Source of the DNA: Lytechinus pictus
Taxonomy: Eukaryota
DNA: 64,000 nt
Direction of reading: 5' to 3'
Assembly (NCBI RefSeq): GCF_037042905.1
Contig: NC_087252.1
Coordinates: 3,784,001 to 3,848,000, forward strand
Each line of letters begins with the position of its first letter. Positions within the stretch are counted from its first letter, which is position 1. The notes beneath the pieces are model-generated. The model did not search any database and had not been told where the DNA came from. It worked only from the letters and a program-made list of their open reading frames with translations. The position numbers were made by a program, and so were the translations under genes. Shown in pieces: positions 1 through 64,000 of the stretch.

Positions 1-2829
1 ATTGAGGACTTGTGATTTCCGACAAAGTGTACGGCAGATGTTGAAAATTATTATCCGAGGAGCATTTCATAATCTTTTGTCAACGATTTTCCCTCACTTA
101 GAAGCAGTGCAAATCATTGATTATTTTTTACATGTAGTTATCCCCTTGTTTCTCCCAAAATACATCATTTTTAAATATGCTAAGAAAAAAAAATAGCAAA
201 TTTGTTCTGGTCTAAAACAGTAAAAATCTGCAGGGTTTGATTCGTACAAAATATCTGAGAGATTCCTTGAATTATTAGTTTTTTCGATTTTTACTTATTA
301 ATTAAATCGAAATATAATTCCATGGATAAAATACTTGTACTTTCAGAGGAATCTTGACCTGAATTTTATTTTGGAAAATCTCCTTTTTTGTGGCCCCAAA
401 TATAATCCAAGATTTTGATTTATTTTTGTTTATAAAATATTTAATCCAAAGTCAAATGTCCTGAAACTTCACAACAATATTCTTCTTAAAGATATCTATC
501 TTACTAATGATATACAGCGAAATCCGAATGCTTTTTAAAATATATTTCAGAAGTTGAAAATCTCTTAACTGCCCATATGTAAGGTGCACAATATATTGTA
601 CTCTATTAAGCCCAAGATGTACACTACACATTGAAAGTGGAATTAGGCAGGCCTTGGAGCCGCCTCAACATGTACACATCAGCTTCCTATTTTGTATTGC
701 CAGACTGGACCGAGTCCACCTCGAAGATGATGAGAGTCTGAGAGTCTCGCAATTACCCCCATGGCAGCTGAACCATTGAACTTCAAATATTTATTGTTAA
801 AAATCAACGAGAAAAAGTCATCAAGGACATACCCAAGTGATTTTTATATCAGATTTTAAATTTCTGTACATAATTTACAGGAATTGTATAAAGGGATGAA
901 TAGCTTTGTTGAAAGTAGAAAATTTTGCTACAGAATGAGAGGTTCATGTGCATGTATGCCATATTTCCTAGTGTAAAATCAACAATACCTGAAAATTTTT
1001 AGATGAAATTGAAGTCATTAAATATCTATTTCTGAAAAAAAGTGGCAAATTTCAAGCCTTGTCTTTCATTGATTCGTTGATTGATTCATGTGCATGTAAT
1101 GTACAGTATGTATTTTTACACTTAAAGACACATTAAAATATAACATGATATAAAAGAGTATGAATATAGTCATAAAAGATGCAGGAAAAGTCATTAAAAG
1201 CTAGTTGGATCAGACAACCTAACATAGGGTTAAATATGTTAATGGCCATATACAAACTACAAAGAAACATACAAACCTTGGGATGAGAGTAGACAACAAA
1301 CTCTTGTGTAGGTTAGAGCAGTACCATGTGGTACACACAGAGCTCACTTGTATGCCTGCCAGAAGAATACCGTCCAGACACACATTCTCTTTCAGAAATA
1401 ATTTTTATTGACCACCAAGTCTATGAAGTTCAGGCCATTCCTTTCTGACTTATTAATTCCAATGAGAGGGACAGTGGTTTTCTGTTACCAGTTAATGAAA
1501 AATGGACAATCTACTTATCCTCCATGTCAAAATTCATTGAATACCCAGTATACCTTAATACAAAACAAAATTACAAAACAGACTTTCCACTTTAGATCGA
1601 GTTTGGAACAGAACTACAAATTTCGGAAATGGAAAAGACAGTTTTTGTTTAAACAGAAAATCACTATCCCTACAATAGACTTGAAATTCATCCTGAATTT
1701 GAATCCTGAACAGAATAATTAAAGTGAATTTATAAAAATAAAAAATCCAAATCTGGAACTAGTTTTGCCGAGGTTGATTCTGTTGGGACACATGAATCTT
1801 TTCAACTTTAATTGAAGTGGTATATAACATACACATGTATGTCCTGCATAATCTGGTTATATAAATGATTTTTGCGAATACTCGAGTTACGGAGTTGCGA
1901 AAGTCAACATATTCAAGTTGACCTACATTGTTAAAAGGGAAAGAAAATCAAGAACCATGGGGGAAAATTAAATCATACAAAATTTGCCGAAGGTTTATTT
2001 GCTTACACATAATCTGTCATGCAAATGATGCAGGACAAGTGGACCATTGAATGAAATAATTGGGAAGTTCGAATTGGACCAGGATCATCATTTACTTTGG
2101 GTTGTGTAAGTTTTTAGCAATCCTCTATTAAAGTTCTAGACACTTAACACTCTCACTTGTTAATTAAAATCCACAAACATTCTGTATTCAGTGGTGATTA
2201 AAAGTTGGTGAACCCCAACCAGAAAATGAACATGAAAAAGGTTCTGTCCTGTTTTAGATGTGTCAGGTGATGAAATATTAAGTTCAGTAAAGTTTGTTTC
2301 TCTGGGCTCTCTAAACATATTCGTGTTGTTTTCTACAATCAACATGAAGGAGTGCATTTTGTGGTGGAGTTCACTAACTTTTGAGCAAAACTGTATGGAA
2401 GAACTTTACTTAATGATGATCAATAGATCCTTCTCACAGACTAATTTGCCATCCAACGGTAACTGCCATGGTAACGCTGATCACCAGCCAATCAGAATCA
2501 AGCATACTAGACAAGTTACCATTGAATGGCAAATTTACCATAATGGTAACTTTTGATGCAAACGGGGCTCAGGTGGCGCCAATTAGGAAGCACCTTTTTT
2601 TGTTTCGTCCAGGGGCCTACAGTACTTCTGATTGCTTCTTCACAAATTCAGACTTATCACGGTGCAAAATTTGAAACGTAGGGCAATTCTTATTTTAATC
2701 CGAGCAATGCCTGCTCATGTATATCTCACATGACTTCTTGCAGTTTAGTTGCTCTCTAGGTTACTCCTGTAACATTGATTGTCCTGTCAGCTTTTATAGT
2801 GCAAACTACCCTGCTCTTTTTTCACTCAG

Positions 2830-4253
2830 GTTGGGATTCAAGAAAGCAGAGCTCACATCCAAGGAAGGAAAACACACTGAAAATATCAGGTGATGCATCA
2901 CATGACAGATCAAATGAGGATTTCCCAATCCAAACTGTTCTAGAAAACAATTCTGACCTATCTTCCAGAGGCAATTACTCAAGTGAGTACGACTCTTTTC
3001 TACAAAGGCAAGTGGATTATCCTCAAGAGGAAAGTGTGACTGACAGTGCTACCACTTTCAATGATCATACAGAAGAAATAACGGATTCAGAGGAACGCAG
3101 GGGGAAACGCAAAGCTGCCTTTCGAAAAACCCTTGATGATGGAGCAAGCCCATCGGGAAGCACTGGAAATGATGCTGAAGGAAAACTTTTCATCTGTGCA
3201 GTATGCAGTAGAGGATTTAAAGGGAGGCAAGCTTTGGATAGGCATATGAGAAGCCATTCAGAAGAGATGCCTCACGAATGTACAATCTGCAAGAAAAGAT
3301 TTTGGCAAAGATCTGATCTGAGGAAACATTTCCGAATCCATCCAGAGGGAAAGCCATATTCATGCTCTCTTTGCGAGAAACGATATTTCGACAACGCTAA
3401 TCTCAGAGCACATATGTCGGTTCATAGCAGGAAAAATCATCACCCTTGTTCATTTTGCAACGAGATATACGTGAGCAGGTCTGAACTTGATGCACATGTT
3501 AAAACCCATGCTTATGAGAAACCGTATCAGTGTACGGATTGCGATTTGAGATTTTGTAGCAATGCTGCACTCCAGGCTCATAAGAGAATCCATACAGGTG
3601 AAAGGCCTTTTATGTGCCCCTTTTGCAACAAAACATTCACCACACCTTCTCTGATGAGGACACATTTGAGAATCCACACAGGCGAGAAGCCCTATGAGTG
3701 TTCTGTGTGTGGCGACAGATTTTCCTTCAATACACAACTTGTGGTTCACAAGGCAAAGCACACGGGAGTGAAGCCGCACCTGTGCTCTATCTGTGGAAAG
3801 GGGTTTTGGAGAAAAACCTGTTTAAATAGACATGCAAAGACTCACGCAGGAAAAATTCAACACCCTAAAACCCACGTTGAGGAGAAACCGTACCAGTGTC
3901 CAGACTGCAATTTGAGATTTAAGCGATTTTCTTGGCTTCAGACTCATTTTAGAAGCACCCATAAAGAACAAAATATCAAGCCGTTTAAATGCCGCTATTG
4001 TCCAAAGGCATTTGCCACATCTGGTCAGCTCAAAGTACACACCAGAATGCACACAGGCGAGAAACCGTATGAATGCTCTCAGTGTGGTGACAGGTTTTCC
4101 TTCAACAACCAACTCATGGACCACAAGAACAAACACAGAGGGGTCAAGCCATATTCCTGCCCCGTTTGTGAGAAAGGATTTTGGAGAAAAAACTGTTTGA
4201 ATAGACACATTGAGACTCACGAGAGAAAAAAAGAGAGTGGTCTTGTACCATGA
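2830..4253 (+). CDS. C2H2 zinc-finger terminal exon 1 (Ser/acidic linker + 12 fingers); 5' exon(s) not in window
   Basis: ORF 2775-4253 has 12 C-x2-C-x12-H-x3/4-H motifs with TGEKP-type linkers. Polypyrimidine tract + CAG acceptor (AG 2828-2829, phase 1). The ORF segment upstream of 2830 is probably intronic. AATAAA at 4585-4590. Confidence 0.9.
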
Positions 4254-5514
4254 ATGAAAAGCCATGCTAATTGATCTTGTTGACCTTTGAATACTGCCAT
4301 CACTTGGTACTTTAACCTGTTGCCCAGTGTACAAAGTCTATGGTAATTACAGAATTCAGTATTCAATGGGCTATTAACATTAATCCTGATTTTTTGTTTA
4401 TGTAGATGAAATTATGTTTGCGGTCAGGGTTAAGTTCATAATGCTAGTTCTAAGCTCTTATATAGTAAAAAGTTGTAAAAATGTCAACAGAGCTGTGTTT
4501 GAACACAATTATAGTATATATAGTACAAATATGGTATGGTATTTATTAAATGGATCACAAAGACTGAATTGCAAATTGATATACAATAAATCAAATGGTG
4601 TAAATTAAGTTTTGTAACAGTGGTATCATTTACATAGTAAAAAAGTATACATATATATCACAGACTGAATGCAAGATATAACATAGTAAACCATATTTAC
4701 AATAAAAGGGTAATATAGAACAAACACATTCATGAATAAAACAAAAAAGAAAGAGAGAATGGAGGAGGAGAATGAGAAGAAGAGGTAGAAGAAAAAGGTG
4801 AATAAGGAGAAGAGGAAGAAAAGAAAGAGAAGAAGGCGAAAAAGACAATTGAATTGAAGTTGAATTAAAAAAAGAAGATAAAATTTCATACAACATAATG
4901 CAAATTGGTATACAGCACTGATATGTAAAAGGTAAAATCTTGAATTAGGATTTGTGGTTTGGCAATCGTGAAAACTCATGGATTAGATTTTTTCAAAAAG
5001 TTTAAAAAGTTATGTTTTGCAAGTCGCTTTTCTTGATCAATAAAATTGGTAGTGCAATATCAATAATAGTTGAATGATTGTTTTTCCAACTCTGTATCCT
5101 TTTGTCTGTTTCAGTAATAAATTATAGTATATACATTGTTAAAACAGACCAAATCTCAGTATGAAAAAAATAGCTTGACTATTAACTATCGGCAATATGT
5201 TGAAGGGCAAAAAATCAGGTCTCAAAAGCTTTACACGGTAATAGCTTGAATTATGGTAGAATAACTCTGATGCCTTGCACTCTTGGCCAAAATGTTGGGT
5301 AACTAATGGTGTCTACCAGGAAAATCCCTAGTGTCTCTTCAAGATTTCTAGATAGTTATGAGGATAGATATTAAAGTAGTTCCTTTAAATATCAGCAATA
5401 TGTTGAAGTGTGCATATGACGTGATGTAGCGGTTCTGACTCTTGCCTTTCAATCAGAGGGTCGTGTGTTCATATCCCACCTCACGCTAGCGTCCTTTGGC
5501 AAGATGTTGATCTG

Positions 5515-5660
5515 GGTTCCGTTTCATAAAGACTTGTAAGAGTAACAAATGAACAATTTCTATGACAAGCTTAAAATCAGCCAATCAAATTAAAGGATTT
5601 CAGTAGCTTTGAACTGTTATTGCAAATTTGTTATCGTAACAAGTTTTATGAAACGGGCCA
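5515..5660. mobile_element. PIF/Harbinger-like MITE (CTG TSD)
   Basis: TIRs GGTTCCGTTTCATAAAGACTTGT / ACAAGTTTTATGAAACGGGCCA; CTG at 5512-5514 and 5661-5663. Confidence 0.7.
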
Positions 5661-5818
5661 CTGCATTTGCCACTCCCCACCCAGGTGTAAATCGGATACC
5701 CGGTAGGATGCAAAAGTTATTGTATGTTTGAATTTGCCAGCGCCTTTTGAGGCTGCAAGGAATGCTTCCAAGGGAGTGGGAATTGTGAACCTTAATGCAG
5801 GATTGAAATGAGTGCAAT

Positions 5819-6463
5819 GGGTGATTTCAAGTACGGTGTTGAAATCTGGTGTTGTGACAACACCAACACTAGCCACAACAACGTACTTGAAATCAGGCTG
5901 GTGTTGGGATTGACCTCGAAAAATATGACGTATTTCCGGCAGTTGGTGTTCAATGCTGGTGTTGAATGTCGTCTGCTGAACCCAGCACTGCGGCTGGTGT
6001 TGACGATCTTCGTGCAATTTCCCCATTCACCAACACCAACCCCCAGGGATTGGGAAAATCATGATTTCAAGTTCGGTGTTGGTGTTGGCAATCTCAAGCT
6101 CGTGAACAGGCGGCGAACACGATGAAACATCCCCGTAAAATTAGCTTTTACAGTTTAGATGAGTACAAATCATTTGAGCTGTATATATTTTGATGAAGAA
6201 TAATGTTCACTCTTTCGAATTCTTGAATTAATATTAAAACATTGGTATTCTGTACGATGAGAATTTAATGCATTTCTCTCAGATTTCATTTTCGTCGTCG
6301 AGACTTCTCGCGTGAAGTTGAGATGATTTAGCAGCGCAGCGCAGAGGCGTGACGTCATGTGCTATCGATAGCGCAATCGGTATCATTCCACTGAACTCAG
6401 CTCGGTGTTGGAGCTCGGTTCAGCGGCCTTTTTGCGCTCTCAACACCGAACTTGAAATCACCC
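5819..6463. mobile_element. PIF/Harbinger-like non-autonomous element (AAT TSD)
   Basis: TIR GGGTGATTTCAAGT(A/T)CGGTGTTGA at both ends; AAT at 5816-5818 and 6464-6466; internal GGTGTTG/CAACACC motifs. Confidence 0.8.
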
Positions 6464-7029
6464 AATGACTGGGGTAATAGTATGCTGGAAAGCGCTTTGA
6501 GCTGTATATGGGAAATATAAAAACTGGCTATTATTCCCCAGATATCACATTTTTAATTTCTTGTGCACGATCGATATTGTACTTGTAAGCACACTTGTTA
6601 CGTCAACTTTTGGTATTAGTCCGAAGGGGTGAAACATTGTTAAAAGTGGAAAGATTTGCTTTGGCAGAATGAAAGGTGTAGCATATCCTATTTCCCTTGA
6701 TTTCCTCGGTAGATAGTGTTGCTTACCCGGCAGTTTGGCCCAGAGTGGAAAGCATCAGAGAGTCATTCTACCAGAGTACTTGCTGTCGGGGTGTTACGCT
6801 TTTGAGACATGAATTTTCGCACTTCAACCTATTGAGTGAAAGGAACTACTTTGATATTTATCATAACCAACCAGAGACCATTCATTTCCTAGTGTATGGT
6901 GGTACACTTTTGAGACCTGAATTTTCTTTCCCAATCGATTTGACCTCTGAATCACTACCTTGTCTGTAGTCTTTAGGGAAGGCGTTCAAATTACCTTGTC
7001 TGTGGTCTTCATAGCTTCCTGTCTGATCT

Positions 7030-7128
7030 CGGACCTATCCACGGAGGATTAGTTTATTGTTACTGGGGGTGCTGAGCATTGTCACAGCACCCCCAGTAAC
7101 AATAGATAATCCTCCGTGGCCAGGTCCA
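7030..7128. mobile_element. 99-bp hairpin element with 10-bp flanking direct repeat
   Basis: Near-perfect stem around the loop 7075-7084; TGTCTGATCT at 7020-7029 and 7129-7138. Confidence 0.65.
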
Positions 7129-7177
7129 TGTCTGATCTACATTTTTGCAGTTTGATATTACAACATAAGCTTGCAGC

Positions 7178-7314
7178 TAGGGATGAAGTCTAGGCCGGCC
7201 TCAATGCCTCATTTTGCTCTGGCCTTGGACCGAGATGCATGTCCAAAATCTATGGAATATGCTTCTCTTCAATGGCCTCATGACGAGGAAGTACCAGTCT
7301 TGACTTCATCCCTG
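7178..7314. mobile_element. small hAT-like MITE
   Basis: TIR TAGGGATGAAGTC / GACTTCATCCCTG; no clear TSD. Confidence 0.45.
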
Positions 7315-7524
7315 GTAGATGGAATTGTGATTTTGATCTTGACTGTTGGATTAAGTCGCTACTTGACTGTATTAAAGAGTTTAGCAAAATTCTTGAATTT
7401 GCTTTTACAATCTAGTTTGATTTATTTGTTGAAGAAATGTGCCCCTACCAATGTTGCTTTTGTAAAAAGAATGATTGTCCTTCACTTAGATTTAGTGCAT
7501 GTCACCCTGCTTTTTCGTACTCAG

Positions 7525-8669
7525 GTTGGGATTCAAGAAAGCAGAGCTCATATCAAAGAAAGGCTCAGGAAACATCAGGTACATCACACGAAGAACATCC
7601 TCCACAGGATTTCCCAATCCAAGCTTTTCTCGGAAACCATTCTGATCTATCTACCGGAGGCAATTACTCATGTGAGTATGACTCTTTTCATCAAGGACAG
7701 AGTTTTGCTGACATTGCTACCACGTTAGATCATGATGGTGAAAGATTGGATAGAGACATTACGATGGGCTGTGGTGTGAAAGGTGACAAAACATCAGGTG
7801 AGGCATCATGTGACCGATCACATGCTAAGGGACAAATTGTTGCTGACAGTGCTACAATTTCAGATGATCGTGAAAAAGAAATGATAGGTATGAACTCACA
7901 CAGTACCAAGGAACATGATGAGAAATCCGAAGCCGCCTTTTCAAAAACCCTTGATGCTAGAGCAAGTCCATCGGGAAGCATTGGAAATGATGCTGAAGGA
8001 AATCATTTTATCTGTGCAATATGCAGTAGAGGGTTTAAAGGGAGGCAAGCTTTGGATAGGCATATGAGAAGCCATTCAGAAAAAATGCCTCACAAATGTA
8101 CTGTCTGTAAGAAAAGATTTTTGCAAAGATCAGATCTGAAGAAACATTTTCGAACCCATCCACAGGGAAAGCCATATTCATGTTCTCTTTGTGAGAAACA
8201 GTATTGCGAGAGGAATGATCTCTTAGCACATATGAGAGTTCATAGCAGGAAAAATCATCACCCTTGTTCATTTTGCAGTGGAACATTTGTGAACAGGTCT
8301 TATCTTGATGCACACATTAAAACCCATGTCAGTGTAAAGCCTCACAAGTGTACAGATTGCAATTTGAGATTTTGTAGCAATTCTGTGTTCGAGGAACATA
8401 AAAGAACTCATACAGGAGAAAGGCCTTTTAAGTGCTCCCTTTGTAACAAAGCATTTGCCCAATCTAGTACACTGAGTGCTCATATAAGAATACACACAGG
8501 CGAGAAGCCTTATGAATGTTCTGTGTGTGGTGACAGATTTTCCTTCAATACACAACTTATGGTTCACAAGAAAAAACACACAGGAGTGAAGCCGCACCTG
8601 TGCTCTATCTGTGACAAAAGATTTTGGAGAAAAGGTTGTTTAAATAGACACATGAAGATTCATACTTGA
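7525..8669 (+). CDS. C2H2 zinc-finger terminal exon 2 (8 fingers)
   Basis: ORF 7437-8669. Acceptor AG 7523-7524 (phase 1) is followed by the same GTTGGGATTCAAGAAAGCAGAGCTCA as exon 1. Finger 1 (CSRGFKGRQALDRH) is near-identical to exon 1. Confidence 0.88.
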
Positions 8670-9019
8670 GAAAAGCTCTGTCTGCGATCCATGTGTGGGA
8701 GACACTTTCAGCTAAAGGTTCATTTGAAAGACCATATGAGGACCCACAGAAATGAATTTGTTGGTGTTTGAATTATTTTTCCTGACATTGAAATACTGTA
8801 TTTGTATAAAGAAGATTAAATCATGAGCTAGTATGAACTTTGTGTTTGAGATAATTGGTCATTGATAACGAATGTTTAAACTTTTTAATCTCAGCTACAA
8901 TATTTCCTGGTGCCTTTAACAGACACTCTATATGAATAATAGATCTTTTTCAACTTTATATCACCCAATCACTTCCTTTTAAATTAAGTTGTGGGTACAT
9001 GTCATTTTTCAGTTTCATA

Positions 9020-9750
9020 ACCAAGCAACCATGCCAATACTCTAAAAACAAGCCCAACCAACCTATCATATTCAATCTCATTTAATCAAGCCCAATAAAC
9101 CAGGTCAATAATAATGAAGCCCAACGGCAACCAGCTGCCACTAGGTAATTGGTTATTTACCAGTTTGGTGTTTACCAGCAAAATGCTGTCTTGCTGAGTT
9201 CCTACGAGAGTTACCATAAACAAAATAGAACTATTCAATCAGACCTAACAAACCATCAATGAATTATCAAGCCCAACCAACCATGGAAAAATACCTGATA
9301 ATCAAGCCTATTGAACCAAATATATCAGTATTGTGATGAATTCCATCTAACCCTTGCAATATTTCCTCATCAAACCCTACCATGTTAATAACAAATGATT
9401 AAGGCCAGCCAACCATGTCAACCAATTATCAAGCTAAACTGACCAATCCTGTCATCAAGCCCAATTTTGTCCATAATCAAGACATGAACCATATGAATAA
9501 GGAAGATCAACTAACTACGTGTCCTCAGACTTTATATTCATCCTCAACAAATTTAGTCAGTAATCAAATAAAGTCAAACCACCTATGTGCTTGTTCAATT
9601 AACCCCAACAAACCGTAATCAAGTAGTGAAGCCAACCAACTGACCATGTCAATGGCTAGTCATGAAGCGTTAATGAACCAACCATGTGAATACCAAATTA
9701 GCCAACTAACCATATCAATATCTTGAATTTCCACCTAATCCACCGAATCA
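9020..9750. repeat. degenerate ~30-35-bp minisatellite
   Basis: Recurrent (ATC)AAGCCCAACCAACCATG-like units. Confidence 0.5.
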
Positions 9751-10025
9751 CAAGTGGTACATGTACAATATGTCACATTTATCTTGTGCTAAAACTGGAC
9801 CATCAAAAAGGTTTGGCCTCACATGATGATAGGGAGTTTTTTGCACCGTGATGCAGAACTCGTTAAAACATATAAAATGTATTTGTTAAATGCACTTTAG
9901 ACAACGGGCAACCAAGAATTCATTGTTGAAAATTGGTTAATCAAACAGCAGTTTTTCTGGGAATCTTGATATAAAACGAAATGCAAATATTTGCATTTTT
10001 TGTCAGCTCCGAAACTGCTGTTCTG

Positions 10026-10182
10026 GGGGGCGTTTCATGAAAGGACTTGTCAGACGTTTTATCCGACAAGTCCCATTTTATCCGACAGTTACCATAGTAA
10101 CAGTACCTCCCAGCCAATCAACATCAGAGAAAGATGTCAGATCTGACAACTTGTCGGATGAAAATGTTGATGAAACACTCCC
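10026..10182. mobile_element. Harbinger-like MITE (CWG flanks)
   Basis: GGGGGCGTTTCAT...ATGAAACACTCCC, flanked by CTG/CAG; internal inverted ACTTGTC(A/G)GA motifs. Confidence 0.65.
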
Positions 10183-10401
10183 CAGGTTCTCCAATTTTTT
10201 ACAAAGACCTCCCAGCTGTTCATTGTCCCTGGAAATGCATTTTCAATGTAATCACTACATGTATGTTGTTGAATTTGTTCTATGACGCAGTTTGAAAACT
10301 CACTAATGCATGTATATGAATTAGCCTTCCTAAACCTAACTATCTGGCAATACATTACCCATAGCCAGTTAACATGAAATAAACTAAAAACAACTGACCT
10401 G

Positions 10402-10527
10402 GGTCCCGTAACACAAAGGTTTGCGATTAATCGTACGCTTGATTTTCACTATTGTGTATTGTAGTCAGTGGAATCAATCGTAGAATAGTCTTTGTATGAT
10501 CATTGCTAAGTTTTGTGTTACAGGCCC
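10402..10527. mobile_element. Harbinger-like MITE (CTG TSD)
   Basis: GGTCCCGTAACACAAAG / TTTTGTGTTACAGGCCC; CTG at 10399-10401 and 10528-10530. Confidence 0.65.
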
Positions 10528-10816
10528 CTGGACTTCATGTTAATAGAATATCACACTCCAGAGGATGCTCATTCCAAAGCTGCTGGTTAATAATAACGTC
10601 AAATGGAGGGATAAGAGTATTTTTCAAGTGAAAGTTGCAACATAATTTATTATGCTCAGGAAATTTTTCGGCTTCTGACTACCATCTTTTGTTCCAGAAT
10701 GATTAAGTTACGTTTGTTGACTGTGCAGTGCCCTTGGTAATTACAGTCATGTCAGCATGACAAAACAATCTGTTAAAACCTTGATTCATTGATATCGAGA
10801 ATGTACTCCAGAGCAG

Positions 10817-11088
10817 TGCCCTGTCTTACAAAGAGTTGCGATTGATCCCATCAACCACAAATATAGATGGCCAGCAACATCTTAAATGCCAATTTGTTCA
10901 AAATATTTTCTAGATATGATGCATATTGATTCATACATTCATTGTTCTCTTGAAGATTCAGTGTGAATCTGGTTGTTTACTATTAAAGGAGATTGTGCTA
11001 ATTTACTTTAGAAAAAAATTGAGGTTTGGATGGATTTCCATACAGTTGAGATTAATTGGATCAATCGTAAATCTTTGTAAGACAGCCC
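10817..11088. mobile_element. Harbinger-like MITE; related copies at ~24925-25172 and 43870-49031 (split)
   Basis: TIR CTGTCTTACAAAGAGTTGCGATTGATCC / GGATCAATCGTAAATCTTTGTAAGACAG; body similar among copies. Confidence 0.65.
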
Positions 11089-11385
11089 ATAAGTCCTTCC
11101 CAAAGATGCTCGTCATTAAGGGAAGTTCTTTGAGTAAAATGCATGTACGAGGCAAACAAATACAGGTTTGATAGTCCTGAATTGCTGATGTGAGTATTAC
11201 AGGACAGCATGTTCATTTTTAATTAAATCATACAATTATAAAAAGTATGTAAAAATTTTGGACCACAACCACACTTGTGAAACTGATTCCAGACCGGTCC
11301 AAGTAGTGACATTATTGATACCCAATCAATCGGTGTGGAGTCGGCTTTGGTGGTGTGACTGTAGATTCATTTTGCATATACAAAA

Positions 11386-11657
11386 CGGGGGTGGATCCAG
11401 GATTTTCCAAAGGGCCATTTTTCTGAGGAAAAATTTGACAAGCCAAATAATTAATAAATCTAAAAAAAAGGTTTTCAACCAAAAATTAAGGACAAATTAT
11501 CCACGAAAAAAACTGACAAAAAAAAGGTCTTCTTTCAAAGGGGGGGGGGGGGGGCACGCTGCTGTTTTAACAGCATTTTTACATTACAAATTTTAATTGT
11601 GCCTCTCAAAAGGGGGGCACGGGCCAGCTGTGCCCCCCCCCCCTGGATCCGCCAGTG
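11386..11657. mobile_element. hAT-like MITE (8-bp TSD)
   Basis: CGGGGGTGGATCCAGG / CCTGGATCCGCCAGTG; flanks ATACAAAA and ATACCAAA (1 mismatch). Confidence 0.65.
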
Positions 11658-12248
11658 ATACCAAAGGATTTGATTAGAAGGACAAGAGCTGTCATGAAGT
11701 TGTATTAAAATTGAGTAGTATTTTTTTTCTCTTCAATCCTTACAAGAGGGATTTTATTTGTTCACATAAGTAACATACATGTACAAAACAAACAAATAAT
11801 TTCTTTTTAAGTAACTTTGAATTACTACCTTTAGGTCATAAAATAAATAGCATGAATCTGATGTTTTTCATTTCCAAAACATTTCCTTATATAATTTCTA
11901 TAGATTACAAATTGTGATATTGAATTGAAAATTGAATATCATTAACTATTTTGTTTTTTTACCTTGCACATTCATTTCCTTTTCTCATTTTCTTCTGTCT
12001 TTTCTCTTCTTTGTCTTTGTTTTCATCACCTTATACTATGCAATGTGCAAAAGACTACTTTGTCTGGAAAGGTGATTTTTGTCTGGGATTACTTTAAGAG
12101 TAAATTGACATTCTGTATCATTATGTTAGTTTCGTTTGAATTTACTTGGTGTGTAAAGAAAAGTACCCCTTCCCCTGCTCAATTCTGTTGCATGTGTAAT
12201 AAAGTGACTAGCTTTAGTGCAAATTACATTGGTCTTCTTTTTACTCAG

Positions 12249-13426
12249 GTGGTGATTCAAGAGGGCAGAGCTCACATCAAAAGGAAAGCACACTGAAAAT
12301 GTCTCTTGATACATCAGGTGACACATCACATGACAGACCACATGGGGATCACCTTCCAGAGGATTTCCCAATCCTAGCTGTTCTCGGAAACGTTTCTGAG
12401 CTATCTACCAGAGGCAGTTACTCAAGTGAGTATGATTCTCATCCCATACCAAACCAAGCAGATTATTCTCAATGGCAGAGTGCAACTGACAGTGCCACCA
12501 TGTCGGATGACCATGAAGAAGAAAGATTGGATCTGAAAACAGACAATGCAATGGGACTGGGTGAGAATTGTGAAACTGCCTCTTCAAAGCAGAAATCTTC
12601 CCAGATTTCATCAACAAGAACCGAACAATCAAACCCTTGCATCAATTCTGCTGGAGAACAACTCTTTACCTGTACAGTTTGCCAGAAAGGATATAATCGT
12701 AAGCACAATTTGTACAGGCACATGAGACTCCATTCTGAGGAGAGACCTCATGAGTGCACCTACTGCAAGAAACGATTTTGGCAAAGCAGCGAGTTGAAGA
12801 GACACCTTCGAATCCATACTGGACAGAAACCGTATTTGTGTTCAGTCTGCGACAAACGGTTTCGCGATACCTCTAATCTCAAGGCGCATATGGCAGCTCA
12901 TGTTCGTAAGAGGAGGAAGCATCAATGTTCATTCTGCGATGAGGGATTTCCAACTAGAAATCTGCGAGATGCCCACAGTGCATCAGCTCATCCGAGTGAG
13001 AAACCGTATTGTTGCACGGAGTGTGATATGAGATTTTGCCGTCGTGGTTCGCTCCAGGCACATATTTGGAGAACCCATACAGCTAGAGACAAACCGCATG
13101 TGTGTTCAATTTGCAACAAAGCATTTTCGCATTTGTGTTTCCTCACAATACACAAAAGAATCCACACGGGTGAGAAGCCCTATGAATGTCCCGTCTGTGG
13201 TGACAGATTTTCCTTCCATACCCAACTTGCGGATCACAAAGCAAAGCACACAGGAGTCAAGCCGTATTCATGCTCCATCTGTGAGAAAAGGTTTTGGAGG
13301 AACAGTTGTTTGAATAGACACCAGAGGACCCATACAAAAGAGAAGCCCTTTCAGTGTCCCGAGTGTGGCAAATGCTTTACCGAAAAGAGTTCTCTTATCA
13401 AGCATTTGAATACACACCCACTTTGA
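12249..13426 (+). CDS. C2H2 zinc-finger terminal exon 3 (9 fingers)
   Basis: ORF 12299-13426 reads in frame back to the acceptor AG 12247-12248 (phase 1; GGDSRGQSSHQKESTLKM), paralogous to the starts of exons 1 and 2. AATAAA at 13646-13651. Confidence 0.9.
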
Positions 13427-14047
13427 TAATTTCATGACTTATGCACTTTTGATTGGTTTGCCGAAAAGAAATGAAAGTTTGGGTGATCCTTTTCAGGACC
13501 AACTATTGCTCGAGAAAGAGTTTTGATGGTCCTTTTCAGGACCAACAATCGCTCAAGAAAGATACATGGTGTACCCTGAAACCTACTACACTATTCTTCT
13601 TCATCATGGAAACCTTCAGAAGTTACACTTTAATGCCACCTCCTGAATAAACATGAATGAATTTATTGATTAACTTCCTTCACTTGACATGAACCTTTTG
13701 TTTTATAATATATACGATGATATATGATATAAAGGGAAATCATATTGAATGCTTATTCTCATTTTGCAGACATTCAAATATGACAAATTTGTGCTGCATT
13801 TCCAATAGCATAACAAATCGTGATTCAGAGTAAATCACCACAAACAAAAAATATCAAGCAGAAAAATAAAAAATTTTCCCCCAGAGTCATCAGAAATTAC
13901 CCCAAGTACATGTAGCAACTATGTTTGGATAAATGAACAAAGCATTTTGATCAAGACTCCAGTTCCAATGTCATGATGTAAATGATATTTTCCTGGCACT
14001 CCATATCAATATACCTAACATGTAAAATCTTGAAGATGTTATACATG

Positions 14048-14198
14048 TACCTCAGTCACTTGCTCTACGGCGGCCGTATGCCAAGTAAAAAACAGCCGTT
14101 TTATTCATTCTTAATCAAACTACCTATAAATGTAAAATGTTAAAAAGGCCATTTTCAACTCGCCGTACGGCCACCATAGAGCAAATGTGACTGAGGTA
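14048..14198. mobile_element. palindromic MITE; related copy at 39660-39820
   Basis: TACCTCAGTCACTTGCTCTACGGCGGCCGTA / TACGGCCACCATAGAGCAAATGTGACTGAGGTA. Confidence 0.65.
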
Positions 14199-14292
14199 TT
14201 AGGATCATATAATGTTTAACTGTTAGAAACTGGTTTGTCTTTGTTACTAGGGTTCCACAAGGCCAAGTGTTACCTGCATGTAGTTAAAAAAA

Positions 14293-14558
14293 AGGGGAAG
14301 TTCACCTTGACAAATAAACTTCATTGTAAAAATATCACAGAATAAAATATAAAAATACTGTCAAATGTTTGAGAAAAATCCATCAAAGAATACAGAAGCT
14401 ATTAGAATTTTAAAATATGGGGCAGCTGCTCATTTATGACATCACAAATCCAAGAATTAAAATTCTAGTACATTTAATCTTTAATGCATTTTCCTCAAAC
14501 CTTCACCAATATTTTTTTTCTGTTATTTTTACAATTTTCTTCAGCGTGAACTTCCCCT
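14293..14558. mobile_element. Kolobok-like MITE (TTAA target)
   Basis: AGGGGAAGTTCAC / GTGAACTTCCCCT followed by TTAA at 14559-14562. Confidence 0.6.
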
Positions 14559-14931
14559 TTAAACGTAACACTGAAATGCTGTAGTGTGTGAACTTACATG
14601 TAGCGCCCTGTGACAATACAGGTATTTAGTTTTGAACTATTTGGTATTGTATTTCCTGAATTATGGATGTGTATTAATTAATGTCAAAAAATCTATGCTT
14701 CCAGGCCATGGATTCAATACCATTTCAAAGTAATTTCAAAGTAATTGAGGAAAAGTATCAAAAATTGAATTGAAAAAAAAATGTGTATAAAAACTGTGTA
14801 TTTTCGCTGAAAAGGTGCCTTTGAATAGATTCGTTCGTATACATTTTGATTCATTGATTTCTTGAGAAACAGGGATGTGAAATTGGAAATGAGGAAGTAG
14901 AGTATCTTTCAAAATTGAGTGTAACCCTCAA

Positions 14932-15173
14932 CCTTAAAAGGACTGGGTCATTTTAGATGTATTGAGGACTGGGGCGGGGGCCATGATGGGCCGCCAATCG
15001 TGCTGAAATCTGAGACGCACATTCTTTACCACCTAAACTATAAGCCAGTTTTTAAAAAATTATGAAAATAGTAAATAAAGTTTTGCAGCACTACCTTTTG
15101 TTCGTTTCGGAAATATCACACTAAGTGTTGAGAGGGGGCCATCAAAAGCCCCCCCCCCCCCGTCCTTTTAGGG
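14932..15173. mobile_element. piggyBac-like MITE, related to 51711-52468
   Basis: CCTTAAAAGGACTGGG ... CCCGTCCTTTTAGGG + TTAA. Confidence 0.55.
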
Positions 15174-16022
15174 TTAAAGACTGTAAACCAGAAGTGGAAG
15201 AATCGTAGGCATTGTGAGAGTCTTGAGTAGAAGGCTGGTTGGAGTGGAGAGGTGAGAAAGGCTTGAGTAGATGAGAGAGGGTTGGCTGTAGATGGCAAGT
15301 GAAGTTGTTGAGCAGGAGCAGGAAAGAAGACTTGACATTTCGGGCAGGATATATGTACGGTCATCTAGTTACAAAGCTTATGTGGGATCAGTATAATGTA
15401 TCAATGATTTTCCTAGGAAGTTTCATGGCAGTGGATCAGAGAACAGTTGAAACCCGAGTACACCCTAGAGAACACTGGCGGAAACTCGTACCATACGTGG
15501 GGAGTTTTATCTCTACTTGCTATTACAAGTAAATGGAATTTTATATGAATGTGAATGAAAATCCATAAGATGGGAAATGGTAGTACATATGACAAAGAAA
15601 TGTATGGGCCCATGCATAAGCATATAAGAGTCTCTATTGTCTCCATACACTTGAGCCCATGAAATACTTTGTAGGATCTGATGCTGGATACGCGCTTGAG
15701 GTATATCATCGCCAGGTTCCCCAAGCTACCATCTCCAAAAGAGATAAATGTCCAAGTTCCTTACTGAATTCAAACTCGACAGTATTCTGAAATCCGGTTT
15801 AATTGAAATCATGGTTCTTGAGTAAAAGTGTGGGTAGCCAAATGCGATGCGAATCATTGAAAGTAGATGGTGAATGTCTTACAAATCTGACATTCAATTC
15901 ATTGTAAATTGTCCTGTAATGATAAATACACTTGTTAGTTGTCTTCACTACCTCAACACGGGATAACATTTTCGGAGTATTTCATTTCATGGATATTTCG
16001 AACAATAAAATATGGATTTTCA

Positions 16023-16606
16023 TAAAGTCCACCCCAGAAAAATGTTGATTTGAATAAATAGAGAAAAACCAAACGAGCATAGCACTGAAAATTTCATCAA
16101 AATCGGATGTAAAGTAAGAAAGTTACATGTACAACATTTTAAAGTTTCCCTTATTTTTCACAAAACAGTGATATGCACAACCCGGTGACATGCAAGTGAG
16201 ACAGTCGATATGTCCCTCACTTTAATGTTTTTTTATTGTTTGAATTATACAATATATCATTTTGCTTTACAGATTTGACAATAAGGACGAACTTGACCAA
16301 GCCATATAATATTAATGCTAATTCTGCATGTTCAGGGAGGAATTTATCATTGTTTCACTTGACATTGAGGAGAAAATGAAAATATTTCATGTAATAAAAT
16401 ACAGAAGAAATAGTGAGTGGATGACGTCATCAGTCTCATTTTCATACCGACCAGGATGTGCATATTCTGTTTTGTGAAATTAAGCATAACTTTGAAATGT
16501 CATAACTCTTTTATTTTACATCCGATTTTGATGAAATTTTCAGGGTTATGATTGTTGGATTTTTCTCTTTTTAATCAAATAAACTTTGTTAGGATGGACT
16601 TATCCT
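16023..16606. mobile_element. Kolobok-like MITE, left end truncated
   Basis: Long internal inverted repeat CTGAAAATTTCATCAAAATCGGATGTAAA; right end GGACTTATCCT. Confidence 0.55.
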
Positions 16607-16640
16607 TTGAACTTAGGCTTCCCATGAGGACTTCAGCATA

Positions 16641-17219
16641 CAGTTGAGGCTAGAAGTTTATATACACCTAGGAAATTCAAAGAAAAGTGGACACTTGCCA
16701 AACATAAAATTTACTGTATCTTAAAAAATATTTGTGCCATCATGACGACTTTGACTGTATCACACTGTTTTAACATCAGGGGCTGAAAAATATTTAGGTG
16801 ATTACTTTTTCCCCAAAAATCTTCATTTTAAGATAAATTAAAAATAAAACATTTCATATTTGTGCTAGATATTTCAACACAAGCATTTCAGATTACACTT
16901 TTTTGTTCACTGGTGACATATCATGATAGATGTAATATTAATCATAGATTTGACATTTATATATTTCTATGAAACAATGTTTGAAAATATAAGAAACAAT
17001 AGAATACATTTGGAATGAACATTATTTTTTTTTCTTCAAAGAAAATTCCACCTGAAATATACTTTAATCCCAGCGGAATCCCAATCATGTGAAAGAGCTT
17101 AATAACCTCTTGATGGTAGTATTTATATTTCTGAAGGTATAGTAAATTTTTAAAATGTTTGGCAAGCCAACAAATTTCTCTAAATTCCATGGGTGTGTGT
17201 AAACTTTTGGCCTCAACTG
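16641..17219. mobile_element. Tc1/mariner non-autonomous element (TA TSD)
   Basis: TA|CAGTTGAGGCTAGAAGTTTATATACACC ... GGTGTGTGTAAACTTTTGGCCTCAACTG|TA. Confidence 0.8.
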
Positions 17220-17346
17220 TATGTGTCATTGACAAGTAGAGATCTCTCCCTCTCTCATCCCTGCATCACTTCCTTGTCCGATTCCTCTCTGTATTTCCTT
17301 GCTTTGCATTCTTGACCCTCTGAACCATAGATCCCCTCTCCCTCAT

Positions 17347-18134
17347 TTTTGTCTCACCTGCATAGCAGAGTGAGACTATAGGCGCCGCTTTTCCGACGGC
17401 GGCGTCAACACCAAATCTTAACCTGAGGTTAAGTTTTTGAAATGACAGCATAACTTAGAAAGTATATGGACCTAGTTCATGAAACTTGGCCATAAGGTTA
17501 ATCAAGTATTACTGAACATCCTGGCTGAGTTTCATGTCACATGACCAAGGTCAAAGGTCATTTAGGGTCAATGAACTTAGACCATGTTGGGGGAATCAAC
17601 ATCAAAATCTTAACCTAAGGTTAAGTTTTTGAAATGTCATCATAACTTAGAAAATATATGGACCTAGTTCATGAAACTTGGACATAATAGTAATCAAGTA
17701 CTACTGAACATCCTGTGCAAGTTTCAGGTCACATGATCAAGGTCAAAGGTCATTTAGGGTCAATGAACTTTGGCCAAATTGGGGTATTTGTTGAATTACA
17801 GCCATAAATTTGAAAGTGTGTTGGTCTAGTTCATAAAACTTGGACATAATAGTAATCAAGTATCACTGAACATCCTGTGCGAGTTTCAGGTCACATGATC
17901 AAGGTCAAAGGTCATGTAAGGTCAAAGAACTTTGGCCACGTTGGGGGTACATGTATTTGTTGAATTGCCATCATATCTCTATAAGTGTATTGGTCTAGTT
18001 CATAAAACGTGGAAATAAGAGTAACCAAGTATCACTGAACATCTTGTGCGAGTTATAGTAGTTTTCAAAATCAGCACTGCTGCTATATTGAATCGCGTGA
18101 TGCAGGTGAGACGGCCAGAGGCATTCCACTTGTT
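17347..18134 (+). mobile_element. Helentron/HINE (DINE-1-like) non-autonomous element with internal tandem repeats
   Basis: Sub-TIR GTCTCACCTGC (17351-17361) / GCAGGTGAGAC (18102-18112), short GGC tract, ~3.5 core units of ~160-190 bp (CAT(G/A)AAAC(T/G)TGG at 17478, 17670, 17832, 18001), T-rich flanks. Confidence 0.7.
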
Positions 18135-19429
18135 AATACTCAAAATGTATTTATATCTTTTACACCTCTATCTTTACCCCCTTTACCTGTCTATACCAGA
18201 GAATTTTTTTTTTTAGCTCACCAGCCCAATTTAGCTATGTTTTTTTTTTATATTCATTGGACTTTATTAAAATGTCAGGGGCTCTATAGGAAATTTCAGG
18301 GGTGAATTTGCCCCAAGCTGCCATGTAATATTTTCCCTAGTCTTTATCCCCCCCCCCTCTTTTTCTCATACTTCCCCTAAATATATCCTCCCCCCCCCCC
18401 TCTCTTGATCTATTCATTCTCCTTTCTGTCCCAAGCAATCCAAGTCATATGGATTAATGTTTGTATTCATTTTTAAAACAAAACATTCATACAAACTGCT
18501 ACTAATGGACAACAAATAATGTCGCAGAGAATTGCTTTAATACAATTTCCCATCAATATAATTTTCTTAAGAATTTTGCATTTAAGTCATAAGAAATAAC
18601 CATATATCTATGTTGCATGACCAGAAACGAAATTCATCATAAAAACTTGAACTTTTGTTTTTTGGGGGAGGCATGTTTAAGAAACCTGAAAGCAAAATAG
18701 TAACATTCACCTTGAATATCATCTCAATTCATGGGGCCTGACTTGTAGAGTTTAAATACAAATTTATATTGATCTAAATATCCTACCCTTTCTTACACAA
18801 CAATGTCATTGATATGACTTAGGCAAGATCATAAACTCATTAGGACATGATGGAATCATCGTGTCATGAATTGGTCTACAATCGGCATATTGCCCAGTAA
18901 CATCTGAAAATGGATGACTTTGCCCTAGTCAAATGTATTGGAACCACATAAATCTGTTCAAATTTGGATAAATCATTTTATAGACTTATGTTCTGCATAA
19001 CCTGGTCTACGGTATGTCTTTGACTTGGGCAAATATTCAACTTATGGAAGATCCTCTTTTATATAAACAAGATTATCAGTACCATGAATAAGAAACAGGT
19101 GCATATCTTGCTTTGTTTCTGAACAAGTCTCATGACACACCCATCGTACAAAGAGTTGTGATTGATCCATTTAATCACAAGGATGATCAGCAAGACCAAC
19201 ATCTAACGTGAAAGTGTCTGTTTTCTAAATGATTAATACCAAATCTTTTCCATGCATGATAGCCTTGACAAATCAAGGTGCTCATCTTTGTTTTCAAGTG
19301 ATACTGTGTACAATTCATGTATGAAGAATGATGACATTGGTGGATTCCCTTACTTTAGAATATTTGAATCAATCACAACTCTTGGTAAAACCAGGCCCCG
19401 GACTGTACTACATGTATCTATTCCGTGTG

Positions 19430-19582
19430 TCAAACAGCACCATTGACATAGCAAGCGAGAAACTTCCTGAAGACGTTGACATCGAGGTCTCTACATCCAA
19501 GATCAGGATCCCTGCGATGCATCTTCTTGATGTAACCTGGCTTGGTGTGTCTGCTGCCATGGGCTTTGTATATCTTGAAAAC
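19430..19582 (-). CDS. MRPL37: MRPL37 coding exon 8 (last)
   Basis: VFKIYK...VNVFRKFLACYVNGAV* resembles the mL37 C-terminus (FRKFLALY); acceptor AG at 19584-19583, phase 0. Confidence 0.88.
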   Translation of the reverse strand, partial: VFKIYKAHGSRHTKPGYIKKMHRRDPDLGCRDLDVNVFRKFLACYVNGAV

Positions 19583-19639
19583 CTGAAAAGGATGTAAGAG
19601 GACAGTGATGGTAAAAAATGCAGAGGACTGATTTCCATG

Positions 19640-20232
19640 GAGGGGGGGGGGGGGACATATAAAACAGTGAAAAATAAAACAGTAAACATTGAACACGGTT
19701 TCAAAATTGTTTGTGTTTTATTGTTCTAGTGGCCCAAACATGGAGTATTGTGTGTACATTGCTGTGTACTGAAAGGAAAAGGTGCTATTTCAAATGTCTA
19801 TTGGATTGGATTAGATTGGAAAAAAATAAAAGCAGCAGTCATGAACATGAACAATAATAACAATTTTAAAAAAGAAAGAAAATGGATTATAGCAGAAGGA
19901 GAAGTAGAGGAAGAAGGAATGATAATAATATAAAAGAAGAGGAAGGGGAAAAATAAAGGAAATTAGAGGAGGGTGGGGCATATAAAACAGTGAAAAATAA
20001 AACCGTACACAATAAACACAGCATAATTTTTTTTTTTTTGGCCCAAACATGGAGAAATGTGTATAAGGCGATTTGCAACAGAAAGGAAAAGACGCTGTAT
20101 CAAATGTCTGTTGGATTGGATAAATTAAAAGCAGCAGTTATTATGTGAACATGAACAATAATAACAATTTAAAAAATGAATATAGATTAAAGCAGGAGAA
20201 GAAGAGGAAGGGGAAGAATAAAGGAAATTAGA
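19640..20232. repeat. diverged tandem duplication (~330 + ~265 bp)
   Basis: CATATAAAACAGTGAAAAATAAAAC...GGCCCAAACATGGAG...TTGGATTGGA...GAACATGAACAATAATAACAATTT...AATAAGGAAATTAGA occurs twice. Confidence 0.75.
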
Positions 20233-20309
20233 AATTGAGATGATTATCCAATTGAGACATGAGGAGAGAAAAATCAATTTAAACCACTATTTCTTCTATC
20301 ATCAATGAA

Positions 20310-20945
20310 TATGATCATCACCATCACTTCATTATCTTTACCATCCCTACAACCACTAACTTCGTCATCACTTTTGCATCATTCACAACTTCACCGGTAC
20401 ATTCATCTTCATCTTCTACATCTTTGAACACTTTAATTTTCACCATTGTTATCAGCATCATCACTTGCTTTAAAATTCCCAGCATAATCATCTTGCTCCT
20501 CACTATGATAATTACTGGTCATCATCACCAACATCAATACTACCACCACCACCATCAACACCATTATCATTATTATCACCTTCACCACCTTCATCATCAT
20601 TATCATCATCACCATTACCATCATCATCTTTGTCACTATCAGCACCACAATCACTACTATTTCTGCTAACATCGTCATCACTATCATCATCATCATCACC
20701 ACCAACATCATCACCACCCCCATCATCATCATCTCCGTCGTCATCACAATCATCATATATCACAATCATCATCAAAATCATCATCACTATCCTCATCATC
20801 ATCATCCCCACCATTATCACAATCACCACTACCATCATCATCCTCACCATCATTACCATCACCATCATCAGTACTTCTGCTACTGTCATCAATATCACCA
20901 TCATCACACCCAGCACCACTACCACCACAATCATGAACAACATCA
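20310..20945. repeat. (CAT/CAC)n low-complexity tract
   Basis: Direct inspection. Confidence 0.9.
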
Positions 20946-20990
20946 ATCCTAAGCACCTATCACCACATCCTCCTCCCTCTCATTACTTAC

Positions 20991-21170
20991 CACTGGATAA
21001 TGATCAGAGTACATCTCATTCCCTTCATCAACCCACACCATATTCTTGATGCCTTCGTCAGGGTTCATGTTCAGAGTATTCAGCTGTACTTGCATGAAGG
21101 TGAACTTGACCCCTGTTGACACGATGCATTGGGTCACGATGGGTTTCTCAAGGTCAATGGCAGCATCAAC
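20991..21170 (-). CDS. MRPL37: MRPL37 coding exon 7
   Basis: VDAAIDLEKPIVTQCIVSTGVKFTFMQVQLNTLNMNPDEGIKNMVWVD... (mL37 QLNT...EGVKN.AWVD motif); AG 21172-21171, GTAAGT from 20990; 180 nt. Confidence 0.92.
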
Positions 21171-21352
21171 CTACAACAAAAATAGAGTTAGAGAAATGAA
21201 AGATACCTTCAATGTTGGGGGAATATGGTATTCCCATTATCGCATTCCTTTTTTATTGTTAAAAAAAAAATACAAGCACCACTGCCTTAAGTTGAATCTC
21301 TAACAGATTTTTTTTTTCCGGGGCTACTTTTGAGTTCGCCACATTGTATTAA

Positions 21353-21935
21353 AGGGATGGTCCGGGCTGAAAGTATGTATAGCTTTATAAATAGAGTAGA
21401 ATTCACTGAGCAAAATGCCGAAAATTTCATCAAAATCGGATAATAAATAACAAAGTTATTGAAATTTAAAATTTAGCAATATTTTGTGAGAAAAGTTGTC
21501 ATGAATATTCATTAGGTGGGCTGATGATGTCACATCTCCACTTGTTCTTTTGTATTTTATTATATGAAATTAGGTTTATTCAAATTTTTTCCTCCAAGAA
21601 CTAGAAAAATTGGATTGACAACTGATTCAGTGCATTAGATATTTATTGCTGCAACTTATTTCATTATAAGGGAGACACATTATTCACACAAGTATGAAAT
21701 AATGACAAAATTATGATTTTATGTAATAACATAAGAAAACGGAAAGTGGAGATGTTACATCATCAGCCCACCTAATGAATATTCATGACGACTGTTTTCA
21801 CAAAATATTGCTAAACTTTAAACTTCAATAACTTTATTATTTGTTATCCAATTAAGATGAAATTTTCGGCATTTTCCTCAGTGAATTCTACTCTATGTAT
21901 TAAGATATAATTATCTTTCAGCCCGGACCATCCCT
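21353..21935. mobile_element. Kolobok-like palindromic MITE (TTAA TSD)
   Basis: TTAA|AGGGATGGTCCGGGCTGAAAG ... CTTTCAGCCCGGACCATCCCT|TTAA; ~190-bp inverted arms. Confidence 0.85.
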
Positions 21936-22641
21936 TTAAAGTTTACATTGGACCCTATGGGCTCTTTTTTTAGTTTTCCAGGGCTCTGTAGGGCATTTCA
22001 GGGGCAAATTCACTCCAAGCCCCCTTGTAACTTTTTCCCTGATCTCTAAGTTCCATACATGTGGGTACCTTATCAAAAGTCGGTGTCATGTCTTTTATCA
22101 GTCAGAATTCCTTTCACACCAGATTTCATGCATTCCTCATTGTTTGTCTATGGTGAACTGTGAGAATTGGAAATGGGAGGCTGCTTGCGGGATTCCTGCG
22201 CGAAAGACGAGGCCCTGCGAAAAAATATCATGGGGGGGCATGGGCGATTTTGCCCCTGAAATGCCCAAAAGAGCCCTGGAAACAATTTTTTTTAAGAGCC
22301 AAGGCAAATCACCATTCACTGCAATGTTATATTATATTCATTGTTGTCAATATAAGACATCCGGTTGTGAAAAGGAGACCCAAGAAATTATCGTTTCCTT
22401 TTTGTACCTATTCAAATGCTTAAGGTCAACTCCATGAAATATGTATGTCCATCCCCCTATATGTGGTACCTTCATTACATTTTCTGTCTCTGATTTCTTG
22501 TTCTTCTGACAGTCTGTAATGTTCTCAAAGGACCATGACTTGGTCAGATCATGAAGTGAAGTAAAACGTGAGAAAAATGGGGGTTGGACGCACAAAAAGG
22601 TTGATCATTTTACGGAATTGCCCTTTACTAACATTTCTTAC

Positions 22642-22793
22642 CCCATACTGAAGTTTGGCTCTTGAAATGGCATTGGCAAATGCAAACATGAGACCCTGAG
22701 CATTGAGATGGTCCATCTTGTGACGACACCAGTTCCTAGCGTCGTGTATGAAGAGGGTGTGCGCATGGGGGAAGGGAGACCCTTCATAAAACC
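22642..22793 (-). CDS. MRPL37: MRPL37 coding exon 6
   Basis: GFYEGSPFPHAHTLF...LMFAFANAISRAKLQYG (mL37 GF.EG.P.P..HTL / MILFAFG.A.A.A...YG); AG 22795-22794, GTAAGA from 22641. Confidence 0.92.
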
Positions 22794-23036
22794 CTGGTAA
22801 GAATACAAAACAATTCAGAAAAGTTGAAGATGACTCATGACCCTTCAAGTAGAAATATATTGAAAATCGTAAAAATGGGGAATCATATATCAAATTAAAG
22901 GAGAAAATAAGGAGAACACGATGGTGTACATCATTTATCATGGAGACCGATGGAACTCAGTTAATTGATAGTTTTAAGTTCTCTCTCTGAATGCTTCAAA
23001 CACGCAGAATTACGTCCGCGAAATTGGGGATTTTTT

Positions 23037-24664
23037 ATGACGTCACTTTCTGTACGAGAGGCGTGATTGGCTCTCCCACGTGAAGCTCCACTTGCATGCA
23101 AAACCTGTTGCGAGGGTACGTTTTCTCCACATTGTCACTGAATACTTCGATCCCGAAATGAAAGAAAACCCAGAATTTTATCGAGATTTTGATTTTCAAA
23201 TTGACGATTTTGAAGATGAAGAGAATGATGATGAAGTGAACAACAAAGTGACGTAGTTGGGGGTAAATTGGGGGAATTACGCCGATGATGATGAGTCGGA
23301 CAATTCAACTTGCAACACGATCACATGCCGATTCGCTACCAACTCATGCAGCTGCTAAGTGCTAGCTACACCGCGCGGGCCAAATTGAATTCATGAAAAT
23401 GAATTGCCACACTGTCCAGACAGAATCTCTTACCTCTGTGACTATGAAGAAGGAAAATAATGATAAAACTGTACTTACAAACAAGTGAATGTAATCCGAA
23501 CCTGAAGGCAAATCAACTCAACGAATAGCAGCAGACGATATGCACCGACGATAAACTTCATGTGGCTGGGATAGATTGTCACTCGTTCTGTTAGATGTAA
23601 TTTTTATCTCATTAATTTGACAAAATTACGAAACTCGGGGAAATATTTATCTATATAAAAATATAGTAACATCTCGTATTATTTTTTTAATTACGATAAA
23701 ACCTTTAAGGAAAACGTTGAGGTAAATTAAAATTAGATGTAAAAGATCATCTCCAACATGCGTAGCTTGTATGCTTGTATCAAACACGTGTACTGGTATT
23801 CCTTCCTTGCTCGCCTTGCTGATTGAGAGCTGTGCAACACGTGCATAGATCTACTCTCTCAGCCAAGGCGAGCAAGCAATATGGCATGTTTGTGATTTTG
23901 TTTACAATCACATATACGAGCTGCACATGCTGGGGACGATCTTTTACATCTAATTTAAATTTTCCTCAACGTTTTCCTTCAAAAAAGGTTTTATCGTAAT
24001 TTAAAAAATAATACGAGATGTTACTATATTTTTATATAGATAAATAATTCCCCGAGTTTTGTAATTTTGTCAAATTAATGAGATAAAAATTACATCTAAC
24101 AGAACGAGTGACAATCTATCCCAGCCACATGAAGTTTATCATCGGTGCATATCGTCGGTGCATATCGTCTGCTGCTATTTGTTGAGTTGATTTGCCTTCA
24201 GGTTCGGATTACATTCACTTGTTTGTAAGTACAGTTTTATCCTTATTTTCCTTCTTCATAGTCACAGAGGTAAGAGACTCTGTCTGAACAGTGTGGTAAT
24301 TCATTCATGAATTCAATTTGGCCCGCGCGGTGTAGCTAGCACTTAGCAGCTGCATGAGTTGGTAGCGAATCGGCATGTGATCGTGTTGCAAGTTGAATTG
24401 TCCGACCCATCATCATCGGCGTAATTCCCCCAATTTACCTCCAACTACGTCACTTTGTTGTTCATTTCATCATCATTCTGTTCATCTTCAAAATCATCAA
24501 TTTGAAAATCAAAATCTCGATAAAATTCTGGGTTTTCTTTCATTTCGTGATCGAAGTATTCAGTGAGAGTGTGGAGAAAACGTACCCTCGCAACAGGTTT
24601 TGCATGCAAGTGGAGCTTCACGTGGGAGAGCCAATCACGCCTCTCGTACAGAAAGTGACGTCAT
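23037..24664. repeat. fold-back palindrome, ~735-bp arms (probably the core of a DNA element spanning ~22848-24918)
   Basis: ~23037-23773 is the near-exact reverse complement of ~23911-24664; the spacer contains a further hairpin. Confidence 0.9.
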
Positions 24665-26644
24665 CAAATTCAAGTCAATTCAGAGACCAATGCGAGGCAT
24701 ATTTCGGAGAGGCATTTTAGCGTTTTTTAATCGGCGGTTTTCGCCTTATGTATTATTTTCGTTATTTCTGAATGACCCACTGATAATCCCGACATCATTA
24801 CCTTTCCATTGATATATAATAAGACCACATTCATAATCAATATATTTCTCCTTTCAGTAAAATACTTTTTCTTTTATTTCCATGATAATAATAATTCTTA
24901 CTTACCCAGGGGAGTAAGCCCTTCATTCGCCATCTAACAAAGAGTTGCAATTGACCCTATCAATTTCAACTATGGATGGCCAGCAATGTTAACATCTAAA
25001 ATGCATATATGTTCAAAATATTTTCTAGATATGATGTATGTATATTCATACATCTATCGTTCTCTTGAAGAATCAGTGTGATTCTCTTTCTTTGCTTTAA
25101 AGGAGATTGAGCAAATTTCCTGTAGGAATTTTAATTAATTGGATCAATCGTAAATCTTTGTAAGACCGGGCCCTGGTGGTATCTCATAGAGCAACATATA
25201 CTGGTAGTATGAAATATGAGCTATAGGTGCATGTGCACGACAGTTGTAGTGTGCATAAAGCAGCAGAGGAGGGAGGGGGGCAGGGGACCACCCCCCCCCC
25301 CCATGGCATTGCAACTCCCATTGAATTGCAAAGTTACCATGCAACAAAGTACTGGTGGAATCTCATAAAGCTATGTGCAGAGATGCCAACCGTTTTTGCC
25401 GTATTTGTTACGTTTTTTCACCCAAAATACGGCGTTACTTTTTTTCTTTGTAAAATTTGTTTTCTTAAAATTTCGATCGTGTACAATATGCATTGTGTGT
25501 AGCTAGCTGGGTGTTTAAGGCGAGTGTGCATTACGATAGGTAGTGCGGTAATAAATTACGCATTTCTACTAATGTATAAATCCCTAATTTGGTGGTGCTT
25601 TGTGTGCTGGTGCGCGCGCGCGACAACCGATACAGGAGTACTGAGCATAGCTAAAAATTTGGGGGAAGTTGGGTCCGTTGCAAATCTTGCGGATTGAACC
25701 AATCTCATGAAACTTGGCACATAGATTAGTCTTGGTGTGAGGATGTGCAAGACACATTTTTCACGTGTCGGAAACTGCGTTGTCATGGTAACGGGCGGGG
25801 ATATTAATCACCTTCAGTGATATTTCTAGTTTTTCTTTAAAAAAATGTATCATTTGTTATCAGTCTTGCATGACATTGTACATGTAGCTGAAGAAAAGAA
25901 AAGACATTGACCAAGATTGAGCACAGTAGATTTGATCCAGAGTTGTCATTGTCTGGTAGTTTTTCAGCAAGGCTTTTTGTTTTTTATTTACAGGGAATAT
26001 TGTGAAGAAGATCAAAGAGACACATTTTACCATTTCCACAGATGGCAGCTCAGATCGCAGTGCTGATGAACAACTGTACCCAATCATCGTGAGATTTTTT
26101 TGACCATGATGAAAGACAAGTAGTCAGTGTTTTGCTTGAAATCGCAACTACCACACAGCGATCAACTGGAGAGAACATTTTCCTAATGATTGACAGAGTC
26201 CGTAAGGAGAACAGTGTCCCATGGGAACGGGTTTTGTGTTTTTCTGCAGACAATGCAGCCGTCATGATGGGGAGCCTGACTGGGACAGCTGCTTTCATAA
26301 AGAAGGCAAATCCTAACATCTATACACTGGGATGCCTGCAGAGATGCCAACCCTCCCGATTTCATCGGGAGGCTCCCGAAAATTCATCCCAACTCCCGCC
26401 CTTACGATTACCATCCTTATCCTCCCGAAATTACAATTTATTTTGCATTGATCAAATTGGATTGGAAGTACATGTATCGTCTGCTAACTTTAGCATGTAG
26501 AGTGCGCCCTCACCCTTGCTCGGACAACATGTCATCCAGCTAAACCCTTCAAAATTATATCAAATCTGCTGGTGAGAAGTTTTGGTGGTATTTTTCATGT
26601 GAGTAATATTGTTAACTGTAATACATAGATTAAGAGTGAACATT

Positions 26645-27439
26645 ATGCCTTTCAAACGTACTCTAGCAACCCCTGAAAAAGGGATATCCGAACCCCCGGA
26701 AAAATCTAGTGCGTCCAGCGGTTCGCACAGCGAAGTTCAACCCGGTGGGTCCGGGGGAACCGTAGGCGACCAATGTGCTCCAGAGTGGTTTACTTGCTTT
26801 CTTCAGAAGTTCTCAAAGCTGGAAGAAAAAATCGACAACCTTGTGATTAAGAGGCTGGAGGTTATTGCACAAAAGGCCCAGATGAATGAGGAGAAAATTG
26901 AGGCGTGTGGTGTTCAGCTGAATGAAGTTGTAGCTGAGGTGAGAAAGCTCAGGAGGGAAAAAGAGGAGTTGGACGCAAAGTTAGATGATCTCGAGAATAG
27001 GGCTAGGAGGAACAATCTTATCTTACACGGCATCCCTGAGGTAAAGAAAGAAGTTTGTGAGACAACCATTCGTGAGTTCTTGTCTGGTTTTGTTGGGGTG
27101 TCTGAATCTGATTTCACCATTGAGAGATGCCACCGTACCCCTACTGTTAGGCGAGAAGGTCACGATGATTCTAAACCTAGAATTATCCATATTGCCTTCA
27201 CCTCGTATGTGACGAAGGAAAAGGTCAGGAAAGCTAGCATCGCCAAACTCAAAGAGGCAGGTCTGTACAAAGGGAGTCGAGTCTTTGTTTCTGAGGACTT
27301 TTCACAAAAAGTACTGAACAAAAGGAGAGAGAAGAAAGAGCAACGACTTCAGTTGAAGGCGGAGGGGAAAAAACCCTTCTTCATTTACCCGGCAAGACTG
27401 GCCTATAGGGATAAGGACGGGAGGCTAATAATTGTCTAG
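26645..27439 (+). CDS. LINE ORF1p (L1-type coiled-coil + RRM + CTD)
   Basis: ATG 26645; LDDLENRARRNNLILHGIPE, IERCHR and YPARL motifs typical of L1 ORF1p. Confidence 0.9.
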   Translation: MPFKRTLATPEKGISEPPEKSSASSGSHSEVQPGGSGGTVGDQCAPEWFTCFLQKFSKLEEKIDNLVIKRLEVIAQKAQMNEEKIEACGVQLNEVVAEVRKLRREKEELDAKLDDLENRARRNNLILHGIPEVKKEVCETTIREFLSGFVGVSESDFTIERCHRTPTVRREGHDDSKPRIIHIAFTSYVTKEKVRKASIAKLKEAGLYKGSRVFVSEDFSQKVLNKRREKKEQRLQLKAEGKKPFFIYPARLAYRDKDGRLIIV

Positions 27440-27998
27440 CCTGCTGGAGTGTAAATCTAAGACTGTCAAGTTCACAGGACTTTTTTACTGGTTACATGTA
27501 GATTTCTTTTAAATCACCAACTCTAGTTTTACTCTATCTTTCTGTTCTTACATGTGACACCGTAACCATCTAATTCTTGAAATTTTACGAGATATGGTTG
27601 GATTATTTAAAAAAAAAATTTGTTAGAAGATCCCTTTTTTCTAATAAACAAGGCTAACTATATTACTTTAATCAATGTATACCAGCTAGATTTGGTTTTT
27701 TTTTCATGCATTGATATATTTTTTTTTGCTTTCAAACCGTTACACTTGCCAAAACTGTTTTCTGATTTGAAGTTTTGGCACTTTGTGTTTGCACTCTTTC
27801 ATCTTCTGCCAGAATGAAAGTTTTGATATTGTTTTTTACTTTATTTTTTTCTTGTGACAAGTACAGTATTGAAATTTTTTACAATGTTTTAAGATTGTTA
27901 AAATCTTCTCATGCAATGATGGTTTTAAACCAATATGCCAGGTTAATTGTTCCTATTTGTAAGGGGTCTCCTTTTATCAGTGTTTTTTGTGAACATTA

Positions 27999-30900
27999 AT
28001 GTTACTCAAATTATGTACCTTTAATTGTAGGGGTTTGCAAGATTTTGTAAAGCGCAGAAAAATCTTTCACTTTCTACGTAACACTGATTGTGATATTATT
28101 TTACTTCAGGAAACTCATTGTGGTAAAGATGACGAGAAATTCTGGAAATCCCAGTGGGGTGAGCACTGTTGGTTTACTAACTTCTCTTCCAATAGTCGGG
28201 GTGTTGCAATACTAATACGAAATTCTATCTCAGTGAGAATGAAGTCATCCTTCTATGACCCTCAAGGTAGATTTGTAATTCTGAATTGTTTTTTGAATGA
28301 CATACATTTGACTATTGTTAGCATTTATGCTCCCAACAACGATGACCCTAATTTTTTTCTAGAGACATTTGCAGAAATGGACAAGTTTGAAAATTCGTCC
28401 TTAATCTTGGGCGGAGACTTCAATGCCACCCTTAGTGATATTGATTACCAGGGTACAAGACACCGTCATTCAAATGTTAGGGCTAGCAATATGATTTCAG
28501 ATCTCATGGAAGAATACAACTTAATTGATGTTTGGAGACATTTTCATCCAACACAGCGACAATATACACGACATCAAAAGTCTCCCCAAGTTCTCTCCAG
28601 ATTGGATTACATTTTGGTTTCTAGTGATTTTATAGGTAACTGCGTTAAGTCGAAAATATCCCCTGGAATCCAATCTGACCATTCCATAGTATCTATACAT
28701 TTCAACGATAATAGTCCCAAAAGAGGTAAAGGATATTGGAAGCTTAATTGTTACTATTTACATCATGATGCAGAATATATAAATTTGATTAAGGAGAAGA
28801 TCTCTGAATTTAAAAATATTCATAAGGATTCTGAATGTAATCCAAACACTCTGTGGGATGCCCTTAAATGTGTAATTACTGGTTGCAGTATGGAATACTG
28901 TGCCAGAAAAAAGAAAGAAAGGAAAAAAGAAAAGGATCATCTCAATAAAGAAATTGAGATAATGAAGTCTCAACTAAGTGAAAATGTCTCCAAGAATAAA
29001 CAACTTTTAGCAAATATAGCTGATCTGGAAGATAAATTGGATAAATTATATGATTTCGAGACAAAAGGTTTGATAATCAGATCCAGGGTCAGATGGTTAG
29101 AAGAAGGAGAAAAGAATTCAAAATATTTTTGTAATTTAGAAAATAGATCTTGGCAGAAAAAAACTATCAGTACAATCAAGGATGGAGAGGGAAAGTTGTC
29201 TTCTGACCCAGATAAGATATTAAAAGAAATTCATGACTTTTATGAAAACTTGTATAGTAATTCCCAACATCAGAATAGCTCAGATGATAATTTCCAAGAT
29301 CTATTTAATAAGATAAATATTCCTAAATTAACAGATAGTGAAAAAGAATTATTAGAAAAACCACTTTCAAAACAAGAGATAGTTGATGTCATTAAATCTA
29401 TAAAAACCAACAAAGCCCCTGGCTTTGATGGTCTTCCTATTGAATTTTACGTAGAGTTTTGGCCGGATATATGTGATATGCTATTAGATTCTTTTAATTT
29501 TTCTCTACGAAGTGGGATGATGTCATTATCACAAAGAAATGGTATTATAACCCTCCTTCCGAAAAAAAACAGGGATGAACTTTTGATTAAAAACTACCGG
29601 CCTATTACGCTTTTGACGGTTGATTATAAAATATTGGCAAAATGTCTGGCAGAACGTATTAAACGTTTTATTAATTGTCTTATTCATACTGATCAATCTG
29701 CTTTTTTAAGAGGTAGAAACATAAGTCATAATGTACGTTTAATATTTGATATCATAGAGTATACTGAAGCAAATAATATACCAGGAGCTATACTACTACT
29801 TGATATTGAAAAGGCTTTTGACAGTGTAAATCATAATTTCCTTTTTCAGACTTTAAAACAGTTCAACTTTGGGGACAACTTCTTATCTTGGATAAAGACT
29901 CTTTATAAGGAACGTACTTCTTATGTACTAAATAATGGCTTTTTGACTAATCGCATTTCGATGCAACGAGGTATTTTTCAAGGCTGCCCTATTTCTCCAT
30001 ATTTATTTTTGTTTGTTATTGAGATTTTGGCATTATCAATAAGACAAAACGATAATTTGAATGGAATGAAGATACAAGACCATGAAGTTAAAATTTCTTT
30101 ATTTGCAGATGATTCTGTTTGTTTTATAGATGGGTCCAGAAAGTCATTTGATTCATTGTTTGATGTTTTGTACCAATTTGGGAAATATTCTGGATGCAAG
30201 TTGAATTTATCTAAGACTGAAGCAATTTGGATTGGGTCAAAGAAAGGGTGCCAAGACTTCCCCATGAGTAATCAAGGAATTACTTGGAGAAACTCTACAT
30301 TTAAGTCTTTAGGGATAAATTTTTCATTGGATTTGAGTTTGATATTTGATCTTAATTATAAAGACAAACTTAAGCAAATGACACAGACCATAAATTGTTG
30401 GCGGATGAGAAATCTATCTCTTATTGGTAAAATTTGTGTGATCAAGTCTTTAGTCTTGCCTCAACTAATTTATCTGTTCTCTGTGTTAAGTATAAAAACA
30501 CCCCAAAAATATTTTAATGAATTAAATAGTCTTTTTTTCAAGTTTATTTGGAATGGTGGAAAAGATAGAGTCAAAAGAAAATATATGTATAGTGATTATA
30601 TTCAATGTGGCCTAAAAATGATTGATCCTTGGGTTTTTTCTCTTGCTCAGAAAATGTCTTGGGTGAAACTTTTACTTAATGATAAATATGTTTCAGCATG
30701 GAAGTCCATTGAAGTGCTGGCTTTGGAAAAATTTCATAAGGATAACAAAATTTTATGGAAAGCATTTGCCCCAGAATCAATTTTAAAATCTCTGGAAAAC
30801 TCTCAAATAGCTGATTCATTGCGAACTTGGTATGTCTATCGTGAATATGCTACTCTAGAATCATATCACGCTAAATTCTCTGAAATTGGTACTTGTCAGA

Positions 30901-31763
30901 TTTTGTGGTTTAATAGACTCATTCGCTCTAAATCCAAAAGGTATTTTTATTATGAATCATGGGATAACAAGAATATCTCAAGCATTTCAGATCTATTGAA
31001 CCCACCCTTACCAAACCATAAATTGTTTGAAGAATTGATTTTAGACTTTGACATTCCTAGATCAGATCGAAGAAAATATAATTTTTTGATCAAACACATT
31101 CCAGAGGACTGGTTAGACGTTCCTTTTTTATATAGTGTAAACATTCATGATTCCTTAGTTTCCTCGTTACTTGTTATTAAAAAAGTACCTAAGTATGCTT
31201 ATAAGATAATGAATGTACCTCAGATCCCTGAGAAGAGGTATGATTATTGGAATAGTCAAATTACTGTTCCTGAAGAAACCATTTGGGAGAAGGTTCATAA
31301 TGTCAATTTCACTTGTACTATTGACACTAGATTGCGTTCTTTTTATTTTAAAATATTTCATAAAACAATAGCATTGAATAATTTTTTATTCAAAATCAAT
31401 AGAAAGGAATCTCCCAACTGTGTATTTTGTGACAAGGAAGAAGAAACGATTGAACACTTATTTTGCGAATGTGAAAAAGTGACTCCACTTTGGAAATATG
31501 TTACAAATTCGTTAGAACGTAAAAGCAATGTTATTAATCTTACGAATTTTGAAAAACTGTTCGGTATAATAACTGATAAGTTTGTAACTTACATTTTATT
31601 GATTGTGAAATATTACATATATATTTGTAAATTTAGAGGTGATACTCCAAATGTTGAATTCTTTAAGAATTTCATCAAATCTCAAAGGGAAACTGAATAC
31701 TATATGGCCAAAAAAAGAAACAAGCTCGCTTTACATTTAAAAAAATGGAGATTTGAGCTTTGA
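27999..31763 (+). CDS. LINE ORF2p (APE endonuclease, reverse transcriptase, C-terminal CCHC-like zinc finger)
   Basis: 1254-aa open frame: LQETH, GGDFN, SRLDY, SDH (EN); APGFDG, YRPITLL, LDIEKAFD, QGCPISP, FADD (RT); CVFC...HLFCEC. RSRVRWLEEGEKNSKYF is typical of L1/Tx1-type ORF2s. Confidence 0.97.
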   Translation: MLLKLCTFNCRGLQDFVKRRKIFHFLRNTDCDIILLQETHCGKDDEKFWKSQWGEHCWFTNFSSNSRGVAILIRNSISVRMKSSFYDPQGRFVILNCFLNDIHLTIVSIYAPNNDDPNFFLETFAEMDKFENSSLILGGDFNATLSDIDYQGTRHRHSNVRASNMISDLMEEYNLIDVWRHFHPTQRQYTRHQKSPQVLSRLDYILVSSDFIGNCVKSKISPGIQSDHSIVSIHFNDNSPKRGKGYWKLNCYYLHHDAEYINLIKEKISEFKNIHKDSECNPNTLWDALKCVITGCSMEYCARKKKERKKEKDHLNKEIEIMKSQLSENVSKNKQLLANIADLEDKLDKLYDFETKGLIIRSRVRWLEEGEKNSKYFCNLENRSWQKKTISTIKDGEGKLSSDPDKILKEIHDFYENLYSNSQHQNSSDDNFQDLFNKINIPKLTDSEKELLEKPLSKQEIVDVIKSIKTNKAPGFDGLPIEFYVEFWPDICDMLLDSFNFSLRSGMMSLSQRNGIITLLPKKNRDELLIKNYRPITLLTVDYKILAKCLAERIKRFINCLIHTDQSAFLRGRNISHNVRLIFDIIEYTEANNIPGAILLLDIEKAFDSVNHNFLFQTLKQFNFGDNFLSWIKTLYKERTSYVLNNGFLTNRISMQRGIFQGCPISPYLFLFVIEILALSIRQNDNLNGMKIQDHEVKISLFADDSVCFIDGSRKSFDSLFDVLYQFGKYSGCKLNLSKTEAIWIGSKKGCQDFPMSNQGITWRNSTFKSLGINFSLDLSLIFDLNYKDKLKQMTQTINCWRMRNLSLIGKICVIKSLVLPQLIYLFSVLSIKTPQKYFNELNSLFFKFIWNGGKDRVKRKYMYSDYIQCGLKMIDPWVFSLAQKMSWVKLLLNDKYVSAWKSIEVLALEKFHKDNKILWKAFAPESILKSLENSQIADSLRTWYVYREYATLESYHAKFSEIGTCQILWFNRLIRSKSKRYFYYESWDNKNISSISDLLNPPLPNHKLFEELILDFDIPRSDRRKYNFLIKHIPEDWLDVPFLYSVNIHDSLVSSLLVIKKVPKYAYKIMNVPQIPEKRYDYWNSQITVPEETIWEKVHNVNFTCTIDTRLRSFYFKIFHKTIALNNFLFKINRKESPNCVFCDKEEETIEHLFCECEKVTPLWKYVTNSLERKSNVINLTNFEKLFGIITDKFVTYILLIVKYYIYICKFRGDTPNVEFFKNFIKSQRETEYYMAKKRNKLALHLKKWRFEL

Positions 31764-32288
31764 AGAAGTTCACTTGTAAAACACGTTGCATTTTTTTTTA
31801 TACCCGTAAGTACAGGTTAATATTTTGCCACGGCTCATTACCTGATATAATGATTGTACGTATGTGTTCAGACTCTAATTGTTTTAGTTTGTTCTGGATG
31901 ATGTTACTTGTCACTTTTTTTTCTTTTTTTTCTTTATCAATTTTGTTGTTTTATTTTTGTTTGTTTGTTTACGATCATGTCTAATTGTGTAAATATTGTG
32001 ATTTCCTGTAATTGATTATTTATGAAAACAATAAAAACATAATTAAAAAAAAAAAAAAAAAACTTTAGCATGTAGTAACTCCATTACGTTCGCTGCTACT
32101 AAATTCTGTGTGAAAGGCAGACAAATAAGGAGCAGCGAAAAGCTGGTGCATGTGATATGCCCAACGGGAATCCACTGTGCACCAGGCCGGTAGGCCCGGC
32201 TAGCTTTGCGAGGCGTGTGCGCTCGCTGGATTTTTTGAGTCGTACGGTGTGTGATTTCGGCGTATTGATGGATTGATATTGACACAAA

Positions 32289-34034
32289 ATGGCGGAAAAT
32301 CAACAAAAGAAGACCAAGAAATGGTCTCAGAAGTATAAGACCGAATACAGTCTCCAGTACCCGTGTATTCGGAAGTCGGAAAGAGGAATTTACCATGCAT
32401 TTTGCACAATTTGCAGCGTGGACATTTCAGTTGAGCACGGAGGTCGTGGTGATATTCGGAAGCACGTAGGGAGCAAACGGCATACGGACATTGTGAAGAA
32501 GAGATCTTCGAGCTCCACTAGTACCCTGTTGACTTATTTCACCAAGCAAGGGACCAGCGAGGAGGAAGACGTTACCCGCGCTGAGCTTTTCTTTACTGGA
32601 TTTATAGTGGAACATAACCTGCCTATAGCTGTCACAGACCACGCTGGCCCTCTATTTAGGAAGATGTTTCCAGACTCGAAAGTGGCTTCGAAATATGGCT
32701 GTGCTCGGACAAAAACTTCAGCAATAATTGGTGAGTTATCAAATGTTACTGCTACATCTATTGCTGATATTGCCAGAGTGTCTCCCTTCAGTGTAGCTAC
32801 AGATGGGAGCAATGATGGTGGTGAGGCTCAACTTTACCCTGTCCTCATAACGTACTTTGACAACAGTGCTGGAATTGTGAAACAAGGTTTGCTAAGCTTA
32901 CCATCATGCAAACAAGATCCCACTGGAGAAAACATCTACGAACTGCTCAATAAAGAGTTCAATGACAGGAAAATTTCATAGAAAAATTGTGTTTCCTTTT
33001 GTGCTGACAATGCTAGTGTGATGGTGGGTAAGCACAGAGGAGTTGCTGCTTATATCCACAAAGAAAACCCAGAGTGCTATATCATGGGCTGCCCATGCCA
33101 TATATGATACATAATACAGCCAAAAAGGCAGCTCAGGCCTTACCAGTTGCATTGGATGAATTTCTTGTTGATATCTACTACTATTTAGACAAGAGCAGTA
33201 AACGCATTAAAGGAGTGAAAGCCCTGCAAGAACTTTGTGATGCCCCGACACACAAGATTCTGAAGCATGCTGCAACAAGATGGCTGTCACTTGGTCAGTG
33301 CTTAGACAGGTTAATAGAACAATGGGAGCCCCTTCGCCTCTTCTTCAAAGCAGAAGTGCAAAAAAAGATGAAACCGAAGAAAGCCATAAATCTAACATCC
33401 AGCAAGAAGAAGACCGCTGTATCTACTGGCACTGCAGGATCTGTAGCTACAGTAAGCACAAGTGGAGCAACACTGGTGAGAGCTGGTAGCATCACTGGCC
33501 CTTCAGGTTCATCTCTTAGAGACCAGATTCCTTCAGAGTCAAGAAAAACTACTCCCATTGAAAGGCAAAGGAGGACCAAAGATAAGTTCTGCTTTTGCCA
33601 AGTCACTTGATAGAAGCTCAGCAAAACCCTCAAGTCAGAGGCCTACTCCTTCCTTGTCTGCATCCAGCTCAAGCTCTCTCCTTAAGCGTAAAATTGGATC
33701 TGGTACTCAGAGTCTGACTACTTCTGCTGGCAGTAAACGCAAGTGTAATCTTCCTGCCACTAAGTGTTCTACTAGTACTACAACAAAAAGTGCATCTTCC
33801 TCCCACACCTCTTGTGAAAGGGCATTCAGTGTTGTGCGGAAGAACCATACTGAATTTCGTCCAAACTTGAGTGTCAGAACCCTGGAAGCCCTCTTGATTG
33901 AAAAGCTTGCACATAGTACCCCTTGCTTTCAAAGGGAATACAGCAAAGACATTATCAGAAGGGCTAAGAAAGCCACACAGCTGTCACTCAGCAAAGCTGC
34001 TGGAGAAGGAAGCAGTACTAGTTCTAGCCAGTGA
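32289..34034 (+). pseudogene. hAT transposase of element B (stop, frameshifts, internal deletion)
   Basis: N-terminal Zn finger (CTIC...H...H), ATDGSND, in-frame TAG 32979-32981 (Trp in element A), CADNASVM, GCPCH with a 2-nt frameshift at ~33100, TRWLSL, CERAFS. It lacks the segment that element A has at ~36320-36960. Confidence 0.85.
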
Positions 34035-37000
34035 GGTAAGAGGAATATTGCTTACAAATATATGTACAAAATGAGGGGAGAATAGAAGAAAAGTACCTGC
34101 ACTATACTAAAGAGGATAATTCCTCATTATTATTGTTGAACAGGTACTTTTCTTCTATTGTCCCCTCATTTTTTTTACATGTAAAAATGCATATTTGATA
34201 TTTTTCTTTAATTTTTATGTTAAAAAAGTGGGAACAATGTTTCTTTAAAAACATGTGAAATGCTCCAAAATAAGGGTCAGATTGCACCAGAGAGCATCTA
34301 GAAACCCCGGCCGCAAGGGTCGAGCGCTCGAGATGTGCGCTACGCGCACATAATTTGGTGTCGGTTGCAAATCCTCCCTTCTGATTTCCAAAAGTTGGCA
34401 TCTCTGTGCCTGTGCCATAGACTGCATTTGGCAGCTGTGAAGGGGGCACAAGAGCTCCCATTTGCTCCAGAAGACTTGCTGATCCAAGTGTATTATTACT
34501 TGGAGAAGTCTAGCAAACGCCACAAAGAGTTCAACAGCTTCCAAACCATGAGTGGTGTTCAAACTCATTCAATTTTGCGACATGTATGTACAAGGTGGCT
34601 CTCCCTGGAAAATGCATTGAACAGACTGCTGGAGCAATGGACCCCACTTCAGCTATACTTCCAATCTAAAGCCGAATCTGGAAAGAGAAAATGTAAGGAA
34701 TCATCAGTCCCTCCCCAGTCAAAGAAGCAAAAAGTCAGCCACGATGGTCCAGATCTCTCTAAAGATGGTTCTGTTATAGGCTCAACTCAAACATCTGCCA
34801 AGTCATCTGCCAAGTCATCTGCCAAGTCATCCGCCAAGACATTGGCTTGTACTAACCCTTGTGCAATCAAGAAATGTGCATCTTCCGTAAGTTTGAAAAA
34901 AATAATGAGTAAAACCTGACAACTTCAGACCATGATGTACTCAATTTAAAATTAATTATACCATTATACCATGTCAAACATTTAGTAACATGTACTGCTT
35001 TAGCCCATTCAGTACCAGACCATATCAAAATGTGGACCGATGTACAATCATTCTTGATTGACTAAAAAAAAAAATTCTAAAGAATTTACCAAAGAAACAA
35101 TTACTTAAAAAAAGAACCCCTCATTTGTCAGTTTAAAGGTGCAATGACTAATAGAAAATTATAGGCAAAATAATCTGCAAATTCTTAAATTGGCAACATA
35201 TACAAAGATTGAAGATCACTATTCTAGGAGCAAATTGGCAACTTTATCGATTGGAAAGGATTGCCAAATGTTTATATTGTCTACACAAAACATCAAGTTT
35301 CACCAAATTGCCATAAAAATAAAGAAATTAATGTTTCCAATTTGATGATTAAATACTGATTTATTTCCTCAGAAATAAATCTAAGTGTGATTTGTTACTC
35401 AATGAGAAAAGGTTGTTAAATTTTACCTGATCTTTTTCTTCACTTTGTCTATTTTTATAAAAAAGATGACCACGAACAGTTCTGCCAATCCAACCAAGAA
35501 CTGGAGTATTATCAAGCATCCTATTCTGGCCTCTTCATCTTCACTCACTCTGAGCAGTGCTATGAAGTCCTTCAAGAAACCACATACTTCAGTGAGTACT
35601 TCATTTGCATCTGAATGATCCATTTAATTTTGTTTCTGCTAATACATGTAATCAGTCCATGATTGATGCTTTTTAAGCCATTCATTGCTCTTTTAGTCTT
35701 AGTGGATATTTGTTCTTTTATAACTTTTCATGTATAATGTAAATCATCATAAACTGTAAATCTTGGTTAGAAATCAAATATAATTCAACAACCAATGCAC
35801 CCTGTAGGCCCTGTACTCTTTAGTTATGACGTTTTCCACTGGTGTTTCTAATACCATGACCGAAGCAAAGAAGAAAAGAACCCAGCATTGAATAACTGAG
35901 TGAATATTGAATTTTATAAGGAATAAGTCCATTCATTGAAATATTTAAAATGGAAACAAATTGCCATGAAATAGTTAAAAGAAATCACAAATGTTCATTT
36001 TCCCACTCCTTTTTTAGGTCAAAGTAAGCACTACAACCACTGCAAAGTCTACAACCAAGTCTACAACCAAAGTGAATCTGGCTTCTAGTAAGAATCCTCC
36101 TGCAAGTTTGGGTAAAGATTCATCATTGAGTGGTCAACAAGAGTACATCACAGGGTACTGTAAAGTTGTTTGCCGGTTCAAGGTCACATAGTCACACCTT
36201 CAGCAAGAATGGGGTGACACCCAAGAGTACCAAGTCTTCAACACAAGGCAGAACTGTTGCTGGGTCATCTCAACAGAGCGCAAACAAGGCTGGTGGAATC
36301 TTCAGCAAGTTTCAGGATAGGAATAAGTTGTACTGCTTGTTCATCCAAAATGTCATCCCAATGTACAATCATCTGAATTTGGAGCTTCAAGAGGAAACTC
36401 CAAAAATACATCTACTGTATGACAAACTACAACGCCTTCTCCATAATCTGTTAGTTCGCTTTGTCAAGCCTACTGTCATAGCTGGTGCGTCTAAAATCAG
36501 CTTGGTAGACTACAAATCTGAAATGAATCAGAAAAGCAATGAAGACTGGATTCTAAGAAATGCAGTCCGAGAATCTCTTGCCTCGGGGAAGCTCACCCAG
36601 GATGAAAAGACAGAGTTCTTTGCAGCAGTCCGAAAGTACTTTCTGTCTGTGTGCAATTATGTTCTGGCCAAGTTCCCTTTTGAGGGTGAAGTCATACAGC
36701 ATGCCCGTGTTGCAAATCCAAGGATGAGGATGGAGACAAGCTTTGCTATAGCGTATCTTACTTTGTGAGAAGGTTTGGGTACATGCAAGATAAGCTGGAT
36801 GAACTTGAATTGGAGTATGGCAACTTCCAAACAGATCCTCTTCCTGGCATCCCTTTGGAGGAAAGAGCTGACACAATATGGCTTCTCATTTCCGATATGA
36901 ACGATACCTCTCTGAATCAGAAATATGTGTACCTCCCAAAAGTCATGCTCCTGGTGCTCTCTATCGCCCACAGCAATGCTTCAGACAAAAGGCTTTTTAG

Positions 37001-38395
37001 CCTTGTGAGAAGAAATGCAACTGATTTCCGACCAAACTTGTCTCCTGCAACCTTATCGGATGTACTAACGCAGAAAGCTTCCATGAATAGGGCTTGCTTC
37101 CAAACCAGTTTTTCTGATGCTACTCTGGAGGCATGTAAGAAGGCAGCAACCAGCTTCAATAAATAACTTACAACAAAAGAATCATCATGTTCACTTTTTA
37201 AACTACAATGCTCTCTGCTATTCTAACAATTTACCTAGATGTATTCAATGTGACTCAGAGACTTCTGTAAAGAATTTAGCTGTCTTTTTTTAATCAGTGA
37301 CTGGAGAACTTTGATTGGAACTCATCTGAATTTTGTCTGATATTAAAAGCAGTATGGAAGTGAGAAGTACAGCACATGTATATCAATCATTGTGCATGAA
37401 CTGGAACTCCACTGTAAGCCTACATGTGTTTAGTCTGTTAAAAGCAGTGTGTGGTATGATTGATAAATCCTGACCATTTTTCTACACTTTACATTCGACA
37501 GTGCCTGCTGTAAGGTTCTATGGTTAGATATTTGTTTTTATTGCATCTTTTTAAGACATATAAATCTTATTCGCTTGTGCTGGTTTCATTTTTTTTTCTG
37601 GTTTGATTTATGTGTTTTGTTAGAAATGGAATCATCTTACCAGAGAATGCACCATGCAGGATTCTGAACCCCAAAGTTGAAAAATCTCCTTACTGTGGGA
37701 GAGGGACACCCCCTCTCCCCGGCTTGGTCGTTTCTCTTCGTTATATTTTACAAAATACTTTTTTTTAAATCAAAATACTGTTCTTTTCCTCTCAGAATAC
37801 TGTTTTTGCTTTTTGGAGGTTGGCATCTCTGTATGTATAGTATGAAATATGAGCTAGAACAATTACATGCAGGTAGCATGTACACCACTGTCGAAGTGTA
37901 CATACGCAGCAGATGGGGGAGGGAGGCAGGGGACGATCCCCCCACACACACACACACACACAAAACAAAAACTTGGGGATCACTTGGTACAAATGTTTCT
38001 CAATCCATGTAAACCAAAACAACATGAGGCAGTGTTGTCATGGTAACATATCATGGATCAGGAGAGTTTTCTTTTCCAAAGATCAATTTTCCTGACAAGG
38101 TGAAAATGCCGAGTCAAGATACTCAACACTTTGGATTCAATTGACCAGAAAATATACGGACTCAAATTTTGCTAAAATTCCAACAAAATCATTTGAATAA
38201 ATGTGTACACAAAAAAGTGGGGTGGGGGATAATAAGTAAAATAACTCAATCTCTTCACAAACAAGTAAACATGCAGATATAAATCTACACATTAAACATA
38301 CAGATAGTAACCCTGAAACGACGTCAATGGCTGAATATTTATTTATAAAGTACTTTTTTGGGGGGGTGGTCCACAGAGATCCTCCTGAAGTCTTA

Positions 38396-38800
38396 AGGCC
38401 ACCGCACACCTTACGACTGTTCGTGATCCAATTTTGGAACAAATCGCATTTTGCTCATTTTCTGAAAGTGTGAATGGAACATATCATTTTATTTGAGGTT
38501 AAAATTAATTGAAAGAATTCTAATATAATCATTTTGAAAGATTACAAGCCTTTACTTTGGAGTAAAGGCCAAAATAGTTTCAAATCGTAGCCAATCGTAC
38601 GATTGCTATGACGCCATTACGACTAGATATTAAATTCGTTCTTATTCTAAGAAGGATGATAGCATAGTGAACATAGGTATTCTACGATGATTTAGAACAT
38701 TACACAGTAAGATATTCCAAGTCTCAATATTACCATCAAACTCTACTACATTTTATTCTGAAATCGGGTTGTAGACCAATCGTAAGGTGTGCGGTCGCCT
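38396..38800. mobile_element. PIF/Harbinger MITE (TTA TSD)
   Basis: TTA|AGGCCACCGCACACCTTACGA ... TCGTAAGGTGTGCGGTCGCCT|TTA. Confidence 0.8.
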
Positions 38801-38831
38801 TTAAAGACCTTTGATGGATAAGTGAATTGAT

Positions 38832-39135
38832 CAGTAATTTGCCCATTCGTCTACTATCATTTGGTCCAATCATCACTTCGTCTAATCACCAGTTCTTCTC
38901 ATAACCAGTTGGTCTAATTCCCATTTTATTTTCATTCATTTCGCCCAGGTAACACTAAGTCCAATTAGACCAAATGGTATATGGATTGAATGGCTATAGG
39001 ACCAACTGGTTAATAGACAAAATGGTGAGTGGGCGAAATGGTAATTAGACCATGTGGACAAATTGATGATAGACCAAATGATAGTAGACGAGATGGTAAT
39101 TGTACAAATTGGCATTAGACCAATTGGAAATAAAC
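38832..39135. repeat. MITE-like repeat of short inverted tandem units (GGTCTA/TAGACC)
   Basis: Left half has recurrent (C/G)GTCTAAT, right half recurrent TAGAC(C/G/A)AA. Confidence 0.5.
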
Positions 39136-39659
39136 CAACTGACCAACACAGTGAGTAGAGTCCCATTGACTGTGTGTCAAAAGCTATGCCTTTTGATATT
39201 CAAATAAGTAAAACATAGAATGAATTTGCCTATAATCTTATTTCTGTAGAGAAACTAATGTTTTTTATTGCTATCATAATATAGGCCTGTCACGCTTTCA
39301 AGCTTTGCTTTTGTGAGGAACCTTGCAACCATCTTATATATTGTGTAACAGAAAATACCACTTAAATTTTAAAATTCATGTATGATTTGTTTGATGATTT
39401 ATGTACAAAATCATTTGTTCATTATCTTGATCTCAAATTTTAGATACACATTTTCTTGTCCAGATTTTTGTTATGAAAAATGTTGCAAAAAACAATAAAT
39501 GAAATGAAATAATTGTGATATGAATGTACTGCGTAGTGATTTTAGTAAGTTATCATGCAAGTGGGCCAGTATTACAAGACTTCACGACTGAAAATATTGC
39601 ATTATGGGTAATGAAGTTGGCCAGATATGTGTAATTGATGACTTGAGGTGGGACTATTT

Positions 39660-39820
39660 ATGCTGCAGACACATTATCCCCTACAGCGGCCATACGGAGA
39701 GTCAAAAATAGCTGTTTTAGTCATTTATATTAAAATCACCAATGTGTAGCTTGTACAGAAAATGAACAGCTGTTTTCAACTAGCCGTACGGCCGCCGTAG
39801 GGGAAATGTGACTGCGACAT
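39660..39820. mobile_element. palindromic MITE related to 14048-14198
   Basis: GCAGACACATTATCCCCTACAGCGGCCATACGG / CCGTACGGCCGCCGTAGGGGAAATGTGACTGC. Confidence 0.6.
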
Positions 39821-39846
39821 AAGGCTGATGCCCTATAAGATCTCAC

Positions 39847-40035
39847 CTGTGAAATTGTGATTGTCCTTATAGATGTTACGAGTCAAGAGATCAATTGTTG
39901 GAGCTAGAGGATAGAAGTCTGGTAGGGTGTGAGAGGCAGTCTCGGCTACCTCCTCTGGACTCGCTAACCTATCTAAGGGTCTGGCAGAGGAGACTAGTAG
40001 ACCAGACCGACCACGAACCTGAATCTGCTCATTAC
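39847..40035 (-). CDS. MRPL37: MRPL37 coding exon 5
   Basis: GNEQIQVRGRSG...ASPEEVAETASHTLPDFYPLAPTIDLLTRNIY (mL37 QVRG...ASREE...FYPISP.IDL...NIY); AG 40037-40036, GTGAGA from 39846. Confidence 0.93.
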
Positions 40036-40813
40036 CTTTCAAGATGCAATTAATACAGAGATAGAAAACACATAAAAAACATATTATTATTACTACTACC
40101 ATTAATATTATTCTTATCATTACTATCACTATTACTATTATTAGTAGCATTATCATTGTCAATAGTAGTAATTAGTATTAATATGAGACTGAGTAGCAGT
40201 AGTATTGATATTATGAGTATCTTCATCATCATTATCAGCATAGAAACTAATTTTTATTTGTTAAGGGCTATATTTTTTTTTTCCAAACTGGGGCTATTTC
40301 TTTCATGTGAGGGGCTACTTTTTAGGGGTAACAAGCAATTATACTTAATAAATTGATTTTTAAATAATCTTAAATTTGTTTTTGACTGATATTGGGGCAA
40401 CTAAAGAAAGAATAGTCGCCCCAAAGCATGCATATAAAAAAAAAAAATTAGGAACTATTTGGGCTGTAATGAGGGCGAAACCCGTCCCTCTCATGTATTA
40501 ACTATACAGATCATCGACACCATCACCATAACAACTCTTTCTCTCTCTCTCTCTCTTGTGTTCTTCCTCCGGCAAGGTCGGAGATCAACGGCACCATTGG
40601 AAGGGCCGTAATTCACTGAAGGCTCTAAGTTGCAATCATGAAGAAGTACTGAGTAAGTTTTGACGAGTTGTGTGGAGGTTGCGTAAGAAGTATAGAATAA
40701 GCGTATGTAATTGGGCTTTTGTGTTGTTGCTGATACGCCCAGGAGGTAAAAACAGGACCGACTTTAAAAAAAAAGCAATTCAACATCCATCATCATCATC
40801 CTTATCAATTTAC

Positions 40814-40929
40814 CTCTATGCCAGGCTGCAGCTACATAACAACCATCTGTCTGAGCTCTTTGTAATAACTCTGGATACTGGCCACACATCAGCTGACAAA
40901 GATGGATAAAATCCATGTTCTGTGTGTAA
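40814..40929 (-). CDS. MRPL37: MRPL37 coding exon 4
   Basis: SYTQNMDFIHLCQLMCGQYPELLQRAQTDGCYVAAAWHR; AG 40931-40930, GTAAAT from 40813; phases fit both neighbours (2 in, 1 out). Confidence 0.85.
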
Positions 40930-41705
40930 CTGCAAAGGTCAAAGGTCAAATATTTTTAAAAAATGAAATGAAATAAAAACAAGTCTGTAGTGTCTGGGAA
41001 TCAAGCAACAAATTGAATTCAAATCCATGTTTTCTTTGATTTTTTTTTTTTACTTTTGAGGGCAACTTTCACAGCAACATTCTGCAAAATTGGATAAGCT
41101 TTAACATGGTAATGAAGTGGGATTTTCCGGGACTCTTTTTTTTTAATTCCCAGGACTATTTTGATCCTTTTGGAAAAAGTATCAAGCACCCATACAATTT
41201 TCTTCCATGCTGGGAAACATAATATATATGAATCACCTTCATTGTCCAGAGGCCTAATTTTCACTGTAGGGTGAACAGTTTTTTCTAGATACCATGTGTG
41301 CAGAGGCATGAAGTGCATAGAAGAATGACCATTGTGACCAAGTGGATTAGTCTCTGGACTTTGAAACATGGGTTCAAATCAACAGCTAGGAGCATACCCC
41401 TTTCAATATCTGATGTCAGGGACAATAGGTGAAATTGCGCAGCTACAAATAATTTATCTGATTCACGTCATGAGTGTATTACAAAAAGAATCACAAAACA
41501 AAATACCATCGAGAATATGATATAAAATCATAAGGTTCCCACGTCAAGGGACATATTTATTTCTCTTATCATGCCCCCTTTAATCTGCTAATATTTTTAG
41601 TTTTACTTGAAAATTTTGAATCATGGGATAGCCTACGATGTACACTTTAATATTTGAAAAAAAATTATAGTTAAAAAGTGAGCCTAAGAATCTGACAATA
41701 TTTAC

Positions 41706-41836
41706 CTAAATCTCTCAACAGGGATGAGTTTACTTTGCATGTCGTACTGACGGCATTTCCTAATCGATCTTAAGACTCTTTCCTCCATATCAGGAAACTC
41801 CAGACGAGCTGCTAGCTCCTGTATCCGTTCTGGCAG
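41706..41836 (-). CDS. MRPL37: MRPL37 coding exon 3
   Basis: LPERIQELAARLEFPDMEERVLRSI...; AG 41838-41837, GTAAA from 41705; phase 0 in, 2 out. Confidence 0.87.
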
Positions 41837-41877
41837 CTTTTGAAAAGAATCATAATAAATAAATAAATAATCATGTG

Positions 41878-42166
41878 GGCGCATCGTGGTCTAGTGGTTC
41901 TGACTCTCTCCTTTCAACAGAGGGTCGTGGGTTTAAATCCTAGCCTTGGCGTGTGTTCCTTCAGCAAGAAATTTATCCACACTGTGCTGCACTCAACCCA
42001 GGTGAGGTAAATGGGTACAGGTAGGAAAAAATTCCTCAAAAAGCTGTGTGCACCTTAATCGGTAGCCTAGCTTAGCCAGGTAATAATAATAGCAGGGCCC
42101 GCTGGGAGAACAGTTTTTGAAACTGAAGTGGCTACCCTGGGTAAAATATAGCGTTATTATTATTAC
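41878..42166 (+). mobile_element. tRNA-derived SINE
   Basis: A-box TGGTCTAGTGG, B-box-like GGTTTAAATCC, core ACCCAGGTGAGGTAAATGGGTAC, (TTA)n tail. Confidence 0.8.
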
Positions 42167-42259
42167 TATAAACATGTAATGGATGTTCTTTATTGCATAC
42201 TGTATGAATGAAAGTTACTCTAAATGCCCTTTTTTGGCAATAGGGTGTTAATCACAAAC

Positions 42260-42475
42260 AGCATCATCATCATCACAACAGTGATCACTTCTAACATTAC
42301 AATCATCATCAAATACAATCATCAGCACACCACTATCATCATCACCACCATTATCATCATCACCACCTTCATTATCATCAACATCAAAATCACTGCTACT
42401 ATCATCATCATCACCACCATCATCATCATCATCATCATCATCACCATCATCATCACCATCATCATCATCACCACC

Positions 42476-42507
<32 letters not shown>

Positions 42508-42547
42508 CACCACCATCATCATCATCATCACCATCACCATCATCGTC

Positions 42548-42579
<32 letters not shown>

Positions 42580-42716
42580 CATCATCACCACCATCATCAT
42601 CATCATCACCATCATCATAATCACTATCATCATCGTCATCATCATCATCACCATCATCATAATCACTATCATCAGTATCATCATCGTCACCAACATTATC
42701 ATCATCATCACACCAC

Positions 42717-42751
<35 letters not shown>

Positions 42752-42908
42752 ACATCATCATCATGATCAACATCATCATCATCACCATCATCATAATCAC
42801 TATCATCATCATCACAATCACCAACATTATCATTATCCACCTTCATTATACACCATCATAACATCATCATTAGTACCCTTACCACCACCATATCCATCAT
42901 CATCATCT
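42260..42908. repeat. (ATC/ACC)n microsatellite
   Basis: Direct inspection. Confidence 0.95.
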
Positions 42909-42912
42909 TTAC

Positions 42913-43084
42913 CTGTCCCTCCCCCATGAGTTTGCTCTTGGTCAGCCACAAGGCCTGCTTTATGCCCTCTTCAAGACGACATCGATGATTGAAGATATAA
43001 GTCTTTTCTTCGTGATAATGAGGGTTGTTCACGTTCATTTCCACTCGGTTCATATACCGAGGATGGTAGTCAGCAATCATTTCC
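42913..43084 (-). CDS. MRPL37: MRPL37 coding exon 2
   Basis: [24 protein letters not shown] matches the mL37 hallmark [24 protein letters not shown] (recalled from memory); AG 43086-43085, GTAAAG from 42912. Confidence 0.95.
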
Positions 43085-44001
43085 CTGGGCAGGTATTAAA
43101 ACAAGATGTAAAAAACCTTTGCTCACGGTGTAATATTTTCAGACAAAAATAATAATTCTGAAACATTTTTACAAAGGTTCAAATAATGATCACAAACACT
43201 CAATTTGAACTGTGGAAATCGATCAATGTCCCTATTCTTCACTCAGGAAAATTAATGTATTTTTTGTTTCCTTTTGGAAAAAAATGATGAGTAAACTGAC
43301 TTGTCTCGAAAATGATAGATGAATGAGTATACATCATAAAACTTTGAATAGAAATATTCATCTTTAATGTCAAGGTTACTCCCTTTCCGTTAATGAGATC
43401 AACTGGATCAATCGCAACTCTGTGTAAAAATGGGGCCTGATCTTACAAAAGCAGTTAAAAGCTACAGAAATCATTCAATCTGATTAGCTAACATTAAATT
43501 TGTTATAGAAATCTTGCACAAATTTGTTATATAACAATTGTTTATGAAAAGGGGACCCAGATTTCCAGCTGTATGTAAATTAGTGAGTTATGAACAAATA
43601 ATGAAACATTTACGTTTGATCTCGCTTGCACCAAGCAAACAGAATGGATTTCAATTTGTTGTGTCGGTGCAGGAATGCCCTTAGCATCACACTTGCACCT
43701 CACCAGTGCAGAAACGCACAATAAATTGTGGTCTTTGTCTGTTCTTCAATGAACCAAAATTTGAATTGGAAGAATTTTTTGTACTGCATGATTCTAACTG
43801 AACATAAAATCTGACTGAGTGCAAGAAGGCTGATACACAATAATGCAAAGGCTAATAAGTATGTGTATCCCGTCTCTCTGATCCGATCAGCCTCAATTAT
43901 ATGGATATCCATCGATTTCATGATTTTATCTACAAGAAATTAATGTCAAATTTCATTAAAAGAGGAGCATAATGAATTGGCTAGTAAACGATGAATGAAT
44001 A

Positions 44002-47000
44002 CGGTCATTTTCACAATATATGGTGTAACTCTGAAATTTCAATGTTTTTATCTGTAGCAGTCTCATAAAGCCACATAATTTAAAGATGCTTTGGCATATG
44101 AGTAACCTCAATGAGTGCTACCTCGGGTAGCATAGACATCTTCACTCATTACTTCGTTTAATTTTGGCAGGCACATAAGTACCCTAAGTTGCACCTTTTT
44201 TGTGTACATAAAATACATAGACTTTTTTTGGAATGCCCTTTCTTATTTCTGGAATGTTGATGATTACTTTTGTTATGCAGAATGTGAAGTTAGATGTTCA
44301 ATGAAAAATACCAGATAGGTTTTTAGTGTGACTGCTTCTTTATTTCTGAGAACGGGGTGGTCCAATTTGTTGTTTCGGAGGCTTCATTTTCCGTTAACAA
44401 TAGCTAACAAACTTTGTATTCCGAGCATTGGTTTTCAAACAAATAAAATTCTGCTCCCTAGGACCTTTATGCAACATTTGAAGTATAAACTTCCAAATAA
44501 AAACAAAATATCTTGGATCACACTTCTTTTTACAATTTTTTCAAAGCCTAACTGATCAAGGTTAATTTTCCGTTAACTGTTTTGAAGCCTCCGAAACAAA
44601 CTTTACAGACTGCCCATATAAATATGAACGAAGGAACTTGTCCAATCAATACATCACAATGTAGTATATGGACACCTAGTTCACCTGTCAATAAATAGCA
44701 GAGATATTCCTTGCTGTTTGAAAATAAGAGATGATACTAACTTTCCGTTAACAATTGAAGCCTCCGAAACAGTCAAATCACTTGTTTTTATTTTTTTGTT
44801 ACTTCAGTCCAAAATTTGTAGGTTAAATTTGTATTATAATCATATGTTATGTTGTATAGACTGGCCTCAGGTAGAAATTGTATGAATATCAATTCAATTT
44901 TTTTCAGAATTCGCTGATAACATAAAAATTCTGTTTAGGAGGCTTCGAACATAAGTTAACACATGTTTTTTTTTGTTATTCTAAATTCATAGATAAGAGA
45001 GTGTTCACATTTTATTTTTTTGTTGTTGGTTTTGATCTACTTAAGAACAGAAACATATTTGATTTTATAATTAATAATATTTCTTAAGTTATACCTGAGC
45101 TAAGTATTTGAGATGGGATTTTCCACTCATAAAACATGCATTTCCCTATTTCTAACTCAGAATATAAACATTAGATATCAACTAAAAGAAAGAAAAGTCA
45201 CACATATAAACCATGTAATGTTTATTAATATTGTAATATACAGTGGCTCAAAATAAAGCTCTGCATTTTCCCAAATTGACAGGCATCCTAAACTTATGTT
45301 AACACTTGTTTCGGAGGCTTCAAACAAGAGTTAACACCATATTTTGTGTTATTCCAATGTCCTGGATAAGAAAAATTAGGCATTTTTTCAACAGCATGTT
45401 TGGTTTTGATCTACAAAATTACAGGAATGAGTATTTCTTCATCAGATTTTCAAATTTTTAATGATATACAAAAGAACTTGTATTTGTGATTGAATTTTAC
45501 ATTTGTAAACGTGTGTTATCCTCAATCAAATTCAGGTTACTCAGTGTGTAGATACATGCATACTTACACACATACGCACAAATACAATATTTAGGAACAT
45601 TTTAATATACAAAGATTTAAATAAATCTTTGCATTTTCTCAAATGTTCAAGGTATCTGAGACATGTATGTATACATGTACATGTAAATACATGTACATGT
45701 AAGTTCTATGTTTCAGAGGCTTCATTCTCTTTGTCATACCATTATAAGTTAAGGTTTTAAGTTTGTCATCCAAAAACCATAAATTGGTGGACAGACCATC
45801 CTTTTATAGATTCTGAGGAAGTAATAGTGTTATTACCACAAATGACTAGATCATGATGAACATGTATTGGTATGGAGAAGTTTATGTAAATATTTTAAGC
45901 AACATCTAATAGCATATAGATGTATCTTCAAGATAGGCATGAATACCAAATACAGGGTTCTCATTCTCCAAGCACTTAGTCCATAATAATACATTTGCTT
46001 TTTTCATTATCATTATTTTATCAATATTTTCTGCACAATTTGTTTTGATGGAATTGTGAATTCAAGTATTTTCAAAATATAAAAGTCTGTCACTACAATT
46101 TATTTCAATGAGCTCTTGGTAATAAGTACATAACAATTGGCATTACACTTTTTGAGTAATGTATGAGCAATGCAGAGTGACACAGCCTTATCATGTTCGC
46201 AATCAGTGATTGTGAATTGTGATCATCCATTTTGTACATTGATTTCTTCTGAAATACAGGTTGGTTAGACTGTGACCAGCCACCCCAAACCTACAATAAG
46301 TCACTAGGGAAGGTTCTCTGTAAATAGCCAGAATATTATGTTTTTGTAAAAAAATAGAAAAAAAAAATAATTGGAAAGAGTAATTTTTCTTCTTCATATA
46401 CAGTCAAAATCTCAAGCAGTAAACTTAGATAGAAAATCAGATAAAATAGTCTTGACAGAAGTGTTTGTGGACTGTTTGGACTTTTCTCTGAGATCGCTGC
46501 ATCTTAAGCTTGAATGGACCCTAAACTTTGAACATTGTTTTTCCCTATTTAAAAAGTTTCTTCTGCATTCAATCAATGACTTACATGTATGTGGGTTATA
46601 ATGGATTAATTTTGACATGTTATATACCTTTTAAAAGCTTGAGATGAAATAATTTAAACTCAATAAAAATTTCATAATTCATTTTGGCAACATATACACT
46701 GTAGTTGGATTCGGGATGGCTGGTCACAAATTACCTATCAAAGCAATGTTAATCCCATTAACTTTCTCAAATAAAATTACTATCTGTGAGAGTTGTATCA
46801 GTTTGCCTTGAAGGATTTTCATTTCAGTTTTTAGAATATGATTTGAAATGATTTGTTTATAAATACTTAATGTACAGCTTACAATGTATGCCTTGATTGT
46901 CTTTTTAAAGAAAAAAAAGTGGGAAGAAAACCAAGTGCCAAAGATATGGTAACATGAAAAAAGATCAAGATGAAAGCAAAGCATGATATAAAACCTTTCA

Positions 47001-48908
47001 AGTATAATTTGATTAATTTTGTGAGCTTAAGCTCTAGGTTGGTATGCAGACAGTACTTGTGCCATAAATAAAATTACCCTAACTCCATTCACTACAAGTG
47101 ATTCCAATACCAACAATTGTTTTGAATTATAATCATAACTTAATACATGTATTGTATGTACTTTTTTAAAAAGCTTGTTGTTGAATGATGCAAAGTAAAG
47201 TGCTATTAAGCACTAATTTGAAAGTGCAGTATTAATAAATTCAAGTCCCTAGCATAGAAAATTTCACTAATCACACATACATGTACATGTTTGCTCATGG
47301 CTATGTTCCTTAACACTTCCATTTGATAAAACAGTAAGGAATAAATATTCAATTTTATATTGTCATATCAACAATATGGTCGAGGTGCCGCGGCCAAGTG
47401 GTCTAAGGTGCCTTGCTATCCATGTACTTGGAAAGTCTGGAGTTTGATCCTCGGCCGTGGCACCTATGCCCGTTAGCAAGGCATTTAATTGACAATGCTC
47501 TTTTATCCTGCATTCAAATAAATGGAAATGCTATTGGTATTAACTAGGTGTGCATTTGTTTAAAAAAAATCATACATTTCTAGTGTCAATTCAATTCAAA
47601 TCCAAACTGCCTTTTAATGTGTGACTTTGATGCACTTACTTTACTTTGGTACTTTGGTATTTTGGGTAATGCACATCTACCTAACAAGCAGAATTTAAAT
47701 ATAGAAAATATTTCCTGGACATGTTCATTGTAAAAATATTGGATATTACTTTAATATGCATGTATATGTTACAGAAACTGTTGGACTATTAACATCATTG
47801 AAGTCTCCGAAACATACACTGTTGTTACCTAAAGGCATACAAAAAATAATTGTCAACCAACTTTCTGCATTGAACTTAACATATAATTCTGGATTTTTTT
47901 ACAATTGGATTTAACATAATAATAAACAAGTGTTAAAATTGAAATAAGCTGTTAGCTATATGATGGAAAACGCAATATGTTAACATGATTGAAGTCTCCG
48001 AAACACTCTGGGAACCCTAGCAAAGCCACTGAAACACAAGTTTCAGTATTTCATCACTTTGTTTATGCATCATGAATATTCTTTTCTGTATGAGATGTAC
48101 TTCTATTACTATATTCCCTTTAAAGCTGAACTATTACCTATCTTGGCACCAAGGCATTGAAATATGATGTCTTTGTGCAGTAGTTAACATTCGTGAATTA
48201 CATTTTCCCATTCACGAGACATTAGTTTGTTTGATTTTGTTTACATTCAGTCTTATACTGATATGCAATTTGAAAAAGATAGATTTGTAAAAGTAATCAA
48301 CTTAAATAAGGGACTTTCATAGTGCTAACATGACTGAAGTCTCCGAAACACATATTTTTGTTAACTGAAGCCTCCGAAACACACTTGGGAGAAATTTCCA
48401 ACTTTCTTATTTGGTATCTGATTTCCATGGGATTAGTGTTAGTAATTAACCTTCATGGAGAAGTAAATGTACAATAATTTTTGCTTTCCTCTTCCTCTTG
48501 GAAGACATGTAATTTTAAACACTTTGTTGTCAAAATCCAAATTTGTGATAAATTTCAAAAACTCATAGAAATTTTTAGAAAACTAATAAACTTTGAATCC
48601 AAAACTTTTAAAAACCTCAAAGAACATTTAATTTGTGAATGAAAAAGTGCAAATGAAAATGTTTTCCACGAAAAAATTTGTAATTTTGGTAATGAAATCA
48701 AAAGGCTGATTTTATTCAATTTTTCTCATTTTTCACAGTTGCACATAATTATTTTGAGGTTTCTCAAGTAGATTAAGCTCCAGAACAGACAGAAATGAAG
48801 AATTTAGACATTTATTGACCTGTTTTTATTAGAAATGTTTAAGAAAGTCCATTTTGAAATTTTGATCTTGAATTTTGAAAGTTACACCCTTGACCGTGAA
48901 AAAGACCA
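44002..48908. mobile_element. 4.9-kb TA-flanked non-autonomous DNA element with dispersed GAAG(C/T)CTCCGAAACA motifs, inserted into a MITE (43870-49031)
   Basis: Imperfect ~35-bp TIR CGGTCATTTTCAC..GGTGTAACT / AGTTACACC..GTGAAAAAGACCA; TA on both sides; the flanks rejoin as a MITE of the 10817 family. Confidence 0.65.
47383..47545 (+). mobile_element. tRNA-derived SINE
   Basis: GGCCAAGTGGTCTAAGG (A-box-like), GTTTGATCC (B-box-like), then GCAAGGCATTT core. Confidence 0.6.
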
Positions 48909-49069
48909 TACACAATACATCATCTAGAAATTTTTTTGAACAAACATGCATTTTAGATGTTGACATTGATAGCTTTACATACATGTAGTTGCGGTTGATT
49001 GGATCAATCGCAACTCCACGTAAGACAGGACCTAGATGTAAAAATCAATTAATGACTACAGAAACTTAC

Positions 49070-49302
49070 TTTTCTGGTATCTTGTAGGGGCTAGGTAGAT
49101 CTAACATCTCGTAAACCTTCCTAGCGGTCGTCTTCCTGCGCTCTTTGCCCCTCTCTCGAATCTGCTTCTTCTTCTCCGGACGATATCCCCGGGCGAGGAT
49201 CCATTTCTGTCCCGGAATAACTAGGGGACCACTCAGGATTCTCTTGCAGGCGATGCCACTGCTAGACTTGAGCAAAAGCCTGGTGGTAAGACTTGCTGGC
49301 AT
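49070..49302 (-). CDS. MRPL37: MRPL37 coding exon 1 (mitochondrial presequence-like N-terminus)
   Basis: MPASLTTRLLLKSSSG... is R/K/S/L-rich and acid-poor; KVYEM resembles mL37 RVYEI; GTAAGT from 49069 (phase 2, fits exon 2). An acceptor at 49321-49320 implies a 5' non-coding exon. Confidence 0.82.
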
Positions 49303-49865
49303 GATGAGATGGACACAAGCTATATCAAATAAAAAGAATTACAAAAAAAGAAAATTCCATTCTAAATTCTAATTTTTTTCCTGCAATTTCTTTAATTTGA
49401 TTTATTATTTAATTTGTACTTCATGTCTAAAGATTGAATTATAATAATTAAATGATCTGGAAATAGTACGCTTTTCTTGCCTTGTGATGTAGTTCCTTTT
49501 TTAAAAATAAAAAATGGCAGCCAATACCAACTAATATTCTATTTGAGGCACAAGAGTGACAAGACTAATTTAGTCTCGGCGCGTAAATAAGTCCGAACAC
49601 GGACCTCCCCAGCATTTTTGAAAATACACAGAAGCGACAAGCGATTCTGCTCTCGTCTGCTCTGGGATCGCCCTTGCAGCTGCCTAAACTACCAAGTGCC
49701 AAGTGATTCCCAATATGACAATACTTGTAGCTCCCATCCATGCATGTCAAGTCTCCAATCCATGCCTGCACAGGAGCAAGACAGCCAGCACTGCTGCAGT
49801 TTTTACTCCCATGCACCGTCGCTTTCTGAACTATGAATGAGTGAACTTGTTTAGGAATACGGGCA

Positions 49866-51508
49866 CAGAGCTGCCAACCTTGTGCAAGCAAAAAAAGGAA
49901 TCATTATGGCCAAAAAAAGGAATTTCCAACAAAAAAAAGGAATGTGTTAAAACGAACCTTAAAACTACAAATTTCTTGCAGGGGCACCAAAATCAGTTCT
50001 GGTGAACATTTTTAGGGCTCCATTTTTCTGGGGCTTCCTTTCCACTTCTAAAATAATTCATTGTTTTATGTTGAGTTTCCTGACAAAACTACCAAATTGT
50101 AGACTAAGAGAAAAAAAAAAAAAGTTCACATCAATTCAGACTTCTCTTCCCAAGTAACATTGTTTTTGCCAAACAGTACCCTTTAAAATTAAAGTGTCAT
50201 AAAATGAAGTGTACATGTAACATTCCACAAATATAAAAAAATTATTCATAAATCAATCTAATCTAAAATTCAAATAGATCTATAGATAAGAAGTTGAAAT
50301 CATTCCACAAAAGTCCCATCGTAAATCACTTCACGATGTGCACAGCTCAGCCTCAATCACACTGCACGCACACTCAATCATCCCCAGCAGTGACAGCACT
50401 ATAGAGCAGACATCTAGGCCGCCAGAACCGGGGAAGAAATATTCCCATTCCTGCTAAACTGAATGCTAAAGTGCCGACTTTTTTAATGAATTCCAAAGGC
50501 AGGACATCTCCCTAGTATAAATCATGTGAAACTATCAACAAAATGTTGAATATCACCCAGAATTATTACTTCAGGGGACAATGAAGAGCTTTCCAGGTCT
50601 TTTCAAAGCCGAATTCATCGTATTTGTTTGATACGAGTTGATGAAAATTAACCAGACAGTACCATTATCCGAAGGGAATTGATATTAATCAATTCAAGAA
50701 AATAGCCTCAAAATTTCATTTCTTTATCACTACAATTAATTTTAAAGTATATGAAAAATATCTTTTGACGATTCAATCTTTTATATGATGAGTATTTTTG
50801 TAAAATTTTGCAAATGGAATAATAATTTCCCTCAAACCTCCAAATCCCCCTCCATACTACAATTTGGGAATTACCCTACCCAATTCATCGTACTCCTCAC
50901 TCTGCGCTGCAAGAACAAACGTTGGCTCCACTCACGTAGTGTTGGCCCTTGCGTAAAGACAACGTACCGTATTAGCAGTAACGTTAGATCTAACATTCGG
51001 CGGAAATCCGATTTTCGGATCGTTTTTTTTTTACATAAAACATCGCTTTATAGGAAAGAAATTACATGCAAATTTAAGATAAAATATATAAAATTCTAAA
51101 ATATCGTACCTTAGACCGCAGTTACTGTTATTTCCTTTCAAATGATGATCAAAACATAATCATCCTCGATCCTTTCTTTGGTCATCGTAAGTTGCCATCT
51201 TGGATGACGTCATCATCCTTATAGACGTATTTACCAGTCGCTATACATCGCGATTCGTGCCATGCATGCCGCTCGCATATTCAACTAACGTATATGTACT
51301 TGCACGCTATCAAATTATTAAAGTGCGTTGGAAAACCGGCCGGCGGGCGACTACGCACGCGCAAGTACCAGGCTCATCTCGGGCTCAACACGCACTACAC
51401 ATTATCAAAATTGTCAAAAAACGTAATTTGAAAAGAAAAACCATAATGCCGTAATTTGAATGAAAAAACGTAATGATTACGGCAAAAACATAATGGTTGG
51501 CAGCTCTG
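49866..51508 (-). mobile_element. hAT element C (non-autonomous; relative of A)
   Basis: TIR CAGAGCTGCCAACC; perfect 6-bp TSD CGGGCA (49860-49865, 51509-51514); both subtermini resemble element A ends in reverse orientation. Confidence 0.85.
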
Positions 51509-51710
51509 CGGGCACGGCATTCCAGAAAATTGTATATCGGGTTTCAAACTCCAATAATCCAAGGGCCCAGGGGGGGAGGGGGTGCACTTCTAGTGACGAG
51601 TGGATACCACACGTGACCATGGGGTTTGGAAAAGCACCCTAACCAAGTATTTTCCTTGTTCTGAAAATGCACACCATAACAAGTATTGGCGTGTGAAACC
51701 CTACCCTTAA

Positions 51711-52468
51711 CCCTAAAAAGACTGGGGGGGGGGGCTGATTCAGCCCCCCCTCGACATTTTTCGCGATAAATCTGTAACGCGAAAAGCTGGCGCCGCGCAG
51801 TTCCATTACTTTTTTCTTTCAAGTCTTGCGCAACTTTTGAGACCAAATTTGCGACACCCGGGTACGTGGTTCCGAAATTACGCAACATTTTGTAAGTGCA
51901 TGTCGACCCGAAATTGCTCAAAAACGTGAATTTGTGTACAAATCCAATGCAAATTGTGTTTTTAGCTAAAATTCATAAATGTATCATTATTTTCAATTTT
52001 ACTAATCAAACTCAATTAATTTCATCTTGTTTATGGTCAAAATAAAGTAGCGGACGATTTCCATTGAAAAAACAATAAAAAACAAAAAGTCGAAAAACAA
52101 AGAAATACATAAGAAATTTTAAAAACAATAAAATACATAAGAAAAGAATTGTGATATTGAATTTTTTTTAAAGAACATTTGATCAGAATCCTTCAAAGAG
52201 TCTGTGAATCAAAAATTGGCAGTTTAGAGGCCTTATTTTAGTTAATTAGAGCAAATCTTTGATTTTACGCATAAATTAGCATAATTAATGAATTATGAGA
52301 TTTTTCGGAAAATTTGATCCTACAGTCTTGGAGATTATGCCATGGGTAATGCACGTGCCAATTTTCATCGCGATCGCGCGGTCGACGGCCGAGATCATAG
52401 GGGGGGGCTGAATCAGCCCCCCCCCCCCCAGTCTTCTTAGGCATCAAAATAGCCCAGTCTATTTAGGG
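51711..52468. mobile_element. piggyBac-like MITE (TTAA TSD), inserted in an older repeat
   Basis: TTAA|CCCTAAAAAGACTGGG ... CCCAGTCTATTTAGGG|TTAA; subterminal hairpins GGGGCTGA(T/A)TCAGCCCC. Confidence 0.85.
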
Positions 52469-52896
52469 TTAAACAAGCATTGGAAACAAAATGTACCCTA
52501 GACAAGAATTACACCAGAGAAGCAAACAATCAAAAGACAACTTATGAGTAAGTTTCCCATGACCTCCCCATCCCCCACAGGACCACACGTAGTGTTAGTG
52601 CAAAAAAGTACATCCTTTTATCAAGTATTTTAGTCCTTATATACCCTGAAAAATTGGACCGTAAAACTGTAGCTTTCCTAGCGAAAAATACCTTTTTCAT
52701 TATTTTAGCGTTTTTTGACACCCTTATTACATGTACCTTTAGGGCTGTTGAATATCAATAACGTCTTTATCGCTATTCGCTTGTTTTTTCCACTTTAGTG
52801 ATATCGATAACCTTTCTCTCGTCGATAATATCCGCTTTTATTTAGGAACACAGTGATTCTCGCGATTTCATGGAAACAGTCTTTTGAAAGTGGCGT

Positions 52897-53236
52897 GTAT
52901 TTGGCCATAGACACGGGACTAGGGTAATTTATGGTCAAAATATTTATAAAACTGAATTGTGAAAACAGAAATTATGCACTTACCAGATTATATGGATGAA
53001 GGTCTAACGTGTGGCAGTATCCTGACATCGAAGCACAGACTGCTAAGAAGGAGAGCTACCGCGACAGAACTTCTCGTTTTTTTGAGGTTCCAGTCTGTGC
53101 TTCGATGTCAGGATACTGCCACACGTTAGACCTTCATCCATATAACCTGGTAAGTGCATAATTTCTGTTTTCACAATTCAGTTTTATAAATATTTTGACC
53201 ATAAATTACCCTAGTCCCGTGTCTATGGCCAAATAC
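52897..53236. repeat. near-perfect palindrome: 146-bp arms, 48-bp spacer
   Basis: 52897-53042 vs 53091-53236; one mismatch seen. Confidence 0.92.
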
Positions 53237-54031
53237 AAGGTAAGCCCCTGGGCTCCCTGGGTTCCCTGGGTTACCAATACGTGTGTATATTGTGAATCAG
53301 ATGACAATAAAATCAAATTATTTCATGGAAAATACATTTTAATATTACAGTGAGTGAATAAATATCGATAGAATTATGTGAGAAAATAGTTTAGGCTCTG
53401 ATTTTGTTTGAGAAATAAAAAAAAGTGAAATTCCAGCTAACTTTTTGAATCACTAACTGTACTTTCTAAACCTTATTTTTTGTATAAGTATATAGAGGTG
53501 CATATCTCATTTTGTTCACTACACAGGATGTTTTCAAAAGCAAAGCTTTGCTGTTGGGGATATTGGCACCGACTAATAAATGTGTCAATATTTTTGCGTG
53601 TTATGAAATTCGCGGCCGATCGGCAATTCGCGAAAATAAAACCCCCGCAAAAATAACAGCTTATACAGTAATACATGCCGCCGCGCACAGAAAAATCAAG
53701 CCATAGAAGTCGTGTGTTGTGGACACCAGAAGTGGGATCGCAGCACGCGCGACCTACTAGTTAGAAATCCACTGCCAAACGCGGTTCATGGTGCGAGGTA
53801 TACATGTACTAACCTCGCACATTGTGAGTGCAATAATACCTAGGCTAACGTTAGACAGGAATAACCATCGTTTCTGGGGATTTATTCAACAATTTCTGAC
53901 ATTTTACTATCATCCCCATTCACCGACGGTAGTGTGTTAGTGCGAGCCTACATGTGTAATCATTTCTTCCAATTCGGGCGAACGGGTTTATAGATTTTTT
54001 TTTTTTTTTAATTCTAAATGATATACATTAC

Positions 54032-54478
54032 CTTGAACGAATGCCCACTATATTCGTTAGACTCTAATATTTCTTTTGATACTATAAAAATGCAATAAAA
54101 TATCGAAAATATACGTTAGTAACTGTCGTTACCGATGATTTATTCCTTATTTTTTTAATTCTTCTGCCGGAGATGAAAAAATGGCAGCAGTGTGTTGCTG
54201 CCCTCTATGTTCAATGAGTTGTGCTTTTATCAAGCCTTTCCGATTAGAATTTTCGATATCCTGGCGAATCAATGCGAGCGACAAGTTCCGAACGCACGCA
54301 CGTAGATTACAAGCACAAAGCAGCGGCACAAATCGCGATATATAGCGACTGGTAAATACATCTGTAAGGATGATGACGTCATCCAAGATGGCAACTTACG
54401 TTCACCAGCGAAAGGATCGAAGATGACGATGTTTCGATCAACATTTGAAAGGAATTAGCGGTAACTGCGGTCTAAGGT
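54032..54478. promoter_or_regulatory. candidate bidirectional promoter with divergent non-coding first exons
   Basis: CpG-rich; TGACGTCA 54374-54381; YY1-like CAAGATGGC; plus-strand donor AAG|GTACGA at 54477; minus-strand donor AAG|GTAATG at 54031 pointing toward MRPL37. Confidence 0.5.
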
Positions 54479-54733
54479 ACGATATTTCTGAATTTTATAC
54501 ATTTTTTTCGTAAATATGGATGAAACTTCTTTTTCATAAAGACATAATGTGACATTTTATGTACAAAAAACGATCGGAAAATCAGGTTTCCGTCGAATGT
54601 TCGATCTAACATTACTGCTAATACGTTGTCTGTACGTACGGGCCTCCAAGCTCTTCAGTCTATGTATCGGTGAGTGAGCCAACGCAGTTCAGCGGAACAA
54701 CCAAAATACAGAGACTGAAGCATTTGGTCTAGG

Positions 54734-56931
54734 CATGGAGCTATTAAGAGAAGGAGAACCATGTTCAAAATCCTCTGTTAATCCTTTATTATCGCTTCCT
54801 TCGGGCGTAAGAACGATATCTAACATCAATCGGCGAGCCGCCAGGCGAAAGTCAGAGCCCGCTTACATAACGCGATAAGCCCCCTCGTAAAATCTGAGGT
54901 CAGAGATTTTTTGAAGGACCCTGCGAGGCACCGCCGTAAACAACGTTCTCCCACATAACTTCTCTCTGAGCTCAGTTTTTTTTCAAAATTGAAACACGAC
55001 TTCCTGTACTTCGAACATCCATATCTCTTCGTACAGATTCCTGATGTACGTCTTTTATGTATGGTTGAACTTCTGAGATGATCCCCTTTGCATACATACC
55101 AAATACGTCACAATCTGATTTGACTCAACAAAATTACAAACGGAGGAAGTTGGAGATTGGTCATTTTAGGTATGTCTGTCTTTCTTACGTAGTTAAATCT
55201 TTCCCTGCTCGTACATGTTTTAGAAATTATAATAAGGTGAAAAAGCATACTTTGAGCTTTATTTTTATGCAGAAATAATTTGCGTGTTTACAATGGTCTT
55301 GATAATATTACGACGAATCTGCGGGGCATTTCTCTGGCGATTGTCGCATCGTGGAGTACCCTCCGGTGCCCCACATACCATACTCCTATTTGTGTAAGTT
55401 GAAAGTGAGTGTAATGAATGACGGGAGCTCCGTGCTCGCTCAGCTCTTGTCTCTGGATCGTTTTTGGAAAATGGCAGGGGCCGCGGAGCGAATAAATTTA
55501 ATTTACAAATCAGTAAAAAGGAGAACAAAGTACAAAAAATTGTTTAAAAAATGATTACAGCTATTGAATTCATATTTTTAGTTTAATCTAAAGAAAAAAA
55601 GAAGGCTTCCAAAATATAAAGTGTCCCGACACCCGACCCCCCCCCCTCATTTCTAAAACATTCTATTTCTATTCTAAATATATTTAGAAACACAAAATAT
55701 CATTATGATTTTTGTTAGATTATGGGATTTTTTGTTTGTTTTAAGATTGTACTTTTTTTCTTTCTTTCTTTCATATCCTTTTTTCTTCATCATTCTATCC
55801 TTCCTCTTTGCCCCTTTTTTTACTCCATCTATCTTTATTCCCTATCTTTCTTTCCTGATCTTCTCTCTCTGTTCATTTTTCTTTCTTTCCTTCTTTGTCT
55901 TACTCTCCTTCCTTTTTTAAATTTCCTTTTTTCCCTTCATTTTTTCTTTCCTTAAACTTTTCTTTGCTTCCTTCTCCCTTTTCTTTTAGTTCTTTCTCTC
56001 CTTCCATTATTTTCTCTATATTTATTCTCTCCTCCCCTTATTTTTTCCTCCCTCTCTTTCATCCTTTCTTTTATTCTTTATTTTATTTTTTCCTTCTACT
56101 TTGTGTCCTTTTTTCTTTCTTTCCCTCCCTCCCTTCCTTGTTTTTCTTCTTTCTTTATTTCTTTCTTTCAAAGAATGAAGGAAACATTTTTCTTTTATTC
56201 GTTCTTTCTTTCCTCCTCCTTTTTTCTTGCTTTCTTTTCTCTCCCTTATGTTTTCTTTCACACATCTTCCCTTCCTTTTCTTTTTCTTTCCTTCTTAATT
56301 CATTTCAAAGAATGACGGAAACTTTTTTTTTCTTTTCTTCTATCTTTCATCATTTTATTCTAACATTTCTTTTTTTTCCATATATTTTCCTTCATTTTCC
56401 CCTTCATTTTTTATTTCTTTCCGTTCTCAATTCAACTCTTTTCTTTCGCCTTTTCATTCCCTCCTTCATTCTTTCGTTCACCCCCCTTTCAATTCTGTAC
56501 ATTTTTTCCCAAGTCGAACACCGTGTAGCCTCCTTTGACTTTGTTTATCTTTTTTTTAAAGACCTGGCTCGGTCGATCCGCTCATGCAGCGTACTTTGTC
56601 GATTGTCCCATATTTCTTTTTTGCGAAATCTGGTCACCCTGCATTTACATGATTTAGCTGGTTCCAAAACCAGATTTTTGTCTTCGAAATCATGAGGCCA
56701 TGTTTGCATAAAATTTGTGAAGCCGATGTGAAATGCATTATGGGTGAAAAAGTTACTGCGCAAGCGCAAACCCGAGCTGTCGACCGCGTCGATTCAACTT
56801 TCCTTATCTGATTTACGAGCGGCCTGTGTAATGCGCCGTGAGGGACCCTGCTGAGAGGGGATTAGCAGTGCAGCGCATGGGGCAAAGCGTTTGAGAGAGT
56901 CAGATCTCCTTCTGTTAATAATAGCTCTATG
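54734..56931. mobile_element. P-element-like non-autonomous element containing a CT-rich tract
   Basis: TIR CATGGAGCTATTAAGAGAAGGAGA / TCTCCTTCTGTTAATAATAGCTCTATG; 7-bp flanks GTCTAGG / GTCTAGC. Confidence 0.6.
55745..56510. repeat. CT-rich low-complexity tract
   Basis: Direct inspection. Confidence 0.9.
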
Positions 56932-57517
56932 GTCTAGCACTCTAGGCTAACGACAACGTTAATTCAATTCATATTTCAACTTTCAAGCATGTCAAGTGAA
57001 CAGCCACAGCCAGGTATTCCTTAATCAAAATAGGCCTACAAAAAAGTATTTTAACTTAAGTAGCATTTGAAAAGAGCCCCCGAAATGCAAAAAGTAGCCC
57101 CCGAAAGGTAGAGATGGAGCCCCCGAAAAAAAAAAAATTCCCTGACTTAGAGTCTAACATAATTAACTTTAACGTTAGATCTCTAAATGATCGACTTGAC
57201 AGATAACACAATTTTGAACAGATGGGACTGGGTGGCATTGCTAGTGTAACCATAACGGGCCAATTATTCACCCAACTGTCTAATCAAAATTTTCTATAAA
57301 TGTCACATACATAACAGGACATAAATGAGACAGAAATTCTCATGTTACATAGTAATTTCTTAACTTAACTTTTGACTACAATTTCTGAAAAAAATGATGT
57401 TATTCTTAATCTCACCTCGTACGTAAGTAGGCCCTAGGCCTATAGTGATTTTAATCCAGCGTGCTGGTGCAGTCACAGTTGGCTACTTGGCTAGCGCTAC
57501 ACTACTCTCAGCCACAG

Positions 57518-57854
57518 CAGCGTGGCCAGTGAAAAAAAATCAAATTATGCCAGAGGAGCAGCGAAATTATGCTTAATCGCGAAATATTATGCCAAACCGT
57601 TTTGGACCCTAGGATTTTCCACAAAGGGGGGGGGGGGGGGGGGGGCAAAACCGTCCGCCAAAAAATTTGACAAGCAAAAAAAAAAAAAAAAAAAAAAAAG
57701 GTCTTCAATCTTCAAATAGATCAAAATTGTGCTAAATATGCTATTATTATGCCAGATTCTTTGCTTAAAAAAGCCTAATTATATGCCCCAAATTATGCTT
57801 AAAGGGTCGAAATTATGCCAGAAAGCATAATTTATGCCAGTTCTGGCAACATTG
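57518..57854. mobile_element. hAT MITE (8-bp TSD)
   Basis: CAGCGTGGCCAG / CTGGCAACATTG; perfect TSD AGCCACAG (57510-57517, 57855-57862); internal AATTATGC repeats. Confidence 0.85.
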
Positions 57855-57949
57855 AGCCACAGGCGCAGGCGCTAGGCAGGCAGGAAATATATGCTGCACG
57901 TGATACCGTCATGTCCACCAGGCCCCGTACCCAGAAAAAATGTTGATTT

Positions 57950-58530
57950 GAATAAAAAGAGAAAAAACAAACAAGTATATAAAGGGCATAAGATGAAGAA
58001 GAAGAAAGGAAGAAAAAGAAGAAGAAAGGAAGAAAAAGAAGAAGAAAGGAAGGAAGAAAAAGAAGAGGAGGAAGTAGAAGGAAAAGAAGAAAAAGTAGAT
58101 AAAAATAAAGAAGAAGAAAAAAGAAGAGAATATAAAGAGAAAAACCAAAGCATAAGGGGCATAATAAAGAAGAAGAAAAAGAAGAGGAGGAATTAGAAGG
58201 AAAAGAAGAGAGTACATGAAGAATATAAGGAGGAAGAAGATGAACAAAAAGGAGAATAGGAAGGAGAGGAGCAGAAGAAAAGACAACAAAGAGATGAAGG
58301 AGGAGGAAAAGAAGAAAGTAGAACTAGAAGAAGAATATAAAGAGGAAGAAGATGAAGAAAAAGGAGGACGAGACAAAGAAGAAAAAGAAGAAGAGAAAGA
58401 AGAAAGATAAGACCACAGAGTAGAGGAGAAAGAAGAAGAGAAAGGAGGGAGAGAAGAAGGAAATGGAGAAAGAGAAGGACAAAAAAGAGCAAGGACAGAC
58501 AATTGGAGACACAGATAAAGAAGAGGAGGA
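57950..58530. repeat. GA-rich low-complexity tract
   Basis: Direct inspection. Confidence 0.9.
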
Positions 58531-60166
58531 TTTTGTTTCATGTAACACCGAGGAAAAATTCATGTGTCATATGGTCCCCTCATTTACATACCAACCAGAA
58601 TATGTATAACCCCGGGGCCGGGGTATAACTAAATCTTGAAATGCTGAATCTTTCTTATTATATTGATAAAATTAACATTAAAGTTAGTGTTTGCTCAAGT
58701 TGATGGTACAATTAACAAGTGCATTCTTGGGTTTATGGGAAAATGTGGTACATAGATGAGTAGATATGGAAAGCGCACACGAGACAAGGGGTGGGATCAT
58801 CATAACCATCACCACCATCATCATCTTTATTCCAAACTCCATTATTATCATTGGTGTTCTAAACAGCACTGCATGGCGTATAAAGATGGGGCTTGCAAAG
58901 AAAAAAAAGAGAGAACAGGAAAGAAGGGTGAAATATACAATTTTTGAATATCATCTAAAAATCTACCACAAAATTGAATTTTCGAAATAAAAATATCAAA
59001 ATGTTTGCTCTCTCACAACTTTTAATGTGATACGTCTTATCTAGCCCCTAAAATTTGTTGGCTCATTACGCCACTGCTTAACAGCACCTCCATATTCAAA
59101 TTGTTACCACCAAAACTATCATTATCACCATTACAGGAAACCAAAATACAAGGAGAGAATCCATCTCATCAGAATGAACAGGAACAATCTAAAAACTACA
59201 AAATGGCCGATTCTGTGGACAACTCTCCATTTGTTTTGTACACAAATTTTCAGATTTCCCCCTTACATAATTCACATTATAGCTTCTCCTGACCTTGACA
59301 TATAGGGTGTGAATTACTGTATATTTTCTCATGACATATGTTATGCTCAGGAGGCAAAATGCAATTTAAAAGATTAAAAAATCTGAAAAATTTGGGTACA
59401 AAACAAATTTAGAGTTATCCACAAAATCTGCAATTCTAAGAGACGGTGGCCAATTTCATAGAAAGTACAAGAATTTTTAAATGTCCATAACTTGCTTATT
59501 TTATTACCGATTTTGATGAAACTCGTTTTAAATTGTTCTTCTCATTTTACTCTTTCCAGTAAGATCGCCTTTCTTGTTGGGATTTGGTTTCCTGTATACT
59601 TGCTTTCAAATCTGACAATCATGCATGAGCTCTCACGCAATAAGAGTCTTATGAGAAAATCCAATAAGCCAGTTCGTAGTTCCATTCTGCGCATGATCAG
59701 AGAAAGGTCATTTGTACTAAAAGTGGCATGGTGGTTTAAAATTTAATGAGATAAGCACCAACTTTGGTGTCTTGATTATTCATATATTCTTTTCAATTGT
59801 GTTTTTCATTTGCATCCACAAAGAACAATAATGCGTCCACGACTGGTATTTCACTGCAGTTTGCCAAGTACATTGTACAACATGCTATAATATGCATTCA
59901 AAGTAGAAATGCAACAAATACCTTCATGGAGTCTTCAATGGTGTACTATTCTAGTCACCTGGTATAATTCAATTTCTTCATCCTGCTATGTAAGGCATGC
60001 ATATGTTATATCCTGCTTTGAAATCTGCCTATCATAATGAAATAAATGAAAGGCCATTTGACCAAAATTGTCCCTGATGTAACTACGAACTGGTCTATTC
60101 ATATAGTTTCATCCTTTGGCTTCTTTAATGATGCAACATGATACAAAAATATAATTTATTACCCAT

Positions 60167-61200
60167 ATTCAATTCAATTCATTTAATTTCACTCGATAAA
60201 AATAACATATATACAGGTAAATAAGAAATACATAATAGCAAGAAAGGACAAAACAAAGTAATGAAAATGATTTACAGTAAATATTGTACAAAACAGGCTT
60301 CGAGTGTTGACTGGCATTAAAGATCTGTTGGATCTTAGAAGTTCAAGCCCATTAAAGAAATAAAAAGATGGGATACATAATAGAACATACAAAGACAAAC
60401 ACAAACAAGGTAAAAACAAACATTAACAAAGTTAAATGAAGTGTTTGCCTTTCTAGAAAAAATTATAGAATAAAGTTAAAGGACGAGCGTATGTCGAGTG
60501 TCACAGAAAAATGACAGGTGAAGTGAGACTTGGTGTAGGAGAAGGGCAAACACAGAAATTATAGTCATGTTACAATTACTAGTTGTTATTGAATGAGAAC
60601 ATTGTTAACCGAGTCTTTTTTGTACTGACGTTGAAGACTATTTAGGGATAAACTATTTTTAAGTGTAGGGGGAAGAGAGATCCATAATTTGGGACCTGAA
60701 CACATTCCATTTTTTTTAGTAAAAGTAGTACGGACGGAGGGCATGTGAAAATCAAATTGACTACGGGTTTGGTGAGAATGGGTAGTAGTATTGAGAAAAA
60801 ATATCTGCTTAGTGATTCAGGAATTATCTTTTTGTGGCAAGAATACATAAATGATTCTAGGGATAGTTTATAAATGTCAAATACACTTGAGTTTTAATCT
60901 TTTGAAAAGGACACTAGAGTGAGCATTAAATGAAGTTTTTCACATTATTCTCACTGCTATTTTCTGTAATTTAAATAATCTGAACATATTTAGGTTATTG
61001 TTGGCTGTGGTGGCCCATACAACATTACAATAAGTTAAATATGGATAAACCATTGTATAATAAAGGTTGAGTAATATGTTTTGTGGAAGGAAATTTAATT
61101 TATATTCATTACACCTATATTTCTTGAAATAACCGAACATAAATAATCAAAGAGATTGAAAACAGGAGAGTTCATCGTCAAGTTGGATGCCAAGAATCAT
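60167..61200 (-). mobile_element. 5'-truncated, degraded LINE (CR1/L2 group, Crack/Daphne-like) 3' fragment
   Basis: LLNLYYTMVYPYLTYCNVVWAT...LFKLQKIAVRIM is a typical post-RT motif; (TGAAT)n tail at ~60167-60182. Confidence 0.65.
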
Positions 61201-61844
61201 AAAACATAAAACTAACACACAATTATGTTACAATACGTTAAATACATAATCCAATTTGTACCATTAAAGACCGCTATGCACAGTGGTTTCACAAGGTTTT
61301 GGTGATGAGTGGGGGGGCATAATGACGATCTTCATAAGGCTGTTGTACAAAATTCCATATTTGAGCCCCCATTAACCCCCCCCCCCCCCCGGCAAACATC
61401 GCCGGCCATGAAGACTCGCTTCAAAATATTAGCGCTTCTTCATTTTACATTCATAAACGCTGCCATTGTTACTATATACACAACCCTCATTCATCAAATG
61501 TCACAAAGAGGTCTTTAAAAGATATGAACAGATTACTAACATTGCTTGACAAGTTGGTTTTACATATTCATATTTTTGTCCACATTGCTGTAAATGCATT
61601 TTGGTAATCTTTTCTCTATCAAATCTTTGGCCTCACCTTACCAATTTTAGTGAGTTATAAGAATCATGTTACGGTTGCTCACGTTTCATATAGTCCAAAC
61701 AATATTCTTAGCACTATCTTAATAGAATAGACATTACACTTTATTCGTTAAGGATAATACCTTCTTGCTGACTTTCCTCATAGGGAACATGGCAGAACTA
61801 GAACTGAATATAGAATCATAATAATAATAATAATAATAAATACA

Positions 61845-62019
61845 CACTGTAAAAAGTGAAGTGCTAATTTAGCACTTACAGTGCTTGTATAGTGACTGCA
61901 GTCACTGCACTACGAGTGCTGATTTTCTAGTTTAAATTTGAACTAGAAAATCAGCACTCGCAGTGCAGTCACTATACAAGCACTGTAAGTGCTACATTAG
62001 CACTTCATTTTTTACAGTG
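61845..62019. mobile_element. CACTG-ended (EnSpm/CACTA-like) palindromic MITE, 2-bp TSD
   Basis: CA|CACTGTAAAAA ... TTTTTACAGTG|CA; almost wholly palindromic. Confidence 0.75.
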
Positions 62020-62129
62020 CAGACATAAAATGCTATAATTATCCCATTGCTCAATAAGAGAGCAGCGCTGACCACAATCAAAACCCTTTACAATCGTGTT
62101 TGGATAGGAAATATAAGAGTACACTTATG

Positions 62130-64000
62130 TGAAAAATTTTTACAATGTGAACATTCATAACGTTTTTCTCCCGTGTGTGTTAGCAGATGATTTTGTAGAT
62201 TGTTGTATTGTGAAAATTTCTTCTTGCAATGTGGACATTCATAAGGTTTTTCACTTGTGTGCACAAGCAGATGGTTATTGAGATTACTCCTTTGTGAAAA
62301 TTTATTTTCACAATGTGAGCATTCATAAGGCCTTTCTCCTGCGTGTGTATTAGTAAATGAGATTTGTCATGACTCTTCTGTGAAAATTTCTTTTCACAAT
62401 GTTCAAATTCATAATGTTTTTCTCCTGTGTGTGTAAGCAGATGATGTGCAAATTTCTTTTTACAATACATGTATGAACATTCATTAGGTTTATCACAAGT
62501 GAAAGCAGATAAGTGTTGAGAGTACTCCTTTGAACAAATTTCTTTCTACAATGTGAAAATTCATACGTTTTTTTTCTTCTGTGTGTTACAAAATGAGATT
62601 TGAGCTGACTTTTAAAAAAATAATTCTTGTCACAATGTTAACATTCATAAGGTTTTTTTCTTGTGTGTGTGTGGAGATGAATTTTTAAAGAACTTATCAA
62701 TGCAAATCTCTTTTTACAGAATGAACAGTCAAATTTTTTATCTCCTTTGTGAGTCAAAAGATGGCATTCAAGATCTCTCTTCTGTGAAAATCCTTTCTCA
62801 CAGTAGTCACATCCATGCAGTGCATTGACAGATGACCATCCAGACTATTTTTACTCATGAACATTCATGAGATTTTATTCCTGCGTGTGTGTTAGAAGAT
62901 TTTTAAGTTACACTTTAGTGAAAATTTCTTTTCACAGTGTGAACAATCATAAGGTTTTTCACTAGAATGGGTTGCAAGATGGATATTTAGATCGGTTTTC
63001 TGTGCGAATTTCTTTTCACAATATGAACAATCATGAGGTCTTTCTCCTGTGTGTGTTAGGAGATGTTTGTTGAGAGCACTCCTATGTATAAATTTCTTTT
63101 CACAGTTTTCACATTCAAAAGGGTTTTCTCCAGTGTGTGTTAGGAGATGGTGTTTGAGAGTAGTCACTTGTGAAAATGTCTTCTCACAGTGTGAACAATC
63201 ATAAGGTTTTTCACCTGTGTGTGTTAGGAGATGGTTGCTGAGAGAACTCCTTTGTGAAAATTTCTTTCCACAATGTGAACATTCATGAGGTTTTTCTTCT
63301 GTGCGTGTTAGCAGATGAGTGTTGAGAGTACTCCTTTGTGAAAATTTATTTTCACAATGTGAACATTCATAAGTTTTTCCTCCTGTGTGTGTCAGAAGAT
63401 GTCTATTAAAGTTACTCTTATCTGAAAATTTCTTTTCGCAATATGAACATTCATAAGTTTTTTTCTCTTATGTGTGTAAGAAGATGTCTATTTAACTTAA
63501 ACGTATGTGAAAATTTCTTTACACAGTATGAACATTCATAGGGTTTTTCACCAGTATGGTTTGAAAGATGGATATTTAGATCGGTTTTCCGAGCAAATTT
63601 CTTTTCACAATGAGAACATTCATGAGGCTTTTCTCCTGTGTGTGTTAGGAGATGTTTCTTGAGAGCACTCTTCTGTGCAAATTTCTTTTTACAGATTTCA
63701 CATTCAAAAGGTTTTTCGCCTGTATGTTTTAGCAGATGATTTTTTAGAGTACTCCTTTGTGAAAATTTCTTTTCACAATGTGAACATTGATAAGTTTTTC
63801 CTCCTGTGTGTGTCAGAAGATGTCTATTAAAGTTACTCTTATCTGAAAATTTCTTTTCGCAATATGAACATTCATAAGGTTTTTCTCCTGTGTGCGTTAG
63901 GAGATGGTTGTTGAGACTACTCCTATGTGTGAATTTCTTTTTACAGTTTTCACATTCAAAACGTTTTTCTCCTGTGTGTGTTAGGAGGTGATTATTGAGA
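62130..64000 (-). pseudogene. tandem 84-bp C2H2 zinc-finger array, decaying toward its 3' end; continues beyond the window
   Basis: About 22 units like [28 protein letters not shown]. +1 frameshift in an A-run at 63458-63464, frameshift/stop at 62892-62905, many lesions below 62890. The upstream part may still be coding. Confidence 0.8.

Follow-up and report, generated by a model that had tools for sequence, protein, structure and literature searches.

A TA-flanked palindrome abundant in a 64-kb segment of the Lytechinus pictus genome arises by 6-bp insertion and is probably a transposon excision footprint

Here, we ask why one palindromic 8-mer, TACATGTA, recurs throughout a 64-kb stretch of the genome of the sea urchin Lytechinus pictus (the whole of the stretch analysed, hereafter the window). 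An earlier note on this DNA had read the copies as apparent scars of mass excision of Tc1/mariner elements. If this is true, a single 8-mer would be a countable fossil record of germ-line transposon excision, whose exact and decayed copies would give the rate and history of excision in each lineage, a process that is otherwise almost invisible. Published work is cited by PMC number.

Abundance and distribution of the motif

We identified 27 exact copies of TACATGTA at 24 loci in the window, including all of the approximately 26 copies previously listed by eye and one that had been overlooked (46582..46589). Copies outnumber loci because four matches (45672, 45678, 45688 and 45694) belong to a doubled unit in a single perfect 16-bp duplication (45671..45702) and were counted as one locus. 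The motif is about 15 times more common than expected by chance. Dinucleotide shuffles of the window contained 1.14 copies on average and four at most (27 was reached in 0 of 100), and Markov models of orders 1-5 predicted 1.2-2.2 copies after training on window sequence in which the motif had been collapsed (the earlier note had estimated roughly two). When the motif was left in the training sequence the expectation was 2.3 (order 3), 3.8 (order 4) or 8.9 (order 5), and the enrichment over a Markov background, a check that the earlier note had proposed for the whole genome, holds within the window. TACATGTA has the highest count of all palindromic 8-mers in the window, and each of its single-base variants at the outer positions occurs one to five times compared with 27 exact copies, which implies that the TA boundary is strict.

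The 24 loci correspond to approximately 0.5% of the 4497 TA sites of the window and are randomly spread over them, no clustering being detected (p=0.50 and 0.59). Copies found by motif count and having no sister copy are located at 129..136, 9758..9765, 10256..10263, 11776..11783, 13907..13914, 14042..14049, 14595..14602, 19409..19416, 34176..34183, 35643..35650, 47144..47151, 52728..52735 and 53801..53808. Motif counts also placed copies upstream of a hAT-like transposase fragment (25879..25886), in non-coding DNA immediately upstream of a LINE ORF1 (26469..26476) and in the spacer separating LINE ORF1 and ORF2 (27493..27500). No base preference was found in 10 flanking positions of 23 sites, a sample of low power, and in this CpG-poor window (CpG o/e 0.54) no link of the motif to CpG-poor DNA was observed (medians 0.41 vs 0.46, p=0.26). 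Five intact ORFs (8565 bp) contained none of the 24 loci when 2.7 were expected by TA count (P=0.056); thus, the absence from intact coding sequences that had been remarked upon is suggestive only.

Scarred sites and their empty sister copies

All four window sites with an alignable sister copy are derived 6-bp gains of CATGTA at a TA, as had been proposed for them, and at none of them is the motif common to the sister copy. The first (16124..16131) lies in an inverted-repeat element, within the left arm; the 6 bp are absent from all four sister arms, such as the right arm with its empty TA at 16503..16504. For the scar in a tandem unit of ~160 bp (17948..17955), the sole homologous unit, its neighbour with an empty TA at 17785..17786, lacks the insert, the gap comprising 6 bp and one G of a G-run. 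The scar at 48980..48987 interrupts a MITE copy whose two sisters in the window are empty (24971..24972 and 10862-10863); the family consensus is empty as well, the loose-end consensus from runs X10 (44 contigs) and X11 (30 contigs) passing directly on beyond the TA. The fourth (62466..62473) affects a zinc-finger unit that is encoded on the minus strand and has decayed; there, the in-frame insert turns C-S-Y-C into C-S-Y-M-Y-C. All four aligned zinc-finger units lack it, the site being TA in two (63022..63023 and 63863-63864) and a TG/CA variant in the other two.

Thus, TACATGTA is the derived state, formed when 6 bp are inserted and TA is duplicated. The alignable TAs carried 4 scars among 827, matching the window-wide 24 of 4497, and scar positions include repeat arms, the LINE spacer and the decayed zinc-finger unit. 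As 20 of the 24 loci have no sister copy, an insertion origin is assumed for these 20.

Other individuals and a second organism

Comparison with other samples covered positions 42950-55800 and used contigs of 4 of 15 runs, in whose tables repeats predominated; run X7, whose word share was small, was left out of the evidence. Four loci were common to samples X10 and X11 with no 6-bp deletion, which shows that TACATGTA is not an assembly artefact: the duplicated cluster (45671-45702), the copy at 46582, a scar that precedes another unit differing at one base (47278..47291) and a scar spanned by contigs of both samples (50212..50219). Alleles in which an element still occupies the site (TA-element-TA), which the earlier note had suggested looking for, were seen neither among window sister copies nor at the motif among 12 of 928 indel rows and 15 of 633 joints, a search of almost no power. 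The filled state of the 48980 MITE had 0 hits in a metagenome scan, as did each of two repeat motifs of the window in viral scans, and a scan for triple units returned three viral loci with the motif in one local run per locus, which is uninformative.

The 120 loci obtained in a second metagenome scan (328 kb; GC 43%, CpG o/e 1.05) came from a different organism and gave no blastn hit to the window at 1e-8. TACATGTA occurred 15 times there versus 5.4 expected, ranking 8th of 136 TA-N4-TA words. The one testable site (L080:6916) showed the same 6-bp gain relative to six empty sister copies; the other 14 of the 15 sites had no sister. TA-flanked CA...TG elements were present in this organism at L051, L077 and L080.

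Footprint spectrum and candidate donor elements

In the window, +4 scars (TACATA, TATGTA) numbered 59 versus 48.9 expected (p=0.087; a modest excess is possible), +5 scars (TACAGTA/TACTGTA) numbered 12 versus 9.0 with no significant enrichment, and no clean TA-duplicated scar of either kind was found among sister copies. Since the scars of Tc1 (+4) and Sleeping Beauty (+5) are not significantly enriched, the spectrum is non-canonical, with +6 as the sole clearly enriched product.

One clear resident element was recognised by its TA flanks and by comparison of its ends. It is non-coding, occupies 16641-17220 (16639..17222 with the flanking TAs) and has CAG...CTG inverted ends, whose first and last two bases, CA/TG, match the inserted bases. 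Each end agrees, compared by eye, with the Sleeping Beauty end at 22 of 27 bases (end sequence taken from a primer in PMC5224488). Judged from its sequence, this element indicates that the genome harbours elements that end in CA...TG and duplicate TA, and it is itself a candidate donor only: ending in CAG, it would canonically leave a +5 scar. The ratio of scars to recognisable elements with TA flanks and CA ends is ~24 to 1-2. No CAT- or CATG-ended element was found in the 64 kb of the window and the 328 kb of the second organism, which is a small sample; a CATG-ended candidate in L064 (2572-3943) was rejected, as its CATG is internal to a larger repeat family.

Origin of the insertions

It is probable that the TACATGTA copies are excision footprints of TA-duplicating IS630-Tc1-mariner elements whose donor was not caught in place. 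The derived, TA-duplicating 6-bp gain and the TA-flanked CA...TG element of the window speak for this part of the earlier reading. On the other hand, TA-CA-TG-TA is not the usual product of Tc1. Tc1 of C. elegans likewise duplicates TA and leaves CA and/or TG, and the exact word taCATGta has been reported for it, but as a rare footprint (PMC3520976, citing Eide and Anderson 1988); +4 scars (TATGTA or TACATA) account for 73-78% in the worm, the figure for somatic excisions being 78% (PMC12632400). The urchin scar, in contrast, is +6, inherited, common to individuals and present at ~0.5% of TA sites.

In the proposed mechanism, an element would enter at TA and duplicate it, and its transposase would later cut a few bases inside the element ends so that short 3' overhangs remain on the chromosome; both steps are established for the group, in which non-homologous end joining (NHEJ) leaves 2-4 terminal bases between the TAs (PMC6943129; PMC3878927). 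In this genome, end-joining would then close the gap as TA-CATG-TA. The overhangs could be (a) 2-nt CA overhangs, one at each end of any CA...TG element and both kept by fill-in, (b) 3-nt overhangs of a CAT...ATG element annealing on the central AT, or (c) 4-nt, fully cohesive overhangs of a CATG-ended element. We tentatively favour (a), to which the larger share of the probability given to excision is assigned, because elements ending in CA...TG were found but none ending in CAT or CATG. The uniform +6, compared with the +4 and +5 of model elements, would suggest either that the donor has an end not yet described or that this lineage joins ends by a route of its own.

A rather unlikely alternative is a hit-and-run micro-insertion with no inherited occupied state, in which a cut at TA is repaired by adding CATG and a copy of the TA; the agent might be a host enzyme, a tamed transposase or an element that enters and leaves within one germ-line generation. 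A single product, uniform and unaccompanied by +4 or +5 scars, is consistent with it, as are the lack of flank preference at 23 sites and of any occupied allele or donor family in the window and the second organism (both of low power), and the occurrence of TACATGTA in unrelated lineages, namely the second organism and Phytophthora promoters. However, the search had almost no power to reveal occupied alleles, and TA duplication together with CA/TG is what IS630-Tc1-mariner ends supply (PMC3878927; PMC6943129).

The occurrence in distant eukaryotes also allows for a shared micro-insertion process that relies on a dedicated repair route or a tamed transposase and writes CATGTA at TA continuously, at ~4% of the substitution rate per TA, with no need for an inherited transposon at the site; we regard this as unlikely. 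We know of no enzyme that cuts TA and adds the fixed tetramer CATG. If this is true, germ-line indels would include a major class that has gone unrecognised. The process could also add two residues to a protein, since the insert is six bases long and, in the codon contexts tested (YM, HV or TC), brings in no stop. The mutations behind Phytophthora AM-20, later used by PsMyb37, could have the same origin. This motif, also named motif-1 or M93, is the same word TACATGTA and is very abundant, being present in 12,070 upstream regions of three species and 4150 times in P. infestans promoters; it was published as a transcription-factor site, and its authors, pointing to an abundance too high for footprints and to conservation, dismissed the idea that it is a footprint (PMC3520976, PMC3597505, PMC11134190). 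If the excision reading is true, the footprint origin of the most abundant Phytophthora promoter motif is reopened.

Selection for transcription-factor sites as the cause of the build-up is very improbable. The word is bound by PsMyb37 of Phytophthora and is described as the preferred site of Irx homeodomains (PMC11134190; PMC3520976 citing Berger 2008; PMC3597505), and its absence from intact ORFs would suit such a role, but the loci are unclustered and within repeats, and the gains are whole 6-bp insertions with TA duplication in single repeat copies and a decayed exon; selection might keep scars but does not make them. Under the excision reading, a scar that makes a known transcription-factor site and keeps the frame would readily supply variation both in regulation and, two residues at a time, in proteins. 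Trivial sources are scarcely credible and largely refuted for single copies, whether the word is attributed to replication slippage, to the decay of CpG in a word containing CG, or to an artefact of assembly or of a linker. The low CpG content of the window and the ability of slippage to double an existing unit (as in 45671-45702) speak for them, but empty sisters hold no CATG for slippage to copy, CpG precursors number 0 and alternative decay products 4 versus 3.7 and 0 versus 1.3, and four loci are covered, with no 6-bp deletion, by contigs from two other samples.

Comparison with known systems

Minos leaves a six-base footprint, the net +6 consisting of four terminal bases and TA. The urchin scar has the same net gain, but a Minos-like origin needs a CATG-ended element, and the 64 kb and 328 kb contained none. 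HIP1-like iterated palindromes arise within coding sequence through substitutions and are then kept; this model was rejected, as TACATGTA arises by insertion and 0 of 24 loci fall in the five intact ORFs. Sleeping Beauty resembles the urchin case in the similar end found in the window and in its NHEJ scar between two TAs (PMC6943129, PMC3878927, PMC8151067), whereas its canonical scar is TACAGTA or TACTGTA, +5 from a 3-nt overhang (window, 12 vs 9.0). Stowaway elements of Triticeae also left footprints between TAs that are inherited and can be seen in natural alignments, but with five footprint types at one site and known occupied alleles, in contrast to the one uniform word of the urchin (PMC1925063). 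Sailor (DD82E) was rejected because of its TATA target duplication and GT or CC ends (PMC8533490), compared with TA and CA/TG here.

Among the matches listed in a literature search largely without subscription papers, which does not establish absence from print, TACATGTA appeared only as the Phytophthora motif, and no genome-scale description of such scars in animals was found. Text matches from the lancelet genome paper and its supplement included no CATGTA or footprint.

Rate of formation, tandem copies and other palindromes

Words with one mismatch to TACATGTA numbered 63 versus 41 expected; for each of three orders, this ratio was reached by 0-1 of ~530 matched 8-mers. Because this excess of 22 is about equal to that of exact copies (21), steady formation fits and a burst does not. 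Scars may thus form at ~4% of the substitution rate per TA, or about one per 340 base substitutions, and excision, if the cause, would look continuous. The very large past flux previously invoked is therefore not required, a modest steady rate being sufficient to fit the decay pattern.

Tandem units occur at 2 of the 24 loci versus 0.26 expected (p=0.03). They had been taken as repeated hits at one site, and re-insertion beside an old footprint is documented for Stowaway in Triticeae (PMC1925063). The cluster of four matches is, however, one 16-bp duplication, and slippage and repeated insertion fit the tandem copies equally well.

A candidate second scar type, TACATCTA/TAGATGTA, occurs 12 times versus 2.7 expected; four of these copies come from one foldback element and two lie within transposase-like frames. 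The remaining TA-XY-Y'X'-TA palindromes have at most six copies each, several of which are within repeats.

Abundance of TACATGTA

The window contained 27 exact copies of the 8-mer TACATGTA (TA-CATG-TA), including all of the ∼26 copies listed in an earlier note and one more at 46582. Because four matches share one perfect 16-bp duplication (45671-45702), these copies represent 24 loci. Within the window, the enrichment held against background models: dinucleotide shuffles gave a mean of 1.14 copies (maximum 4), and Markov models of orders 1-5 trained with the motif collapsed predicted 1.2-2.2, whereas an order-5 model trained with the motif kept is circular (8.9 expected). TACATGTA was the top palindromic 8-mer of the window and led by far among TA-N4-TA words (p about 1e-22). 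The excess is real. No clustering was seen across the window sites, no flanking base preference at 23 sites and no link to local CpG depletion in the window, and CpG decay as the source of the motif was excluded by the window word counts.

Derived insertions at TA sites

Homologous repeat copies (sisters) within the window could be aligned over ∼13.3 kb containing 827 TA sites. Four TACATGTA sites lay in this DNA; all four proved to be gains of CATGTA at a TA, as previously proposed for each, and none was common to its sister. At 16124 all four sister arms are empty (a plain TA lacking the 6 bp). The tandem unit homologous to that of 17948 is likewise empty, the difference being the 6 bp and one extra G. 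So are both sisters of 48980 in the window, where the loose-end consensus (44 + 30 contigs, two runs) runs directly on past the TA. At 62466 the 6 bp are absent from all four aligned units of a decayed, frameshifted C2H2 zinc-finger array (62116-64000, minus strand), where the gain keeps the frame (C-S-Y-C to C-S-Y-M-Y-C) and broadens CxxC to CxxxxC. The density of these scars (4 per 827 alignable TAs) agrees with that of the whole window (24 per 4497); therefore, the 20 loci without a testable sister need no other origin, and the same origin was assumed for them. Intact ORFs were free of scars as claimed (0 of 24 loci), but this is weak against 2.7 expected (P=0.056).

Contigs from X10 and X11, sequencing runs of other samples from one study and possibly related to the source of the assembly, span 45462-47114 with five gap letters altogether and 47169-47514 with none, and have only added letters at 50212. 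Since a missing CATGTA would take six deleted letters, four loci are common to other samples. The scars are real and inherited.

A scan with one of the window's repeat motifs yielded 120 metagenome loci (328 kb) from a different organism (GC 43%, no blastn match to the window). Here TACATGTA occurred 15 times versus 5.4 expected and ranked 8th of 136 comparable words, a weaker excess than that of the window. The one site of 15 that has sisters shows a clean CATGTA gain at TA versus six empty copies. The gain is not limited to the animal of the window.

Comparison with known footprints and alternative origins

The copies had been interpreted as Tc1/mariner excision footprints. The window scars work alike, being derived, TA-duplicating 6-bp gains (4/4), but the canonical spectra of +4 or +5 net bases were not reproduced. 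Tc1/mariner footprints consist of 2-4 terminal bases from either end of the element, depending on cell type, and that of Sleeping Beauty is +5 (PMC6943129); in somatic cells of Caenorhabditis elegans, 78% of Tc1 excisions yield +4 (PMC12632400). In the window, in contrast, neither +4 words (59 versus 48.9, p=0.087) nor +5 words (12 versus 9.0) were significantly enriched, whereas the +6 word TACATGTA was, and no clean TA-duplicated +4 or +5 scar was found among the window sister copies; the 6-mer background is high, and a modest +4 excess is compatible with the word counts. The enriched product of the window is thus not the usual one of Tc1. Because the spectra of Tc1 and Sleeping Beauty are not matched and no occupied allele was seen, we did not place the scars in a named family. 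They are probably the marks of a transposon, of a type both unusual and uniform, left by a putative donor; no genome-scale account of such scars in animals was found in the literature searched. Two further word pairs were overrepresented, TACATCTA/TAGATGTA (12 versus 2.7; sites such as 14954, 16927, 37236, 45917 and 49033) and TGCATGTA/TACATGCA (10 versus 2.9), and may represent either decayed copies of the scar or another type of scar.

A hit-and-run process without an inherited occupied state is a serious alternative; no occupied allele was seen at TACATGTA sites, the 12 of 928 indel rows listed being too few to read polymorphic or occupied alleles. Slippage fits the doubled units (2 of 24 loci versus 0.26 expected) as well as re-insertion does, and the four-hit cluster is one 16-bp duplication, so that tandem copies no longer argue for repeated hits; however, slippage cannot have produced single first copies, as the empty sisters hold no CATG to copy. 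Selection for a binding site, known for the same word in Phytophthora (PMC11134190 and PMC3520976), might build up TACATGTA but leaves unexplained why complete insertions occur in individual copies of a repeat.

In Phytophthora, a second enriched palindrome, TACCGGTA, was reported beside TACATGTA (motifs M93 and M94; PMC3597505). The two differ at the centre alone, and both match a two-plus-two footprint between TAs. PMC3520976 raised a footprint origin for the Phytophthora word and then dismissed it.

Possible mechanism and formation rate

Three cuts could yield TACATGTA upon excision: (a) a 2-nt cut of any CA...TG element with both overhangs retained, (b) a 3-nt cut of a CAT-ended element whose overhangs would anneal on AT, or (c) a 4-nt cut of a CATG-ended element followed by direct ligation. 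The Minos footprint, also a net gain of 6 bp, would parallel the 4-nt cut. The first geometry needs no special family and therefore suits recurrence in distant lineages; speculatively, TACCGGTA would arise in the same way from an element with CC ends. The other two better account for the uniformity of the product but would require a CAT- or CATG-ended family.

After masking of microsatellites and duplicate arms, the excess over background was 21 for exact copies and 22 for one-mismatch words (63 versus 41), the one-mismatch ratio being matched by 0-1 of ∼530 comparable 8-mers at each of three orders. This equal excess fits constant formation and constant decay; a recent burst would leave few decayed copies. 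The implied formation rate per TA is ∼4% of the per-base substitution rate, or one scar per ∼340 substitutions. With a mutation rate of 1e-8 and a genome of 0.9 Gb, both assumed, this would give ∼0.03 scars per gamete. The flux thus appears high, not extreme, in place of the very large past flux suggested earlier. The estimate is rough, because the 22 excess words comprise just 12 transversions and 10 transitions and the same ratio would result from a single past burst, were its age suitable.

Candidate donors and resident repeats

We searched the window and the metagenome loci for TA-flanked inverted-repeat elements. No CAT- or CATG-ended donor family was found in the window and the 328 kb of metagenome loci; an apparent CATG-ended element in metagenome locus L064 was rejected as it is internal to a larger repeat, and Sailor elements do not match as donors (PMC8533490). 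The one clear case in the window is a non-coding element with CAG...CTG ends (16641-17220; 16639-17222 with TAs), each end of which shares 22 of 27 bases, compared by eye, with the terminal sequence of Sleeping Beauty given in PMC5224488; a weaker candidate occupies 59132-59596. In the second organism, the TA-flanked elements have CAC...GTG ends (L051 645-1401, L077 1236-1982 and L080 1244-1368).

The window is animal DNA (GC 36.5%). It carries an intact LINE, broken hAT-like transposases and numerous short inverted-repeat elements, together with genes for C2H2 zinc-finger proteins. A Lytechinus pictus protein, among at least 120 homologues listed for one zinc-finger protein, aligns pairwise to its non-finger N-terminal part, which makes a sea urchin the likely source. 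Two tandem broken hAT-like transposase regions, each across several frames, occupy 32283-37166. Foldback elements include a near-perfect one of 1.6 kb (23033-24668, arms 87-98% complementary) and a smaller one (52896-53237, 99%). A 3.7-kb element with long inverted ends (50944-54644) holds nested repeats, among them a TTAA-flanked element of very high copy by read depth (∼51707-52472). The LINE (26603-31763), adjoined by a hAT-like fragment (26093-26340), retains open frames of 278 aa for ORF1 and 1256 aa for ORF2; its TACATGTA copies (26469 and 27493) are solely in non-coding parts and perhaps derive from a master copy.

Follow-up and report, generated by a model that had tools for sequence, protein, structure and literature searches.

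A candidate series of alternative zinc-finger last exons behind one constant front end in the sea urchin gene LOC129266428

The zinc-finger cassettes of LOC129266428

The window analysed here is a stretch of 64,000 nucleotides of the Lytechinus pictus genome (positions 3,784,001 to 3,848,000 of contig NC_087252.1, written C8 below; coordinates are those of the forward strand). It contains three exons coding for C2H2 zinc fingers, all on the forward strand, which belong to RefSeq gene LOC129266428. The first, e1 (2830 to 4253), has a phase-1 acceptor, a 121-aa linker, 12 fingers and a stop, in an open frame of 473 aa. The hybrid internal/last exon e2 (7525 to 8669) has 8 fingers in an open frame of 380 aa, and e3 (12249 to 13426), the last cassette, has 9 fingers in an open frame of 391 aa, with an internal donor motif 177 nt in. 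The initial annotation had proposed a gene of at least three such cassettes. The three are real, but the description was incomplete: there are nine intact C2H2 cassettes and three decayed ones in the gene, e1 to e3 being the last three with six more intact cassettes upstream of them, and the in-frame internal donors of e1, e2 and e3 had been missed.

The acceptors at 2830, 7525 and 12249 are homologous and in phase 1, as had been reported, all reading ...ACTCAG|GT. The approximately 50 nt of intron ahead of them are also conserved, with pairwise identities of 38/53, 37/53 and 33/52 that exceed all of 500 shuffles per pair in which the last 7 nt were held fixed. Neither e1 nor e2 has an ATG near its start; the first in-frame ATG is at 3246 in e1, 7764 in e2 and 12299 in e3. 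Each exon has its own stop, at 4253, 8669 and 13426, and the poly(A) hexamers listed after the stops at 4585, 8815, 9094 and 13646 are present. The candidate poly(A) signals, on the forward strand, span 4545 to 4590 for e1 (AATAAA at 4585), 8815 to 9099 for e2 (ATTAAA at 8815 and AATAAA at 9094, beyond which sense coverage may extend) and 13646 to 13651 for e3. An additional, earlier ATTAAA is found for e1 at 4545. An RNA contig with a depth of 22.8 stops at 4567, near the e1 signals, which is a hint only.

Four constant coding exons are located upstream of the window, at C8:3757286-3757551, C8:3761387-3761434, C8:3762510-3762787 and C8:3766433-3766552, and encode a 238-aa N-terminus. Together with a CpG-rich promoter-like region they are 17 to 27 kb 5' of the window. 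They are followed by the sole CAAG|GTTTGT donor and then by nine phase-1 acceptors, the cassettes all being collinear, on the same strand and no more than 31 kb from this donor. A candidate micro-exon of 53 nt at C8:3762213 was dropped; it is present in none of the models.

The spacers between cassettes contain no copy of a 5' exon and, in agreement with the annotation, the window holds neither copies of the constant exons nor the donor CAAG|GTTTGT. The annotation had also seen no promoter-like CpG island. There is no promoter-like signal in the spacers, but one bin, 6001 to 6500, is CpG-rich (o/e 1.20). This bin originates from a MITE-like inverted-repeat element (5815 to 6467) with 28-nt inverted ends (5815-5842/6440-6467) and has multi-copy reads from both strands, so that a repeat, and not a promoter, is the likelier reading.

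The intact cassettes have between 2 and 12 C2H2 fingers. Cassettes c1 to c8 lie upstream of the window, and c9 (7 fingers, acceptor at C8:3783027), which precedes e1, has the end of its coding frame at window positions 1 to 15 and a probable 3' UTR at 16 to 1000, both on the forward strand. Trees and dN/dS comparisons identify the cassettes as recent tandem copies of one exon. Four of the five family genes on C8 have at least two finger exons behind one donor. Three paralogous genes (A, D and E) have two cassettes each and gene C has one, with 16 family cassettes in total; the cassette trees do not tell a single origin of the two-cassette state in A, D and E from multiple origins.

The N-terminal domain

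The constant region codes for a small domain, within residues 51-89, and an acidic spacer. BTB, ZAD and SET had been named as examples of domains to look for in shared upstream exons; a shared domain is there, but it is predicted to be RHH-like rather than BTB, ZAD or SET. Pfam shows no BTB in constant exons one and three, nor is one among its precomputed matches for the full-length models; these sequences have no KRAB, SCAN or ZAD matches either, and the domain itself matches no Pfam family at threshold. The PDB sequence search gave one match, with E 1.3. A phmmer search of 1.84 billion representatives returned only proteins of Lytechinus, three in number, apart from two chance matches of repetitive sequence, and the best score of an Atlas search, 0.80, is a lead only.

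The AlphaFold model of the domain (pLDDT 85) is extended at its N-terminal end and forms helices at 11-23 and 29-37. Fold searches with this model list NikR, CopG, TCP, PutA and Arc, and the best matches are RHH proteins, under the significance marks of the tools (Foldseek E 0.15, Z 4.9). The predicted homodimer scores 0.75 versus 0.02 for the best control, with 97% or more of the contacts shared between runs, pLDDT no lower than 92 and contacts 8-5, 8-6, 9-4 and 36-36. The shared domain is predicted to be RHH-like and is modelled as a ribbon-helix-helix homodimer, with the strand-helix-helix order and pairing through antiparallel strands and second helices of Arc, CopG, NikR and plant TCP. 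In benchmarks, 21 of 30 solved microbial pairs (0/23 single chains) attained the homodimer mark, as did 17 of 29 eukaryotic pairs (0/30 single chains), including 7 of 16 animal pairs and 1 of the 7 without an older solved relative. This pass may come from resemblance to RHH dimers whose structures are solved. Unlike known RHH proteins, the domain has no significant sequence match, is fused to C2H2 arrays and is from an animal. The RHH class is given as absent from mammalian transcription factor classes in bioRxiv 10.1101/2022.11.22.517060, and literature searches covering few subscription journals turned up no animal RHH-zinc-finger family. If the prediction is true, an RHH module on animal zinc-finger proteins would join BTB, SCAN and ZAD as a new dimerisation domain.

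Transcription, splicing and selection

Stranded, rRNA-depleted total RNA-seq runs, selected by species label, covered window positions 1 to 15,000. Sense depth was 2.9 for e1, 13.2 for the finger part of e2, 30.8 for e3 and approximately 6.5 for the c9 UTR, versus 0.56 in four repeat-poor spacer bins, placing the e2 fingers at about 20 times spacer depth. This rules against e2 and e3 being untranscribed duplicates, sense RNA-seq over their finger parts being above intron background. The finger part of e1 is also above this background, but weakly, with a depth of just 0.3 to 1.7 in run X21; part of this signal may be pre-mRNA, the libraries being total RNA. The joints and loose ends listed, 15 out of 119 and 24 out of 1879 respectively, stem nearly all from repeats and include no reads joining an upstream donor to 2830, 7525 or 12249 and no poly(A) reads for the window cassettes.

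RefSeq proteins with the common N-terminus end in c1 (P0009), c3 (P0011), c5 (P0017) or e3 (six isoforms). The shared constant region expected upstream is present (C8:3757286-3766552), and the models attach this front end to four distinct arrays of fingers; P0011 and P0007 represent a single accession in its versions.1 and.2. In all six current models e3 is the terminal exon and the e2 acceptor is used, and no RefSeq model retrieved includes e1 or has its 3' end at e2. The proposal that the acceptors share one upstream donor holds in part: the RefSeq front end is common, but e2 and e3 are also reached through stubs, in six out of six current models. All 12 junctions checked are GT..AG. The models are automated predictions, with ambiguous placement among near-identical cassettes, and on this annotation the constant exons are probably joined to the cassettes. 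In a RefSeq model the c2 stub has five residues that are absent from that place in the assembly. Protein searches with the e3 and e1 linkers, run under length limits too short for long isoforms, compared 71 and 94 candidates, none of which matched at E<=0.001.

The arrays of e1, e2, c3, c6 and c9 have kept their open frames, with dN/dS of 0.33 to 0.38 at dS of 0.2 to 0.44; the values are 0.33 (0.21-0.49) for e1/e2, 0.38 (0.20-0.70) for c6/c9 and 0.35 (0.20-0.61) for c3/c9. At the sequence level, this indicates that the finger arrays are under purifying selection, and the expression and selection data support e1 and e2 as translated last exons. DNA-contact residues differ at 35/100 versus 48/250 for other positions (p=0.002; four pairs, two sharing c9). 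Positive selection at the contact residues was not found, pN (0.225) merely equalling pS (0.216).

Most cassettes carry an in-frame internal donor 150 to 270 nt past the acceptor, and e1, e2 and e3 all have one. The candidate in e1 (CAA|GTGAGT, 2983 to 2988, forward strand) is in frame and would leave a 153-nt stub. There are two in e2, on the same strand: CAT|GTGAGT at 7672 to 7677, with a 147-nt stub to e3 in RefSeq X2 and X5, and CAG|GTGAGG at 7798 to 7803, with a 273-nt stub to e3 in RefSeq X1, X3, X4 and X6. The first gives no joint among the 15 of 119 RNA-seq joints listed. For the second, the joint 7797|12249 (GT..AG) is found in four out of four runs, with 3, 5 and 2 reads in runs X19 to X21 and one contig of X1. 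This joint and the sense coverage that continues beyond the donor over the fingers place e2 among the hybrid internal-last exons.

Choice among last exons

We read LOC129266428, with a probability of roughly 0.8, as one gene in which a single promoter and a constant front end serve alternative, tandem-duplicated finger last exons. The promoter, placed near C8:3757100, and the four constant exons would provide the 238-aa N-terminus with its RHH-like dimerisation domain and acidic spacer, and tandem duplication of the finger-coding last exon would have generated the nine intact copies. A transcript would end where a cassette, e1 and e2 presumably included, is read through to its own stop and poly(A) site, so that each isoform would carry a single C2H2 array, with 2 to 12 fingers. 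Where an internal donor is used, the stub alone would be retained and splicing would proceed to a later cassette; entire cassettes could also be skipped. The gene probably makes a set of different transcription factors, which may dimerise, may have different DNA targets and may be subject to regulated choice.

The stub chains could be an unselected by-product, which is compatible with this explanation. The ancestral last exon would have held a latent donor that a downstream copy then made usable, and isoform choice would follow from acceptors and poly(A) sites competing in the ordinary way. Of the 16 family cassettes, 11 have GTGAG at the homologous place, among them the only one of gene C and three that stand last in their genes (A2, E2 and e3); the non-last cassette A1 has lost it. 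When the codons of the internal donor were tested for selection, the result did not discriminate, many codons of the adjoining linker being at least as fixed; linker dN/dS is 0.6 to 1.15 in six of seven pairs, and the 7797 joint accounts for a minority of the reads at e3. Against this, all 14 strong-scoring donors that precede the first finger in genes A and B (11 cassettes) are frame-keeping, many being homologous and not independent, by scores from rough human-type frequencies that serve for ranking only. The different internal donor of the c2/c8 subfamily is likewise in frame, and the same stub types are seen in eight out of eight L. variegatus models, stub chaining thus being modelled in two species. 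On balance we lean slightly towards a by-product.

A more elaborate form of the single-gene reading is offered tentatively. Each hybrid cassette would choose between its internal donor and read-through with polyadenylation, acting as a serial selector in which regulated splicing sets the distance travelled and the array; the products would share an animal RHH domain and could heterodimerise (nine arrays, up to 45 pairs), making this an undescribed RHH-zinc-finger family and a lola-like repertoire evolved independently in sea urchins. The odds are against it as a whole.

It is improbable that e3 alone yields a functional finger array, with the upstream cassettes being duplication debris that gives at most short stubs. 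The six current models that all finish at e3, the highest coverage being that of e3, the three decayed cassettes, and c1, c5 and c8, which have just 2 to 3 fingers each and no poly(A) hexamer within 900 nt past the stop, would fit such a reading, but the open frames and dN/dS of the e1, e2, c3, c6 and c9 arrays, the depth over the e2 fingers and the older models finishing at c1, c3 and c5 speak against it. It is about as improbable that the cassettes are separate genes, or have their own promoters and are trans-spliced to the constant exons as in mod(mdg4), which could accommodate the older model P0019 beginning at ATG 12299, the common clustering of C2H2 genes in tandem and the inability of mature-mRNA junctions to separate cis- from trans-splicing, but not readily the spacers lacking 5' exon copies or a promoter-like CpG island (one repeat aside), the collinear, same-strand order of the cassettes at no more than 31 kb from the donor, or the stand-alone ATG-started cassette frames, 0/7 of which are on record as protein.

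The single gene with alternative last exons has known counterparts. The Drosophila genes broad, fruitless and tramtrack share with lola (longitudinals lacking) the scheme of constant 5' exons and alternative finger-coding last exons, and LOC129266428 does likewise, with RefSeq ends at c1, c3, c5 and e3 in automated models. Like lola it has a protein-interaction domain, in the urchin a predicted one, in the constant part. Unlike lola, its constant region has no BTB, its arrays are of 2 to 12 tandem C2H2 fingers where lola variants have one or two, its cassettes arose by recent tandem copying of a single exon and include hybrid exons with internal donors, and its host is a deuterostome. The urchin locus works like lola and is not a BTB-family member. 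For lola, PMC10551640 gives 20 last exons, 17 with fingers, constant 5' exons and separate 3' UTRs, and calls the choice among many last exons by a cell open. In Drosophila mod(mdg4), common exons are combined with over 30 alternative variable exons at the 3' end (PMC13490949). That gene employs trans-splicing from independent promoters, whereas the urchin cassettes are collinear and give no hint of promoters between them. Hybrid internal-last exons take an internal or last role by internal donor versus poly(A) site, as PMC8769537 sets out, and e2 resembles these composite terminal exons in having an acceptor common to both uses.

Genes of the KRAB, FiNZ and ZAD types have a small N-terminal domain on its own exon, a finger array on one last exon and tandem expansion (PMC10547256). 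They expand mainly as whole genes, whereas in the urchin the last exon expands behind one promoter. This would be a second route to larger poly-zinc-finger repertoires, in which only the last exon is duplicated and which escapes gene counts and current annotation; RefSeq now puts eight of the nine arrays in introns. Literature searches covering few subscription journals gave no account of the LOC129266428 locus or of such a locus in echinoderms, and passages of PMC3784565 and PMC2604467 contain nothing on such a locus. With several hybrid exons in succession, in a sea urchin amenable to genetics, last-exon choice becomes testable by mutating donors one at a time.

The family acceptors begin with GT in 14 out of 16 cases. 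Putative recursive re-splicing at such acceptors could add further hops between cassettes that leave no trace.

The cassette array of gene B

Three C2H2 finger exons, e1, e2 and e3, have acceptors at window positions 2830, 7525 and 12249, all in phase 1, and each carries its own stop with hexamers downstream, as the initial annotation described. Their open frames encode 473 aa with 12 C2H2 fingers, 380 aa with 8 and 391 aa with 9, respectively. The intron before the acceptors had also been called conserved, and homology between the intron ends does exceed what chance would give. Among 16 family cassettes the three form one clade (support 99/97 for DNA, 100/98 for protein), with 60% protein identity between e1 and e2 and 45-51% between e3 and these two. 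A donor-like site follows finger 4 of e3 (12990-12996), and its L. variegatus counterpart joins finger blocks of successive cassettes in gene models.

The exons belong to RefSeq LOC129266428 (gene B). The shared constant region expected upstream is present as four coding exons (C8:3757286-3766552, C8 being contig NC_087252.1), the last with a phase 1 donor, CAAG|GTTTGT. In a 45-kb scan by 500-nt bins, the bin that contains the first of these exons was the richest in CpG (o/e 1.45). The window covers C8:3784001-3848000, and in the 120 kb searched upstream of it the same type of acceptor heads six further intact cassettes: c1, c3, c5, c6, c8 and c9 (2, 7, 3, 7, 3 and 7 fingers, respectively). 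Three more cassettes there, c2, c4 and c7, have decayed; none was found downstream of e3. Part of the array was made by block duplication, for example of a 1956-nt block at 92% identity. The spacers between cassettes contain neither constant-exon copies nor the CAAG|GTTTGT donor, in keeping with the earlier statement that no upstream exon is repeated there. The reading of one constant region joined to alternative finger last exons was largely right and the feature is real; a probability of about 0.8 is given to a gene with alternative last exons.

Directly upstream lies gene A (C8:3737225-3751291), with two finger exons of 8 and 9 fingers. Genes C, D and E form a second family cluster (C8:240000-325000); they carry the RHH-like motif in their first exons and have 1, 2 and 2 finger exons, respectively. 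In each of A, D and E, a single CAAG|GTTTGT donor precedes two finger exons; C has only one finger exon. The multi-cassette layout is thus shared by four of the five family genes.

Transcript models, RNA and cassette choice

Of 42 candidates in the first-exon search, 11 protein clusters matched, every one of them from Lytechinus pictus or L. variegatus; cluster look-up placed 18 proteins in 10 of these. RefSeq isoforms X1-X6 of gene B map exactly to the contig, except for five residues of one stub (the 5' part of a cassette kept when its in-frame internal donor is used) in X1 and X2. All six isoforms begin with the same 238 residues, run through the c3 stub, variably those of c2, c8 and c9, and a 147- or 273-nt e2 stub, and finish in e3; e1 is absent from all six. 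Three nr-only models, presumably built on an older assembly, attach this front end directly to whole c1, c3 or c5. In L. variegatus, 8/8 models string together the same types of stub; these models have the e3-type cassette in several copies, and they also have a splice exit from the finger array after finger 4. All these models are automated predictions; their junction types should reflect RNA, and their full-length exon combinations may not.

Among the family genes, RNA evidence concerns gene B, and covers window 1-15000 with three stranded total-RNA runs, sampled at about 6%, and the contigs from a fourth run. Mean sense depth over the finger parts was 2.9 in e1 and 13.2 in e2; e3 reached 30.8 and the 3' region of c9 6.5, against 0.56 in four spacer bins chosen as repeat-poor. 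A GT..AG joint leads from 7797 in e2 to 12249 (3, 5 and 2 reads and one contig); the joints listed, nearly all from repeats, include none from the upstream donor. Given the 7797 joint and the depth over its finger part, e2 serves as an internal exon and is also read through. At e1, one contig piece stops at 2857 and another starts exactly at 2830. With 31-letter words, these ends indirectly suggest two spliced paths into e1, whose donors would end in AG in one case and in a letter other than G in the other, as those of the stubs do.

Reads from runs X19 and X20 differ from e2 in a cluster at 8301-8364 (13/13 at 8301 and 8303) that replaces the Tyr at contact position +3 in finger 4 by Lys; they come from an allele, or from a copy missing from the assembly, in which this contact residue is altered. 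In RNA run X1, the e2 linker carries an extra 12 nt, in frame, at 7582.

Most likely, a transcript would commit to a cassette when the internal donor is passed over and the RNA continues to the stop and poly(A) site, while use of that donor, or skipping of the cassette, would hand the choice to those downstream. The odds are slightly better than even that stubs arose as a by-product: the internal donor motif is ancestral, occurring in 11/16 cassettes including single and last ones, its codons are under no special constraint, and linker evolution is close to neutral. Such an origin is still compatible with stubs setting isoform ratios.

Selection, the constant domain and related systems

Current models imply that e1, e2 and the upstream arrays are just intronic, in which case drift would be expected. 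Instead, finger-region dN/dS is 0.33 (0.21-0.49) for e1/e2, 0.38 for c6/c9 and 0.35 for c3/c9; the c5/c8 interval takes in 1. Differences between arrays concentrate at helix positions -1, 2, 3 and 6 (35/100 vs 48/250, p=0.002), where pN equals pS, so that positive selection at these contact positions is not shown. Together, the low ratios and the contact-position differences indicate that the arrays are being preserved at the protein level and that their target sequences probably differ.

For residues 51-89 of the constant region, no Pfam family reaches the threshold. Four other finger genes on C8 begin with related motifs (gene C only at E 0.14), and for the only occurrence on contig C1 (13421716-13421838, reverse strand) no finger frame was found in the 30 kb examined. 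The AlphaFold model from six sequences (pLDDT 85, pTM 0.51) has an extended segment and two helices. Its nearest solved folds, all under the tools' significance marks, are NikR, CopG, TCP, MazE, PutA and Arc, most of which are RHH proteins. A homodimer prediction passed, scoring 0.75 against 0.02 for the best control, with antiparallel strand pairing. RHH-like dimerisation is predicted as likely but unproven.

Gene B appears to work like lola (PMC10551640), but is an analogue rather than a member because no BTB domain was found in it with Pfam. It differs from mod(mdg4) (PMC13490949) in that nothing points to internal promoters. Single hybrid exons are already known (PMC8769537). Within limited library coverage, no description of such an arrangement in echinoderms was found in the literature.

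Other features of the window

An apparently intact LINE retrotransposon, its family judged by eye, lies at 26603-31763 on the forward strand, with a 278-aa frame resembling ORF1 and a 1256-aa frame resembling an endonuclease/reverse transcriptase. Several broken hAT-type transposase-like frames, also judged by eye, occur at 32283-37166 (forward strand) and 26093-26500. Long CAT/ATC-type microsatellite tracts (20283-21049 and 42224-42861) produce spurious open frames. A separate, frameshifted C2H2 array on the reverse strand (62088-63999) runs past the window end.
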